Both the position numbers and the translations under genes were made by a program. This document shows, in pieces, positions 1 through 64,000 of a stretch of DNA of 64,000 bases (positions within the stretch are counted from its first letter, which is position 1; each line of letters starts with the position of its first letter). The stretch lies in assembly GCA_036785375.1 (NCBI GenBank), contig JAWMAR010000070.1, positions 4,898,001-4,962,000 of the forward strand. The letters run 5' to 3'. The notes under the pieces are model-generated. The model was given only the letters and a program-made list of their open reading frames with translations. It had not been told where the DNA came from and did no database searches. This stretch comes from Leucoraja ocellata (lineage: Eukaryota).

Positions 1-362
1 GGTGCGGTTCCTCCAATTTGCATGTGGCCTCACTCTGGCAATGGAGGAGGCCCAGGACAGAAAGGTCAGTGTGGGAATGGGAAGGGACATGGACAGGGTT
101 GGCAACCGGGAGATCAAGAATGGTCCCGACCCGAAAAGGACACCTATCCATTTTCTCCAGAGATTCTGCCTGATCCGCCGAGTTACTCCAGCACGTTGTG
201 TCTGTCTTTGGTGTAAACCAGCACCTGCAGTTCCTTGCTACACATGATCTATGCAAAACCATGAACCTGTCTGAACAGCACAAATGACATGTTTTTTTAT
301 TGTTAAACCACAGCTTGTGTTGCTGCAGTGTGAGTGATCTTTCATCATTAATGTGTCCACAG

Positions 363-686
363 GGTCAAGGGGAATAACTGGACCCGAGGAGGTGAGGGGA
401 GAGTTGGGGCAGTCGGTCACTGTGGAATGTCAGTATGGTCAGGAATACAGTGACTACAAGAAGCTGTGGAGTAAAGGTTATTATTACCGGTCATCTTCTA
501 TCGTGGTTTCTACTGATGACCCACGACGAGGGAGAACATCGATAAGTGATAACAAAACACAACGGATAGTTTCAGTAACCATCGGCAACCTGGAGAAGAG
601 TGATGAAGGACGCTACTGGTGTGCGATTGCAAAGGGAACATTTTCAAGCGATGAAAGGACCTCCATCTCATTGACGGTTTCTGAAG
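363..686 (+). CDS. Gene A (activating-type CD300/pIgR-like receptor): IgV exon
   Basis: ccacag acceptor ends at 362; GAAG|gtacgt donor; 324 nt, phase 1-1. Encodes GQSVTVEC...KLWSKG...GRTSISD...NLEKSDEGRYWC...LTVSE, a CD300/pIgR-type V-set. The leader and probably further Ig exons lie upstream of the window. Confidence 0.9.
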
Positions 687-2004
687 GTACGTTGACGATC
701 TCTCCTCACTCTCCCAGATGTGAACATTCCAGCCTGGGAATTCCCGGCCTCGGTCCTGACGGTGACTCGGTGCCACATCCCCGGGGGTCGGGGTGAAGGA
801 GGGGGGAGCACATTTACTGGGGCCACACCAAGAGCCCACTGTCCCAGGAGCAGTGTGTGTGGGGGGGGGGGGGGTGTGGGGGGGGGGGCTCATCAATGGG
901 GACCGGCGGTTCTGCTGCTGGCGGCTCATTTCCCCAAAGACGATCGCTCCGGGTCCAGAACCTCTGCCGCCCCTCGCTGGAGCAGGGGAACAGCCAGAAC
1001 CTCTGGTGCCCCCTCACCCTCTCCCCCTGCCCGTCACTGTCACACCCACCACGCACACAACATCTGAAGAAGGGTCCCAACCTTAAACATTGTCAGTTCA
1101 TTCCTTCCACGGATGCTGCCTGACCTGCTGAGTTACTCCAGCACTTTGTGTTTTGTTCAAGATTCCAGCACCTGCAATTCCTTGTGTCTCACAAACTTTG
1201 GTGATTGATGAGCTCAGTTTATTGTTGTCGTCTGTACTGAGGTACAGGGAAAAGCTTTTACCATGTTTCCAATGAGGGCCAAGTCATTGGGTATTTTTAA
1301 GATTCACAGGTTCTGAATTAGTACGGGTGTCAAGTGATATGGGGAGAAGGCAGGAGAATGGGGTTGAGAGGGAGAGATAGATCAGCCGTGATTGAAAGGT
1401 GGAATAGACTCAATGGGCCAAATGGCCTCAATCTGCCCCTATCACTTATGAACTAATGAACTAAGAATCCTCAAGAGATGAGTGATATAGACTTTACACT
1501 GAGCCACACAAACTGTACAAGATGAGATACTCAACGGGTCGGGCAGCTTCTGTGGAGAGAGAACGAGAGTTAATGTTTCAGGTAGATACCTCCAACCAAA
1601 TTGCATTATTTCCAATTCAGTCCGCGTAATGAAAATAGTCCATGGATCGTCCCGCTCCCAAGTTCTTCTCCAACATAGAAGACATGTGCCTAACTCTAGC
1701 AGCAGGCAGATAACACAGCCTGTGGGACTCTGAAGGGCATGAAAGAAGTCTCTGAATGCTTGTGACCAACTGGTGGCATCTTAATGGGTGAGCCTCCGGT
1801 CTAGATCAAGAGGCTTGGTCCAACTATGGTGGCCTCAGAAGGATCTTTGCTCAAATGTATGGATTGGGATTTGAATCCAGGAATCTCCCCACACGGAGCA
1901 AGAGCGCTCCTGACTGAGGCATCTCCCACACATCACTAAAGTGGCACAGAACGTGCTTTCAGACATTTAATGTTCAAAAACGTCATTCACTTTATCTCCA
2001 CAAG

Positions 2005-2146
2005 GGTCTCAAACAAGCCGCCCAGACATGGTCACCACCACCTCTGCAACAATAAACAGAAGGGCTCGGACCACCCGGCCTCAAGATGCACCAACCACCC
2101 GGGCGGCAAGTTCCACTGAGTCTCATGGTTCAACACTTCCAAACAG
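2005..2146 (+). CDS. Gene A: Ser/Thr/Pro-rich mucin-like stalk exon
   Basis: ccacaag acceptor, AACAG|gttagt donor; phase 1 in, 2 out. Encodes GSQTSRPDMVTTTSATINRRARTTRPQDAPTTRAASSTESHGSTLPNR; paralogous to 21815-21968. Confidence 0.85.
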
Positions 2147-2706
2147 GTTAGTAACTCGAAGAGCCAACTCAGCCTCACCTGAGAACAAATTAGTTCAGTT
2201 CAATTCAGCTCAGTTTAAAGATACAGCGTGGAAATGGGCCCTTTGGCCCACCGAGTCCGCTCTGAGCAGCGATCACCCCATACACCAGTTCTGTTCTACA
2301 CACTAGGGGCAACTTACTACAAACCCGCACGTCTTTGGAATGTGGGAGGAAACTGGAGAACCCAGAGTAAACTCTTGCGATCACAGGGAGAACGTACAGA
2401 CTCTGCACTGACAGCACCGGTATCAGGATCGACCCCGCATCTACTGTGCTGTGAGGCAGCAACTCTACCGCTGAGCTGACATCTCAATGGGCGAGCCTCA
2501 TGTCTACATCAAGGGGCTTGGTCCATCTATGGTGGCCTAGGAAGGATCCTTGCTCAAATCTCAGGTTTGGGATTCGAACCAAGAATCTCCCCACACAGAG
2601 CAAGATCGCCCCCAACTGAAGCATCTCCCACACGTCACTAAAGTGGCACAGAACGTGATTATAAACATTTAATGTTCAAAGACTTCATTCACTTTATCTT
2701 CACAAG

Positions 2707-2754
2707 GGTCTCAAACATATCACCCAGATATCCTCACCACTTTGGTGCGTGTGT

Positions 2755-2785
<31 letters not shown>

Positions 2786-3200
2786 TTGCACGGTGGCGCA
2801 GCGGTAGAGTTGCTGCCTTACAATGCTTGTAGCGCTGGAGTCCCTGGTTCGATCCCGACTACAGGTGCTGCCTGTACGGGGTTTGTACGTTATCCCCATT
2901 ACCGCATGGGTTTTCTCTGAGATCTTTGATTTCCTCCAACACTCTAAAGACATACAGGTATGTAGGTAGATTGGATTGGCGTATGTGTCAATTGCCCCTA
3001 GTGTGTGTAGCCTAGTGTTAGTGTGAGAATCGATGGTCGGTGTGGACTCCATGGGCCGTCGGTCCTGTTTCCGCGCTATATCTCAAAATTAAACTAAACT
3101 GGATTAAAATATGGTCACCACCACCTCAGGAACCACCACACCCACTCTGCCTCCGGAAGCATCGACCACCAGGGACTCCTGGTTCATCGCCTCGACACAG
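2707..3200 (+). pseudogene. Relic second stalk exon split by a SINE
   Basis: 2477-2745 is a diverged copy of 1777-2045, including the cacaag|ggtctcaaac acceptor. A SINE follows, then 3111-3200 continues as MVTTTSGTTTPTLPPEASTT and ends at cag|gtcagt. Confidence 0.6.
2788..3100 (+). mobile_element. tRNA-derived HE1/V-SINE-type element (representative of dozens of copies)
   Basis: ggtggcgcagcggtagag A-box-like head, ggttcgatccc B-box and (aaact)n tail. Other copies include 2195-2475(-), 12142-12445(-), 12841-13140(+) and 47050-47340(-). Confidence 0.8.
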
Positions 3201-3828
3201 GTCAGTGACTCAAAGTCCCAGAACTTTGAGAAAGCGTGGCTGATCACATTCCAGTCCATTGATAAATACTCCTTGGCCCTGACTAAAGTCCCTCTGTCCT
3301 TAGTACACCCAGTGGCCCTACCATTGTGAATGTCTACCCTTACATGATGCCAAAAACAAATAACTTCACACTTATCACGGTTCAATACCTGCTGGCATTG
3401 CTCTGCCCAACATACCAGTTGCTTCTTATCCCTCTGTGGTCTATGATTATCGTACTATCCAAAATGAGACAATGTTGGTGTAATCTGTAAACTCGTAAAT
3501 CATACTTCCAACATTAACATCTAAGGCCGGCAGATGGGACTAGTGTAGATAAGGACATCTTGGTCGGCGTGGGGGAAATTGGGTCAAAGGACATGTTTTC
3601 ATGCTCTATGTCTGACCATCAACATGAACATCTAAGTTGTTAATGTATGTAGTCATGGAACACCTCCAAGGAATGGGTGCATGTTGCGATATCAACATCT
3701 CACCAATGTCCACGCCAAAACCTTGGATCACACTGAATGATTCCGTGGGCAATATGATGAAAGAAGATTGCCAGCGTTGATCTGTGGTAACTCTGTGTGG
3801 AAGTAATAATATTTCCTTGGATTTCCAG

Positions 3829-3943
3829 GGACACCATGCTGAACATCGTTTGCCGTGTTTGGGGTGTGTTACGCTGGGTACTCTTTGGAATTCTGCTTCT
3901 CTTCCCGGTTTCCATCAGCTGTGTGACAACTTTGAAAAGGTGA
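3829..3943 (+). CDS. Gene A: transmembrane exon with intramembrane Arg and stop codon
   Basis: ttccag acceptor, phase 2 matching the stalk exon. Encodes RDTMLNIVCRVWGVLRWVLFGILLLFPVSISCVTTLKR then TGA (3941-3943). A possible donor AAAAG|gtgaaa overlaps the stop. Confidence 0.8.
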
Positions 3944-4037
3944 AAGTTTGCAATCTCTTCACTCTGGTGTTCACATTAAATTCAACTGGAAATGATGGGA
4001 ATTTACTTTAGAATTGTAGAGATAAAGTGTGGACATA

Positions 4038-4165
4038 CAGCGCCCTCCATAATGTTTGGGACAAAGACATTTATTTATTTGCCTCTGTATTCCACAATTT
4101 GAGATTTGTAATTGAAAAAATCACATGTGGTTAAAGTGCACATGGTCAGATTTTATTAAAGGGTA
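4038..4165 (+). mobile_element. Tc1/mariner-like terminal fragment inside a SINE
   Basis: TA|CAGCGCCCTCCATAATGTTTGGGACAAAGAC resembles a Tc1 TIR start and interrupts a SINE copy. Confidence 0.55.
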
Positions 4166-7100
4166 TACAGCCAATCAAGTCCGTGCCGACCAATGATCAC
4201 CCCGTACACGCGCACTATCCTACACACGAGGGACAATTTACAATTATACAGAGGCCAATTAACCTACAAAACTACACGTCTTTGGATTGTGGTAAGAAAC
4301 CAGAGCACCCGGAGAAAACCCACGCTGTCACAGGCAGAACACACAAACTCCGTACAGACAGCACCCGTAGTCATGATCAAACCCGGGTCTCTGGCGCTGT
4401 AAGGCAGCAACTCTACCGCTGCGCCACTGTGCCGCCCTGGGTCATTTCCTCGGGTAAAATTTGATGGTGGAGATTATAAACTGTGTTTTAATTGTTATTC
4501 AAGGAAAAAAACAGCCAAGACCTTGGAGATGGGGTCGGCAGTGGTGGAGGAAGGAGAGGAACAGCGCCGGTGAGCTGGCTGGGTGAGGCCTCACCTCGCA
4601 TGGAGACGGCCGTGGGAGGCGAGGGGAAAAGGGTGCGTTGGTGGGTCGAGGTGTGGGCGGAGTGCGAGTGGGCTGCTGGAGGGCCCTGCAGCAGCCGGTG
4701 GATCGGGTGCCGCTGGAGGTCACACAGAGGTCGGGGACGAGCGCGCGGATCGGACACGGCCTGCAGCGGCACGGAGCGGTGGTGGAGGCACCGACAACAT
4801 CGCCAGGCCAGGCCGACCCCTGCAACTCCCACCCAGTGCCGTCTCCACGATAATAGGCCTTTAAACCCAAAATAGGACTCTGCTTTTTGACCAATTTGAT
4901 CTTTAAGAATATAAGATACTGCCAGTAATGTGGCAACTCTTGTGTCTGCATCATATAATCTGCTATTAATACTCTTGTTCTTAGCTTCAGCTGTGCTTAT
5001 ATCAAGTAAGATTTTTACTGAATTCTATACAAAAGAAATGTCACTGTACCCATGTGCATGAGACAATAAAGTACCATTGAACCATTGAACAATGGGGATA
5101 TAAAAACGGTTAAATGATTACGTATTGAACTGTGGACACGCGTTAGAAGAATAAGATAAAAATGAAGGGTAATCGTTATATCAATATTGTTATTCTGACA
5201 GAATGACGCCCAATAATCATTGTTTAGCTTTTCAGGGCCAGAGAGGGTGTTCACCAGTTGGAGATGTACAAATCTCATCACCTTGACCCTACAGCATCAT
5301 CACACCCCACCTATGTCCAATCTACCTTGACCACTACGCGAGGAATTTCTTTAGCCAGAGGGTGATGAATCTGTGGAATTAATTGCCACAGTCGGCTGTG
5401 GAGGCCAAGTCAATGGATATTTTTAAATTGGAGATTGACATGTTTACTCAGGGTGACAAAGGTTGTGGGAAGAAGGCAGGAGAATGGGATGGAGGGGGAA
5501 AGATAGATCATCCATGATTGAATGGCGGAGTAGACTTGATGGAGCAAATGGCCGAATTCTGTAACTATGTTTGCAGACACGTCTGTACATCCTGACATTC
5601 ACCCAAAAGACAGCAGAACATAGACTAGAACTCAAAGCTGGCTTTCCAGAATGTGAACTTTTAACTTTACTACCAATTGAATTGCTGTGTGAAACCCTGC
5701 ACATTGAATAATGATTAAAATAATCCAATGTAATAAAAGATGGCTGAATTTTTGTCATAAAGTCATAAGTGATAAGAGTAGAATTAGTTTGGTTTAGAGA
5801 TAGCGCATGGAAACAGGCCCATTGATCCACCGAGTCCATGCCGACCACTGATCACCTGTACACACTATGTTTAAGAAGGAACAGCAGATGCTGGAAAAGC
5901 GAAGGTAGACAAAAACGCTAAGTTTCTCCAGCATTGTTGTCTACCTGTACACACACTAGTTCTGTTATCCCACTTTCTCATTCATTCCCTACACATTTGC
6001 GACAATCTTGCAGAGGTATTTAACCTACAAACTCGCATGGATTAGGGATGTGGGAGGAAGCCGGAGCACCTGGAGGAAACCCATGAGGTCACAGGTAGAA
6101 CATTCAAACTCCACACAGGCAGCACCCGTAGAGAGGATCGAACCCGGGTCTCTGGTGCTGTGAGGCAGCAGCAAACCGCTGCACCACCGTGCCGCCCTGA
6201 AGAGAGAGAGCAGGCTTGTGAGAGCAGACAGCAGAGCAGCAGGCCAGCTAAATGCCTCATCAGAGTGACAGCACCTTCAGCAACTTTAGACACAGTGCTT
6301 AGAACAAATGGAATCAAGGGATATGGGGAGAGAGCAGGAACTGTGTACTGATTTATGTTGATCTGCCACGATCATATTGAATTGCGGTGCTGGTTCGAAT
6401 GGCCGAATGGCCTACTCCAGCGCCTATTTTCTATGTTTCCACATCAGAGCTCCCTCAGTACAACTCTCCCTCCGTGCTCGGCATTCTGGAGTGGGAACTG
6501 AACCAAAATCTCTCTAACTCACTCAATAGTTTTCACCCACTGAGCTTGCACTGCAGGACCCAACACTGGATCTTGGTGTGGCTCGGTTAGCGTGGTAAAG
6601 TCACACAGGACTCCTGCTAGAAACAGCGTGGGAAATGTTGAACCTAGACCACAGGTCACTCATTGAAAAACCATGTGAAACCCAACCCATTCTGAAAGTC
6701 TCAATGACTTCATTTTTGCATTCAAGGAATCTATGGCAACCTCTTTAGTTTAGCCAATTATAGTCACGTGTACCGCGGTGCAGTGAAAAGCTTTTCTGTG
6801 TGTATGCTACCCAGTCAGTGAAAACACTGTATACAATTACAATCGAGCCGTCCACAGGTACAGGATACAGGGAATAATGTTCAATGCAAGATACAGTCTA
6901 GTAAAATCCGATTAAAGATAGTTCCAAGGTCTCGAATGAGGTAGTTGGGAGGTCAGGACCACTCTGAAGGGTCCCATCGAGAAATGTTACCCATCCTTTT
7001 TGTCCAGAGAAGCTGCTTGACCCGCTGAGATGCTCCAACACTTTGTGCCTATCTGTGGTATAAACCAGCATCTGAAGTTCCTTGTTTCTACATTCCGCCC

Positions 7101-7444
7101 TTGTAGTCTTGTGTGCATCTAATTTGGACACAACAAGTTCCCTTTAAAAAACAACAACTATCCTACAGATTACTTTGATGTCTTTGGTTGATGGGATACC
7201 TCTTGCCCCAGAGCAAGGAGATCCTCCACTATTCTGGTGCGAACCATTACAAAATGCTCTGTTCTTTAGAATTATTTACTCAGCGCCTTGAATGATGTTT
7301 AGCCACGGGCCTCACTGTACTGGGTGAGGTGCTAATGATAAACTGCTCAACACTCGATCGTTCCATCAACAATTGTCGTTGTGTTGTGTGCAGCCAAATT
7401 GCACACAGCTAGCTCCCTGTAGAGAAGGGAGATAACTACCTCCG

Positions 7445-7951
7445 CAGTGGTTCCCAACCTTTTTTTGGCCATGCCCCACCTAATCACCTCTAAAATCCTG
7501 ATGCCCCCCCCCCCCCCCCCCATGTGGTGATATATAATTCTTATTTAAAAAGTGAACTCCGTTTCAGCTGAAGAAGCTTAAAACGCCAATACCTTGGTTT
7601 AAACAAGGTTCAAAAGAACTTGGCATCCATGAAAAAGACAAATGAATTAAAAGAAAGACAGTTAAAGTTCTGAGCAAGAAATTACTAAAAAATTGTAAAA
7701 AAAAAAGAAAAAAACATTAGGTGGTATTAAAATAATAATAATGAAACTACACAATAAAGACCTTTTTTACCCCAAAAAAATTATTTACTCAAAATAACAT
7801 CTGAAACATAAACTACATATGTTTACCTGATGGAAAATCCCAAAAAAAAATCGAACATTTGGACCCAGACCTCCTCAGTCGCACTCAATTGCTCCCCTTA
7901 AAAATCAAATTGCCCCCCTGTGGGGCGTACGCCCCACGTTGGGAACCACTG
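7445..7951. mobile_element. hAT-type MITE
   Basis: TIRs CAGTGGTTCCCAAC...GTTGGGAACCACTG with a degenerate ~8-bp TSD (acctccg/acctacag). The empty site is visible in the paralog near 14459 (atctacagcttgcc). Confidence 0.8.
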
Positions 7952-9067
7952 ACCTACAGCTTGCCTTGTTGATCTTGGTTTGTAGGGAGAACTCTTGCCC
8001 CCAGAACAAGGAGTCTCTCCCCTATTCTGGTGCGAACTATCTCCAGGTGACCTTTCTCAGTGACTTGAGACAGAGCAGACAGCAGATCAGCTAAATGCCT
8101 CGGCAAAGTGACTTCACCTCCAGCAGTGGCGAGCTCCCTCAGTACTGCACTCCCTCAGTCCTCGGGCTTCAGGAGTGGGAGTTGAACCAACAACTCTCTG
8201 ACTCAGATTTTTTTTTTAATTTCAAAATATACTTTATTCAAAAAATAAATATATGCAATACATGATCCTTACAAAACTCCATTCAACATTCTCGGTTGCT
8301 ATGCGTACATGCAATACTGTTTACACAAATTAACCCCACACCTCGCCACTCGTGGACCACTGGCGCGGGATACCTTCCCTTATTTTGAGGTGCATCTCCG
8401 CCACACACTGCCACAAGCTGACCTTTCGCTGGATGTCTACACTGGCCCATGGTGTGGCTCAGTTAGCCTGTGAAAGTCACCCAAGACACCCTCGAGAGAG
8501 AGAGGGTGATGAATCTGTGCCCTAGCCTCAGAATAAAAGGACATTCTTTGAGAAAGGAGATTGGAAGGAATGTCTTTAGTCAGAGGGTGGTGAATCTGTG
8601 GAAATCATTGCGATAGAAGGATGTGGAGGTCAAGTCAATGGATATTTTGAAGGCAGAGATTGATAGATTCTTGATTAGTACGGGTGTCAGGGGTTACGGG
8701 GAGAAGGCAGGAGAATGGGGTCAAGAGGGAAAGATAGATCAGCCATGATTGATTGAATGGCAAAGTGGACTTGATGGGCCGAATGGCCTAATTCTGCTCT
8801 TATAACTTATGAACATGACCTGGATTGATCTGCTCATCTATATTCACACAGAGGTTCCTTGATCGTCAGTGGGGAGGGTGTGCTGCCTGTCCTATACCAC
8901 TGTAGGACATTGGCTATTCGGTCCATCAAGTCTACTCCGCCATTCAATCATGGCCGATCCATCTCTCCCTCCTAACCCAATTTTCCTGCCTCTCCCCATA
9001 ACCTCTGACACCTGTACTAATTAAATTCAGACTAATTAATCCGAAAGAATCCATCTATCCACCGATA

Positions 9068-10836
9068 AAGGTGAATTTATTATGGGGAACAAGGAAATGG
9101 CAGATGAGATGAACAGATACATTGGATCTGTCTTCACTAAGGAGGACACAAACAATCTTCATGATATAGTAGTGGCCAGAGGATCTGGGGGTGACAGAGG
9201 AACTGAAGGAAATCCACAATAGGCAGGAAATGGTATTGGATAGACTGATGGGACTGAAGGCTGCTAAATCCCCAGGGCCTGATGGTCTGCATCCCAGGGT
9301 ACTTAAGGAAGTGACTCTAGAAATCGTGGATGCATTGGTGATAATTTTCTATAGACTCAGGATCCGTTCCTGTGGATTGGAGGGTAGCTAACGTTATCCC
9401 ACTTTTTAAGAAAGGCGGGAGAGAGAAAACGGGGAATTATAGACCAGTTAGCCTGACATCGATGGTGGGGAAGATGCTGGAGTCAATTATAAAAGATGAA
9501 ATAGCCGAACATTTGGATAGCAGTAACAGGATCGGTCCGAGTCAGCATGGATTTATGAAGGGGAAATCATGCTTGCCTTATCTTCTGGAATTTTTTGAAG
9601 ATGTAACTAGGAAAATGGACAAGGGAGAGCCAGTGGATGTAGTGTACCTGGACTATCAGAAAGCGTTTGATAAGGTCCCACATAGGATATTAGTGGGCAA
9701 AATTAGGGCACTTGGTATTGGGGGTTGAGTGCTGACATGGATAGAGAAGTGGTTGGCAGACAGGAAGCAGAGAGTTGGGATTAAATGGTCCCTTTCAGAA
9801 TGGCAGGCAGTGACTAGTGGAGTACCGCAAGGCTCGGTACGGGGACCGCAGCTATTTACAATATGCATCAATGATTTGGATGAAGGGATTGAAAGTAACA
9901 TTAGCAAATTTGCAGATAACACAAAGCTGGGTGGCAGTGTGAACTGTGAGGTGGATGCTATGAGAATGCAGGGTGACTTGGACAGGTTGGAGGAGTGGGC
10001 AGATGCATGGCAGATGAAGTTTAATGCGGATAAATGTTAGGTTATCCACTTTCGTAGCAAAAACAGGAAGGCAGATTACTATCTAAATGGTGTCAAGTTG
10101 GGAAAAGGGGAAGTACAACAGGATCTGAGGGTCCTTGTACATCAGTCTACGAAAGTAAGCATGCTGGTACAGCAGGCATGGAAGAAAGCGAATGGCATGT
10201 TGGCGTTTATAACAAGAGGAATCGAAAATAGGAGGAAAGAGGTCCTTCTGCAGTTGTACAGAGCCCTAGCGAGACCACACCTGGAGTATTGTGTGCAGCT
10301 TTGGTCCCCTAATTTGAGGAAGGACATTCTTGCTATTGAGGGAGTGCAGCGTAGGTTTACAAGGTTAATTCCCGGTATGGCGGGACTGTCATATGCTGAG
10401 AGAATAGAGCAGCTGGGCTTGTACACTCTGGAGTTTAGAAGGTTGAGAGGAGATCACATTGAAACATATGATTGTTAAGGGCTTGGACATGTTAGAGGCA
10501 GGAAACATGTTCCCGATGTTGGGGGAGTCCGGAACCAGGGGCCATAGTTTTAGAATAAGGAGTAAGCCATTTAGAATGGAGACGAGGAAACACATTTTGT
10601 TACAGAGAGTGGTGAGTGTGTAATTCTCTGCAGCAGAGGGCGGTGGAGGCAGGTTCTCTGGATGCTTTCAAGAGAGAGCTAGTTAGGGCTCTTAAACATA
10701 GCGGAGTTAGGGGGTATGGGGAGAAGGCAGGAATGGGTTACTGATTGGGGATGATCAGCCATGATCACATTGAATGGCGGTGCTGGCTCGAGGGGCCGGA
10801 TGGCCTACTCCTGCACCTATTGTCTATTGTCTATTG
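9068..10836 (+). mobile_element. CR1-clade LINE, 5'-truncated, decayed RT
   Basis: KSPGPDG, NYRPVSLTS, YLDYQKAFDKVPH, SGVPQGS, KFADNTK and RPHLEYCVQ motifs with stops; (ctattgt)n tail. Confidence 0.92.
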
Positions 10837-13800
10837 AGTTCCACAGATTCATCACCCTCTGACTAAAGGTTTATTGAGCAATTCTTTGCAATAATGCATC
10901 TGCAACTTACATATCAACAGTGCCTTAAAGGTGTGTAAAAGTCTCGAGATTCTTCACAGCACCATTGTCAGGTGGAATTTGGCATCGAATCACATGCTGG
11001 TTAGATATACAGCATGGAAACAGACCCTTCGGCCCACCGAGTCCATGCTGACCATCGATCACCCGTTCACACTAGTCCCACGTTACACCACGTTTGCATG
11101 CACTCCCTACACATTGAGTGCGATGCGACAAGAGGGCCAATTAACCTACAGAGCCACACGTCTTTGGGATGTGGGAGGAAGCCGGTGCACCCAGAGGAGA
11201 CCCACGCTGTCACAGGGAGAACGTGCAAACTCCTTACTGATAGCGCCGGAGATCAGAATCGAACCGGGGTCTCTGGGGGCGGTTGCAGTTCCACCTACAG
11301 CTAACCCAACCCCACAAATATCACCCAGAACGAGCCTCACCATCTCCAGTGTAGCAGTGTTACAACACAATGTGAGCAACTCACGTCAAAATAGGTTGAG
11401 AAACAGGAAGCCACAAGGAAGTACAGATGCAGTAATATCTGATAGTCTGCTCGGGTAGATTGCAACCCAATGGTGGGAACATTGAATTTTCTAGTTTTAA
11501 GTAACTAACCCACAACAATCCTTTCCACTAACCTCCGTCCCTTTCCACATATATATATCCTTTCTTCCAGCTTCACATTTCATGTCTCTTCTCTCCATAT
11601 CTCACAGCCTTTTATCTTCTTTCCATCTCTGGCCTTCATCCACCCATCAGCCAATAACCCTCCCTCCCTCACCTGTATCCATCTACCACTTGCCAGGTAT
11701 CATCCTTCCCCCACCTCTCTCCCAGCTCTCTCCACCCTACCACAATCAGCCTGAAGAAGGGTCCCAACCCAAAACGTCACCTATCCATGTTCTCTGGAGA
11801 TGCTGCCTGGCCCATTTACTCCAGCATTACATGTCTGTTTTTGAGAAATAGGAAGTTGTGAAGTCGATAAGAAGATTTGAACACCAATGTAAATATTTTG
11901 AAACCAAGTCATTGGTTCTTCGGGTTAGGGTTGTTATGACTATGCAGGGTGGGTTATCAGGTCTGTGAGGTGTGGAGAACTATGGTCAAGTCCAAATCCA
12001 CTCACATGTCACATTGCCAGGGTGAGTGGGGCAGAGCAGGGCGTGGCACTGGCATCAGCGTTAAACTCATAGAGTCATACAGCACTGAAACAGGCCCGTC
12101 TTCCCAACTTGACCATGCTGACCAAACTGCCCACCTGCACTAGTTTAGTATAGAGGTACAGCGTGGAAACTGGCCCTTCGGCCCACCGAGTCCGCACCAA
12201 ACAGCAATCCCCACACATTAACACTATCCTACACGCACTAGGGACTATTTACACTTATTCCAAGCCAACTAACCTACAAACCTATACGTTTTTAGAGTGT
12301 GGAAGGAAACTGAAGATCCCGGAGAAAACCCAGGCGGTCACGTGGAGAACGTACAAACGCCATACAGACAGCACCCGTAGTCGGGATCAAACCCGACTGT
12401 AAGCGCTGTAAGTCAGCAGCTCTACCACTGTTCCACCATGCCGCACTAGTCCACTAGTCCCACTTGCCCCCGTTTGACCCATCTCCTCTTATATCGGTAA
12501 AGATCCAGTTTTTACCCTCAGTCCCGAGGTAGTGTCTCGGCCGGAATACAAACATACACTTTTTGCCTCCACAGATGCTGCTTGAACCGTTGAGTTTTTC
12601 AGGTGTTCTGCCTATTGTTCCAGATTCTAGTATATGCAATCTCTTTTATCTTCTCCCCTCACACAACCCTAATCCTACCTCAACAATATTATCTCACAGA
12701 AGCTGATGGGTACATGGAAGGAACATGTCCAGAGGAGCTAGTGGAGACTGGTACTGGTAACAACATTGAAAAGCATTAGGACAAGGTACGTGGATAGGAA
12801 AGGTTTGTAGGGACAGGGGTCAAATGCAGGCCTGGTTTTTACGGTGGCACAGCAGTAGAGTTGCTGCCTTACATTGTATAACAGCGCCAGATACCCGGGT
12901 TCAATCCTGGCTACAGGTGCTTGTCTGTACATAGTCTGTACTTTCTCCTAGTGACCTGCGTGGGTTTTCTCCGAGAACTTCAGTTTCCTCCCACACTCCA
13001 AAGACGTACAGGTTTGTAGGTTAATTGGGTTGGTGTAAATGTAAACATTTGTGTTGCTGTGCAGGGATCACTGGACGGTGCGGACACAGTGGGCCGGATG
13101 GTTTGTTTCCCCACTGTATCTCTAAACTAAACTAAACTAAAGAGGGACCAGCGTACATGGGACATCTTGATCAGCATTGGGCAAGCTGTTTCCCTGCTGT
13201 ATCACTCTATGATTTTATGAATCACATCCTCAAACTCAGCTTTACCCGGTCTCCGATGCTCAAGTATGTGAATTGTCTTTCAAGGAGTTTATCTGGTGAC
13301 GTGAGTTGACATCAGTTCGCATTTGACAATAGACAACAGACAATAGGTGCAGGGAGTAGGTCATTCGGACCTTCGAGCCAGCATCACCATTCAATGTGAT
13401 CATGGCTGATCATCCATAATCCCCGTTCCTGCCTTCTCCCCTTATCCCCTGACTCTGCTATCTTTAAGAGCCCTATCTAGCTCTCTCTTGAAAGTGTCCA
13501 GAGAACCGGCATCCACCGCTCTCCGAGGCAGAGAATTCCACAGACTCACAACTCACTGGGTGATAAAGTGTTTCCTCATCTCCGTTCCGTTGGTGTCTTT
13601 TTTCTCCTGGGTAATGTTTCAACAGATGAGAAGCTGAGGAAGGCTGGACAAATTAGTGACGCGCATTTTGAGGTGGGTAAACAGATCACAAGTTCACACA
13701 TTCCAGGAGTAGAATTTGGCCATTCGGCCCATCCAGTCTACTCTGCCATTCAAACACGGCTGATCTCTGCCTCCTAATCCCATACAAGTTCAGACACAGT

Positions 13801-14003
13801 GTGCCCGCATTTGGGGGAGGGGCTTGAGGGGGTGGGCAAGGGAATGTTTGCGGTGGTGGACAGAGCGCCAGTCAAGTGGGCAAATGTCACCAGGATGAAG
13901 CAGAGCTTCGAGGAGATGCTCCAATCCAGGCAACTGGAGAGTGTTGTAACCCACTCCTGATAGGGGCATTGTCCGTGGTGAGGAGGCTGGGGGAGGTGAC
14001 AAG

Positions 14004-14092
14004 TGAGTCACCAGGTTAGTCTTGAACCACTGCAAAGTCGTTTCCTGTGTAAACGGAAATTGACTGTTTGACTTCAGTTGTGAATGAGGAAG
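14004..14092 (+). promoter_or_regulatory. Candidate proximal promoter of gene B (AP-1 and ETS/PU.1-like sites)
   Basis: TGAGTCA 14004-14010, TTTCCTG 14041-14047, CGGAAAT 14054-14060 and GAGGAAG 14086-14092, all within about 140 nt upstream of the ATG. Confidence 0.45.
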
Positions 14093-14144
14093 AGGACAAC
14101 TCAAACGCAGTGCAGGGACCAAACCGATCCAACGTAGTCGAGAC

Positions 14145-14241
14145 ATGGCGGTGGGACAGGGAGAATTCACCCACCAGAGATGGCCCAGATCCAGGGGAAC
14201 AGTCGCTCTGTTGGTTCTTGTCGCTGTTGTTCTCACATCAG
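14145..14241 (+). CDS. Gene B (inhibitory receptor): leader/signal-peptide exon
   Basis: gacATGG start; MAVGQGEFTHQRWPRSRGTVALLVLVAVVLTS-G with a hydrophobic core; G|gtaaat donor, phase 1, matching the Ig exons. Confidence 0.8.
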
Positions 14242-16786
14242 GTAAATCGTTGTTTTACAAAATGCTCTGTTCTTTAGAATTATTTACCAACGCCTTGAAT
14301 TATTTGTAACCACAGACCTCTCTGTACTGTGTGGGGAGCTGATGATAAATTGCTCAACACTCGTTAGTTCCTGTAGAGACTTCCATCAGCGGTTGTTGTC
14401 GTGTTGTGTGCAGCCAAGTCGCACACAGCTAGCTCCCTGTGGAGAAGGGAGATAACTATCTACAGCTTGCCTTGCCTTGTGGACCTCATTGAAACTTACT
14501 GAATAGTGAAAGGCCTGGATAGAGTGGATGGGGTGAGGATGTTTACACTAGTGGGAGACTCTAGGACCAGATGTCGCAGCTTCAGAATTAAAGGGCGTTG
14601 CTTTAGGAAGGAGATGAGGAGAAATTTCTTGAGACAGAAACTGTGGAATTCATTGCCACAGATTGTGGAGGCCATCAATAGGTATTTCTAAGGCCGAGAT
14701 GGATAGATTCTTGATCAGTACTGGTGTCAGGAGTCCTGGGGAAAAGGCAGGAGGATTTAGTTGAGAGGGAAAGATAGATCAGCCATAATTGAATGGAGGA
14801 GAGTAGACTTGACGGGCTAAATGGCCTAATTCTGCTCCTAGTACTAATGAACTTATGATCTGTTCTTCAGAATTATTTGCCAGCAGCTTGAATTATTTTG
14901 AGCCACAGATTAGACTACTGGGCTACGAACTGCTAAAGATAAAATGCTTGCAGACATTTTCTTCCCTGCACTAATGACTGTTGTGATGCTGTGTGCTCAG
15001 TGACTTGACAGCAGATCAGCTAAACGCTTTACCCCTTGCATATCTCTTGACTTCCTCCCTCCCTGACTGTGGGTCTGAAGAAAGGTCTCGACCCGAAACG
15101 TCAGCCATTCCTTCTATCCAGAGATGCCCCCTGATCCGCTGCGTTACTGCAGCATTTAGTGTCTATCAAAGACACACGGCACTCCCTCCACGCACTGTAA
15201 TGGGAAATGTTGAACCTAAACCTTAGCACATTCAAAGAAAAAACCTGTGAAAGCCAGCCATTGGGAACAGGCGGGCATCTCAAATGAGGAAGCACCAGAG
15301 TGACTGTCCAATTTAGCATTTGGAGAAGTTGTGGTAATCTCTCCCTTCTGAGAAAAACCAGCTGCCTTACAACAGACTCTGCTGCTCGAGCTATTCTACA
15401 CACTGTGCTTTCCCCAGCCTCTGAGTTCTCCTTCAAGGCATTTGTCTTGTGGCTTGTGAGCCGACCTGGACTGATGTGATGATGTGTCTCCACCCCAGCT
15501 CCTGAATCTGCAGAGTTTCACATGTGTTAGAGTCATAGAGTGATACAGCCTGGAAACAGGCCCTTCGGCCCTTCTTGCCCACACCGGCCAACATGTCTCA
15601 GCAACACTAGTCCCACCTGTCCATGTTTGGTCCAAGTCCCTTCAAACCTGTCCTATCCATGTATCCAGAGGGCCCCACCCTCTCCGGAGACTAAGAAAAG
15701 CAGGTCTCCCTACTGTTCACCTAAGGTCCTACAGGGGCACCATCGAGAGTATACTGACCCACGGCATCACTTCCTGGTTTGGGAGCTGCAGGGCTTATGA
15801 ACAAAAGCAACTTAACAGGATAGTGAAGACAGCCAGTAGGATCATTGGTGCTCCACTCCCTTTCCTGTTGGAGATCTATCAGAAGCGTAACATCAGCAGA
15901 GCCATCTCCATTATTAAGGACCCCCATCATCCATCACACCACATCTCCCTCACTCCCAAATGGGTCCCGCGAGTAAGGGGGCCCCGCGCCAGTGTAATCT
16001 ACTCTCGGCTCAGGTAGATCTACCCCGGGTGGAGAGAGAGTAGAGGGGTGGAGGGGGAAGAAGGGGATAGACGGGGAGCGGGGTGTGAGGGGGAATGGAG
16101 AAGGGGGAGAGGGGGAGGTGGGTCGTTCGCTCACGGCAGCGCTCCTGCCCCTCCAGTCGCCGTGCTTCACACACACAGCCCCGGCTCCACCCCTCTCTCT
16201 CCCCGGGGAGAGGCAGTGAACAATACACAGAGGGCTGGGCCGGGGGTTGGGGCATCGTATACAAACATCGACCTCAGCTCACACCCGTCTGCCCGGACCC
16301 CGGCATCCCTCTCCCTCCCTTCTCTCCTTCCCTCCCTCCTTCCGCTCTTTTCCTTTCTCTCATTCGCTCCATAGCGTCTTTCTCTACTTCCCTCCCTCCC
16401 TCCCACACACACACACACGATGCACAGACAACTAACACACACAACTAAGTTAAGATGGGGTAGAAAGAAACCTTTTCACCCAGAGAGTTGTGAATCTGTA
16501 GAATTCTCTACCACAGAGGGCAGTGGAGGCCAATTCACTGGATGTATTCAAGAGAGAGTTAGATTTAGCTCTTAGGGCTAATGGAATCATGGGAGCAAGC
16601 AGAACTGGGCAGTGCCGGCTCGAAGGGCCGAATCGTCTCCTCCTGCGCCTATTTTCTATGTTTATATGTTTCTATGAATCATCATCTATCCACTTTCTCC
16701 AGAGATAGTTCCTGTCCAGTTTAAGGTTGTGACCTCAATAAGGGGTAGGCCATTGAGGACTCAGATGAGGAAATATCTTTTCACCC

Positions 16787-17340
16787 ATATAACCATATAA
16801 CCATATAACAATTACAGCACGGAAACAGGCCATCTCGGCCCTACAAGTCCATGCCGAACAATTTTTTTTCCCCTTAGTCCCACCTGCCTGCACTCGTACC
16901 ATAACCCTCCATTCCCTTCTCATCCATATGCCTATCCAATTTATTTTTAAATGATACCAATGAACCTGCCTCCACCACTTCCACTGGGAGCTCATTCCAC
17001 ACCACCACCACTCTCTGCGTAAAGAAGTTCCCCCTCATATTACCCCTAAACTTCTGTCCCTTAATTCTGAAGTCATGTCCTCTTGTTTGAATCTTCCCTA
17101 TTCTCAAAGGGAAAAGCTTGTCCACATCAACTCTGTCTATCCCTCTCATCATTTTAAAGACCTCTATCAGGTCCCCCCTTAACCTTCTGCGCTCCAGAGA
17201 ATAAAGACCTAACTTATTCAACCTATCTCTGTAACTTAGTTGTTGAAACCCAGGCAACTTTCTAGTAAATCTCCTCTGTACTCTCTCTATTTTGTTGACA
17301 TCCTTCCAATAATTTGGCGACCAAAATTGTACCCCAAAAT
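16787..17340 (-). mobile_element. CR1-clade LINE 3' fragment
   Basis: VQFWSP...LERRRLRGDLIEVFK...FFTQRVV; (ccatataa)n tail. Confidence 0.85.
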
Positions 17341-18070
17341 TGTACACCCAGAGAGTTCCTCTTTCTCCAGAAATAGTTCCTGTCCCGTTGTGTTACTCCG
17401 GCACTTTGTGTCCTTTTGTACATTAACCAGCATCTGCAGTTCCTTGTTTCTACTAGTTCAATGGGGAAGTGGGTTGTAGTGAGATTGAACACAGGGTGGG
17501 TCAGAGTGAGTGACAGGTTGGCTTCCTGTCACATGACCACCACTCAGGTCAAGCCACGCCCACAGGGAAGGAGGATCTGGGCGCCAGGTAGATTCAGGAG
17601 CAGTGTTCAAGAAGGAACTGCAGATGCTGGAAGATAGATATCGCAGTGGAGTAGACAAAGTGTTCAAGAAGGAACTCAGTTCTGCTTTCACTGGAACTTG
17701 GGGAAAAATCCCGGTGAAATGGGAATTAACACCAGCGGGAAAAGCATTAAAGTGCAACAGGATCTATGCAGAAGAAGAGACACAAAATGCTGGAGTAACT
17801 CAGCGGGACGGGCAGCATCTCTGGAGAGAAGGAAATGGGCGAGGAAACATCACCCGTCGGTTTCTCCAGAGATGCTGCCTGTCCCGCTGAGTTACTCCGG
17901 CTCTTTGTGTCTATCTTTGGTGTAAACCAGCACCTGCAGTTCCTTGCTACACATGATCTATGCAAAACCATGAACCTGTCTGAACAGCACAAATGACATG
18001 TTTTTTATTGTTAAACCACAGCTTGTGTTGCTGCAGTGTGTGTGATCTTTCATCATTAATGTGCCCACAG

Positions 18071-18394
18071 GGTCAAGGGGAAAAACTGAAGTCGAGGAGG
18101 TCTGGGGACAGTTGGGGCAGCGGGTCAAAGTGGAATGTCAGTATGATCGGAAATACAAAGACAACGACAAGCTATGGAGTAAAGGTGATTATTACCAGAA
18201 ATCTTCTATCGTGGTTTCTACTGATGACCCACAACAAGGGAGAACATCGATGACTGATGACAAATCACAACGGATAGTTTCAATCACCATCGACAACCTG
18301 GAGGAGAGTGATGAAGGATACTACTGGTGTGTGATAGTAAAGGGAAACGATTCGCCCATTGAATTGGCCTCCATCTCATTGACGGTTTCTGAAG
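18071..18394 (+). CDS. Gene B: IgV exon D1
   Basis: ccacag acceptor, GAAG|gtaagt donor, 324 nt, phase 1-1. Encodes GQRVKVECQY...KLWSKG...DEGYYWC...LTVSE. Confidence 0.9.
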
Positions 18395-19201
18395 GTAAGT
18401 TGCCGATCTCTCCTCACTCTCCCAGATGTGAAAATTCCAGCCTGTGAATTCCCGGCCTCGGTCCTGACGGTGACTCGGTGCCACATGCCCGGGGGTCGGG
18501 GTAAGGGGGTGGGGTGGATAACTCACTTACTGGGGTCCCGGCCCGTGGGGCCACACCAAGAGCTCACTGTCGCTGGAGCAATATGGGGGGGGGGGGGGCT
18601 GTCAGACACCAGCCCCACGGAAGGTCCCATCTACCGGCGGTTCTGTTGCTGACGGCTCATTTCCACGAAGACGATCGCTCCGGGACCAGAACCTCTGCCG
18701 CCCCCTCACTGGGGCAGGTGGTGGGAAACCCGGGTGGAGATAGGAGTCAATGGGGGAGGGGGCAGGTTAGTAGAAGATACTTAAAATTAGAGAACCAACG
18801 TTCAAACCGTTGGGTTGTAAACTACCTGAGCCCAATATGAGGTGCGGTTCCTCCAATTTGCATGTGGCCTCACTCTGGCAATGGAGGAGGCCCAGGACAG
18901 AAAGGTCAGTGTGGGAATGGGAAGGGACATGGACAGGGTTGGCAACCGGGAGATCAAGAATGGTCCCGACCCGAAAAGGACACCTATCCATTTTCTCCAG
19001 AGATTCTGTCTGATCCGCGGAGTTACTCCAGCACTTTGTGTCTATCTTTGGTGTAAACCAGCACCTGCAGTTCCTTGCTACACATGATCTATGCGAAACC
19101 ATGAACCTGTCTGAACAGCACAAATGACATGTTTTTTATTGTTAAATCACAGCTAGTGTTACTGCAGTGTGAGTGATCTTTCATCATTAATGTGCCCACA
19201 G

Positions 19202-19527
19202 GGTCAAGGGGAATAACTGGACCCAAGGAGGTGAGGGAGAGTTGGGGCAGTCGGTCACTGTGGAATGTTGGTATGATCAGAAATACAAAGACAACGACAA
19301 GCGATGGAGTAAAGGTGATTATTACCAGAAATCTTCTACCGTGGTTTCTACTGATCACCCACGACTAGGGAGAACATCGATGACTGATGACAAAAAACAA
19401 CGGATAGTTTCAGTCACCATCAACAACCTGGAGGAGAGTGATGAAGGACTCTACTGGTGTGTGCTGATTGTAAAGGGAAATCATTCGCCCATTGAATCTG
19501 CCTCCATCTCATTGACGGTTTCTGAAG
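19202..19527 (+). pseudogene. Gene B: IgV exon D2 with a 1-nt frameshift (pseudo-exon or assembly error)
   Basis: Splice sites intact, length 326 nt. Reads gtgagggagag where paralogs read gtgaggggagag (one G missing near 19235). The spliced frame reaches TAG near 19366; the Ig frame is open from 19242. Confidence 0.75.
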
Positions 19528-20334
19528 GTAAGTTGATGATCTCTCCTCACTCTCCCATATGTGAAAATTCCAGCCTGTGAATTCCCGGCCTCGGTCCTGA
19601 CGGTGACTCGGTGCCACATCCCCGGGGGTCGCGGTAAGGGGGTTGGGTGGATAACTCACTTACTGGGGTCCCGGCCGTGGGGCCACATCAAGAGCTCACT
19701 GTCCCAGAGCAGTATGGGGGGGGGGGGGGGGGGACTGTCAGACACCAGCCCACGGAAGGTCCCATCTACCTGCGGTTCTGTTGCTGACGGCTCATTTCCA
19801 CGAAGACGATCGCTCCGGGACCAGAACCTCTGCCGCCCCCTCACTGGGGCAGGTGGTGGGAAACCCGGGTGGAGATAGGAGTCAATGGGGGAGGGGGCAG
19901 GTTAGTAGAAGATACTTAAAATTAGAGAACCAACGTTCAAACCGTTGGGTTGTAAACTACCTGAGCCCAATATGAGGTGCGGTTCCTCCAATTTGCATGT
20001 GGCCTCACTCTGGCAATGGAGGAGGCCCAGGACAGAAAGGTCAGTGTGGGAATGGGAAGGGACATGGACAGGGTTGGCAACCGGGAGATCAAGATGGTCC
20101 GACCCGAAAAGGACACCTATCCATTTTCTCCAGAGATTCTGCCTGATCCGCCGAGTTACTCCAGCTCTTTGTGTCTATCTTTGGTGTAAACCAGCACCTG
20201 CATTCCTTGCTACACATGATCTATGCAAAACCATGAACCTGTCTGAACAGCACAAATGACATGTTTTTTTATTGTTAAACCACAGCTTGTGTTGCTGCAG
20301 TGTGAGTGATCTTTCATCATTAATGTGTCCACAG

Positions 20335-20658
20335 GGTCAAGGGGAATAACTGGACCCGAGGAGGTGAGGGGAGAGTTGGGGCAGTCGGTCACAGTGGAAT
20401 GTCCGTATGGTCGGGAATACAGTGACAACGACAAGCGATGGAGTAAAGGTTATTATTACCGGTTTTCTTTTACCGTGGTTTCTACTGATGACCCACAATA
20501 TAGGAGAACATCGATGAGTGATGACAAAACACAACGGATAGTTTCAGTCACCATCAACAACCTGGAGAAGAGTGATGAAGGACTCTACTGGTGTGTGATT
20601 GTAAAGGGAATATTTTCAAGCAATGAAAGGACCTCCATCTCATTGACGGTTTCTGAAG
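20335..20658 (+). CDS. Gene B: IgV exon D3
   Basis: ccacag acceptor, GAAG|gtacgt donor, 324 nt; closest paralog of the gene A exon 363-686. Confidence 0.9.
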
Positions 20659-20769
20659 GTACGTTGACGATCTCTCCTCACTCTCCCAGATGTGAAAATT
20701 CCACCCTGGGAATTCCCGGCCTCGGTCCTGACGGTGACTCGGTGCCTCATCCCCGGCGGTCGTGGGGGT

Positions 20770-20805
<36 letters not shown>

Positions 20806-21814
20806 GAGATCTGCCCCCTCACCATCTCCCCCTGCCCGTCACTGTCACACCCACCACGCACACAACATCTGAAGAAGGGACCCAACCTTAAACATTGTCA
20901 GTTCATTCCTTCCACAGATGCTGCCTGACCTGCTGAGTTACTCCAGCACTTTGTGTTTTGCTCAAGATTCCAGCACCTGCAATTCCTTGTGTCTCACAAA
21001 CTTTGGTGATTCATGAGCTCAGTTTATAGTTGTCGTCTGTACTGAGGTACAGGGAAAAGCTTTTACCATGTTTCCAATGAGGGCCAAGTCATTGGGTATT
21101 TTCAGGTGGAGATTGACAGGTTCTCAATTAGTACGGGTGTCAAGTGATATGGGGAGAAGGCAGGAGAATGGAGTTGAGAGGGAGAGATAGATCAGGCGTG
21201 ATTGAAAGGTGGAGTAGACTCAATGGGCCAAATGGCCCCAATCTGCCCCTATCACTTATGAACTAATGAACTAAGAATCCTCATGAGATGAGTGATATAG
21301 ACTTTACACTGAGTCACACAAACTGTACAAGATGAGATACTCAACGGGTCGGGCAGCTTCTGTGGAGAGAGAACGAGAGTTAATGTTTCAGGTAGATACC
21401 TCCAACCAAATTGCATTATTTCCAATTCAGTCCGCGTGATGAAAATAGTCCATGGATCCTCCCGCTCCCAAGTTCTTCTCCAATGTAGAAGACATGTGCC
21501 TAACTCTAGCCGCAGGCAGATAACACAACCTGTGGGACTCTGAAGGGCATGAAAGAAGTCTCTGAATACTTGCGACCATCTGGTGGCATCTTAATGGGTG
21601 AGTCTCATGTCTAGATCAAGAGGCTTGGTCCAACTATGGTGGCCTCAGAAGGATCTTTGCCCAAATGTCTGGATTGGGATTTGAACCCAGGAATCTCCCC
21701 ACACAGAGCAAGAGCGCTCCCGACTGAAGCATCTCCCACACATCACTAAAGTGGCACAGAACGTGCTTTCAGACATTTAATGTTCAAAAACGTCATTCAC
21801 TTTATCTCCACAAG

Positions 21815-21968
21815 GATCTCAAACAAGCCGCCCAGACATGGTCAGCACCACCTCTACAACAATAAGCACAAAGGCTTCCACCACAACTCTGACCACCATG
21901 CCTCAAGGTACACCAACCACCAAGGCAGCAAGTTCTACTGAGGCTTCTAGTTCAACACCTCCAAACAG
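21815..21968 (+). CDS. Gene B: mucin-like stalk exon
   Basis: Phase 1 in, 2 out. Encodes GSQTSRPDMVSTTSTTISTKASTTTLTTMPQGTPTTKAASSTEASSSTPPNR. Confidence 0.87.
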
Positions 21969-22561
21969 GTTAGTAACTCGAAGAGTCAACTCAGCCTCAC
22001 CTGGGAACAAATTAGTTAAGTTCAGTTCAGCTCAGTTTAAAGATACAGCGTGGAAATGGGCCCTTTGGCCCACCGAGTCCGCTCTGACCAGCGATCACCC
22101 CATACACCAGTTCTGTTCTACACACTAGGGACAATTTACAGAAGTCAATTAACCTACAAACCCGCACGTCTTTGGAATGTGGGAGGAAACCGGAGAACCT
22201 GGAAAAAACTTGCGATCACAGGGAGAACGTACAAACTCTGTACAGACAGCACTGGTAGTCAGGACCGAACCCGGGGCTCCTGCGCTGTGAGGCGCTGCGC
22301 CACCGTGCCGTCCCTAAATGGTCAGCATGGTCTCAATGGGCCAAAGGGCCTGCTCCCATGTCATATCTCTAAACTCTAAACTACTTTCTAGTTCATTAAA
22401 TACCAATAGAATTATTCATAATGTTCTAGAATTTAACCTGCACTGCATTCAAGTCTAGATCCACATTTTTACTTTCCGGATCGAAACGCATGGTTCGTTA
22501 CTGGGGAGGGAATCAGTCCTATTACCATGAGCTCGTCATTGTTTTTCCTTGTATTTTGCAG

Positions 22562-22671
22562 GGGCACATTTCAATGGCAGCTTGTTCTATCGATCGCCTT
22601 GACAATTGTCTTTCTTCTGTTCATCGCTGGCATTATCCTATGTGTAAAAATGAGGCAGAGAAAGAAAACTG
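22562..22671 (+). CDS. Gene B: transmembrane exon (uncharged TM)
   Basis: ttttgcag acceptor, G|gtaagt donor; phase 2 in, 1 out. Encodes RGTFQWQLVLSIALTIVFLLFIAGIILCVKMRQRKKT with a basic stop-transfer cluster. Confidence 0.88.
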
Positions 22672-23099
22672 GTAAGTTGCGATGAATGTACATAAATATC
22701 AAGGGGCCACTCTTGTTGATTAACAACGATTTGGCCCTTCTCTCTGAGGTGCCTTTCACAAATTCAGACCATTCACCTACCGTGTAACAGCAGGGAAAGG
22801 CACCAAGTGCTGGAGTAACTCAGCGGGTCAGGCAGCATCTCTGGAGGACATGGACAGGTGACATTTCAAGGCGGCACAGTGGCAAAGCGGGAGAGTTGCT
22901 GCCTTACAACACCTGAAACACGGGTTCGATCCTGACTATGGGTGCTGTCTGTATGGAGTTTGTATGTTCTCCCTGTGAGCGCGTGGGTTTACACCAGAGA
23001 GACAGGACCTTTGGCCCAACTCGTCCTTACTGGCGCCCAAGGTGCTTTACTACGCTAGTCCCACTTACCTGTGCTGCTCATGCATTGGGCCAACCAAAT

Positions 23100-24037
23100 T
23101 GGTAACAACACTGAGAAGGAGGATTTCCTGGAATGTATACAGGGTGGGTTTTTATACCAATATGTAAAGGAACCGACTAGAGGGCAGTGTCTCTTAGACT
23201 GGGTATTGTGTAATGAGGAAGGTTTAGCAATCTTGTTGCGCAAGGTCCCTTGAGCAACAGTGACCATAATATAGTGGAATCCTGCATTAGGATGGAGGGT
23301 GACACGGTTAATTCAGAGACTAGGGTACTATTCATTAAAGGAGACTTTGAAGGTTTGAGGGGAAGAGGCTAGGATAGACTGGCAAACTATACTTAAAGGG
23401 TTGACAGTGGAGATGCAATGGCAAAGATTTAAAGACCACAAGGATGAACTCCAGAAATTGTTCATCCCTGTCTGGCGAATAAATAAAACTGGGAAGGCAG
23501 CTCAAACGTAGCTGACGAGGGAAGTCAAGGATAGTGTTAAACCCAAGGAAGCCGCATATACATTGGCCAGAAAAAGTGGCAAACCAGAGGACTGGGAGAA
23601 ATTTAGAACTCAACAGAGGAAGAAAAAGGGGTTAATTAAGAGGGGGGGGGTGGGGGGGGGGTGATAAGAGCATGAAAGAAAGATGGCGGGGAATATAAAA
23701 ACTGACTTAAAAGTTTATTTAGGTATGTAAAAAGGAAAAGATTAGTGAAGAATAATGTAGGTCCCTTACAGTCAGAGGCAGGTGGATTTATAATGGGAAA
23801 CAAGGGAATGACAGAACAGTTAAACGAGTACTTTGGTTCTGTCTTCACTAAGGAAGACACTAACAATCTCCCGGAAATACTGGGGACCGAGGATCTAGTG
23901 GGAGGGAGGAACTGAAGGGAATCCACACTAGTCAGAAAATGGTGTTGGGTAAACTGTTGGGACTGAAGGCAGATAAATCCCCAGAGCCTGATGGTCTGCA
24001 TCCCAGAGTACTCAAGGAGGTGGCCCTAGAAATCGTG
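23100..24037 (+). mobile_element. CR1 LINE ORF2 internal fragment
   Basis: FLECIQGGFLYQYVKEPTR...LDWVL and the KSPEPDGLHPRVLKE region, homologous to 9068-9340. Confidence 0.8.
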
Positions 24038-24327
24038 AAGTAAAAATTCACGGCGACCATAATGAGGCCGCGACTAGTTTCCAGAATGCGGGAACTCCTC
24101 ACGACCATGAAGGCGACTCCCCGGCAACCCCCCGGCAACCACCCACAAACATGTGGCGACTGCATAGTCTCCCGCAGTCGCCTAAAAAGTTGCCTAAGTG
24201 GGACAGGCCCATAAGTTTCATGAAAGTGCACCAAGTATGTCATCAATGGTTAAAAAGCAACATTATCCTTTGCGTGTCTGACTTCAATGAAGTCCATATA
24301 AGAATTAATTATCATTATATTTTTCAG

Positions 24328-24380
24328 GCTCAAATGGACAGAGAATTATGAGTCAGCAAAATCCAGCAGACAGTTTCAAG
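24328..24380 (+). CDS. Gene B: cytoplasmic exon 1
   Basis: ttttcag acceptor, AAG|gtaagg donor; phase 1 in, 0 out. Encodes GSNGQRIMSQQNPADSFK. Confidence 0.78.
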
Positions 24381-24898
24381 GTAAGGCAATGCCGCAGATG
24401 TTGTAGCCCCAGGGAAGTCATCCCTGCAGGGTCCCACATCACATGACATATCGATCACTTGCCCGCTCCTAACATGGCACCTAAATGATCGAGTGCCCAT
24501 CCTTGGCCTTCTCCACAGCCTTGTCTGGGTTCGATTCTGACCACCGGTGCTGTCCGTGTGGAGTTTGCAGGTTCTTCCTGTGACCACCTGGGTTTTGTCT
24601 GAATGCTCCAGTTTCCTCCCACACCCCAAAGACGGGCGGATTTCTAAGTGAATTGCCCTCCATAGAACGGCAGATGCTGGAAAAATCGAATGTAGAAAAA
24701 AATGCTGGAGAAATTCAGCGGGTGAGGCAGCATCCATGGAGCGAAGGAATAGGTGATGTTTCGGGTTGGTGACGTCAATGTTCAAGCAGCCCTTGCTTTC
24801 CCTCTCTCTCCATCCCTTCCCCCTTCCAAATTCTCCCACCAGTTTTATTGTCTCCGACTACATTTTATCTCTGTACCAACCACTCCCCTGACATCAGT

Positions 24899-24929
24899 CT
24901 GAAGAAGGGTCTCGACCCGAAACGTCACC
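24899..24929 (+). ncRNA. Minimal hammerhead-ribozyme motif in a Penelope-derived repeat (representative copy)
   Basis: CUGAAGA-A-GGGU(CUCG)ACCC-GAAAC-GUC: catalytic core, stem II hairpin and NUH triplet. Other core-intact copies at 53182-53209(+) and 39352-39382(-). Confidence 0.5.
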
Positions 24930-25037
24930 TATTCCTTCGCTCCATAGATGCTGCCTGACCCGCTGAGTTTCTCCAGCATTTCTGTCCACCTTCTGACACT
25001 ATCTTTAAGTAATTATGTTTCTCACTTGACTCCAAAG

Positions 25038-25193
25038 GAAACCCCTGTCATTTATACCACCGTGACAACCCGTCCTCCAGCTAGCACGGATAATACTTAC
25101 ATGAACCTTCAGGATCTGAACACACAAGGACAAGCCAAGAGGCAAGGTGCCGCAGAAGTTGTGTACGCAACAATTCTCACTGATAATAATTAA
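25038..25193 (+). CDS. Gene B: terminal ITIM exon
   Basis: Encodes ETPVIYTTVTTRPPASTDNTYMNLQDLNTQGQAKRQGAAEVVYATILTDNN*. ITIM-like VIYTTV and VVYATI plus YMNL; phase 0 matches the previous exon. Confidence 0.85.
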   Translation, partial: ETPVIYTTVTTRPPASTDNTYMNLQDLNTQGQAKRQGAAEVVYATILTDNN

Positions 25194-26405
25194 TTCAATC
25201 ACCGGTGAACACCAAGAATACATTGGAAACGGACAGTCTGGTAAAATTGCCTTTGCTTACCCATTAATCCAGACACTTGTGTTCAGATCTCACCAAGAAC
25301 AGTGCATGGTCATCAAGATAACTGGAGATTTTGGGAATCTGATAAAGATAGAACATAGGAAAGTACAACAGGCCATTCGGCCCACAATATCCGTGTTGAA
25401 AATTAAAAATGCAAAAACTCTCGGCTGGTCAGGCAGCACCTGTGGAGATAGAAACAGAGATAACATGATAGTTCGATGACCTTAAGATGAGATGGGAAAG
25501 ATTTAATAGGAACCCGAGGTTCAACTTTTTCACTCAGTGGGTGGTGGGTGTAAGGAACAAGCTGCTAGAGGAGGTAGTTGAGGCAGGTACTATAACAACA
25601 TTGAAAAGACTTTTGGACAGGTACATGGATAGGAAAGGTTTGGAGGGATATGGGCCAAATGCGGGAAGGTGGGACTATCATAGATGGGTTGGCAAGGACA
25701 AATTGGGCCAAATGGCCTGGTTCGTGCTGTATGTTTCTTAGAGTTTGAATTCAACGTAGGAAAATAAGAGCAGAAAGAGGCCATTCAGCCCTTCAAGCCA
25801 ATTCCGCCATTCAACACAATCATGGCTGATCTGCCTCCAACCTCATTTCCTCTCCTGTGCCAGTACCTCAATGCCCTCGACTCACTGCCCCTTCAAACTC
25901 CTCTTTAAATACCCCTAATGATCCAGCCTCAATAACCCCCCAGTAGCAGGTTATTCCAGGGATTCATCACTCCGTTCCGCTTTCCACAAATGCCGCCGAA
26001 CATGTTGAGATTTTCCACCATTTTCCTTTTGCCTCAATTAGAACAGCTGTGGAATTTGAACTCTGTTATTAATTTGTGATTTACATATAAATATGTATAT
26101 GTACTGTTGAACACAAAACTGCCGGCTTGGTGTTAAAACTCACTGGTTGACTTTCCACCATCCAGTTTACCAAGTGAAACAGTTCTGTTATTAAGTCATA
26201 GAGTCATACAGCACGGAAACTGGCCCACGTGCTTTCCAGCCAATTGCTTTAATTTCCCAGTAGTTTGTGAATGTTTACGCCAAGCGCAGTGGCTTGCAAA
26301 TATGTGTATAAGGAACAGGAATCGCAAGTGTGAGATTGTGTAAATATGTTAAAACGTTTTGTAATGAAACATCTACAGATGACATGGGAGATGTTGTAAG
26401 CATAC

Positions 26406-26411
26406 AATAAA
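26406..26411 (+). terminator. Candidate polyadenylation signal of gene B
   Basis: AATAAA in unique sequence about 1.2 kb after the stop codon, just before an L1 fragment. Confidence 0.4.
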
Positions 26412-26469
26412 GTACACCGGTCCTCTGAATACATGGTGAGCCCAAGCTACTAATGACTTTGTGGAAGGT

Positions 26470-27985
26470 GGTTTTGCGAATGGACGTAAAACACAGAACT
26501 AAAGAATTTGGTGGATTAACACTGCCTTATTTTTTGTATTATTATTGGGCAGCAAATGGCAAAAATGTGATTCACCTGTTGGACAACTCTGCCCAGAGAG
26601 AGGATTGCTCCCCTTTTAATATAGGAGCAATCCTTTCACACCAATAAAATTGAATAAAAAATACAGTAAAAATCCAATTATTCATAGTACAATTAGAATT
26701 TGCAATCAATTAAAATTAACCTTAAAATTAAAAGAAACCTATCATCTATTTCCCCCAATAGATAATAATCCGTCATTTAAACCATCTATTATGGATAAAT
26801 CATTTACATACTGGGAAATAATAGGAATTAAAACGTTTGGAGACATGTATGAATTTTTTTTTTTTTTTATCATTCCAACAACTACAACTTAAATACAATC
26901 TGAGAAGTAAACAATATTTTAAATATTTTGAAATCCATGACTATTTGGAAAAATATACCCAAGAATATCAAAATTTGTGTCCAGGCCTATTAGACGAAGC
27001 ATTGAATATAAAGGAGGAATCAATGAATTTAATATCATACTTGTATAATATCATCCTAAACATAGAAATACCATCATCCGAATTAGAAGAGATTGGGAAC
27101 AAGAACTAGCTATACAAATTTCGAAAGAGAGGTGGGATAAACACTTGTAAAATGTGCACAAATGCTCGATCAATGTAAGACATATTCTAAACCAAAACTT
27201 TACATAGACTATATTACTCAAAAACTAAAACTTTTTCCAAATGTCTCCCCCATCTGTGATAAATGTCTATCCCAAGAAACAACCAACTATAGCACATTCC
27301 TTTGTTTTTTTAATTAAAATCCAAACACTTTGGAATGAAATCTTTGAAATTTTTTCAACATTTTTTCATATAAAACTGAAACCGAATGCAGAAATGATTA
27401 TTTTTGGAACGATGGAAGCCAGCCTTGAGCTGACTTTGTTCCAAAAGAGCTTCCTTAATTACGGCTTAATAATGGCAAAAAAACCTATACTTAAATTCTG
27501 GAAAAAAGCTCCCACACCAACGATAAATATGTGGATTTGAAATGTGTCCGAAATGTTACACCTGGACGACATCAGATTCCTCCTAGCAGGCAAATCAGAT
27601 CATTTCCAAATGATTTGGTCTCCATTTATCGACTTATTACAAGTATCGGGTGCAATAACTTTGAGAATAAACAGTTTCAGGACCTGGTGAGGGGTGTGGG
27701 AAGTTACGAAGTAGGTATTTCCCTTTTATCTTATTTTCCTTTCTTATATTTTCTGTTCTCTATTTTTCTCTTTCTTTTTCTTTTTATCTCTTTTTTGTGT
27801 TTTACGTTCCTACGGGTCTCTCTTGATCACTCTTTCACGCACTTACTATCCTATCTAACTCTCGTTCCATTCCTTCTTTTTAAAGTTTAAAGCAAGAAGT
27901 GGTACAGGAAATGTATTATGTTATTTTTGGCTTATATCACTGTAATGTGCATTACTTCTAATAAATAAAATATTTTAAAAAAAAC
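26470..27985 (+). mobile_element. L1-clade LINE 3' fragment
   Basis: AT-rich; GGLTLPYFLYYYWAA and IAHSF...W...ILKFWK fragments typical of fish L1 ORF2 C-terminus; ends in AATAAA plus an A-rich tail. Confidence 0.8.
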
Positions 27986-29142
27986 ACAGAACAGCACGGG
28001 AACAGGCCCTTTGGCCCACATTGTCCATGCCAACCATGTGGCAAAGTTAAACTGATCTCATCTGCCTGCACATAGTCCACTATCCCTCCACCCCCTGCAT
28101 ATCTCTGTGCCTATCTTATACTTGTACTGAAATGTTTACAGAAATGAATTTCACTGTACCTCGTTACATGACATAAAGTACCATACCATACTATCTAAAA
28201 GCCTCAATGGGCCAAAGGGCCTCTATCTCCAAAGCCTAAAGCAAAGAGTGCCACAGCGGTAGATTTGCTGTCTCATGGCGCAGGAGACCCAGGTACGATA
28301 CTGACCACGGGTGCTGTCTGTGTGGAGTTTGTACGTTTTCCCTGTGATCGTGTGGGTTTTCTCCGGCTTCCTCCCGCATTCCAAAGACGTGCAGGTTAAT
28401 TGGCTTCTGTAAATTGCCCCTAGTGTGTAGGATAGAACTAGTGTGTGGGTGATCGCTGGTCGATGTGGACTCAGCGGGCCAAAGGACCCGTTCCCACACT
28501 GTATCTCTAAACTAAACTCAACTAAAGCATTACATATTAGATGGGGAAATGGGATAAATCAATAGCTGAAGCAAAGTCAGCTGCATCAGAGGACCATCGG
28601 TGTACAATCGAGATTCACAACGCATGTGGAAAGAGAAGTTGTTTCAATTGCAATGTCCTCCAAGCAGCGACTCTACCGCTGCGCCACCGTGCTGCCTCGT
28701 CAAAAAGCCTCTGGTTATTGAACTGGAAGCGACGTGGGGGCAGCACAAAATGTGGCGAGTGATGGGTGGATACAGGAGAGGGGGGGGGGGGTTGATTGAA
28801 TGCAATTATTGATTACTGACCATCCAAACTACATTAAATATTTAAACAACACACACATTTCCGCTGGCAATTCTCATTGCTCTTCTTTGTCTAACAGAAG
28901 GAGAACGGACACATTTAGTTGCATTTAACAGTTTTTCATATTTTCAAAACATTTAAAAAATGCCTCACTATCAGTGCAGCACTTCTGCAAAACGCCCTCA
29001 CTGTGGTTTTCCTGCATGTATGGGAGCTAACTCTGCACACTGTCTCAGTGTACCAGTACTATACACTTGTTCTGTATCTGAGATGCTTATCTAAGATGTA
29101 TTCAAGTGCCTACGTATAGTGATACTTAAACTGACCAGTATA

Positions 29143-30605
29143 TAGAAACATCAAAACATAGACAATACTTGCAGGAGTAGGCCATTCAGCCCTTTGAGCC
29201 AGCACCGCCATTCAATATGATCAAGGCTGATCATCCAAAAATCAAGTTCAAGGTCACATTTATTGACACATGCACCAATTAATGTGCAGTGATATCAGTA
29301 CCCCGTTTCATCTTTTCCCCCATATCCCTTGATTCCCTTAACCTTAAGAGCTAAATCTAACTCTCTCTTGAATCCACCCTGTGAATTGGCCTCCATTGCC
29401 TTTAGTAGCAGAAAATTCCACAGATTCACAACTCCCTGGGTGAAAAAGATTTCCCTCATCTCTGTCCGAAATGGCCTACCACATTTTTAAACTATAACCC
29501 CTGGTTCTGGACTCCCCCCAACATCGAGAACATTGTTCCTGCATCTCACCTGTCCAATTCTCTAAGAATTGTATATGTTTCTATAGATAACCTCTCATCC
29601 TTCTAACTTCCAGCGAATACAAGCCCAGTCGAACTATTCTTTCATCATATGTCAGTCCCGGCATCCTGGGAATTAACCTGGCGAACATACACTGCATTCA
29701 CTCAATAGCAATAATGTCCTTCCTCAAATTAGGAGTCCAAAACTGGACACAATACTCCAGATGTGGTCTCACCAGGGCCCTGTCCAACTGCAGTAGAACT
29801 TCCTTGCTCCAAAACTCAAATCCTCTCACAATGATGGCAAACATGCCATTGGCTTTCTTCACTGCCTGCTGTACCAGCATGCTTACTTTCAATGACTGAT
29901 GTACAAGCACACCCAGGTCTCATTGCACCTCCCCTTCTCCTAATCTGACACCATTCAGATAATAATCTGCCTTACTGTTCTTGCCACCAAAGTGGTTAAC
30001 CTCACATTTATCTACATTATACTATAACTGCCATGCTTCTGCCCACTAACTCAACCTGTCCAAGTCACCCTGCATCCTCCTCGCAGCTCTCACTGCCACC
30101 CAGCTTTGTGTCATCCGCAAACTTAGTGACGTTACATTTAATTCCCTCGTCTAAATCATTAATATATATTGTAAATAAGTGGGGTCCCAGCACCGAGCCT
30201 TGCAGCACCGCGCTAGTCACTGCCTGCCATTCTGAAAAGAACCTGTTAATTCCTACCCTTAGCTTCCTATCTGCCAACCAGGTCTCTATCCATGTCAATG
30301 CCCTACCCCCAATACCATGTTCTCTAATTTTGCACAATAATCTTTTGTGTGGGACCTTGCCAAAGGCTTTTTGAAAGTCTAGATACTCCACAGCCACTGG
30401 CTCTCCCTTATCCATTCTACTTGTTACATCCTCAAAAAATTCCAAAAGATTAGTCAAGCATGATTTCCCCTTCATAAATCCATGCTGACTTTGACTGATC
30501 CTGACACTGCGTTCCAAATGCGCTGCTATAACATCCTTAATAATCGATTCCAGCATCTTCCCCACTACCGATGTAAGACTAACTGGTCTATAATTCCTCG
30601 TTTTC
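29143..30605 (-). mobile_element. CR1 LINE, decayed RT
   Basis: NYRPVSLTS, YLDFQKAF, QGSVLGP and KFADDTK on the minus strand. Confidence 0.9.
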
Positions 30606-33314
30606 ACATTCTCGAGTGGTCCCCGTAACCTTTGACTCTCTAACCCCGAGTCAATCATGCTTACAATCCTCGCCATGTAAAGTTCTGCAATTGGAGCTCC
30701 CGTTCCTGGTCACACTATGCTTGACACTTTCCCAGCATCGCTGACATACAGTAAATGATTGCATTCATTGCACAACCACCATTGTTACTCATACCAATAA
30801 AATATTGCTCAAAACTGCAAACCAAACCCAAACTATCCCATTGAAATTCAGGGCACAGTACTCTCTTTATTACTGAAAGGCCACTCAGCTGACACTGGCA
30901 TTTCTAAGTTTGGTTTAGTTTAGAGGAACAGTGGGGGTGGAGGCTGGTTCTCTGGATACTTTCAAGAGAGAGCTAGATAGGGCTCTTAAAGATAGCGGAG
31001 TCAGGGGATATGGGGAGAAGGCAGGAACGGGGTACTAATTGGGGATGATCAGCCATGATCACATTGAATGGCGGTGCTGGCTCAAAGGGCCGAATGGCCT
31101 ACTCCTGTACTCCTATTGTCTATTGAAACAGGCCCTTCAGCCCACCAAGTCTGCGGCGACCAGCAATCCCCGCACACTAACACCATCCTGCGCATCAGGG
31201 ACAATTTACAATTATACCAAGCCCATTAGCCTACAAGCCTGCCTGTCTTTGGAGTGAGGGAAGAAACTGGAGATCCTGATGAAAACCCACGCAGGTCACG
31301 GGGAGAACGTACAAACTCCATACAGACAAGTACCCGTAGTTAGGATCGAACCCGGGTCTCTGGTGCTGTAAGGCAGCAACTCTACCACTGTGCCCCAAGA
31401 TATTAAGATATCTCATGTTATTCCAAGTCTGTCTACAGTGAGATACATGAGGACCTTCATACCTGGTCTGCTCCATCCATGGAGGTCAAGATCACATTGA
31501 CTCTCATCTTCCTAGTCATAGGATTTGACCATCGTGCAGCACGCCTCGGCAGCATCAGAGAGGTTATCATGGTAACGTATTAGAATCATAGACTCATAGT
31601 TATATAGCACGGAAATAGACCCTTCACTCATCCATGCTGACCAAAATGCCCCCACCTGAGTAGTCCCATTTGGCAGCATTTGATCCATATCCCTCTAAAC
31701 CATTCCTATCCATGTACCTGTCCAATTGTCTTTTAAATGTTGTAATAGTAGCTGCCTTAGCTAACTCCTTTGGCAGCTCGTTCCATATATCCACCACATT
31801 CTGAGTGGAAAGCTTGCCCCTCAGGTTCCTATTAAATCCCTCCCCCCTCAATTTAAACTTGTCCTGTGGATTTTGATTCCCCTTTTACTCTGGGTAAAAG
31901 ACTCTGTGAATTAAATAGACAACCCTATTGATTTAGACGAGGGAATTAAATGTAACATCACCACCCTCTGACGTAGAGACTTCCACAGACTCACCACTCT
32001 CTGTGAGAAACTCACCCTATCAATACCTACTCATGATTGTATACACCTCTATAAGATCACCTCTTAGCCTTCTGTGCTCCAAGGAATAAAGTCTTAGTTT
32101 ATACAAATTTAGTTTAGTTTTATCATTGACACATGTACCAAGGAACAATAATTTTTTTGTTGTTGCATGCTATCCAGTCAGCAAAAGGACTATAGGTGAT
32201 TACAATCAAGCCATCCACAGTGTACAGATACAGGATAAAGGGAAATACTGTAGGTTCAGTGCAAGATAAAGTCCAGTAAAGTCCAATTAATGATGGTGCA
32301 AGGGTCTCCAATGAGGTAGATGGTAGGTCAGGATCACTCTCTAGTTAGCAGTAAGATGGTTCAGTTTCATGATAACATAAGGGAAGAAAGAAACTGCCTG
32401 AAGCTGCTAGTGTGCGTTTTCAAACTTCTGTGCCTCTTGCCTGATGAGAGAGGGGAGAAGAGGGAATGGCCAGGGTGAGACTCATCCTCCTTGTAGCTCA
32501 GAACTTCGAGTCCTGGCAAAAATCCTGATAAATCTTCGCAGCACTCTTCCCAACCATGAAGGAATAATTTCAACTGTTTAGGAAGGAACTGCAGATGCCG
32601 GTTTAAACCGAAGTTGGACACAAAAAGCCGGAGTAACTCAGCGGGTCAGACAGCATCTCTGGAGACAACCCAGTACGCTAGGACTATCCGACACACTAGG
32701 GACAATCTACAACTTAGCGAAGTCAGATAACCTGCAAATCCACACGTCTTTGGATGGTGCGATAAGCCGGAACACCCGGAGAAAATCACGCGGTCATGGG
32801 GAGAACGTACAAACCCCGTACAGACAGCACCCATAGAAACATAGAAACATAAAAAATAGCTGCAGGAGTAGGCCATTCGGCCCTTCGAGCCTGCACTGCC
32901 ATTCAATATGATCATGGCTGATCCTCCAACTCAGTATCCTGTACCTGCCTTCTCTCCATACCCCCTGATCCCTTTAGCCACAAGGGCCACATCTAACTCA
33001 CTCTTAAACAGTCACAACTGAACCCAGGCCTCTGGCACTGTAAGTCCAGCTAGTTGTGAAACAGAATGTTTGTCAATGTTCCTTATTCTACATTGGATTG
33101 CAAAGTATTACTTTTAAAAAGTGCATCTCCCAACACTGATCTTCAAGGAGGACAGGATTGGGATATGACCATGCAAGTTGTGGATACCCTCACTGGGAAC
33201 CTGCTACAGTTCAGCTTGTCTTCTGGCCAAACCTCTGCCAACCACAGTCCATCCCCCAAAGTGGAGCCGTTGACAATGTGCACGCAACAGATTGCAAAAC
33301 AGGATATGGGTCAA

Positions 33315-33366
33315 ACTTCCTTATTCTATGTTACATTGCAACGCGTTTGTTCATTCGTGAGGAAGT
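33315..33366 (+). promoter_or_regulatory. Candidate proximal promoter of gene C (PU.1/ETS-like sites)
   Basis: ACTTCCTT 33315-33322 and GAGGAAGT 33359-33366 lie about 80-130 nt upstream of the ATG, with a TTGCAAC C/EBP-like half-site between them. Confidence 0.45.
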
Positions 33367-33445
33367 TTGCACACGGAGCAAGTGGTGAAATCAAACAAGA
33401 GCAAGTCGTGAACAGCACGAATTGGAGACCACTCCATCGGCAAAC

Positions 33446-33509
33446 ATGGACCTCTCTCTCTCTGTGACCACGATGTTTTATATTCTGCTGTTTCGGACTG
33501 TGACTTCAA
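33446..33509 (+). CDS. Gene C (inhibitory, 2 IgV): leader exon
   Basis: aacATGG start; MDLSLSVTTMFYILLFRTVTS; A|gtaagt donor, phase 1. Confidence 0.8.
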
Positions 33510-34989
33510 GTAAGTTTTTCCACTTTAACCTGAGATGAACAGATTATTGATTAGTACGGGTGTCAGGGGTTATGGGGTGAAGGCAGGAGAATGGAGTTAG
33601 GAGGGAGAGATAGATCAGCCATGATTGAATGGCGGAGTAGACATGATGAGCCGAACAACCTAATTCTGCCCCATTAACTTATGGTCATGGAACCATAGCG
33701 TAGTTATATGTCAACGTGAAGATTAGATCTTGTTATTTAAATCAGTGATGATACACTGCTGCTCAGCCAAAGGACCAGGAGCCGAGAAAGGAACCAACTA
33801 ACTTTACATTTTAGCAAGAGTTAAAATGAACTGTGACAAGAGCACGGGATTTAGCAGAGGATTTAAGAGACGTTCGGACTGGCACATGCATGCAAGAGGA
33901 AAAAGATACAAAGTGCTGGAGTAACTCAGCAGGTCAGGCAGCATCTCTAGAGAACATGGATATGTGATATTTTGAGCCGGGATCCTTCTTCAGACTGATT
34001 GTGGTGGGGGGAGGGGGGTGGGGAGAATGCCCCGCTATCTCAATCAGTTTTTAAGAGTCGTTGGCAGGGGCAGATGGATATGCAGGGAATGGAAAGATAT
34101 GGATGGTGAGCAGGCAGATATGGGTTGGTCGTGGCATCATGTTCAGCATGGCGATTGTGGGCCAAATGGCCTGTTCCTGTGCTGTACTGTTCTATGCTTT
34201 TAGTGAAGATGCAGCACTGAAGATGTTTACGGTACAATCTTTCCTCGGATGCTGTCTTTGTGGAGTTTGTCCCCATCGCCGTATGGGTTTCTTCCGGGTG
34301 CTCGAGTTTCCTTCCACCTCCCATTTCAGGATGAGAGGGACATCGAAACTTAATGAATAGTGAAAGGCCTGGTGATAGAGTGGGTGTGGAGAGGATGTTT
34401 CCACTGGTGGGAGAATCTAGGACCATGGTGCACAGCCTCAGAATAACAGGAAGTTTAGTTTAGTTTGGAGATACAGCGTGGAACCAGGCCCTTCGACCCA
34501 CCGAGTCCACGCTGACCAGCGATCCCTGCACACTAGTTCTATCTGACACACTAGGAACGATTTTTACCGAAGCCAATTAACCTACAAACCTCCACGTTTT
34601 TGGAGTGTGGGAGGAAACCGGAGCGTCTGGAGAAAACCCACGCAGGTCACGGGGAGAACGTGCAAACTCCGTACAGACTGCACACGTACCCGGGTCTCTG
34701 GCGCTGTAAGGCAGCACCTCTACCGCTCCGCTACTGTCTTGCACCTGTTACTGTCCTGTACCTGTTAAGGGGGAGATTCTCATATTCTTGGTGAGCAGTA
34801 CGGGTGTCAGGGGTTATTGGGTTGAGAGGGAGAGATAGATCAACCATTGGGGCAGACAATGAACTGAATGGTCTAAATGTTCTCCTATAACTGAACATGA
34901 GATTATGTCAGGCGGGGGGGGGGGGGGGGGGTATGGGAATATTTTGATGTAATTCTGTAACATTTCCAGCATTAAATTTCACCCGACAG

Positions 34990-35298
34990 GTTCCTTAGCA
35001 AACCTTCCCTTGATGGTGATAAGAGCTGGCGAGGGAAAAACAGTGACTATAGAATGTCCACACGCTCAGAAAACAGGACCTGTCAGCTGGTGCAAAGCCT
35101 ATTCTGGAAAAGGATGCAATGCAATAGTCGACACTGAGAAAGAAGACAGTAGTGGAAGGATATCAATGAGAAGAATCAATGGGTCTGATTTTGTAATAAG
35201 TCAACTTCAGAAGAATGATACAGGAACATACTGGTGTGGAAAAAGTCAGGCAAATAAAATCCATGTTTCAGATATTGTCATGCTGGATGTTTTCACAG
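34990..35298 (+). CDS. Gene C: IgV exon D1
   Basis: gacag acceptor, ACAG|gtaaga donor; 309 nt, phase 1-1. Encodes GKTVTIEC...WCKAYSGKGC...GRISM...DTGTYWC and retains the Cx7C C-C' pair. Confidence 0.9.
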
Positions 35299-36631
35299 GT
35301 AAGAGATTTTCCGAAGATTTTAAGACCGATAATATGCTTCACTGATAATATACACTTGGACTGCGGTGCCATAATGAGCAGACTGATTGTTATGGAGAGG
35401 TGCTGCCCGTCCTGCTGAGTTACTCCAGCACTTTATACGTAGATTCCAGCATCTGCAGTTCCTTTTGTATACCGATTGTTAAGCGAGTTTAACTTAAAGG
35501 TGTGTAGGAAGGATGCTGGTTTACACCGAAGATAGACACAAAATGCTGGAGTAACTCAGCGGGATGGGCAGCATCTCTGGAGAAATGGAATAGGTGACAT
35601 TTTAGGTCAACAGACAATAGACAATAGGTGCAGGAGTAGGCCATTCCGCCCTTTGTGCCTGTACCGCCATTCAATGTGATCATGGCTGATCATCCCCAAT
35701 CAGTACCTGTTCCTGCTTTCTCCCCATATCCCCTGACTCCGCTATCTTCAAGAGACCTATCTAGCTCTTGAAAGTATCCAGAGAACCGGCCTCTGCCGCC
35801 CTCTGAGGCAGAGAATTCCACAGACTCACAATTCTCTGTGTGGAAAAAGTGTTTCCTCATCTCTGTTCTAAATAGCTTACCCCATATTCTTAAACTGTGG
35901 TCCCTGGTTCTGGACTCCCTCAACATCGGGAACATGTTTCCTGCCTCTAGCGTGTCCAACCCCATAATAATATACGTTTCAATACGTTTTCCTCTCATCC
36001 TTCTAACTTCCAGATTATACAAGCCCAACCGCTCTGGGTCGGGGCAATTCCTCAGACTGTCAGTAGGGAGATGGGGAAGAGCTGATGGAACTAGGGTGGA
36101 AGGGGGCAAGGGGGGAGGGGAGTGTAGTGTAATGCCCCTGTCCCACTTAGGAAACCTAAACGGAAACCTCTGGAGACTTTGCGCCCCACCCAAGGTTTCC
36201 GTGCGGTTCCCGGAGGTTGCAGGTGGTTGCAGGTAGGGAGACTGACAAAAACCTCAGGGATTTAATGAGGGTGCCTGCCATCCCGTGACATAGCGGTAGA
36301 GTTGCCGCCTTACAGCCGCAGAGACCAGAGTTCGATCCTGACCATGGATGCTGTCTGTACGGAGTTTGTACGTTCTCCCCGTGACCTTCGTGGGTTTTCC
36401 TCGGGTGCTCCAGTTTCCTCCCACACTCCAAAGTTTGTAGGTTAATTGGCTTCAGTAAAATTATAACTCATCCCTAGTGTGTGTAGGAACGCGTTAATGT
36501 ACGGGGATCGCTGGTCGGTGCAGACTAGGTGGGCTGGATCTTTAAACCAAAGTAAGGTTTTTGTATCCTTGGCTCTTCCCTACTAAAGCCAACAGTCAAC
36601 ATCTCATACCCTCATTTTGTTTTAATTACAG

Positions 36632-36946
36632 CAGATTCACGGATACTAAACCGTACCACAGTCAAGGGCGTGAAGGGCAATGCCACCACTATACACTGCC
36701 GGTACAAGGCCCAATTTGAAGCATATGTGAAATTCTTGTGTAAAGTCGTCTCTGTGAATAGTTGCAGCATCATAGCGAGGCCTCATGACTACAACAGCAG
36801 CAAATTGTCAATCAGTGCGGACAAAGTCAACAACTTTGCCATCACGATCAGGCACACTGATGAAGGAGATGTGGGGGAATATTGGTGTGGGGCCAGGACA
36901 CAAGTCGACTTTGAGATCTCACAGGTTCAAACCGTGATGTTTAAAG
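36632..36946 (+). CDS. Gene C: IgV exon D2
   Basis: ttacag(cag) NAGNAG acceptor, AAAG|gtataa donor; 315 nt. Encodes GNATTIHCRY...KFLCKVVSVNSC...DVGEYWCG. Confidence 0.87.
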
Positions 36947-37623
36947 GTATAAATCAACATAAAATTACAACGATTCAACATTTATGTAGAAATTCAGCAT
37001 GCAAACTGTCTTTACTGATATTATCTTCCACGTATCTCTCTCCATTCTTGTAAGTTGTTGGAGTAGAATTAGCCCATCAAGTCGACCCCGCCATTAAATC
37101 ATGGCCGACCTATATTTCCCTCTCAACCCCATTCTCCTGCTTTCTCCCCATAACCCCTTACACATGTACTAATCAAGAATCTCTCAATCTCTGCCTTAAA
37201 AATATCCATTGACTTGGCCTCCACAGCCTTCTAATTCTTCTCATCTCTCCCAACCTCATATCTTCAAAGCTTTCCCTAATATTCACCCGAGTTTTACCTC
37301 CTTTCTAAGCTCTGATTGTGGAATGTATTACTAAATATTTCACTTATGTTTATTACTCTTAGACAGACTTTCTAATCCTCTTGTTAATATACATATTAAT
37401 TGAATTGAAAGATGCAACATGGAAGCAGACTCTTCGGCCCATCTAGTCCATGCCAACCATCCATCATCCATTCACACTAGATTTATGTTATCCCAATTTT
37501 TGCATCTACTCCTTACAGACTAAAGGGCAATTTGCAGCATCTGCATTTCCTTGAGATTAAGTTATGTTGTGTTGTAATTGATATGAATTGGTATAATATG
37601 TTGATTTTAACAACCCACCTCAG

Positions 37624-37663
37624 GAACGATAACAAAACCAGGGGCACCAAGCAACAAAGCAAG
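37624..37663 (+). CDS. Gene C: short stalk exon
   Basis: cctcag acceptor, AG|gtaaga donor; phase 1 in, 2 out, exactly bridging D2 and the TM exon. Encodes GTITKPGAPSNKA. Confidence 0.75.
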
Positions 37664-38414
37664 GTAAGATTTCTGCAGTCATCCTCAATCTAATCATTAT
37701 TTACTGATTGTTGTTGGTATTGGTTCAATACGTCATGTTTAGTTTAGAGATAGAGTGCGGAAACAGGCCCTTCGGCCCACTGAGTCCGTACGGACCAGCG
37801 ATTTCCGCACACTAAAAGTATCCTAAACATACCAGGGACAAGTTACATTTATACCAAGCCAATATATTTATGCACGACTTTGGAGTGTGGGAGGAAACCG
37901 AAGATCTCGGAGAAAACCCACACGGTCACGGGGAGAACGTACAAACTCCGTACAGGCAGCACCCGTGGTCAGGATCGAACCCGGGTCTCAGGCGCTGCGC
38001 CATTATGCCACCCCGTCTCTTATTCTAAACCAGCACCTGCAGTTCCTCGCATCTCGCTTCCAGTTTCACCCACATTCTAGTTTGTCAACACAAAGAACTG
38101 CAGAAGTTGGTGAATACAGAAAAGAATACAAAGTGCTGGAGTAACTCAACGGGTCAGGCAGCATCGCTGGAGAACATGGATGGGTGACCTTTCAGGTCAA
38201 AACACTTCTTCAGATTCACGTTTCGGGTCGACACCCTTCTTTGATCTGAAGAAAGGTCTCAACCCGAAACATCACCTGTTCCCATTCTCCAGGGATGCTG
38301 CCCTGACCTGCTGAGCTACTCCAGCGCTTTATGTCCTTCCTCATTCTGGTTCAATTTACTGTTAGAGATATTGTTCCTTGTCTCATTGAATGTTTCTCAA
38401 TCGTGTTTTAATAG

Positions 38415-38530
38415 CGGCACCCCACAGATATGGCACATTATACTTCCACTCGTGTTGGGACTATTGGTTGTAATAACGATAGTTCTACTTGTAAAGAAGA
38501 GGAAACAGTCAGAAACTATCCCTCGTGAAA
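38415..38530 (+). CDS. Gene C: transmembrane exon
   Basis: ttttaatag acceptor, A|gtaagt donor. Encodes SGTPQIWHIILPLVLGLLVVITIVLLVKKRKQSETIPRE. Confidence 0.87.
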
Positions 38531-39288
38531 GTAAGTAGCCAACAAAATATTTATGCTACAGTTAAAATGATAATGGAACAATAACTGCGTATGGATTTAT
38601 TATTGGCGTGCAGTGAAAAAATGTTGTTTTGCATGTCACCCAGTCAAATCACACTGAACACGTGTACGTGTAGGAAGGAACTGCAGATGCTGGTTTAAAC
38701 CGAAGATAGACACAAAAAGCTGGAGTAACTCAGCGGGACAGGCAGCATCTCTGGTGAGAAGGAATGGGTGATGTTTCGAGTCGGATGTTTCAACCCATCT
38801 GAAGAAGGGTCTCGACCCAAAACGTCATCCATCCCTGCTCTCCAGAGATGCTGCCTGTCCCGCTGAGTTACTCCAGCTTTTTGTGTCTATCTTCTGTACA
38901 CGAGTACATCAGGTTGTGCATAAAATAATATGATGTTCCAGCGTCGGAGACAATGCAACTAAACATGTCCAAGGACTGCAAAGAGGCGTAAATTGCAATA
39001 AATGTCTGTAAATTATCCCCAGTGTGAGATTTAGTTTAGTTGACATTAGGGATACAGCGTGGAAACAGGCCCTTCGGCCCACTGGGTCTGCACCAACAAG
39101 CCATCCACTTACACTAGCACTATCCTATACAAACTAGGGCCAATTTGCTATTTTGCCAAGCCTATTAACCTACAGAGCTGGAGACGTTTGAAGTTTGGGA
39201 GGAAACCGGAGTTCCCAGAGGAAACCCACGCAGGTCACGGGAAGAATGTATAAACTCCGTACGGACAGCACCCATAGTCAGGATTGAA

Positions 39289-39888
39289 GGTTACACAAAA
39301 AAGCTGGAGAAACTCAGCGGGTGCAGCAGCATCTATGGAGCGAAGGAAATAGGCAACGTTTCGGGCCGAAACCCTTCTTCAGACTGATCGGGGGCGGGGG
39401 TGGGTGGGGACAAGAAAGGGAAAAGGAGGAGTAGCCCGAAGGCTGGGGGATGTGAGGAGACAGCAGGGGGGCTGAGGAAGGGGAGGAGACAGCAAGGACT
39501 AACAAAATTGGGAGAATTCGATGTTCATGCCCCCGGGGTGCAGACTCCCCAAACGGAATATGAGGTGCTGTTCCTCCAATTTCCGGTGCTGCTCGCTGTG
39601 GCCATGGAGGAGACCCAGAGCAGAGAGGTCGGAGGTGGAGTGGGAGGGGGAGTTGAAGTGCTGAGCCACCGGGAGGTCAGCTTGGTTATTGCGGACCGAG
39701 CGGAGGTGTTCGGCGAAACGATCGCCCAACCTCCGCTTGGTCTCGCGGTTGGGCGATCGTTTCGCCGAACAGATCTATATCCTTCGCCTATTTCCTTCGC
39801 TCCATAGATGCTGCTGCACCCGCTGAGTTTCTCCAGCTTTTTTGTGTAACCTTCGATTCTCCAGCATCTGCAGTTCCCTCTTAAACAC
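39289..39888 (-). mobile_element. Penelope-like element fragment with inverted pseudo-LTRs
   Basis: GIY-YIG-type C-terminus (RFAEHL...PVAQHFN...RKLEEQHLIFRLGSLHP-GMN), ~65-bp inverted repeats and a 12-bp TSD GTCAGGATTGAA (39277-39288 and 39889-39900). Confidence 0.8.
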
Positions 39889-39922
39889 GTCAGGATTGAA
39901 CCTGGGTTTCTGGGCTGTGTAA

Positions 39923-40143
39923 CCCCTGTCCCACTTAGGAAACCTGAACGGAAACCTCTGGAGACTTTGCGCGCCACCCAAGGTTTCCGTGCGGTTCCCG
40001 GAGGTTTTTGTCAGTCTTCCTACCTGCTTCCACTACCTGCAACCTCGGGCAACCACCTGCAACCTCCGGGAACCGCACGGAAACCTTGGGTGGGGCGCAA
40101 AGTCTCCAGAAGTTTCCGTTCAGGTTTCCTAAGTGGGACAGCC
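39923..40143. mobile_element. Palindromic MITE (PIF/Harbinger-like ends)
   Basis: About 75-bp TIRs CTGTCCCACTTAGGAAACC...GGTTTCCTAAGTGGGACAG; partial copy at 36135-36260 and a related right end at about 24040-24210. Confidence 0.75.
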
Positions 40144-42530
40144 AGGGAGGCAGCAACTCTACCACTGCGCCACCGTGCAGGACTGGTGTACGTGTGATCG
40201 CGGGCCGAAGGACTTGTTCCTGCTCTGTATCGCGAAACTAAACTAAACATGTTCCGTGCCAGTGATGGAAGGCCGGGACACCAGAGGCCAACGAGACATA
40301 TTCCAAATAGTGTTGCTGGATGCTACACGGCCATCTGCAAGATATCGGCGAGACCCAGCGCAGACTGGGAGTTCGTTTCGCTGAACACCTTCGCTCAGTC
40401 GACGTTGCCCCACGCAATCTCCCAGTTGCCATTAGATAACTCCCCTTCCCATTCCCACACTGACCTTTCTGTCCCGGTCCTCCTCCACTGTCAGAGTGAG
40501 GCCAAATGCAAATTGGAGGAACAGCGCCTCATATTTCGTTTGGGCAACTTACACCCCAGCGGTATGAATATTGATTTCTCTAACTTCATTCCTTCTCTCT
40601 TCGTCTCTCCCCCAATCTGGTCATCGCACTAGTTTCACTGTCGTCCTGCTGAGATTCACTGTTTGTATCAATTAGACAATAAGTGCAGGAGTAGGCCATT
40701 CGGCCCTTCGAGCCAGCACCGCCATTCAATGTGATCATGGCTGATCATCCCCAATCAGTACCCCGTTCCTGCCTTCTCCCCATATACCCAGACTCCGCTA
40801 TCTTTAAGAGCCCTATCTATCTCTCTCTTGAAAGTATCCAGAGAACCCGCCTCCACAGCCCTCTGAGGCAGAGAATTCCACAGACTCACAACTCTCTGTG
40901 TGAAAAAATGTTTCCTCATCTCCGTTCGAAATGGCTTACTCCTTATTCTTAAACAGTGGCCCCTGGCCCTGGACTCCCCCAACATCGGGAACATGTTTCC
41001 TGCCTCTAGCATTAACAATCTTATATGTTTCAATGAGAAACCCCCTCATCCTTCTGAACTCCAGAGTGTAAAAGCCTGCCCTTGCATGTCCAATCCCTTA
41101 ATAATCTTACATGTTTCAATAAGATCCTCTCTCATTACCACTTTCCCCACAGCCACCAATGGACCATTGTGGGCTCCACATATCCTTGATCATCGGTGCT
41201 GGCTTTGATCCGTCTTTTTACGAGCCTTTCATGCATTTATTCTCTGTACTTATTCATATCTCTCGTTTCCCTCTCTCCTGACTCTCAGTCTGAAGAGTCA
41301 GGTTTCAGTGGTGGGTCTTGAACCCACATCCACGAGCTCAGTGTATGAGTGTGAAAAGGAAGTGGTACTCGGTTGCTGAGACCGGAAAGTAACATGTGGT
41401 TGCAGCTTCTGGTAAAGTGCTCGGTTGGTTAGTGGGCGGGGGGAGGGGGGAAGGGGGGAGGGGAGAGCATGAATGCGGAAGAGAGTGGGGAACTGAGATG
41501 TGTGTTGTGGTTGACACCTCATCACAAGCGGAACAAACCTGCTTCCAACCACATCCATCAAGACGCCCACCATCTCCTTGCTCCCCAGAGCTACAGTATT
41601 TATTTTAAAGAGAAACAGTGTGTAACCAGGACCCTTGGCCCACCGAGTCCACACCGACCAACACTCACCCACACACTAGTTCTATCCTACACATTAGGGA
41701 CAATTTACAGAAGCCAATTCACCGACAAACCTGCACGACTTTGTAACGTGGGGGGAATAGATACAGCATGGAAACAGGCCATTGACCCATTGAATCCTCG
41801 TCAACCAGCGATCACCGCGGTACACGAGCACTATCCTACACACCAGGGACAATGTACAATATTACAGGAGTCAAATTAACCTACAAACTTGTACGTCTTT
41901 GGAGTGTGGGTGGAATCCGGAGCCCCCGTAGAAAACCCACATGGTTACAGGGAGAATATAGAAAATAGATGCAGGAGTAGGCCATTCGGCCCTTCGTGCC
42001 TGCAACGCCATTCGATATGATCATGACTGATCATCCAACTCACTATCCCATCCCTGCCTTCTCTCCATACCCCCTGATCCCTTTAGCCACAAGGGCCACA
42101 TCTAACTCCCTCTTAAATATAGACAATGAACTGGCCTCAACTACCTTCTGTGGCAGAGAATTCCACAGATTCACCACTCTCTGTGTAAAAAACGTACAAA
42201 CTCCATACAGACAGCGCCCGTAGTCAGGATCGAACTCGGGTTTCTGGCACTGTGAGGCAGCAACTCTACCATAGCTTTATGGCCAGTACTGCGGAGCAAC
42301 ATTCAAAGGAGACGTGCGGGGCAAGTGTGGGAGAGTCGGAGACTCCTGGAACGTGGTGCCACTGGTGGTGGTGGTGGAGGCAGATACGACAGTGGCGTTT
42401 ACGAGGCTTTTAGATAGGCACATGGATATGCAGGGAATGGAGGGATGTGAACCACTTGAAGGCAGAGGGGATCAGTTTAACCTGGCACCATGTCGGGGAT
42501 ACACAATGTGGGCCGAAGGGCCAAATCCAG

Positions 42531-43151
42531 CAAAAGGATGAGTATAAGAGCAAGGAGGTTCTTCTGCACTTGTACAGGGTCTTGGTGAGACCACACCTGG
42601 ATTATTGCATACAGTTTTGGTCTCCTAATCTGAGGAAATACATTCTTGCCATAGAGTACAGAGAAGGTTCACCAGACTAATTCCTGGGATGTCAGGACTT
42701 TCATATGAAGAAAGACTGGATAGACTTGGCTTGTACTCCGTAGAATTTAGAAGATTGAGGGGGATCTCATAGAAATTTACAAAATTCTTAAGGGATTGGA
42801 CAGGCTAGATGCAGGAAGATTATTCCCGATGTTGGGGAAGTTCAGAAGTAGGGGTCACAGTTTAAAGATAAGGGGGAAGTCTTTTAGGACCGAGATGAGA
42901 AAAACATTTTTCACACAGAGAGTGGTGAATCTGTGGAATTCTCTGCCACAGAAGGTAGTTGAGGCCAGTTCATTTGCTATATTTAAGAGGGAATTAGATG
43001 TGGCCCTTGTGGCTAAAGGGATCAGGGGGCATGGAGAGAAGGCAGGTACAGGATACTGAGTTGTATCAGCCATGATCATATTGAATGGCGGTGCAGGCTC
43101 GAAGGGCCGAATGGCCTACTCCTGCACCTATTTTCTATGTTTCTATGTTTC
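42531..43151 (+). mobile_element. CR1 LINE 3' end
   Basis: RPHLDYCIQFWSP...FFTQRVVNLWNSLP; (ttctatgt)n tail. Confidence 0.85.
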
Positions 43152-43231
43152 CTGTACTGTACAATGTTTTCTGCTACTCGGGGAAATATGAGAACTATTA
43201 TTCTTATTCTAATTTACCTGCTTTTTTGCAG

Positions 43232-43269
43232 ATGGTTGCAAAAACTCAGAAACTCCCGCCACAGCCAAG
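43232..43269 (+). CDS. Gene C: cytoplasmic exon 1
   Basis: ttttttgcag acceptor, AAG|gtaaga donor; phase 1 in, 0 out. Encodes NGCKNSETPATAK; positional equivalent of 24328-24380. Confidence 0.78.
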
Positions 43270-44321
43270 GTAAGAATGTAGAACTGTATGAAACCATTCT
43301 GTATCATTTCTCTTTTCAAATTCTGAACAGGATACATCTCTTCTTTACACGTGTTGAACTGTAGAGGCTGATTTACAGAACAAGACAGACTGCTGGAGTA
43401 GCTCAGCTGGTCAGGCAGCATTTCTGGAGAACATGGATAGGTGACGTTTCAGGTCGGGACCTGTGACTGAAGCAGGGTCCTGACCGATTCACATTCTCCA
43501 GAGATGCTGCCCGACCCGCTGAGTTCATCCAGCACGTTGTGTCCTTTCCTTTAACAAATTACAACGCAATACTGCACTTTGATTCGGTTTCTCTCCCCAC
43601 GTTTGCTGCCTGACCTGTTGAGCATTTCATAGAAACATAAAAAATAGGTGCAGGAGGAGGCCATTCGGCCCTTCGAGCCAGCACCGCCATTCACGGCTGA
43701 TCGTCCCCAATCAATAGCCCGTGCCTGCCTTCTCCCCATATCCCTTCACTCCACTAGCACCTGGAGCTCTATCTAAGTCTCTCTTAAATCCATCCAGTGA
43801 CTTGGCCTCCACTGCCCTCTGTGGCAGGGAATTCCACAAATTCACAACTCTCTGGGTGAAAAAGTTTTTTCTCACCTCAGTCTTAAATGACCTCCCCTTT
43901 ATTCTAAGACTGTGGCCCCTGGTTCTGGACTCGCCCAACATTGGGAACATTTCCTGCAGTTAGTTTATTTGTTTAGAGATACACCGGGGAAACAGGCCCT
44001 TCGGCCCACCGAGCCCGTGCCGACCAGCGATTCCCGCACATTAACACGGCCCTACATACACTAGGGACAATTTTACATTTACACCAAACCAATTAACATA
44101 TAAACCTGTACGTCTTTGGAGTGTGGGAGGAAACCGAAGTTCTCAGGGAAAACCCGCGCGGCTCAACAGGAGAACGTACAAACTCTGTACAGAGGTCGGG
44201 ATTGAACCCGGGTCTCTGGCGCTGTGAGGCAGCAACTCTACCGCTGCGCCACCCTTATTCTCAGATTTCCACAGTATTTTGCTTTTGTACTAAACATCTA
44301 ACTGACTTTTTTTCGTTTCAG

Positions 44322-44501
44322 TCTGAAGGAGAAACTGAAGATACGATTGCATATTCCACCGTGACCATTCAGTCGCCAGCTCAGACCGAAGCAAGCCCTG
44401 CAATTTATTCCAATCTTAAGGATCTAAAAGAGCAAAATGAAGACGTCAAGATCCATTCGGCAGAATCGGTGGAATATTCTGCTCTGGTGTTCCGATCTTA
44501 A
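44322..44501 (+). CDS. Gene C: terminal ITIM exon
   Basis: tttcag acceptor. Encodes SEGETEDTIAYSTVTIQSPAQTEASPAIYSNLKDLKEQNEDVKIHSAESVEYSALVFRS*, with ITIMs IAYSTV and VEYSAL plus YSNL. Confidence 0.88.
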   Translation, partial: SEGETEDTIAYSTVTIQSPAQTEASPAIYSNLKDLKEQNEDVKIHSAESVEYSALVFRS

Positions 44502-45444
44502 TGTCATTGCTCCATCTTCCACAAACATCCCAAGTTAACGCCATTCTCGTAAACATTTACATTTGCAACATGGAAACAGGCCCTTTGGCCCATCGAGTCC
44601 ACGCCAGCCACCGGTCACCCGTTCACGTTTCAACATAGTTCTTAAAAAATTACTTACAAGCAACAAGAAGCATGTCCAAGATCTAGCGATCACTGAAGTT
44701 TGCCTGGATTGTAATCTTTACTTGGCTTTCTAGTTTTAGATATAGTGTGGAAACAGGTCCTTCAGCCCAATAAATCCACACCGAGCATGGATCATCTTTG
44801 GACACTTGTTCTATGCTACACACTCGGGATAATTTTTACACAGAAGGCAAACCCGCACGTCTTTGGAGTGTGGGAGGAAACCCGAGCACCCGGAGAACAA
44901 ACCCACATGAAAACAATTGCCTCATGGATAACTCACTTCCTGCTTGAAATCTCAGGCATAACTTTGACAAACAAGAGGATTTACCCAAAACAGAAAGGTT
45001 TTAAAATATATATATTACAGTAAACAGCGATATAACTCGTGGCTCTGAAATGCTGGAGAAAAGGAGATACAAATAAAATAATGGCGACTGTTGTGTGTGA
45101 CAATGGGGAGAACATGCAAACTCCGTTCAGACAGATCCACAGTCAGAACGGAACCCGGTTGATTGAATGGCGGAGTAGACTTGATGGGCTGGATGGGCTG
45201 AATGGTCTAATTCTGCTCCGAGATGTTATGAACGATTCTACTTGAGGGAAAAATGAGGCCCACCGCTGTGGCACCCTAACCCTAACTCTAACACCCCGAA
45301 ACGGAGGCGCCGAATGGTACCATTGCGGTTTTAGTACTCGCTTCAACTATCTCCTCTGGCAGCTCGTTCGATGTAACCCACCACACTTGAGTGAAAACGT
45401 TGCCACTCGGGTACCCTTTAAACCTTTCCCCTCTCACCTTAAAC

Positions 45445-45814
45445 CAGGGGTTCCCAACCTTTTTCGTCCCATTTACCCCTGGCAACTTTCTTCTTCTTGC
45501 GTGTGGCGCTCACAGCCTAAAGTTGTAGGACAACTTGTTCTATTTGATCTTATTTGATTGTGTACGCCACGTTGATTGCATTGGTCGAAACAGGGCGGAC
45601 CACGTGAAGGTTGCAATCTTTCCACCCCGCTGGCAACTTTAATAACACATAACAATGTTATTTCACTTATTTATGAGCAACTAATGATGAACAGATACCG
45701 GTATACCAGAACCAAACACAGTCAGTCAATGAGAACAAATATGTACAAATAAATCCAGAATCAACAAATTTACCCCCTGGGTAGGCGAAATTGACCCCAG
45801 GTTTGGAACCCTTG
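45445..45814. mobile_element. hAT-type MITE with nested insertion
   Basis: TIRs CAGGGGTTCCCAACCT / AGGTTTGGAACCCTTG; 8-bp TSD ccttaaac/ccttgaac. Confidence 0.8.
45490..45629 (-). mobile_element. ~140-bp retroposed element with (AAG)n tail
   Basis: 11-bp TSD CTGGCAACTTT; other copies at 58852-58988(-) and 63277-63407(+). Confidence 0.75.
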
Positions 45815-48800
45815 CCTTGAACCCATGCCCACTGATTTTTGATTCCTCTACTCTGTGCAAAAGACTCGGGGTATTCACCCCATCAATTCCCCTCATGGTT
45901 TTAAACACCTCTGTAAAATCACCCCTTATCCTCCTGTGTGTTTAATTGTCATATGTACCAGCAACGCAACAAATAAATTGTTCGAGAACTCTTAGAAGAA
46001 AATACCATTGTGGTTAATGTGTTCATATATTTTCCAACTTACCCGTTTCCCAGACCTTAATCGAAAGTTACCCAACCTCCTTTCATCCATCATTTCAAAT
46101 TAACCATCTGACTTCTCTGCTTTTCTGCTGTTAATGTTCACTCTGATTCTGCAGAATAGGTGCAGGTGTCAGAGATTATTGGAGAGAAGGCAGGAGAATG
46201 GGGTTAGGAAGCAGAGATAGATCAGCTATGATTGAATGGCGGAGTAGACTTGATGGGCCGAACGGCCTAATTCTACTCCTTGCACTTATGACCTTATGAA
46301 TATATTTTTTAAAAGACTTGTCATTTAGTTTTGAATTTGGGGAACTCATGAAGTTCCTGAAAAACGTTCTTTAATTTGATTTGAAGAAAGTGGTTGATGG
46401 ACCACAGGGTCACCAAGTTCCCCATCAAGTCACACACGTCCTGACTTGAATGAGAAATGAGTGGCGGAGTCTGATACAATTACAGGAAACACCTCGTTTT
46501 TACAGACCTCTTTATAGAACCATTGAAAATAGGTGGAGTAGGCCATTCAGCCCTTCGAGCCAGTTCCACCATTCAATATGATCATGGCTGATCATCCAGA
46601 ATCACTTCCCGTTCCTGCTTTCTCCCCATATCCCTCGATTCCGTTAGCCCTAAGAGCTATATCTAACTCTCTCTTGAATACATCCACCTCCAGTTTAAAT
46701 TCCATTTGGAATATTTTGGAGGACCAAGAACCAAGAACAGTGAATTGGCCTCCAAGCCTTCTGTGGCAGAGAATTCCAGAGATTCACAACTCTCTGGGTG
46801 AGAAAGATTTTCCTTATCTCAGTCCTACATGGCCTACCTCTTATTCTTAAAATATGACCCCTGTTTCTGGACTCCCCCGACACGGGGAAACATTGTTCCT
46901 GCATCTAGCCTGTCCAATCCCTTAGGAATGTTATATGTTTCTATGAGAACCCCTTCTCTTTATATCGCACCGATTATAGCGGAGAGACTGACCGAGGCCG
47001 GGCTGCCGACGCCACCCCATGCCACTTCCTCGGCCTTGGAGCTTTGCTTAGTTTAGGTTAGTTTAGAGATGCAACACGGAAACAGGCCCTTCGGCCCACC
47101 GAGTCCGCATCGACCAGCGATCCCCGCACACTAACACTATCCTACACACACACACGACACACATTTATACCATGCCAATTAGCCTACAAACTTGTACGTC
47201 TTTGGAATGTGGGAGGAAACCGAAGCGGGTCACGGGGAGAAGGTGTAAACTCCGTACAGACAGGACCCCGTAATCAGGATCGAACCCGGGTCTCTGGCGC
47301 TGTAGTTGTAAGACAGCGACTCTACCGCTGCGCCACCGTGCTTTAATGTTGCCGCTGAAGAACAGGCACCTCTGTCAGTGCAGTCCTTGCTCAGCCTTAA
47401 TGTTATTATTGGGTCTCTACACATGAAACGCCACATATTACACTCTGTTGTAGCAGACAATCAGCTATACCGGACACCGTTCTCCCCGTTACAACAAAGA
47501 TTTACTGTATTATATTTAGACCGTGAAATGGACCTACTGCAGGCAAACTGGATCAGAGTACAAGGTTTAGCTTGGAGGCGACAGATCGAAGGGCCCCATT
47601 TCACAGTTGTGCAAGTTGTTTCATGTGTAGCGTCTAGCAGAGATGGGGGAAACATTATCCATGTAGTTGGCACTTGACTGTTCACGCCGGCCGTCAATCA
47701 ATCACCCGTTAACACTAGTTCTGTTACACAGTCTGAAGAAGGGGCTCGACCCGAAACGTTGCCTATTTCCTTCGCTCCATAAATGCTGCCTCACCCGCTG
47801 AGTTCCTCCAGCATTTTTGTCTACCTTCGATTTTTCCAGCATCTGCAGTTCTTTCTCGAACAAAACGTAACCACTTTCTCATCCACTCCCTATACACCAG
47901 GTGCAATTTACAGGGGCCAATTTCCCCACAAACCCGCACGTCTTTGGGATGTGGGAAGAAATCAGAGCACCCAGAAAAAAAAACTCGCACTGACCCAGAG
48001 AGAACGTGTAAACTCCACACTGACAGCAGCGGAGATCAGGATCACACCTGGGTCTCTGAGCGCTGTGAGACAGCAGTTCTCCTGCTGCGCCACTGTGCTA
48101 ATCTTAAATCTATTTGAGATTAATTTCATTATTAACTTCAGCATTCCATTTAAAGAAAAGGAAATTTTTTTTTTAAAAATAATCAAATATGCATAACATT
48201 AGTCTCGAAGTCTGAGGAAATTAATGAGCTAATTTGCAAATTAGATGAAGATAATTGAGTGTAAATAAATAATTCATCCATTGGCCACTTTGCTAAACAG
48301 CTTTGACCAATCATTCTCACCGTCAGAACAAATCAACCTTATATAACTGCGGTTGTGGTTAAGAAACATTAAATTCTCGTTAAAACCAAAGATCTTTGGT
48401 TAAAACTAGTGCTCAGCTCAGTTATATTGATGCTGGTTTTGCATGTGGGCAGATCTACAGCACACAGGAAGTTATGATTCAAGGACTGTGGCTGCAGCAA
48501 ACCACACGATATACAACGGCACACAATGTCACTGCCCTTCCCATTGTGTCCTGGGCCTCCTCCACCAAAGATCCTATAGCAAAAGGTATGCTATAGGTAC
48601 TTTGTCCTCCACTGTCAAAGTGAGGCCACACACAAGTTAGAGGGACATCTATTACTTGGGCAGCTTACAACCCAGCGGTATGAATATTGATTTCTCCAAC
48701 TTCAATTAACCCTTGCATCCCCTCTCCGCCCACCCTAGTCGCCATATTGGTTAATGTCGTCCTGCAGTTTCACTGTCCCACTCCTTATCACCTTCTCCAC

Positions 48801-51479
48801 AGCCAACAATGGAACATTGTGGGCTCCACGTTTCCTTGATCATCAATGCTGGTTTTGATATTTCTTTTCATTTCGTACATTTCATTGATTTGTTCTATGT
48901 ATCATTTCATATCGCTCATTTTTCCCTCCCTGACTCTCAGTCTGAAGAAGGGTCTCGACCCAAAACGTCACCTATTCCTTTTCTCCAGAGATGTCGCCTA
49001 ACCCGCTGAGTTACTTTGGCTTTTTGTGCCTACCTTCACTCCCACACAACATTTGTTTCCAACACTTGTAGGAATCAGTTTTTATACAGCAGTGATTTAA
49101 AACATTTTATAGACAATAGACAATAGGTGCAGGAGTAGGCCATTCGGCCCTTCTAGCCACCATAGCCATTTAATGTGATCATGGCTGATCATCCCCAATT
49201 AATATTCCGTTCCTGCCTTCTCCCCATATCCTCTGACTCTGCTATTTTTAAGAGCCCTATCTAGCTCTTTCTTGAAAGCTCTAGAAATAATCAAAACAAC
49301 AGGTAAGTTTAGTCATCGAGCTTCTTGATGGTCTCCCAATACTGCAACTAGGAAGCAGGGATCAATAGGCTAAAGTTATACAAAGAGCGTGCATGATAAA
49401 GGGATGGGATTCAGGAAGAGTGCAGGAAAGAACTGAAGATACTGGTTTAAATAAAAGTAGACACAAGATGCTGAAGTAATTCAGCGAGACAGGCAGCACC
49501 TCGGGAGAGAAGGAATGGGTGACATATTGAGGAAAAATGGTTATGTATAATTGTGAATGATTAAATGGAGGAAACATTTAAAGCACTAACAATTAAAATA
49601 ATGCACTCTTGAAAGTTATTTCCAGCAGCAATGCTGCTCATATTCTGAATCGATAGCTTCCGATATCGATAGAGTGGTGAATCTCTGGAACTCTCTGCCA
49701 CAGAGGGTAGTTGAGGCCAGTTAATTGGCTATATTTAAGAGGGAGTTAGATGTGGCCCTTGTGGCTAAGGGGATCAGGGGGTATGGAGAGAAGGCAGGTA
49801 CGGGATACTGAGTTGGATGATCAGCCATGATCATATTGAATGGCGGTGCAGGCTCGAAGGGCCGAATGGCCTACTCCTGCACCTAATTTCTATGTTTCTA
49901 TGTTTCCAACCCAATAGTATGAACATTGAATTCTCCAATTTTACGTAAACTCTAACACCCCTCCCCTGTTCCTCAGCTGGACTCGCACCGATTTCTCCCC
50001 TCAGTCCTCAGCAGAGGCCTTACCTTTGTACCCGTGCCCACACCACGATGTTCCAAGTCCCCAGAAGGGTCCCGACCCAAATTGTCGCCTATCCACGTTC
50101 CGCAGAGATGCTGCTGACCCACTCCAGCACTTTTCTTCCTTACCAAGGTCAAGTGATTCACTGATCGAAGAAAGTGAGACACAAGGAACTGCAATGCTGG
50201 AATTTTGAGTAAAACCACAAATGCTGGAGGAATTCAGCGGTCCAGGCAGCATCTGTGGAGGGTGTGGACAGGCACCGTTCTGGACCCTTCTTCAGATGGA
50301 AGCAAGCCTGGGCTTTCAGAACACCTCCATTCAGTGTTCCCCAACTTCCAGACACCATCACTTTATTTTTTGTTCCAGTCGTACAATACATTGGCGAGGC
50401 CCCATTTGGAATAGTGTCTTCAGCTTTGGTCAACCTTGCTACAGGATGTCACTTAGCTGGAAGGAGCGCAGAGAAGATTTACGAGAATGTTGCCAGGACT
50501 TGAGGGCCTGGGTTGTAGGGAGAGGTTCCTTTGACTGCAGGAGGCTGAGGGGTGAGAAATCATGAAGGGAATAGATAGGGTGAATGTACAGAGTCGTTCA
50601 CCCAGAGGAGGGGAAATCAAGAGCCAAAGGAAACGAGTTAAAAAAGGTTTAAAAAGTTAGCAATGGATGACTTGGGCCGAAAGGCCTTTATCTGTACTAT
50701 ATGTCTCTCTCTCTCTCCATTGCCTCCTGCGCTGTTCTGCGTAGCTAACTCGCCCTGCAGCAGGGCACACTGTGATTAACACTGGATTCAACAATTTCAT
50801 TTAATCAATTCTGCTGATTTCACATCTCATTTGCAACAGATTTTTTTTTTAATCTGTCAATCCTACTTATAATTCCTAACCACCTTTCCCTAACAAGGTT
50901 TAGAGGGATATGCGTCAAATGCAGGCAGGTGGGACTAGTAAATATACAGCACCTGAACAGAAAGTGACAGAAATGAAGGTTTCTTGCTTATGTAGCCATA
51001 TGTTGATAGTTCATTTCAAGACACAGAGTGCTGAAGTTACTCAGCGGGTCAGGCAGCATCTCTGGAGAACTTGGATCGGTGACGTTTTGGGTCAGGGACC
51101 CTTCTTCAGACTGATTGCGGGAAGGGCAAGCCAGAAAGCTGGGAAAGAGGGGTAGGACAGAGCAGGGCCGGTAACAGGTGATCACAGGTGAGGGGGTTAT
51201 TTAATAGATTGTTGGAAAAAGGCCAATTGGGTTGGTTACTAAACCCTTAATAACCAACCCAATAATTTAACCAATGTAGTCTGAAGACGAGTCCTGACCC
51301 AAAACGTCACCTGTCCATGTTATCCACAGACCTTGCATGAACCCGCTGAGTTACTCCAGCACTCTGCATTTTTTTTGGTAAACCAGTACCTGCAGTTCCT
51401 GTTCCTACAAAGTTCGTCTCATCTCAGTCACGTCACATAAAACAGAAGAGGCATTTTTGAGTAAAAACAATTTGTGTTT

Positions 51480-52666
51480 ATATAATGATTTTAAAATTCT
51501 TTATTATTTTTTTTAAAATATATATTTTCATGTAACTGGAGTGAAAGTACTTTCTGGTCCCACGATTGGGTATCCAACCTCAAAGACATAAAACGCACAG
51601 CATTGAGAGGTCACCATCTAGTGCTCGTATAAGGTTCTGAAAATGCTCTGAAGATTTTGCTGGTGGTTTTTTGTTAACAAAAAGCTCCATCACAAACGGT
51701 ACATAATCTCGGAAATGTTTTGTGTGCGTGTTGTATGCAACAAGTGTCTGTGGAATAAGAAGCCAAGAGGATTCAGAGACCACGGACTCCATATGGCACG
51801 AACTTGTCCCAGTTTGATTTTGTCAAAATACAAATGACCAGAATTCGAAGACTGACCTGTCGAACTTATTTTTCCCCACTGAATTAACAGATGCAAGCTT
51901 TAGTTTTCTTTGCCTGATTGATAACGATTCACGATCGGAAATGTAGTATTTTATGGTGCCGATATATTAAGGCGTACAAGGGTAGCACTGGAGGGAGAGG
52001 GAAACGCAAAACTGAAATTCTCAAACAAAACCATTTCACATCTTGTTTTTGGTAACACAGTGATATTTACAGCTGCTTCTGTACTGACTGGTTAGTTTAA
52101 ATCTTGATACTCGTCATTAAATACGGTCAGCGCTGATTCAGGGAAAGACAGAAGTATCAGACGACAAAAGTGGCAACTGCCAAATAGGATCCAATGACCA
52201 CCAGGTACAGGTTCTTTTTGGGGGTTTAAAAAAAAAAAAAATCATGGTTAAAATCAAGAGCGTCTTTTGGAACCGAGGCCAAACTGAGCTTTAAACTCAG
52301 GCTGTGGACTAAAACTAACAGGGAAAAAAAACAAAGCAAACAAAGATAATTATTTTAAATTACAGAACAATCATATCATACAGGTTCAAGTGATTTCACT
52401 AAGACAGCACTGTCACAATGCAGTGAGACAGTTATATCTCTCGGCAGTAAATTATAAATCAAAACACTCATTTGTAATTAGAATAGAAAAGAAAATACAA
52501 GCAAAAGACAGGCTGTTAAAGAAATAAGGTGCCTAGCTGCGCAGAAATGCTCTTCAATTACATTTAGCGAGCATTTAAACAGCTAGGCTTGCTCCTACTA
52601 TACATTCTTCTATTGAGGCTTTGGACAACTTGGTCCTGGTTTTCAACCATTTGGATTCTGGTCCCG
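51480..52666 (-). other. AHCYL1: AHCYL1-like 3'UTR with candidate AATAAA at 51500-51505 (minus strand)
   Basis: About 1.2 kb, repeat-free and AT-rich, directly after the stop; tttatt on + equals AATAAA on -. Confidence 0.6.
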
Positions 52667-52673
52667 CTAATAC
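52667..52673 (-). CDS. AHCYL1: AHCYL1-like last coding exon (R-Y-stop)
   Basis: tctctccag|G TAT TAG on the minus strand completes the conserved C-terminus NYYRY*. Confidence 0.8.
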
Positions 52674-55383
52674 CTGGAGAGAAACAAATTGTTTTGGATT
52701 AAAGAGGGTTCGCTTGTGCTCGAATGTTTGGCATTGTTTGAATCCAAGACAATTAAACACTACCCCATCCTTCCAGAAGCAGAATCAAGGGCCAGTCTCA
52801 CCACGGTCACTCCCTCTTCTCCCCTCTCCCACCAGGCAAGAGGTACGTACACAAGTTTGAAAATGTCTACCTCCAGATTCAGTTTCTTCCTCGCTGTTAT
52901 CAGGCAACTGAACCGTCCGATCACCAAAACTAGAGAACGGCCCTGACCCACCATCCACCTCATTGGAGATCATCGGACTATCATTAATTGGACTTTATCT
53001 TGCACTAAATGTTATTCCTTGTATCCTGTATCTGTACACTGTGGACAGTTTGATTTTAATCCTGTAATCTCTTCGCTGACTGGATAACCGCAGTCCTCGT
53101 GACAATAAACTAAATTAATTTCTTCAAACCCTCTTTCAGCTTTTTTTCTCTCCCCCCCCCCCCACCCTGCCTACAATCAATCTGAAGAAGGGTCTCAACC
53201 CGAAACGTCACCTATCTACATTCTCCACAGATGCTGCCTGACACGCTGAGTTACTCCAGCACTGTGTGCCTTTTTGTGTATTAATCAGCACCTGCAGTTC
53301 CTTGTTGCAACACTCATTAAGAGAGTTAGATAGAGCTCAAGGGGCTAGTGGAATCAAGGGATATGGAGAGCAGGCAGGCACAGGTTATTGATAGGGGACG
53401 ATCAGCCATGATCACAATGAATGGCGTTGCTGGCTCAAAGGGCCGAATGGCCTTCTCCTGCACCTATTTTCTATGTTTCATTATGCCAGCCGTGTGTGAT
53501 AAGAGGCATATGGGCCAAATGCAGGCAGATGGGGCTGGTTGAGATGGGGCATCTTGATCGACATGTACGAGTTGGGCCGAAGGGCCTGTTTCCGTGCTGT
53601 ACAACTCTGTACCACAAGGAAACATTAAACAGCAGACTATTAGTGGATTTGTGCCATGCAATGCAAGTAAAGGCAGGATGTAGTGCCCGGTGGGCAATGA
53701 TCTTATTTTGAATGTTCATCGTCAACACCTTGAAGCTTTCCTGAACTGATTTAATGAATAGAGACACAAGGACCTACAGAAGGTGGTTCACAAAAGGAAT
53801 GCATTGAATGACAACCTGTTCACCTTCATGACAGAATTAATGTCAGATGATAACTTTGATGAGAACCCAAGGAACAAGTCACTCCCGTAGCGCTGCAAAT
53901 TACTGGATTATTAAATCATTAACATTTTTTCCTACAGAGATTTCAGGATTATTATAACGGCTACACATGGTGGCAAGCTAAACAGTGTACAAGCAGGTGG
54001 AGCATGTTAAATATGTGCAAACAGCTCCCCCTGATGGCTTAGTCAGTAATGACAGTCTGCATCCTAACCACAAGAATCAGATTCATTTCCTGCCGTCTGC
54101 GGTGAATGTGTTTCATGCAGAATAACCGCTGAGACGATAACATCCGAGCTGAAGGTTAAATAGGCGTCATTGACATTCTGTAAACTCAGCCATTTGGTGT
54201 GACGAAGGCTGGAACAATGACGTTAAACCAGGGCTAAGAACCAACCTATATTGTAATTCATAAAACACCAGAAAAGCAAGATTCTTCCAGAGGTTGAACA
54301 AGGAGACACTGATACAAATGTAAGTGTGTGATCAGAATCATCAGTGTGAACATAGTCATACAACACAGAAACAGGCCCTTCAGCCCAACTGGCCCATGCC
54401 AACCAAGATGCCCTATCTACACTAGTCCCACCTGCCCATGTTTGGGCCATATTCCTCTGAACCTTTCCTATCCATAATGATCTAGCACCAAGTTGTCTAT
54501 GTTGTAGAATTCCTTTCCAGTGTGGGATGAGGCAGGAACTATGGCACCCGTTAGCCTGGGTGGATGAAGAAAATGGGATGGAGGAGACGAGGAAGAATGC
54601 AAAGGGAAAAGCAATTTAGGGAAAGCTCAGTGGCACAGCGGTAGAGTTGCTGCCTTACAGCATGTTACATATGTGCAAACAGCTCCCCCTGATGGCTTAG
54701 CCAGTAACGACAGTATGCATTAGTCAGTAATGACAGTATCCAGAGACCCGGGTTCAATCCTGACCACGGGTAACGTTTGTATGGAGTTTATACGTTCTCC
54801 CTGTGACCTATGTAGGTTTTCTCCGGGTGCTCCGGTTTCCTCCCACACTCCAAAGACGTACAGGTTTGTAGGTTAATTGGCTTTGTTAAAATTGTAAATC
54901 GTCCCTAGTGTGTGTAGGATAGCGCTGGTCGGTGGGCCGAAGGGCCTGTTCCCACGCTGTATCTCTTAAACTCTAAACAAATAGCCATTTGTGAAACGTA
55001 CATATTACCTGATACCAATCAACCAGCTGGGGAGATTGGACCACAACTATGTAAGAATGTGCAAACTCTGATTAGGGAAGGGTAGGAGACGCACACAATG
55101 ATACTCTCCAGCTGTGGGGGGGGGGGGGGGGGGGCTGCTAATAATCCGGCTACATTTTCAGAACAAATATCCGTGAGATGTTTTGACTCGTTACTGGTCG
55201 ACTTACAAGAATAGAAACATTCCTCCATAGACAATGCAAATTGTTAGGGAACTGTATAATTTTCTCCAGAATGCCGTGATTAAACTGTCATGACTAAAAA
55301 GCATAAAAATTGATTTATTTTAAGGAAGAAACAAAGAACTGCTGATGTTGGTTTATAATGAAAGACACAAAGTGCTGGAGTAA

Positions 55384-55592
55384 AGGGCCTGTCCCACTTT
55401 CACGACGTCTGCCGAGTTTACCCTTGACTTATACACACAGCATGGTCGTCACTAGGTAGGTCGTAGGTAAGGCGTGATGCTAGTCGTAGGTACTTGTGGC
55501 ATCAAGTAGTTCGGGGCGTTTTTCTAGCCTGATGAAAAATGTCCACGGGTAAAAAAGGTCGTGAATTAGGTCGTGAAAGTGGGACAAGCCCT
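55384..55592. mobile_element. PIF/Harbinger MITE
   Basis: 23-bp TIRs (22/23 match) AGGGCCTGTCCCACTTTCACGAC with a TAA TSD; inserted into gctggagTAActcagc. Confidence 0.85.
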
Positions 55593-56165
55593 TAACTCAG
55601 CGAGTCAGGTAGCAGTAACAGATACATAGAAACATAGAAAATAGGTGCAGGAGTAGGCTATTCGGCCCTTCGAGCCTGCACCGCCATTCAATATGATCAT
55701 GGCTAATCATCCAACTCAGTATCCTGTACCTGCCTTCTCTCCATACCCCCTGATCCCTTTAGCCACAAGGGCCACGTCTAACTCCCTCTTAAATATAGCC
55801 AATGAACTGTGGCCTCAACTATCTTCTGTGGCAGAGAATTCCAGAGATTCACCACTGAAATGTTTTCCTCATCTCGGTCCGAAAAGATTTCCCCCTTATC
55901 CTTAAACCTAAAAGATTTCCCCCTTATCCTTAAAGGGGATAAACATGGGTAGATGAGGTTGTGTCTGAAGAAGGGCCCTGACCTGAAATGTCACCTATCT
56001 CCAGAGATGCTGCCTGACCCGTTGAGTTAGTCCAGCACTGGGCATACATTTTAATTATATAGTTTTTAATAACTATAATGGCCATAATTGAAGACTAATG
56101 GCCTCAAGGATATTCAACGGGTTCCTGCTCCGTCAACTTAGGTCAATGCCACTGTGGAAACATTA

Positions 56166-56420
<255 letters not shown>

Positions 56421-56882
56421 TCATGGCCATCAACTGAATTATTTACCAAACGAAAAACCAACGGCAAACTGACAACCAACGCCAGAGATCCAGGTTCGAT
56501 CCCGACTACGGGTACGTTCTCCCCGTGACCTGCGTGTGTTTTCTCTGGTTTCCCCCACACTCCAAAGACCATACGGGTTTGTAGGTTAATTGGCTTGGTA
56601 TAATTGTAAATTGTGCCTGGTGCGTGTAGGATAGTGTTGGTGTGCAGGGATTGCAGGTCGATGCGGACTCAATGGGCTGAAGGGCGTGTTTCCGCGCTGT
56701 ATCGCTAAACTAGACTAAGCTAGGGTATGGGCGATCGCTGGCCGGTACTGGCTCGACGGGTCCCGTTTCCATGCTGTATCTCTAGACTAAACAACCTTTG
56801 AAAGATCAGAATGTTATGTCCCACCACTGCACTACACCATGCCACACTTCCCATTTCTCCTTATTCAATAACAAGGACATTA

Positions 56883-56990
<108 letters not shown>

Positions 56991-58045
56991 TCACTAACGT
57001 ATGCAATAAGCTGGACTGACATAAAGCCATTTACTTTTCTGGGAATTTGACCTTTTATTAAGTGGGGATTAAATGTTGTTTTTCCTATTTCAGCATTATC
57101 GTTTGAAGAAGTTTACTGGCTTGGCAGCTGCCACAGTGGGGCACTGGGACTGGTGACAAGGTAACAGAGACCTGCCTGTTTTAACCAACACTCCCTTCAG
57201 GCAGATTTGGCCCCATCATGGAGTTGATTAATGGGTTTCTGTGTGCGTCTATTTCCACACGTAACGCTTCGGGGATGTTTATCTTCGTCGCGAACCAGAT
57301 GCAGTCCATGAGATGACTGAAACTGGCTGCTCTTAAAGCACACGACAACAACATAAGAATCAAAACGTATGAAAACAAGGTTAGTCAAGGTTACAGCTGG
57401 CAGAGCCTCTCACGCAGCGTCAGCGACCCAGGCTCGATCCTGACCCCAGGTGCTATCTAAAAGGAGTTTGCACATTCTCCCTGTGACCACGTGGTTTTTC
57501 TCAGGGTGCTCCAGTCCCCCCCCCCCATCCCCCCCATATCCCAAAGACATCAGGTGGTGAATGCACTGCCACAGACGCCAGCGGAGACCAGGTCGATGGA
57601 TATTTTTAAAGTGGAGATTGACAGATCCTTGATTAGTAACTGCGTTAGGAGGGAAGGCAGGAGAATGGGGTTGACAGGGAAAGATAGATCAGTCATGATT
57701 TTATAGTGGAGAAGATTTGATGGGCTGAATGGCCTAATTCCGCTCCTGAAAATTATGACGTGTGGGTTTGTAGGTTAATCGGCCTCAGTAAATTGCTCCT
57801 AGTATCGGTTGTGGATGAGACAGTGGGATGACAAAGATCTAGTGGCAAGAGTCAAATCAAGAGTGCTTTATTGTCATACGTCCCAGATAGGACAATGACA
57901 TTCTTACTTGCTGCAGCACAACACAATATGTAATAGTACATAATAGGAGAGAAAAAGAAAAAATAAGTTCAGTGTATATTTATATACATACACACACACA
58001 CATACTCAATAAATAAACAAATATAGTGCAATAATAGTAATAGTC

Positions 58046-58295
58046 TGTTGCAGTTCAGAGCTTATTTGTCGTTGTGTTTAATAGCCTGATGGCTGTAGGG
58101 AAGAAGCTGTTCCTGAACCTGGACGTTACAGTTTTCTGGCTCCTGTACCTTCTTCCCGATGGTAGTGGTGAAATGAGTGTGTGGCCAGGATGGTGTGGGT
58201 CTTTGAAGACGTTGGCTGCCTTTTTGAGGCAGCCACTTCGATAGATCCCTTCGACAGTGGGGAGGTCAAAGCCGGTGATGGACTGGGCAGTGGTC
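58046..58295 (-). mobile_element. Non-LTR retrotransposon 3' fragment (Rex1/L2-like)
   Basis: KDPHHPGH...LPSGRRYRS...RFRNSFFPTAIRLLN; related fragments at 15670-15945 and 59060-59400. Confidence 0.7.
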
Positions 58296-58582
58296 CAGCG
58301 AATGGATGATTGATGGTTGGCATGGACTTGGTGGGCAGAAGGACCTGTTACCAAGTTGTAACTGTCAATCAATCAAAGTCCTTTTCACCGGTTGCAAAGA
58401 TCAAATAGGAGAGGGCATAGGTTTAGGGTGAGTGGGGGTTTAAAGAATGTAGATAGGAGATGTACGAGGCAAGTTTTTCTCTACATAAAGAGCGCCTGGT
58501 GTCTGGAGCGCACTGCAAGAGTTGGTGGAAACAGATACAATGGCAATGTTTAAGAGGCATTTAAACAGACACATGGAGGTTA

Positions 58583-58771
<189 letters not shown>

Positions 58772-61700
58772 TCAATTGCTTTTCAGTGTTTACATGGTGA
58801 TACAGAAACCCAGTTCAAACATCCACAGGTCAGTGATATCCATGCATAGCCTCTTTCATAGCGTGTGGCGTGCACAGCCTAAAGTTCTAGGACAACTTGT
58901 TCTATTTGATCTTATTTGATTGTGCACACCGGGTTGATTGCATTCGTCGAATCAGGGTGGACCAAGTGAAGGTTGCAATCTCCCACCCCCATGCATAGCC
59001 AGCGTACAAGTCAAAAGTGTTTTATTGCCATATGTACCGAAACGGAATAATGAGATTCTTACTGCATCTCCATCCAAGACAGCAGGAAATTGCAGAGAAT
59101 TGTGGCCCAGACCATCACACAAATCAGCCTCCTGTCCATTGACTCCATCTACACCTCACGCTGACTCGGCAAGGCCGCCAGCATAATTGAGGATGAGTCT
59201 CACACCGGTCACTCCCACATCTCCCCTCTCCCATCAGGCAAGGGGTACACAAGTGTGTAAACGCACACCTCCAGATTCAGGTACAGTTTCTTTCCAGCTG
59301 TTATCAGGCAACTGAACCATCCTATCACCAACTGGAGAGCGGTCCTGACCTCCCACCTACCTCATTGGAGACCCTCGGACTATTTTTAAATGGACTTTAT
59401 CTTGCAGTGAATATTATGCCCTTTATGGTCCCATCCACCGGGAGGCGCTATCAGCAATGGCAGCCTCGCCAACAGTCTGTCTGTCTGTCTTTTCGTCTTT
59501 TTTTGTTATTTTTTAGTGCATTTTAAAAATATGCGTTAATGTTCTCTGTTTTGTTTTATGTGGGGGGTGGGGATGGGGGTCGGGGGTCGGGGGAAACCTT
59601 TTTCAATCTCTTACCTTGCCGGAGATGCGATTGTTTTCCATGTCGTATCTCCGGTCGCTCTGCGGCCTAACATCATGGAGCTGGCGGCCTTGCTCGAGAC
59701 TGACTTTGAGCCCCACCGCGGGGCCGTGAACTTACCATCGGAGCCTGTGATCCCTTGCCTGGGATCGATGCTCCAACCGCGGCCTGCTGATTTCAACATC
59801 GAGGAGCTCGCAGTCTCGGGTAGAGGCTGATGTCGGGAAGCTCCAAGTTGCAGTTTTGACCAGCCCCGACCCAATCTCTTGGAATCAAGGGTCACCACAG
59901 AATTGCCGGGGCAATCCAAAACTAACCCCACCACTCCATCAACTGTCCGAATATCTTCTGTTGCACAAACACATTATTTCTCCACACAGGTTGTAGGAGA
60001 GGCTCTCTTGTCTAGTTAGATTTATTTCACGCCAGTCTGATGCCAAGAAGCTGCCATGTGAAACACCACTCTACACCAGATAACTGCACTTGCAGCATCA
60101 TTTATTTGGGCCCCATATCTGAGGAAGGATGTGCTGGCTCTGGAGAGGGACCAGAGGTGGTTTACAATAATAATTCCAGGAATGAGTGGGTTAGCAATAC
60201 GATAAACGTTTGAGGCCTCTACTCGCTGGAGTTTAGAAGGTTGAGGGGGGACCTCATTGAAACTTACAGAATAATGAAAGGCATAAATAGAGTGGATGTG
60301 GAATGGATGTTTCCACTGGTGGGAGAGTCTAGGACCAGAGGTCATAGCCTCAGAATTAAAGGGCGCTCTTTTAGAAAGGAGGCGAGGAGAGTCTGAGGGT
60401 AGTTAATCTGTGGAACTCATTGCCACAGAGGGCTGTGGAGGCCAAGTCAGTGGATATTTTTAAGGCAGAGATTGACAAATTCTTGATTAGAACGGGTGTC
60501 AAGGGTTATGGGGAGAAGGCAGGAAAATGGGATTAGGAGGCAGAGACCAGCCATGATTGGATGGCGGAGGTGATGGACCGAATGGCCTAATTCTACTCCT
60601 ATAACGTGAACTTGTAAACGCAGTCTCAATTTTATCTATAACTGTCATCATAAACCACCCAGGTTAACTTGTCCCTTCAGTTCTCAGTGTTCCCATTCTA
60701 CCCGTGGCCTTTTATCCTGTGGCAGGCAAACTCTTTCTCAAGAATACTCTGTAATGCTTTATTGAACTCTACAGAGGTAATCAATAGGACAACTGGGGCC
60801 AAAGTGAGTCTGCAAAATTCTCTGGCACCATTTGATACCTGCAGTATTTTCTGCTTATTCCCTTTCATTTTAGTAGGAAGCTAAAAGAAAGCTTGCATTT
60901 GTGTATGGTATTACCATCCATCAAAAATTTTAAAAAAACGGCTGAATCAAAGTTTCTTTTTTACACAGAGGGTGGTGGGTGGGTGAATCACGCTGCTTGG
61001 GATGATGGTGGAGGCAGATACGATAGTGGCGTTTAAGATGCTTTAAGATGGGCACATGGATATGCTGGTTCAGCATATTGTCATGTGTATCAAGGTACAA
61101 TGGAAACCTTTCTTTCGCAAGCTTTCTAACCAACTTCGATAACAGTAAACATAAATAAACTAAGCCATATTGAATTATAATTGGTAGGGTGAAGGGAAGT
61201 ATAGTGAAGAATATCGTCTCAGCATTGTAGTGTAACCAATGGCCCCACAGCAGATGTGTCCACGTCGCGGGGGGAGGGGGGGGCTGGAAACTGGAAGCAT
61301 CCCGACCTAATTCTGCCACCACCATCATCTATTGCGACAAGTGATGGCTCCCACTGATTGTCAGCGGAAGCTTGTGTCCCTTTCAGGACAGATGATGACA
61401 GCGAGGTCAACATTTGTAACACGATGGGCACGAAAAGAAGAAGTGCAACCAATGGAAGGATGTGGATCACGTGCAGGCAGACAAGTCAGTGTAACTTGGA
61501 ATAAGGAATAGGCTCATCAAGTCCACTCCGCCATTCAAACATGGCTGATCTATCTCTCGCTCCGAACCCCATTCCCCTGCCTTCTCCCCAGTTCCTCTGA
61601 CACCCGCACTAATCAAGAATCATGTCCGGCATAGACATTGTGGGCAGAAGGGCCTGTTCCTGGACTGCATTGTTCTATGCTCGAATTGAAATCAGATAAA

Positions 61701-61795
61701 CATTATAACCAAAGATTCATTCCCACTTGAGGAACAAGGTAAATAAGCGCATTGTGCCTTCCACAGATGTGCTCTTGTGAAGTGTCTTAGCCTTA

Positions 61796-61957
<162 letters not shown>

Positions 61958-62228
61958 TTAGAAACATTTGAAAATATAGATCACGAACACTAATCACTAC
62001 ACTGGGGGGGGGGGGGGGGGAGTGACGCAGCTGGTAGTGCTGCTGCCTCGCAGCGCCAGAGACCAGGGTTCAATCCTAACCTTGGGTGCTCTTAATGCAC
62101 AGTTTGCACGTTGGCCTTATGTAGGACCAGCTCTTATGTAAGAACGACCTACTTAAATCCCAGTTTGCTGCACTCTCTCAGAAACACAACATATTTCTTC
62201 CTCCCCCCCCACACCCCCCCACACTCTA

Positions 62229-62567
<339 letters not shown>

Positions 62568-64000
62568 CTAGAGTTGCTGCCTTACAGCGCGGGGATCCGG
62601 GTTTGATCCTGATCTCAGGTGCTGTCTGTGTGGTGTGTGCATGTTCTCCCCGTGACCGCGGGTGCCCCGGTTTCCTCCACACTCCAAAGATATTCAGGTT
62701 GTTAGGTTAATTGGCTTCTGTAAATTGCTCCCATTGTGTAGGATGTAAAACTGGGATGACATAGAACTAATGTACAGGGTGATCATTGGTCGGCAAGGAC
62801 TCGGTGGGCCAAAGGGCCTGTTTCCACACTTTATCTCTAAACTAAATTATAGAGTCATTTGTAACTGACAGGATTGTGGTGGAAATCATAGTAGTAAATC
62901 TGCCGTATACAGTGTGGATGGTAGGTCAGTGTGACCACGTGTCATTAAGTATCATAAATAAGGAGAATGTACACAGTCTTTATCCCAGGATTGAGAAATC
63001 TAGAACTTCAGAGAGCTGCTGCCTCACTGTGCCAGAGACCCGGGTTCGATCCTGAACTCGGGTGCTCACTGCGTGGAGTTTGGACATTTTCCCTTGCTCC
63101 GGTTTTCTCCCACATCCCAAAGACATGCAGGTGCATGGGTTAATAGGCTTCTGTAAATTGTCCCTAGCGTGTAGGGAGTGGAAGCGAAATTGAATTAATA
63201 TAGAACTAGTGTGAACAGATGATCGATAGTTGGCATGGACTTAGGGACCTGTTTCAATGCTGTCTTTCAATCAAGTGGGGTGGAAGATTGCAACCTTCAC
63301 CTGTTCCGACGAATGCCATGAACCTGGCGTGCACAATCAAACCAGATCAAATAGAACAAGTTGTCCTACAACTTTAGGCTGTGCACACCATACACAAGAA
63401 GAGGAAGTAAACTAGTGAGCATAGGTTTAGGGTGAGGGGAAGAGATTTATAGGCACCTGAGGGGCAACGTCTTCATAGAGATGGTGCTACATACATGGAA
63501 CACGCTGCCTGAGGAAGTGATTGAGGCAACACAACAACAACACCATTTAAAAGACATTTGAAAGGGATGTAGGTCTAATGCAGGCAATTTAGGACTAGCT
63601 TACATGGGACCTTGGCCAGCATGGATAAGTTGGGCCAAAGGGTCTGTTTCTATGCTGCGTAACTATGATATTTCTGAATGGTAAATGGATGAAATGTTTT
63701 GGTTCTCGAAGCACAACAGAACACTTCATAATAATGGGAAAAATCAAAATTATTCCGTGAATTTTTAAATTCTCATTTGACCTTTAAGGATTAAGAGATG
63801 TTTTTCGCTGGAAATGTTTCAACGGACTGCCACAAAAACAATTTTATTTTAACCATCAAATAAACGCCTGTAAACATGGTGTTTAGTTAAAAACAAAAGC
63901 TAATATCTGAAACACCAGATACTTCAAATCTTTCAATTATTCAGCATGCCTCATCCATCCCATAACTCATTCTGAATGCAGCAATGGCATGCATTGACCA

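What the first reader, a model, noticed from the sequence alone, without database searches (positions are those of the whole stretch)
363..20658. Signature of diversifying selection: Ig exon more divergent than its flanking intron
Manual codon comparison of 363-686 with 20335-20658 gives 21 differing codons: 19 amino-acid changing and 2 purely synonymous (about 27 nt of 324). The ~120 nt of intron immediately upstream (241-362 vs 20213-20334) appears identical. Changes fall after the B-strand Cys, around C-C', C'-D and F-G, plausibly the ligand face. Inference: host-pathogen arms race acting on the binding surface.
Basis: partly seen in the sequence, partly recalled or inferred. Interest (0 to 1): 0.7.

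Follow-up and report, generated by a model that had tools for sequence, protein, structure and literature searches.

The report
Skate paired immune receptors under selection
These two exons belong to a tandem cluster of skate immune-receptor genes, seven predicted to activate cells and one predicted to inhibit them, whose antibody-like domains swap pieces with each other and change amino acids faster than silent or intron DNA changes, likely because of pressure from pathogens.

Summary
The counts are exact: 27 nt, 21 codons, 19 replacement, 2 silent, 122 identical upstream bases. The pair alone does not show selection (dN/dS 1.8, p=0.17), and the identical intron is a best-case window (wider introns 2-4%). 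The family does show it. The exons lie in a skate CD300/pIgR-like cluster: 8 tandem genes and 21 Ig exons, seven with a transmembrane Arg and short tail, one with ITIM-like motifs; a colinear second haplotype has 3 genes. Over 28 domains piN/piS is 1.71 (CI 1.2-2.7), reached by 26 of 1620 neutral-plus-recombination simulations; it survives removal of CpG and multi-base codons; a neighbouring subfamily gives about 1.0. Recombination is significant and invalidates nominal codon-model p-values. Variable sites include the CD300 ligand pocket but spread wider, and the mucin stalk diversifies too, so 'ligand face only' is not supported. All 28 domains lack the usual second disulfide. No pathogen or ligand is shown. 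Known kind of evolution, new instance. No earlier scan note matched.

The parts
363..686 (+). Ig V exon A: membrane-proximal (second) domain of activating-type gene g7, whose leader and first Ig exon lie upstream of the window
   Evidence: Pfam V-set 9e-14; splice ends and upstream exons
2005..2146 (+). g7 Ser/Thr/Pro-rich stalk exon
   Evidence: matches stalks of database skate proteins
3829..3939 (+). g7 transmembrane exon with an Arg in the membrane segment (activating type, inferred)
4504..4573 (+). g7 short cytoplasmic tail exon without tyrosine motifs, to the stop codon
14145..14241 (+). leader exon of inhibitory-type gene g8
18071..18394 (+). g8 Ig V exon B (domain 1)
19202..19527 (+). 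g8 Ig V exon C (domain 2); one base short in a G run near 19234, so frameshifted as assembled (assembly error or real lesion, unresolved)
20335..20658 (+). g8 Ig V exon D (domain 3, membrane-proximal)
   Evidence: Pfam V-set 9e-14
21815..21968 (+). g8 stalk exon
22562..22671 (+). g8 uncharged transmembrane exon
24328..24380 (+). g8 first cytoplasmic exon
25038..25193 (+). g8 last exon with three tyrosine motifs, two of ITIM type (VIYTTV, VVYATI)
   Evidence: ITIM consensus as given in PMC12447643

Best explanation
The two exons are membrane-proximal Ig V domains of a predicted activating gene and the single predicted inhibitory gene of a skate CD300/pIgR-like receptor cluster, in which amino-acid changes outpace silent and intron changes and gene conversion shuffles the variants between domains and genes, likely because pathogens bind these receptors. 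Shown: cluster layout, gene-number difference between haplotypes, recombination, excess replacement change in Ig and stalk exons, absence of the C-C' cysteine pair. Inferred: the Arg genes signal through an ITAM adaptor; the ITIM gene is the one a pathogen would exploit; activating copies act as counter-receptors and as donors of new ectodomain sequence; introns are homogenised by conversion while selection keeps exon variants apart.
For: piN 0.128 vs piS 0.075 over 28 domains, ratio 1.71, block-bootstrap CI about 1.2-2.7; reached by 26 of 1620 simulations with every site neutral and 1-107 independent trees, and the minimum-change ratio 1.57 by 9 of 1620. Diversity by codon position 0.119, 0.147, 0.082; 72 CpG-free columns give piS 0.037 (about intron level) and ratio 2.18; single-difference codons give 1.82. 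M0 omega 2.3-2.7 and M1a/M2a 2dL 147, 109, 76 with 1, 3, 6 trees; none of 36 neutral-recombination simulations reached 147. Same pipeline on the neighbouring subfamily: piN/piS 0.87-1.22, M0 omega 1.1-1.2 vs 2.5 at equal tree length. PHI p=0.002 and 0.0006; block mosaics; both Ig domains of the second haplotype's inhibitory gene are nearest to activating-gene domains (11 and 15 nt) rather than to g8 (29 and 23 nt). One domain is identical in a Leucoraja erinacea database protein, so the variants are not assembly noise.
Against: Nominal codon-model p-values are unusable: 33 of 36 neutral simulations with recombination reached 2dL of about 6 or more, up to 107, at slightly lower diversity than observed, so the list of selected sites is inflated. 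The signal is not confined to one surface and includes the stalk, which a binding-site arms race does not explain directly. Silent diversity is also raised in the variable regions (0.171 vs 0.052). The 28 domains are not independent and come from one assembly. No ligand, pathogen, expression or signalling data.
Confidence: 0.72

Rival explanations
1. Selection is real but the ligand is a polymorphic self molecule such as MHC class I; the cluster works like KIR or Ly49, with pathogens acting only indirectly.
For: Many activating genes plus one inhibitory gene, gene number 8 vs 3 between haplotypes, divergent inhibitory alleles. Variable sites are spread over a broad surface, as for a protein ligand.
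Against: Nearest solved folds are CD300lf, CD300f and pIgR, not KIR/LILR; known CD300 ligands in the passages read are lipids and a virus (PMC6166816). No test of MHC binding or of NK-cell expression.
Confidence: 0.13
2. No positive selection: relaxed constraint after duplication, with introns homogenised by conversion and codon tests inflated by recombination.
For: Recombination is significant and produces false LRT positives; the pair is not significant; the A/D near-identical stretch (3 substitutions in 420 nt, p=0.001 at 3.1%) looks like a conversion tract; frameshifts occur in some copies.
Against: Relaxation caps the ratio at about 1; tree-free ratios exceed fully neutral simulations; about 30% of codons are invariant; 27 of 28 Ig exons are open and all length differences among those are multiples of three; the neighbouring subfamily stays near 1.
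Confidence: 0.09
3. An exon-focused mutational process (CpG decay, AID-type hotspots, multi-base events) or assembly error creates the excess.
For: 13% of pairwise differences are CpG transitions; single-base indels in homopolymer-like places near 19234 and 20093-20202 suggest consensus errors.
Against: CpG-free columns 2.18 and single-difference codons 1.82; no WRC/GYW enrichment (11 of 25 vs 50 of 122 polymorphic); first and second codon positions exceed third; leader (1.2%) and activating TM exons (about 2%) are not elevated; the same variants recur in database proteins and in contigs of four public runs.
Confidence: 0.06

Closest known systems
Mammalian CD300 (CMRF35) paired receptors, CD300A/CD300C and CD300lf
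   Same: Best fold match is mouse CD300lf (TM 0.90, rmsd 1.8 A, 38% identity); V domain, Ser/Thr/Pro stalk, charged-TM and ITIM forms, conversion between the pair (PMC12447643, abstract and passages); CD300lf binds lipid and norovirus in the CC'/CDR3 cleft (PMC6166816, passages).
   Different: Two to four near-identical V domains per gene instead of one; Arg rather than Glu in the membrane; no C-C' cysteines in 28 of 28 domains; conversion here goes with diversification, not only with homogenisation; orthology and synteny untested.
MDIRs (modular domain immune-type receptors) of clearnose skate
   Same: Described as a multigene activating/inhibitory family of skate related to CD300, TREM and pIgR (as stated in PMC3031540, passages).
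   Different: The original paper (PMC3701310) was not held and the MDIR sequences could not be compared, so identity with MDIR1-4 is untested.
Automatically named 'pIgR-like' / 'CMRF35-like molecule 3' proteins of Leucoraja, Amblyraja, Rhinoraja, and more distant Narcine, Hemitrygon, Mobula, Heptranchias proteins
   Same: 75-82% identity for the skate proteins, same leader, stalk and both TM types; both TM types also in stingray and manta proteins.
   Different: Names are annotation by similarity only. Stingray and manta domains keep both extra cysteines; Narcine and one Heptranchias domain keep only the C-strand one; 17 of 18 skate database domains keep neither.
CEACAM paired receptors (bovine CEACAM32)
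   Same: Introns more alike than the Ig exon because conversion is kept in introns and selected against in the exon (PMC7042247, abstract and passages).
   Different: Unrelated receptor family; there one paralog escapes conversion, here all copies exchange exon pieces.

Membership tests
CD300/pIgR/TREM-type V-domain receptors | V-set Ig domain closest in sequence and fold to CD300/pIgR | tested here: met
   Pfam V-set; best single-domain PDB hits CD300lf 2.6e-19; Foldseek top 10 all CD300lf/CD300f
CD300/pIgR/TREM-type V-domain receptors | Second disulfide between C and C' strands (Cx6-8C) | tested here: not met
   0 of 28 domains; position 36 is S/T/K/R, position 44 always Ser. Neighbouring domains 99 of 99 have both; among 533 domains of the 150 best representatives 450 have both and 63 neither. 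So filed as CD300/pIgR-like, not as CD300.
CD300/pIgR/TREM-type V-domain receptors | Ser/Thr/Pro-rich stalk between Ig domain and membrane | tested here: met
   11 of 11 genes
CD300/pIgR/TREM-type V-domain receptors | Metal-dependent lipid binding in the CC'/CDR3 cleft | not testable with these tools
   Cleft-floor disulfide of CD300lf (PMC6166816) is absent here; binding not assayed
CD300/pIgR/TREM-type V-domain receptors | Synteny with the mammalian CD300 or PIGR locus | not tested
   Flanking single-copy genes were not identified
Paired immune receptors | Near-identical ectodomains with opposite signalling modules in one cluster | tested here: met
   7 Arg-TM short-tail genes and 1 uncharged-TM ITIM gene on C70; 2 and 1 on C1141
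Paired immune receptors | Sequence exchange between activating and inhibitory ectodomains | tested here: met
   PHI; nearest neighbours of h3 domains are activating-gene domains
Paired immune receptors | Opposite signalling and a shared ligand shown by experiment | not testable with these tools
   Inferred from motifs only
MDIR (skate) | Sequence identity with MDIR1-4 | not tested
   Paper and sequences not available
True polymeric Ig receptor | Single-copy gene with distinct, specialised V domains | tested here: not met
   Multigene cluster of 2-4 near-identical domains with activating or ITIM tails; per-domain similarity is higher to CD300lf than to any pIgR domain
Gene under diversifying selection | Replacement rate above silent rate once recombination is allowed for | tested here: met

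The most novel reading that the evidence does not exclude
This cluster is the cartilaginous-fish counterpart of KIR/Ly49: a gene-number-variable, conversion-shuffled paired receptor built on a CD300-type domain that has given up the disulfide-floored lipid pocket for a broad, hypervariable protein-binding face, with the one inhibitory gene re-drawing its ectodomain from the activating pool in each haplotype. It would be a concrete candidate for the polymorphic self/non-self receptor of sharks and rays.
Probability: 0.12. Interest if true: 0.75.

Novelty: new member of a known kind. Interest (0 to 1): 0.38.

Why it matters
Rapid evolution of Ig-type paired receptors is a familiar pattern, so a specialist would not be surprised. 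The value is the concrete case: it extends the paired-receptor, conversion-plus-selection pattern to a cartilaginous fish, shows that this disulfide-less subfamily evolves about twice as fast in replacement terms as the large neighbouring subfamily, and gives named domains and sites for ligand hunting. My eight paper searches listed no selection analysis of this skate cluster; the library lacks most subscription journals and the MDIR paper, so this is weak evidence of novelty.

Tried and rejected
Nominal M1a/M2a and M7/M8 p-values (1e-33): rejected after simulations. GENECONV-like scan: only 6 of 375 pairs globally significant; PHI and visible mosaics carry the recombination claim. 'Loss of the disulfide triggered the skate burst': weakened, since the C' cysteine is already Ser in Narcine and Heptranchias relatives and 63 of 533 related domains lack both. 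'Selection confined to the CD300 pocket': 4 of 7 mapped pocket positions are selected (p=0.037, uncorrected for exposure; mapping by the Trp35 anchor and strand register, no coordinates available), but the rest of the domain has the same ratio. AID hotspots: no enrichment. Expression: no RNA holder listed, no evidence either way. Frameshift in exon C: contigs of 4 of 4 laid runs show the extra G, but these are paralogs from other samples, so it does not settle this copy. Protein search at near lengths found nothing. Direct alignment to CD300lf could not be displayed. Earlier scan notes: nothing near, nothing by words, one unrelated bacterial hit by sequence. No complex was predicted: no candidate ligand. 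Limits of my codon models: own GY94/F3x4 code (M0 lnL -2339.50 vs IQ-TREE -2339.55), relative branch lengths fixed, NEB posteriors, 6 beta classes. Rows dropped: 5 of 28 domains with upstream indels were left out of upstream-flank statistics; the h3 stalk was missing (45 of 55 pairs); h3 leader and g3 TM were left out of leader and TM ratios; the neighbour set is 99 domains from 42 fetched stretches, a sample of the 122 weaker hits and their surroundings, of which 95 were used.
Full report
Observation. Corrected for site numbers the pair gives dN 0.101, dS 0.055, ratio 1.83, p=0.17. The identical stretch is not typical: it is identical in 7 of 253 domain pairs, mean 2.9%. For this pair the whole upstream intron differs at 16 of 804 and the downstream intron at 42 of 1117; the exon still exceeds the downstream intron (p=0.0016). 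Near-identity runs from position 1 to codon 18 (3 substitutions in 420 nt; p=0.001 at background), which I read as a recent conversion or crossover tract (inference).

What the exons are. Both encode V-set Ig domains. The best single-domain PDB hits are CD300lf; the AlphaFold model (pLDDT 89.5) matches CD300lf at TM 0.90. Database relatives at 75-82% are skate proteins auto-named pIgR-like or CMRF35-like; one domain is identical to a Leucoraja erinacea protein. The window is G000:C70:4898001-4962000. The genome search gave 28 close hits, 21 on C70 and 7 on C1141, and 122 weaker hits at 31-41%. The 21 fall into 8 tandem genes of about 19-20 kb with 4, 2, 4, 2, 2, 2, 2 and 3 Ig exons, each with leader, stalk and membrane exon. 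Seven have an Arg in the membrane segment and a short tail; the last (g8, window 14145-25193) has an uncharged segment and two ITIM-type motifs (consensus from PMC12447643). That an Arg there recruits FcR-gamma, as in LILRA or NKp46, is recalled knowledge. C1141 is colinear (0.4% substitutions upstream, 1.2-2.9% downstream) but has 3 genes; I take it as the second haplotype (inference).

Family-wide selection. Over 28 domains piN is 0.128 and piS 0.075 (ratio 1.71; bootstrap CI 1.17-2.81, and about 1.2-2.7 with blocks of 5-10 codons), against 0.031-0.032 in the flanks. Across 55 gene pairs: first Ig exon 9.7%, last Ig exon 8.5%, introns 3.0-3.6%, leader 1.2%, and stalk 8.9% over 45 pairs. Diversity peaks sharply inside the exon (0.225 at 473-502, 0.248 at 623-652). 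By position class the first domains give 1.82 (CI 1.13-3.55) and the last 1.43 (CI 0.91-2.53, not significant).

Recombination. PHI p=0.002 (28 domains) and 0.0006 (21). g1d4 and h1d3 are block mosaics of their upstream neighbour and a g3d4-like domain. The second haplotype's inhibitory gene has domains nearest to activating-gene domains (11 and 15 nt) rather than to g8 (29 and 23 nt). Site models give 2dL 147 on one tree, 109 on three, 76 on six, with about a third of sites at omega 5-6. But neutral data simulated with 6 or 20 independent trees reached 2dL of about 6 or more in 33 of 36 runs, up to 107: nominal p-values are void, although none reached 147. Tree-free statistics are the better test: the observed piN/piS was reached by 26 of 1620 all-neutral simulations and the minimum-change ratio (1.57) by 9 of 1620, a null that ignores the invariant core.

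Mutation and artefact controls. Codon positions 1, 2, 3 have diversity 0.119, 0.147, 0.082; CpG-free columns (72 of 109) give piS 0.037 and ratio 2.18; codons differing at one base give 1.82; AID-type motifs are not enriched. The neighbouring subfamily (95 domains) gives 0.87-1.22 in matched comparisons and M0 omega 1.1-1.2 against 2.5 at equal tree length; its own LRT values (30-54) lie within the range that recombination alone produces.

Where the changes fall. 23 sites pass 0.95 in both partitioned runs. On the model's strands they lie on the C, CC', C', F and G side (34, 36, 42, 43, 45, 83, 98, 99, 104), on the tip loops (23, 29, 52, 54, 55, 65-67, 92, 94, 95), on strand A (7, 8) and at 61; none on strand E or the EF turn. 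Highest amino-acid diversity is in FG (0.47) and CC' (0.43), the two loops with which CD300lf binds both phosphocholine and murine norovirus (PMC6166816, passages). Enrichment there is modest (9 of 22, p=0.017, exposure not controlled), and the other 85 codons give 1.82. The stalk gives 2.70 (CI 1.42-7.70, 11 non-independent copies, alignment uncertain at an indel). Escape from microbial proteases that cut such stalks is one possible reason (speculation).

The missing disulfide. All 28 domains lack both C-C' cysteines that floor the CD300lf pocket, whereas 99 of 99 sampled neighbours keep them. Nearly all human CD300, TREM and pIgR domains have the motif, and some zebrafish NILT domains are classed as atypical for lacking it (bioRxiv 10.1101/2022.04.21.489081, passages). 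Among 533 domains of the 150 best representatives 63 lack both. Stingray and manta relatives keep both, Narcine and one Heptranchias domain keep one, so the pair was broken before skates or more than once. I therefore file the genes as CD300/pIgR-like paired receptors, not as CD300 proper, and MDIR membership is untested.

Mechanism. Shown: layout, copy-number difference, exchange of exon pieces, excess replacement change. Inferred: tandem duplication and conversion keep introns, leader and membrane exons alike; selection retains new amino-acid variants in the ectodomain, and conversion recombines them; the likely driver is a microbe that engages the inhibitory receptor, with activating copies as counter-receptors, as argued for CEACAM and CD300 pairs (PMC7042247, PMC12447643; abstracts and passages). 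A polymorphic self ligand is the main rival. I put diversifying selection itself at about 0.85 and the pathogen-driven version at about 0.7.

Verdict. Real, ordinary in kind, new in place. Interest 0.38. Supplements of the cited papers were not read; the MDIR paper, which could show that this family is already described, was not available.

Noticed in passing
G000:C70 about 3.87-4.76 Mb (L057-L098): A much larger neighbouring cluster of CD300/pIgR-like V domains (122 weaker hits, part on C1141); 99 of 99 sampled domains keep the second disulfide and piN/piS is about 1.
   Followed up: partly
window 36634-36946 and about 44337-44500 (+): A separate, distant CD300-like Ig exon (31% identity, both extra cysteines present) and a downstream tail exon with three tyrosine motifs; probably another inhibitory receptor gene.
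   Followed up: partly
window 19234 and 20093-20202: One-base deletions relative to paralogs (one frameshifts exon C of the only inhibitory gene); similar lesions in the h3 leader and at the g3 membrane exon start. Assembly error or real pseudogenisation unresolved.
   Followed up: partly
window 2005-2146 and 21815-21968: The mucin-like stalk exon is as divergent as the Ig exon and has piN/piS 2.7 across 11 genes; length classes of 142, 154 and 157 nt.
   Followed up: partly
G000:C70:4785278-4785329 and 4824302-4824353; C1141:119850-119901: A 52-nt remnant of the stalk exon lies between two Ig exons of the longer genes, a likely scar of unequal crossover that added a domain.
   Followed up: no
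G000:C1141 vs C70:4.77-4.93 Mb: Colinear contig with 3 genes where C70 has 8; downstream flank differs by 1.2-2.9% against 0.4% upstream, suggesting old, divergent haplotypes.
   Followed up: partly
G000:C70:4843932-4844249 and 4880624-4880941: g4d2 and g6d2 are identical exons inside a 17-kb block at 97.5% identity: a recent duplication, a conversion, or an assembly duplicate.
   Followed up: no

Follow-up and report, generated by a model that had tools for sequence, protein, structure and literature searches.

The window analysed here, a stretch of 64,000 nucleotides (64 kb) from Leucoraja ocellata, carries on its + strand three genes with V exons, referred to as A, B and C (Table 1); the only neighbouring gene identified near the locus is of the AdoHcyase family. 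Genes A and B adjoin each other and encode near-identical ectodomains; A combines a charged transmembrane segment with a tail free of tyrosine motifs, and B has an ITIM tail. Reading signalling from these motifs, A and B are predicted to form an activating/inhibitory pair of CD300/pIgR-like skate receptors, with A the putative activating member from the Arg in its transmembrane segment. Gene C is a distant paralogue, used for comparison only, and in our tree its first V exon falls beside a domain of Stegostoma, away from the A/B orthogroup. Domains A1, B1 and B3 scored above the Pfam V-set cut-off, with C22, Y84 and C86 invariant, as expected for a CD300/pIgR/TREM-like V-set domain that has the B-F disulfide and a D-x-G-x-Y-x-C motif. 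The top PDB matches of an A/B domain in sequence searches were pIgR and CD300lf, and homologues are labelled 'pIgR-like' or 'CMRF35-like' by automatic naming at NCBI. Two features of CD300 in the strict sense were absent from the A/B domains: the strand-C motif YWCR reads LWSK or RWSK, and the second disulfide (W-C-x7-C, joining strands C and C') is Ser/Ser in all four.

Table 1. Exons and C-C' codons of genes A, B and C in the window.
Feature	Position	Strand	Remarks
Gene A V-set Ig exon A1	363..686	+	Pfam V-set E 9e-14
A1 Ser codons at C-C' Cys sites	470-472, 494-496	+	
Gene A stalk exon, Ser/Thr-rich	2005..2146	+	AG/GT borders, in frame
Gene A transmembrane exon, Arg within LRW motif	3829..3939	+	TM common to skate homologues P0005, P0007, P0008
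Gene A short final exon, no tyrosine motif	4504..4573	+	Tail match: Leucoraja P0005
Gene B leader exon	14145..14241	+	N-terminus match: P0004-P0008
Gene B V-set exon B1	18071..18394	+	Ser codons 18178-18180, 18202-18204
Gene B V exon B2	19202..19527	+	Ser codons 19308-19310, 19332-19334
Gene B V-set exon B3	20335..20658	+	Ser codons 20442-20444, 20466-20468
Gene B stalk exon	21815..21968	+	
Gene B transmembrane exon, uncharged	22562..22671	+	
Gene B cytoplasmic exon 1	24328..24380	+	
Gene B final exon, ITIM-type VIYTTV and VVYATI, plus YMNL	25038..25193	+	Motifs also in Leucoraja P0004
Gene C V exon 1	34990..35298	+	C-C' pair present: 35091-35093, 35115-35117
Gene C V exon 2	36632..36946	+	C-C' pair present: 36739-36741, 36763-36765

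The presence of Ser at both C-C' cysteine sites in all four A/B domains, first proposed from inspection of the locus, was confirmed on the + strand. The four motifs (WSKGYYYRSS, WSKGDYYQKS twice and WSKGYYYRFS; Trp codons at 467, 18175, 19305 and 20439) use AGT for the residue after the Trp (W+1) and TCT at W+9 in every copy, and gene C has Cys at both sites in both domains (35088 and 36736), as had also been reported. These serines do occupy the Cx7C positions: a phmmer alignment to domains D1 and D3 of human pIgR was gapless over the segment and placed both Ser on Cys, and shark orthologues with an intact pair also align their Cys to both Ser positions. Sequence error or pseudogene decay as the source of the Ser codons is very hard to credit. 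Exon B2 (326 nt) is out of frame in the assembly, its G run at 19235-19237 being one base shorter than in A1 and B3, but A1, B1 and B3 lie within open, correctly phased gene models, and annotated proteins from three further skate genera carry these Ser residues as well.

The four A/B V exons share 84-92% identity (the nearest copy of A1 is B3, at 91.7% nucleotide identity), their flanking introns 93-98.5%, and the four domains fall in a single 22-row skate clade (support 100/99). Ser/Ser in A and B was thus inherited from a skate ancestor of the exon and did not arise in four separate events. The four copies do share invariant Ser codons, a point to which the original prediction had drawn attention, but this is no more than expected by chance (P about 0.36): because the exons are recent tandem copies with 58 of 96 aligned codons invariant, two invariant Ser codons are unremarkable, and their invariance was ruled out as a sign of selection. 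Diversifying selection on the exon is indicated by dN/dS values of 1.8-4.4 in six of six pairs, obtained by simple counting over non-independent pairs that include the frameshifted B2, and by pN of 0.143 against pS of 0.056 (1 of 2000 bootstraps at or below 0). Variable columns were also more frequent in the exon (65/323) than in the introns (33/329; Fisher p 4e-4). Mosaic exchange among the A/B exons was considered as well; of 28 informative sites, 21 group A1 with B3, and the 7 that disagree do not suffice for mapping conversion tracts.

The fixed state claimed for the loss holds within skates, with both Cys present in 0 of 22 domains. The first position was mixed (S in 18, R in 2, C in 1 and T in 1), while W+9 was Ser and W+6 Tyr in 21 of 22 domains each. 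Ser/Ser was rejected as a clade marker, since it is a mere majority state in skates and W-S-x7-S recurs in a separate, unrelated clade of three proteins. Across 70 orthologous elasmobranch domains (rows with species names, eight paralogous rows left out, and 14 non-independent Narcine rows of repeats and isoforms included), 27 had both Cys, 18 from five species the first alone, 25 neither and none the second alone, and at least one domain without the pair was found in 9 of 19 named species. Close orthologues display the full series of Cys/Cys, Cys/Ser, Arg/Ser and Ser/Ser. The bond-less state, held to be distinctive in the original prediction, is common in the orthogroup, which in part counts against that prediction, and a minority outside it (39/422, after 45 of 467 domains were dropped as poorly aligned). 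Three proteins resembling amniote pIgR, two duplicate domains and P0176, which repeats the P0170 domain, were dropped before the counts.

A single-clade origin of the disulfide-less domains was rejected (p-AU 5e-7, on 35 chosen rows with the group defined by the trait after a first tree had been inspected). With the loop masked, the 35-row tree gave five changes of C-C' state, each of which may be a loss or a regain; either Ser codon is one base from Cys. Given the lack of a single loser clade and the intermediate states, loss of the C-C' bond was stepwise and recurrent; among these rapidly evolving receptors it has come up repeatedly and is not a unique invention. The 18 domains with the first Cys alone, against none with only the second, suggest that loss began with the C'-strand Cys, the C-strand Cys following later or being retained.

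These results leave improbable the proposal of a single, paired and fixed loss that freed a flexible Tyr-rich loop and defined a distinct subfamily. The uniformity of skates at the pair, W+9 and W+6 would agree with it, as would the higher mean Tyr count without the bond (2.2 and 1.9 versus 0.9, among related rows that are not an independent test). However, the half-lost states in five species contradict a paired loss, and the scatter of disulfide-less domains over more than one clade a distinct subfamily, so that the proposal is largely refuted. Tyr-rich loops (3 Tyr) are also found where Heterodontus and Mustelus retain both Cys, the loop is ordered in the predicted A/B domain model (pLDDT 97-98 for residues 31-50), and in human pIgR D2, as described in the available portion of PMC4786434, both C-C' Cys are absent and the C/C' strand geometry is kept. 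The related suggestion that the loop serves as a binding surface fared better than its supposed release. The most variable domain columns in skates, W+7 (10 residue types) and W+8 (9), flank the second Ser, and from the sequences a conserved W+9 Ser beside such columns fits use of the C-C' loop as a putative binding surface.

Two Heterodontus domains differ at five positions, two of which are the Cys pair; the ITIM-tailed form keeps the pair and the Arg-transmembrane form lacks both Cys. Here the state of the bond differs between two partners of a single genome that are 95% identical. No link of disulfide state to activating or inhibitory type was found across the species compared: Scyliorhinus canicula has an Arg-transmembrane form with the pair, another without it, and a half-lost ITIM form. 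Loss could itself be adaptive, removal of the bond reshaping the C-C'/FG cleft and being selected repeatedly for pathogen escape or paired-receptor specificity. We regard this as unlikely, although the loss is repeated within one orthogroup, the Heterodontus differences fall so heavily on the two Cys, with only the ITIM form intact, the second Ser is flanked by the most variable skate columns, and murine norovirus occupies this cleft of CD300lf by lipid mimicry according to the accessible part of PMC6166816. Besides the missing link to receptor type, inhibitory and activating skate genes alike lack the bond, stingray domains with an intact pair also have diverse loops, and the purging of an unpaired Cys suffices for a double loss. 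It is doubtful, too, that selection uses the C-C' disulfide as an on/off switch in the paired receptors of elasmobranchs, an orthogroup without the CD300 lipid pocket toggling the bond repeatedly, as between the Heterodontus partners, to remodel a pathogen-exploited cleft.

The retained single Cys might instead be the informative state, a surface thiol for dimers or partners, with Ser/Ser a monomeric end state. In Narcine, each of the 14 rows retains the first Cys while the loop offers it no partner, and one Amblyraja domain inside the skate clade likewise has the first Cys. Yet the Narcine rows are near-identical repeats and the A/B domains have no free Cys, which makes this reading quite improbable.

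The predicted A1 model, whose input alignment included bond-bearing relatives that may bias the loop, found CD300lf at the top of fold searches (Z 19.9, rmsd 1.3, 105 aligned, 40% identity). The comparison with CD300LF proposed at the outset thus showed a modelled fold that remains CD300lf-like and ordered. In CD300lf itself, Cys36-Cys44 and Tyr34 floor the phosphocholine cleft and Asp98 binds Ca2+ (PMC6166816, in its available text). When these sites were mapped by offset from Trp or Cys, and not by residue alignment, the orthogroup had Tyr/Phe at W-1 in 1/70 domains and Asp at C+8 in 0/70. Asp was present one position off register, at C+7, in 13/70, all without an intact pair, and a Glu after that site is conserved in 20/22 skate domains; the orthogroup may therefore hold a modified metal site. 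A paralogous shark lineage has Tyr, both Cys and Asp in 4/4 domains, a combination seen in Heptranchias-type domains, and outside the orthogroup Tyr/Phe occupies W-1 in 293/375 domains with both Cys. Asp near C+8 showed no significant link to the disulfide outside the orthogroup (170/375 versus 13/39, p 0.18).

We favour, with a probability of roughly 0.6 for the explanation as a whole, recent V-exon copying and diversifying selection, combined with a bond that was dispensable after loss of the pocket. The putative pair A and B is built from a single V exon that multiplied recently and evolves under diversifying selection. The ancestor of the orthogroup would already have given up the CD300lf-type Ca2+/lipid-headgroup pocket, which this disulfide floors; with the pocket given up, the C-C' bond would have been left without functional work and so probably became dispensable in the elasmobranch orthogroup, its state changing about five times. 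The Ser retained at the C' position would act as a small placeholder. Diversification of the C-C', BC and FG loops would serve to bind a ligand that itself changes and is probably microbial.

Among known receptors, CD300lf/CLM-1 (mouse; human IREM-1) is the closest to A/B, being the best fold match with the same x7 spacing; the F-strand Trp is kept, the FG-loop Lys is found in 19/22 skate domains, and gene B has a stalk, a transmembrane segment and an ITIM tail. Unlike CD300lf, A and B have no C-C' disulfide, Leu/Arg in place of Tyr34 and no in-register Asp98, and skate homologues have up to 3-4 tandem V domains. Primate CD300A and CD300C, as presented in the available sections of PMC12447643, likewise comprise an inhibitory receptor and a charged-transmembrane partner with homogenised ectodomains, and the second disulfide of CD300C was lost in Lemuriformes and Lorisiformes. 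The transmembrane charge, however, is Arg in skate and Glu in CD300C, and A/B differ from the pair described there in having exons multiplied in tandem, whose copies show dN/dS above 1 when compared with one another. Human pIgR D2, in contrast to skate A/B, is one domain of an Ig transporter, and its replacement residues are not Ser/Ser. Fish CD300-like domains without the inner pair are known from excerpts on zebrafish 'atypical' NILT (39/127 domains; bioRxiv 10.1101/2022.04.21.489081) and the carp SITR N-domain, which has a single Cys pair (PMC3031540), but these are teleost families. Bare loss of the C-C' bond is therefore already known from pIgR D2, strepsirrhine CD300C and fish NILT/SITR. 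The clearnose skate MDIRs are described in the same part of PMC3031540 as a multigene activating/inhibitory family resembling CD300, TREM and pIgR; no MDIR-named or clearnose skate protein was found among the homologue-search matches of A/B. No paper describing the elasmobranch loss pattern was found in the literature searched, the original MDIR paper (Cannon et al. 2006) being outside its scope.

With the elasmobranch series of states and a near-isogenic pair, in receptors under positive selection, the role of the bond becomes testable, and A/B-type genes are candidate arms-race receptors. If the bond does act as a selected switch, sharks and skates would supply natural matched pairs for testing this hallmark disulfide.

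A six-frame scan of the window recovered exactly four W-S-K-G V-domain motifs, in the V exons A1 and B1 to B3 of the adjacent CD300/pIgR-like genes A and B, as well as two domains of gene C in which the Cys pair is present. In all four motifs the codon following the strand-C Trp (W+1) is AGT and that at W+9 is TCT. Both serines fall on the C-C' cysteines of human pIgR D1 and D3, with the segment aligned gaplessly, and an alignment of shark orthologues gave the same register, confirming the original observation that Ser occupies both C-C' cysteine positions in all four A/B domains. The missing C-C' bond is a real feature of these genes. The invariance of the Ser codons, also taken as meaningful at first, proved uninformative: the exons are tandem copies within repeat units (identity 93-98.5% in introns and 84-92% in exons), and since 58 of their 96 codons are invariant, two chosen codons would both be invariant with P about 0.36. 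The Ser/Ser of the four exons is a single inherited state.

Coordinates of features in the window
Feature	Position	Strand	Description
Gene A			V exon, stalk, TM with Arg, 22-residue tail without tyrosine; leader beyond window
Gene B			leader, three V exons, stalk, neutral TM, ITIM-type tail
Exon A1	363-686		motif Trp codon 467
Exon B1	18071-18394		motif Trp codon 18175
Exon B2	19202-19527		326 nt; motif Trp codon 19305
Exon B3	20335-20658		motif Trp codon 20439
Window start	1-360		inside repeat unit separating gene B Ig exons (match to 18841-19853)
Second stalk-like exon, gene A	2707-3201		diverged, apparently split by GT repeat and SINE-like insert; probably dead
Gene C	33446-44501	+	intact two-V-domain receptor, three cytoplasmic tyrosine motifs
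AdoHcyase-family gene	56223-58708	-	3' exons (Pfam PF05221)
Retroelement-like remnant	9069-10827	+	degenerate
Retroelement-like remnant	29158-30605	-	degenerate
Retroelement-like remnant	26600-27950		degenerate

Genes A and B show paired-receptor architecture, with signalling suggested by their motifs. Among named proteins, those of the skates Rhinoraja, Leucoraja and Amblyraja are their nearest homologues (75-82% identity). The window starts inside a B-type repeat unit, and therefore gene A probably has more Ig exons upstream. Inclusion of exon B2 breaks the gene B frame and skipping it keeps the gene open; the exon has one G too few in the G run at 19235-19237 plus one extra codon, and the in-frame AGs slightly downstream (19227, 19230 and 19239) lack a pyrimidine tract. 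Because a three-domain Leucoraja homologue carries a tail almost identical to that of gene B, an assembly error in the G run is possible; alternatively, B2 may be a dead exon. In our tree both gene C domains cluster, on long branches, with a Stegostoma protein; as a distant paralogue of inhibitory type, gene C is a weak comparator. The neighbouring AdoHcyase-family gene looks similar to AHCYL1/2, and human AHCYL1 is located near the CD300-like TMIGD3, a possible synteny lead. The retroelement-like remnants, classed by eye, include an inverted-orientation copy pair and an AT-rich stretch.

In a wider homologue set, assembled from three named searches and one exhaustive search, the A/B domains were placed in a skate clade inside an elasmobranch orthogroup. 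The orthogroup's 70 distinct domains come from the window and 19 named species. Both cysteines are retained in 27 of them, the first alone in 18 and the second alone in 0, and 25 have neither; in 9 of the 19 species at least one domain lacks the pair. The pair is half-lost in Narcine, Pristiophorus, Heptranchias, Scyliorhinus canicula and one Amblyraja domain, and all 14 distinct domains of Narcine bancroftii (P0009, P0159-P0161) carry an unpaired C-strand Cys. Arg occupies the first position in Pristis, Heterodontus and S. canicula, and the pair is retained in stingrays, Carcharodon, Cetorhinus, Mustelus and carpet sharks. A 35-row tree with the loop masked gave 5 state changes, gain being indistinguishable from loss, and rejected a single clade of losers (p-AU 5e-7). 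Outside the orthogroup the pair is intact in 375 of 422 domains (neither 39, first only 5, second only 3), and W-S-x7-S recurs in three proteins of a separate clade.

The AlphaFold model of A1 (mean pLDDT 96.7) has an ordered C-C' loop, with a possible bias from its 51-row alignment, which included relatives with the bond. Together with the half-lost domains and the rejected clade, this leaves mostly unsupported the proposal that a paired loss freed the loop and defines a subfamily. The closest fold was CD300lf (Z 19.9, rmsd 1.3, 105 aligned), whose phosphocholine cleft comprises the Cys36-Cys44 bond, Tyr34, Trp89, Gln41, Arg42 and Met100, with Ca2+ bound by Asp98 and the lipid imitated at this site by murine norovirus (PMC6166816). 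Mapped by offset, the residue matching Tyr34 is Tyr/Phe in 1 of 70 orthogroup domains and the one matching Asp98 is Asp in none of the 70, in domains with and without the bond alike. Tyr, the Cys pair and Asp at C+8 all occur in 4/4 domains of a lineage of shark paralogues (P0016 and P0162, from Heptranchias and Cetorhinus), which, judged by these residues, holds the best candidates for shark CD300 equivalents that bind lipid. The CD300lf-type pocket may have been abandoned first in the orthogroup, whereupon the bond would have become dispensable, the C' Cys would have decayed first and the loop would have been left free to diversify. Against this order, Asp lies one position off in 13/70 orthogroup domains, skates have a conserved Glu, and no Asp-disulfide association was found outside the orthogroup (p 0.18).

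By simple counting, dN/dS among the A/B V exons was 1.8-4.4 in 6/6 mutually dependent pairs (pN 0.143, pS 0.056; 1/2000 bootstraps at or below zero). Variable columns are more frequent in exons than in introns (65/323 versus 33/329, p 4e-4), and exon changes concentrate in the BC, C-C', C'-D and FG loops. The greater divergence of the Ig exons than of the introns around them, with dN/dS above 1 in every pair, points to diversifying selection on the A/B paired-receptor ectodomain, a stronger signal than Ser-codon invariance in the same data. Among 22 skate domains, W+7 and W+8 are the most variable columns, W+9 is Ser in 21, and W+1 is S in 18, R in 2, C in 1 and T in 1.

Loss of the bond has been described elsewhere: it is absent from human pIgR D2 with C/C' geometry unaltered (PMC4786434), was lost from CD300C in lemurs and lorises, with conversion homogenising CD300A/C ectodomains (PMC12447643), the motif is missing from 39/127 zebrafish NILT domains (bioRxiv 2022.04.21.489081), and the carp SITR N-domain has a single Cys pair (PMC3031540). 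Our literature search, which covered title listings and the sources cited here but not the skate MDIR description, found no account of the elasmobranch pattern.

As a lead, the stepwise and recurring loss in paired receptors under positive selection is modest and testable. The near-identical V domains of two predicted, isoform-labelled Heterodontus francisci proteins, P0070 and P0170, one ITIM-tailed and the other Arg-TM, differ at five positions, two of them the cysteines; the pair is present in the ITIM-tailed form and absent from the Arg-TM form. Both domains may derive from one merged gene model; they constitute a natural matched pair for the C-C' bond.

What the first reader, a model, noticed from the sequence alone, without database searches (positions are those of the whole stretch)
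363..44501. Activating/inhibitory paired IgV receptor cluster (CD300/pIgR/MDIR-like) in a cartilaginous fish
Seen: three spliced genes with matching exon phases. Gene A has an Arg-bearing TM and no tyrosine tail; genes B and C have neutral TMs and ITIM tails; A and B share closely related IgV and stalk exons. Known: this is the architecture of paired receptor families (CD300, LILR/PIR, SIRP, KIR), and skate MDIRs are CD300/pIgR/TREM-like. Inference: A is the activating counterpart of B and binds a similar ligand, possibly a pathogen decoy. Whether this specific locus has been described cannot be judged from the sequence.
Basis: partly seen in the sequence, partly recalled or inferred. Interest (0 to 1): 0.85.

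Follow-up and report, generated by a model that had tools for sequence, protein, structure and literature searches.

The report
Skate paired CD300/pIgR-like receptor genes
Three neighbouring immune-receptor genes of a skate, one built to switch cells on and two to switch them off, belong to a receptor family already known from skates and sharks, so the find is real but not new in kind.

Summary
The + strand carries three genes with CD300/pIgR-type IgV exons, and every exon has AG/GT borders and compatible phases.

- **Gene A** is cut by the window's 5' edge. It has an IgV exon, a stalk, a transmembrane exon with an Arg, and a tyrosine-free tail.
- **Gene B** has a leader at 14145 and three tandem IgV exons, the second with a 1-nt deletion. 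It also has a neutral TM and a tail with two ITIMs.
- **Gene C** has two IgV exons, not one, plus a neutral TM and an ITIM tail.

A and B are 92-98% identical from the IgV exon's upstream intron to about 310 bp past the stalk exon, and unrelated after that.

The nearest proteins are RefSeq models from Leucoraja erinacea and other skates, rays and sharks, named "polymeric immunoglobulin receptor-like" or "CMRF35-like". These include both Arg-TM and ITIM forms. The same Arg-TM motif also occurs in sturgeon and paddlefish proteins.

No RNA evidence could be obtained. Whether these genes are the skate MDIRs described in 2006 could not be tested by sequence.

Unchecked earlier notes of this scan report many similar clusters within about 1 Mb upstream in the same genome. 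Verdict: a real paired-receptor cluster and a new member of a known kind.

The parts
363..686 (+). Gene A, IgV exon (phase 1 to 1); the membrane-proximal domain type, the same type as B IgV3
   Evidence: AG/GTACGT borders and no stop. Pfam V-set 9.4e-14. 297/324 nt identical to 20335-20658. Groups with B3-type domains in the domain tree.
2005..2146 (+). Gene A, Ser/Thr/Pro-rich stalk exon (phase 1 to 2)
   Evidence: AG/GTTAGT borders. tblastn to the P0002, P0155 and P0157 stalks gives 62-63% over 63 columns. 120/140 nt identical to B's stalk exon.
3829..3939 (+). Gene A, transmembrane exon with Arg (phase 2 to 2). The donor GTGAAA is weak; if it is not used, translation stops at TGA 3941-3943
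   Evidence: 83.7% over 43 columns to Leucoraja erinacea XP_055510911.1 (P0002), with an identical 28-residue core. The motif recurs in 17 of 236 fetched proteins.
4504..4573 (+). Gene A, last exon: 22 codons without Tyr, then TGA
   Evidence: Preceded by AG. tblastn to the C-terminus of P0002 gives 79.3% over 29 columns.
14145..14241 (+). Gene B, leader exon (ATG, phase 0 to 1)
   Evidence: 91.4% over 35 residues to the leader of P0002. Donor GTAAAT.
18071..18394 (+). Gene B, IgV exon 1 (distal domain type)
19202..19527 (+). Gene B, IgV exon 2: 326 nt, with a 1-nt deletion in a G run and a 3-nt insertion. Six stops if read in phase. Either a pseudo-exon, a skipped exon or an assembly error
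   Evidence: Alignment of the four IgV exons, per-exon table. The part after the deletion is an intact V-set domain, 5.7e-13.
20335..20658 (+). Gene B, IgV exon 3 (proximal type, the partner of A's IgV)
21815..21968 (+). Gene B, stalk exon (phase 1 to 2)
   Evidence: 85.7% over 63 columns to P0155. AG/GTTAGT borders.
22562..22671 (+). Gene B, uncharged transmembrane exon (phase 2 to 1)
   Evidence: Hydropathy 3.04. 86.8% over 38 residues to P0155. AG/GTAAGT borders.
24328..24380 (+). Gene B, small cytoplasmic exon (phase 1 to 0)
   Evidence: 89.5% over 19 residues to P0155. AG/GTAAGG borders.
25038..25193 (+). Gene B, last exon with VIYTTV, TYMNL and VVYATI, then the stop
   Evidence: 52/52 residues identical to the C-terminus of P0155..
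33473..33509 (+). Gene C, tentative leader exon (12 codons plus 1 nt)
   Evidence: The only candidate with a GTAAGT donor in phase 1. Its last base gives Ser, as in the leaders of P0244, P0245 and P0190. The resemblance was judged by eye and is tentative.
34990..35298 (+). Gene C, IgV exon a (four Cys)
   Evidence: Pfam V-set 3.1e-09. 48.1% over 108 columns to Narcine P0190. AG/GTAAGA borders. Cys at 22, 34, 42 and 82.
36632..36946 (+). Gene C, IgV exon b (four Cys); the donor GTATAA is weak
   Evidence: Pfam V-set 25.4 bits against a cut-off of 26.
38366..38530 (+). Gene C, short stalk plus uncharged transmembrane exon (phase 1 to 1). The acceptor was chosen by phase and is tentative
   Evidence: Hydropathy 2.81. 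The TM is 43.6% identical to P0164 over 39 residues, which is weak on its own (E 19), and resembles Pristis P0244..
43232..43269 (+). Gene C, small cytoplasmic exon (phase 1 to 0)
   Evidence: Found by a phase-aware AG...GT scan, where it was the 6th row of the 15 printed. Strong pyrimidine tract and GTAAGA donor. ...ETPATAK resembles ...ETPATTK at the same place in Pristis P0244.
44322..44501 (+). Gene C, last exon with IAYSTV, AIYSNL and VEYSAL, then the stop
   Evidence: 53-64% identical to shark and ray C-termini..

Best explanation
The region holds three members of the elasmobranch CD300/pIgR-like receptor family. This is most likely the family published from clearnose skate as MDIR.

Gene A encodes an activating-type receptor. 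It has one or more IgV domains and a mucin-like stalk. Its transmembrane helix carries an Arg near the outer side, and its cytoplasmic tail is short and has no tyrosine. By inference, the Arg pairs with an acidic residue of an ITAM-bearing adaptor, of the FcR-gamma/CD3-zeta or DAP12 kind, so that ligand binding activates the cell.

Genes B and C encode inhibitory-type receptors with uncharged helices and tails carrying two ITIMs. By inference, these are phosphorylated and recruit SHP-type phosphatases.

A and B are a pair. A recent duplication or gene conversion gave A the same membrane-proximal IgV exon, intron and stalk exon as B, while each kept its own signalling exons.

Shown here: the exons, their phases, the domain family, the A/B identity, and the conservation of both signalling modules in other cartilaginous fishes. 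Inferred: expression, splicing, adaptor, phosphatase and ligand.
For: - Exon table with AG/GT borders and compatible phases.
- V-set domains, with pIgR and CD300 as the best solved relatives.
- Arg-TM and a Tyr-free tail in A; ITIMs in B and C.
- A/B nucleotide identity: 98.3% in the upstream intron, 91.7% in the IgV exon, 96.7% in the intron, 85.7% in the stalk exon. Similarity ends about 310 bp after the stalk exon, and A's TM and tail exons have no other copy in the window.
- RefSeq relatives have the same two designs. Leucoraja erinacea P0002 has three IgV domains, the same Arg-TM core and the same tail. P0155 has three IgV domains and an ITIM tail 52/52 identical to B's.
- The Arg-TM motif is found in 17 of 236 fetched proteins from skates, rays, sharks, sturgeon and paddlefish, attached to both ectodomain types.
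- In the ray Hemitrygon, the activating and inhibitory models have near-identical domains, with branch lengths of 0.02.
- The IgV exon diverged more than its introns: 27/324 against 6/359, Fisher p 4.8e-05, and against all four aligned intron segments p 0.0014. dN/dS is 1.65 to 3.3.
Against: - No transcript evidence. The three runs guessed to be RNA gave zero depth on A's IgV exon, and the one contig over the TM exon is unspliced and about 93% alike.
- A's 5' end is outside the window, so it cannot be shown to be intact.
- A's TM-exon donor (GTGAAA) and C's IgVb donor (GTATAA) are weak.
- B's second IgV exon is frame-shifted.
- dN/dS above 1 is significant only for B1 against B3 (p 0.03). A against B3 gives p 0.47.
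- Excess divergence in the exon could also come from patchy conversion by other paralogues.
- No adaptor gene was looked for or found. The one findings search for one was blank.
- Akula et al. 2014 reported no FcR gamma chain in shark data (passages).
Confidence: 0.7

Rival explanations
1. Gene A is a dead or partial duplicate rather than a working activating receptor. It would be a B-like ectodomain cassette dropped in front of an old Arg-TM exon.
For: - A's 5' end is not in the window.
- There is no RNA support.
- The TM donor is weak.
- Just downstream of A's stalk exon lies a second, SINE-interrupted stalk-exon copy. Window 1774-2038 matches 2477-2740 at 85%, with a SINE-like repeat at 2788-3100.
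- Its neighbour B has a frame-shifted exon.
Against: - All four A exons seen are open, with AG/GT borders and compatible phases.
- The TM and tail are 79-84% identical, with an identical 28-residue core, to a Leucoraja erinacea RefSeq model with the same exon order.
- The TM motif is conserved across cartilaginous fishes and sturgeons.
Confidence: 0.15
2. These are true pIgR orthologues, that is, immunoglobulin transport receptors as the RefSeq names suggest, and not signalling paired receptors.
For: - pIgR chains are the best solved-structure matches for all three domain types.
- Relatives are named 'polymeric immunoglobulin receptor-like'.
- The ectodomains have several IgV domains.
Against: - The high pIgR scores are sums over five domains. 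The single best stretch has E 5.3e-09, while one-domain CLM-1 reaches 2.6e-19.
- The tails are ITIM-type or Arg-TM-type.
- The RefSeq names are automatic.
- A/B-type domains lack the second Cys pair of pIgR/CD300 domains.
- I recall that the pIgR tail carries sorting signals rather than ITIMs. This was not tested here.
Confidence: 0.07
3. Gene B is a pseudogene because of the frameshift in IgV exon 2. In that case A has no working inhibitory partner in this window.
For: A 1-nt deletion in a G run gives 6 in-phase stops, while the exon keeps good splice sites.
Against: - It is the only defect in an otherwise intact exon (V-set 5.7e-13 after the shift).
- A homopolymer length error in the assembly, or skipping of a symmetrical-phase exon, would leave B intact.
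- All other B exons are open, and the tail is 52/52 identical to a RefSeq protein.
Confidence: 0.25

Closest known systems
RefSeq models of Leucoraja erinacea: XP_055510911.1 (P0002, 'polymeric immunoglobulin receptor-like') and the isoform X2 protein P0155
   Same: P0002 has three IgV domains, a stalk, the same Arg-TM core and the same Tyr-free tail as gene A. P0155 has three IgV domains, a neutral TM and an ITIM tail 52/52 identical to gene B's last exon.
   Different: The IgV domains are only 59-79% identical to the window's, and the stalks 62-86%. They are therefore paralogues, or orthologues from another species or assembly. They are automatic predictions without a published description that I could find.
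Modular domain immune-type receptors (MDIR) of clearnose skate, Cannon et al. 2006 Immunogenetics 58:362
   Same: [quoted passage not shown] From my recollection of the abstract, they have one to six Ig domains, with one form carrying a charged TM residue and others carrying ITIMs.
   Different: No MDIR sequence could be obtained. None of my three protein searches returned a protein with that name, and the paper is not held. Identity with MDIR1-5 is therefore untested. I recall that the paper called the domains I- or C2-set, whereas Pfam calls these V-set.
Mammalian CD300 (CMRF35-like) family
   Same: It has a single V-type domain of the same subfamily: CLM-1/CD300LF E 2.6e-19, CMRF35-H 2.7e-09. 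It has a stalk, activating members with a charged TM and inhibitory members with ITIMs, and the genes are clustered. The activating/inhibitory split of the CD300 genes is recalled, not tested here.
   Different: The skate A/B-type genes stack up to three or more near-identical IgV exons. A/B-type domains lack the extra Cys pair. The charged residue is an Arg near the outer end of the helix, within a motif not seen in the one rodent CMRF35-like protein I looked at (P0041).
Polymeric immunoglobulin receptor (pIgR)
   Same: It is the best-scoring solved relative for all three domain types, it has several IgV domains in a row, and C-type domains keep four Cys.
   Different: The skate genes signal through an Arg-TM or ITIM tail. 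No specific D1/D5 correspondence was seen for gene C's two domains. Akula et al. 2014 reported no PIGR homologue in shark data (passages).
Macaque activating KIR
   Same: A recombination joined a ligand-binding ectodomain of one gene to the Arg-bearing TM and tail region of another, and the Arg-TM receptors use FcR gamma. This comes from the abstract start of PMC8102735, seen in a search listing.
   Different: It is an unrelated Ig domain type (C2) in a mammalian lineage, so it is an analogy for the mechanism only.

Membership tests
CD300/pIgR-type V-set receptor superfamily | The ectodomain is a V-set Ig domain whose closest relatives are pIgR and CD300 domains | tested here: met
   Pfam V-set passes for 5 of the 6 IgV exons; the sixth scores 25.4 bits against a cut-off of 26. 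pIgR and CD300 chains head all three solved-structure searches, 10 or more orders of magnitude ahead of antibody V domains for A and for C IgVb.
CD300/pIgR-type V-set receptor superfamily | A second Cys pair in addition to the canonical B-F disulfide (that this is typical of the family is recalled) | tested here: inconclusive
   Gene C domains have four Cys: 22/34/42/82 and 22/36/44/85. Gene A and B3 domains have only 22 and 86. The alignment shows Ser where pIgR D5 has Cys. Shark relatives of the A/B type still have the Cys (for example P0063).
Paired activating/inhibitory receptors | Neighbouring genes have near-identical ectodomain exons but different signalling exons | tested here: met
   92-98% nucleotide identity over 2.4 kb, ending after the stalk exon. 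The TM and tail exons are unrelated.
Paired activating/inhibitory receptors | The activating member has a basic residue in the TM and a short tail without signalling tyrosines | tested here: met
   Arg in the helix and 0 Tyr in the TM and tail exons.
Paired activating/inhibitory receptors | The inhibitory member has an ITIM ([SIVL]xYxx[ILV]) | tested here: met
   B has VIYTTV and VVYATI. C has IAYSTV and VEYSAL. Both are conserved in sharks and rays.
Paired activating/inhibitory receptors | Association with an ITAM adaptor and with SHP phosphatases; opposite effects on cells | not testable with these tools
   This needs biochemistry.
Paired activating/inhibitory receptors | Both genes are expressed and spliced as modelled | tested here: inconclusive
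   Contigs of three runs guessed to be RNA gave zero depth on 401-1000 and no exon-exon joint. One unspliced contig lies at 3749-4040. The runs are small, of unknown tissue, and partly from another organism label.
MDIR (clearnose skate) | Sequence identity with MDIR1-5 | not testable with these tools
   No MDIR sequence was reachable. Nothing named MDIR appeared among the 29, 64 and 3 hits listed. The paper is not held.
MDIR (clearnose skate) | A skate multigene family of activating/inhibitory receptors with CD300/pIgR-like domains in variable number | tested here: met
   The nearest proteins are from skates. Domain number varies from one to three in this window, and up to five domain hits were found in relatives. 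The family description comes from passages of PMC3031540.
pIgR proper | A tail for transcytosis and binding of polymeric Ig (recalled definition) | tested here: not met
   The tails are ITIM-type or short after an Arg-TM. Ig binding was not testable.

The most novel reading that the evidence does not exclude
The window is the edge of a very large skate receptor complex; unchecked notes place similar clusters up to about 1 Mb upstream. In it, one ancient signalling module is repeatedly recombined with fast-evolving IgV cassettes of at least two ectodomain types. The module is an Arg-bearing helix with the motif W-x-x-[LFT]-R-W-[ILVP]-[LIVF]-[FLS] and a later S/C-rich stretch. It is shared with sharks, rays, sturgeon and paddlefish, and so predates the split of cartilaginous and bony fishes. 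This would make it the ancestral activating arm of the CD300/pIgR lineage, with an adaptor partner that is still unidentified in cartilaginous fishes. The excess of exon over intron divergence would reflect an arms race with ligands.
Probability: 0.4. Interest if true: 0.55.

Novelty: new member of a known kind. Interest (0 to 1): 0.33.

Why it matters
The locus gives a clean genomic example from a cartilaginous fish of how an activating receptor and an inhibitory receptor come to share an ectodomain. The exchanged block has sharp borders, and a discarded older stalk exon lies behind it.

It also shows that the activating transmembrane module is much older than the ectodomains attached to it.

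This bears on the origin of the CD300, pIgR and related receptors. One survey reported these as absent from sharks (PMC4016189, passages).

The family itself is already published from a skate, close relatives are already in RefSeq, and function remains inferred. It therefore adds detail rather than a new kind of system.

Tried and rejected
**RNA evidence.** The look-up of sequencing runs listed no holder on record as RNA. Read laying on window 1-6000 with X1, X8, X9 (guessed RNA) and X2 (DNA) gave only repeat-derived depth and joints. Depth on 401-1000 was zero in the three guessed-RNA runs, and no exon junction appeared. This neither supports nor refutes the splice model.

**MDIR membership.**
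- The 2006 paper and a 2010 review are not held.
- Paper searches found only PMC3031540 mentioning MDIR. One search was badly posed and returned skateboarding papers.
- Three protein searches returned nothing named MDIR. One search found only 3 proteins and no skate C-type protein, which shows how limited the word index is for this family.

**Gene C details.**
- A separate stalk exon between IgVb and the TM exon was scanned for and not found. I settled on a direct, phase-compatible splice to 38366, which is tentative.
- The Narcine protein resembles the read-through after 36946, so another donor is possible.
- A first leader candidate for C at 31479 was rejected because two of its possible donors give phase 0 and the phase-1 one is a weak GTGCAG.

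**Other tests.**
- A D1/D5-type correspondence of gene C's two domains with pIgR was not seen.
- A search of earlier notes for an ITAM adaptor was blank.
- TREM relatedness was rejected because no chain of that name was listed.

I did not fold any protein. I did not ask for supplements of papers (they are closed), and they might list shark CD300/pIgR-like genes.

Full report
**What is there.**
The window has no N runs and is rich in SINE-like and LINE fragments. tblastn with the open frame at 353-796 found related IgV-like exons at 362-697, 18070-18402, 19201-19535 (in two frames), 20334-20669 and, more distantly, 36661-36891. Homologous proteins later showed a sixth at 34990-35298.

Pfam calls five of the six V-set. 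The E-values are 9.4e-14, 1.5e-15 and 8.7e-14, and 5.7e-13 and 3.1e-09. The sixth, at 36632-36946, scores 25.4 bits against a cut-off of 26.

A hydropathy scan found three transmembrane candidates on the + strand that sit downstream of IgV exons. They are at 3791-3940 (with an Arg), 22437-22682 and 38245-38535. A motif scan found ITIM-like tyrosines in open frames at 24948-25190 and 44097-44498.

**Gene models.**
I built the models from splice signals, phases and tblastn of database proteins. I checked each exon on its own.

- Gene A: 363-686, 2005-2146, 3829-3939, 4504-4573.
- Gene B: 14145-14241, 18071-18394, 19202-19527, 20335-20658, 21815-21968, 22562-22671, 24328-24380, 25038-25193.
- Gene C: 33473-33509 (tentative), 34990-35298, 36632-36946, 38366-38530, 43232-43269, 44322-44501.

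Every internal border is AG...GT and the phases fit. Three borders are weak or chosen only by phase:
- A's donor GTGAAA at 3940.
- C's donor GTATAA at 36947.
- C's acceptor before 38366.

Either way the tail has no tyrosine.

Bases 1-362 are 98.3% identical to the intron upstream of B's third IgV exon. Gene A therefore begins before the window and may have more IgV exons.

**The defect in gene B.**
Aligned with the other three A/B-type IgV exons, B's second IgV exon has one base missing in a G run. It also has a 3-nt insertion that occurs in a Leucoraja protein as well. Read in phase it has six stops. After the deletion it is an intact V-set domain.

**Family.**
Against solved structures, the gene A domain matches as follows:
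- pIgR: E 1.7e-30 over five stretches, with the best single stretch on domain 5 at 5.3e-09.
- A fish pIgR: 8.6e-23.
- CLM-1/CD300LF: 2.6e-19.
- Other CD300 chains: down to 2.7e-09.
- The first unrelated V domain: 5.9e-07.

Gene C's two domains give the same order. No chain named TREM is among the rows listed in any of the three.

A scan of 1.84 billion representatives found 2081 proteins at E 0.001 or better, and 67 at 1e-30 or better. The ones I looked up are RefSeq models from Leucoraja erinacea, Narcine, Hemitrygon, Pristis, Heterodontus, Scyliorhinus, Mustelus, Heptranchias and Carcharodon. They are named 'polymeric immunoglobulin receptor-like', 'CMRF35-like molecule' or 'uncharacterized'. 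Further ones come from Rhinoraja and Amblyraja.

**Closest relatives.**
Leucoraja erinacea XP_055510911.1 (P0002) has three IgV domains, a stalk, a helix whose 28-residue core is identical to gene A's, and a 22-residue Tyr-free tail that differs from A's last exon at one residue. That model splices the helix exon to the tail exon as I propose for A.

The Leucoraja isoform X2 protein P0155 has three IgV domains. Its last 52 residues are identical to B's last exon. Its small cytoplasmic exon is 89.5% identical to B's, its helix 86.8% and its stalk 85.7%, but its IgV domains are only 59-79% identical. The window is therefore from a skate close to, or the same as, L. erinacea, but these are not the same genes.

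Gene C is the skate counterpart of two-domain ITIM receptors of sharks and rays. Domain identities are 35-48% and tail identities 53-64%. Its small exon ends ...ETPATAK, where Pristis has ...ETPATTK.

**The pair.**
A and B are alike from the window's first base to 2457: 94.8% over 1-806 and 92.5% over 1007-2457. The likeness ends about 310 bp after the stalk exon, inside a SINE-like repeat. A's helix and tail exons have no other copy in the window.

Piece by piece, the identities are:

| Segment | Identity |
|---|---|
| Upstream intron | 353/359 |
| IgV exon | 297/324 |
| Next 120 intron bases | 111/120 |
| Next 996 aligned intron bases | 963/996 |
| Stalk exon | 120/140 |
| Downstream intron | 286/309 |

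The IgV exon is significantly more diverged than the upstream intron (p 4.8e-05), than the long intron (p 5.6e-04) and than the four aligned intron segments together (p 0.0014).

dN/dS is 1.65 for A against B3, 2.31 for A against B1 and 3.32 for B1 against B3. Only the last is significant on its own (p 0.47, 0.065 and 0.030).

The 19 amino-acid differences between A and B3 all lie between positions 23 and 96 of 107. The first 22 and last 11 residues are identical. This fits diversifying selection on the exposed loops. It fits patchy conversion from other paralogues equally well, and I did not separate the two.

**Domain tree.**
I made a maximum-likelihood tree of 34 domain rows: four window pieces plus domains cut from 12 relatives. 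Domain hits covering fewer than 80 profile positions were dropped and not counted.

The tree separates two skate domain types. B1 and B2 fall in one (support 100/98). A and B3 fall in the other, together with the second or third domains of the Leucoraja and Amblyraja proteins (support 80/92, drawn open).

In Hemitrygon, the activating and inhibitory models have almost identical domains, with branch lengths of about 0.02 and supports of 99/93 and 100/96. The pairing is therefore not peculiar to this window.

**The activating module.**
A pattern built on A's helix matched 17 of the 236 proteins fetched by then. These include skate, ray and shark models with A/B-type ectodomains, and shark and ray models with C-type ectodomains (P0149, P0177; P0245 was seen later). 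They also include two Acipenser proteins. A paddlefish protein, P0238, has the same helix and was fetched after that count.

In paddlefish, RefSeq lists an ITIM-tailed protein and an Arg-helix protein as isoforms of one gene. The signalling module is thus old and is moved between ectodomains.

Which adaptor it uses is inference. The Arg sits near the outer end of the helix. From memory, and from the abstract start of PMC8102735 on macaque KIR (listing), I associate that position with FcR-gamma-type partners. Akula et al. 2014 reported no FcR gamma chain and no PIGR in shark data (passages).

**Expression.**
No listed run is on record as RNA. On window 1-6000, three small runs guessed to be RNA gave depth only on repeats. 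They gave zero depth on 401-1000 and no exon-exon joint. One 295-base contig of X1 lies unspliced across 3749-4040, with 18 other letters and 4 gaps. The DNA run X2 covers the region with about 1% differences.

**What is known.**
PMC3031540 (passages) cites Cannon et al. 2006. [quoted passage not shown] I recall the abstract of the 2006 paper but could not read it and could not get MDIR sequences.

Six library searches found no paper on this locus or on shark CD300/pIgR-like clusters beyond these. The library lacks most subscription journals, and supplements were closed.

Earlier, unchecked notes of this scan describe many similar paired clusters 69 kb to 990 kb upstream on the same piece, and on another piece. 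This window is therefore one sample of a large complex that the scan has already met.

**Verdict.**
The genes are new members of a known kind.

Noticed in passing
window 2477-3202: A second, broken copy of A's stalk exon. Window 1774-2038 matches 2477-2740 at 85%, including the exon's acceptor and first codons (tblastn 2679-2741). A SINE-like repeat follows at 2788-3100. Then an open stretch at 3111-3201 resembles the rest of a stalk exon and ends at a donor like the real one. It looks like the older stalk exon left behind when the B-like block was placed in front of it.
   Followed up: partly
window 62226-62507, minus strand: An open frame with a 36-residue match to the NAD-binding domain of S-adenosylhomocysteine hydrolase (Pfam PF00670, E 1.5e-10). 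It is probably one exon of an AHCY or AHCY-like gene, or a fragment of one.
   Followed up: partly
window 13799-13957: A 53-residue open stretch about 190 bp upstream of gene B's start codon is 70% identical to the C-terminus of a two-helix, apparently chimeric Rhinoraja RefSeq model (P0153). It has no Pfam match. It may be a conserved upstream region wrongly taken as coding in that model.
   Followed up: partly
window 9191-10600 (+), 30065-30676 (-), 16874-17347 (-): Fragments of LINE reverse transcriptase. RVT_1 scores 4.9e-14 for 9372-9728 and 1.8e-24 for 30068-30676. The 16877-17347 piece has no Pfam hit but resembles the ORF at 10098-10478.
   Followed up: partly
window, e.g. 2204-2476, 12141-12441, 28248-28525, 34452-34737, 43960-44253, 47048-47341: A SINE-like repeat of about 270-300 bp is present in more than 20 copies on both strands at 65-80% identity. 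The A/B similarity block ends inside one of them.
   Followed up: no
proteins P0037 and P0238 (Polyodon spathula), fetched: RefSeq lists an ITIM-tailed form and an Arg-helix form as isoforms of one paddlefish gene. This would mean activating and inhibitory receptors made by alternative splicing rather than by separate genes.
   Followed up: no
window 17861-20784: The three IgV exons of gene B sit in a tandem repeat of about 1.13 kb, comprising exon plus intron. Window 17861-19634 matches 18992-20765 at 92.9%.
   Followed up: partly
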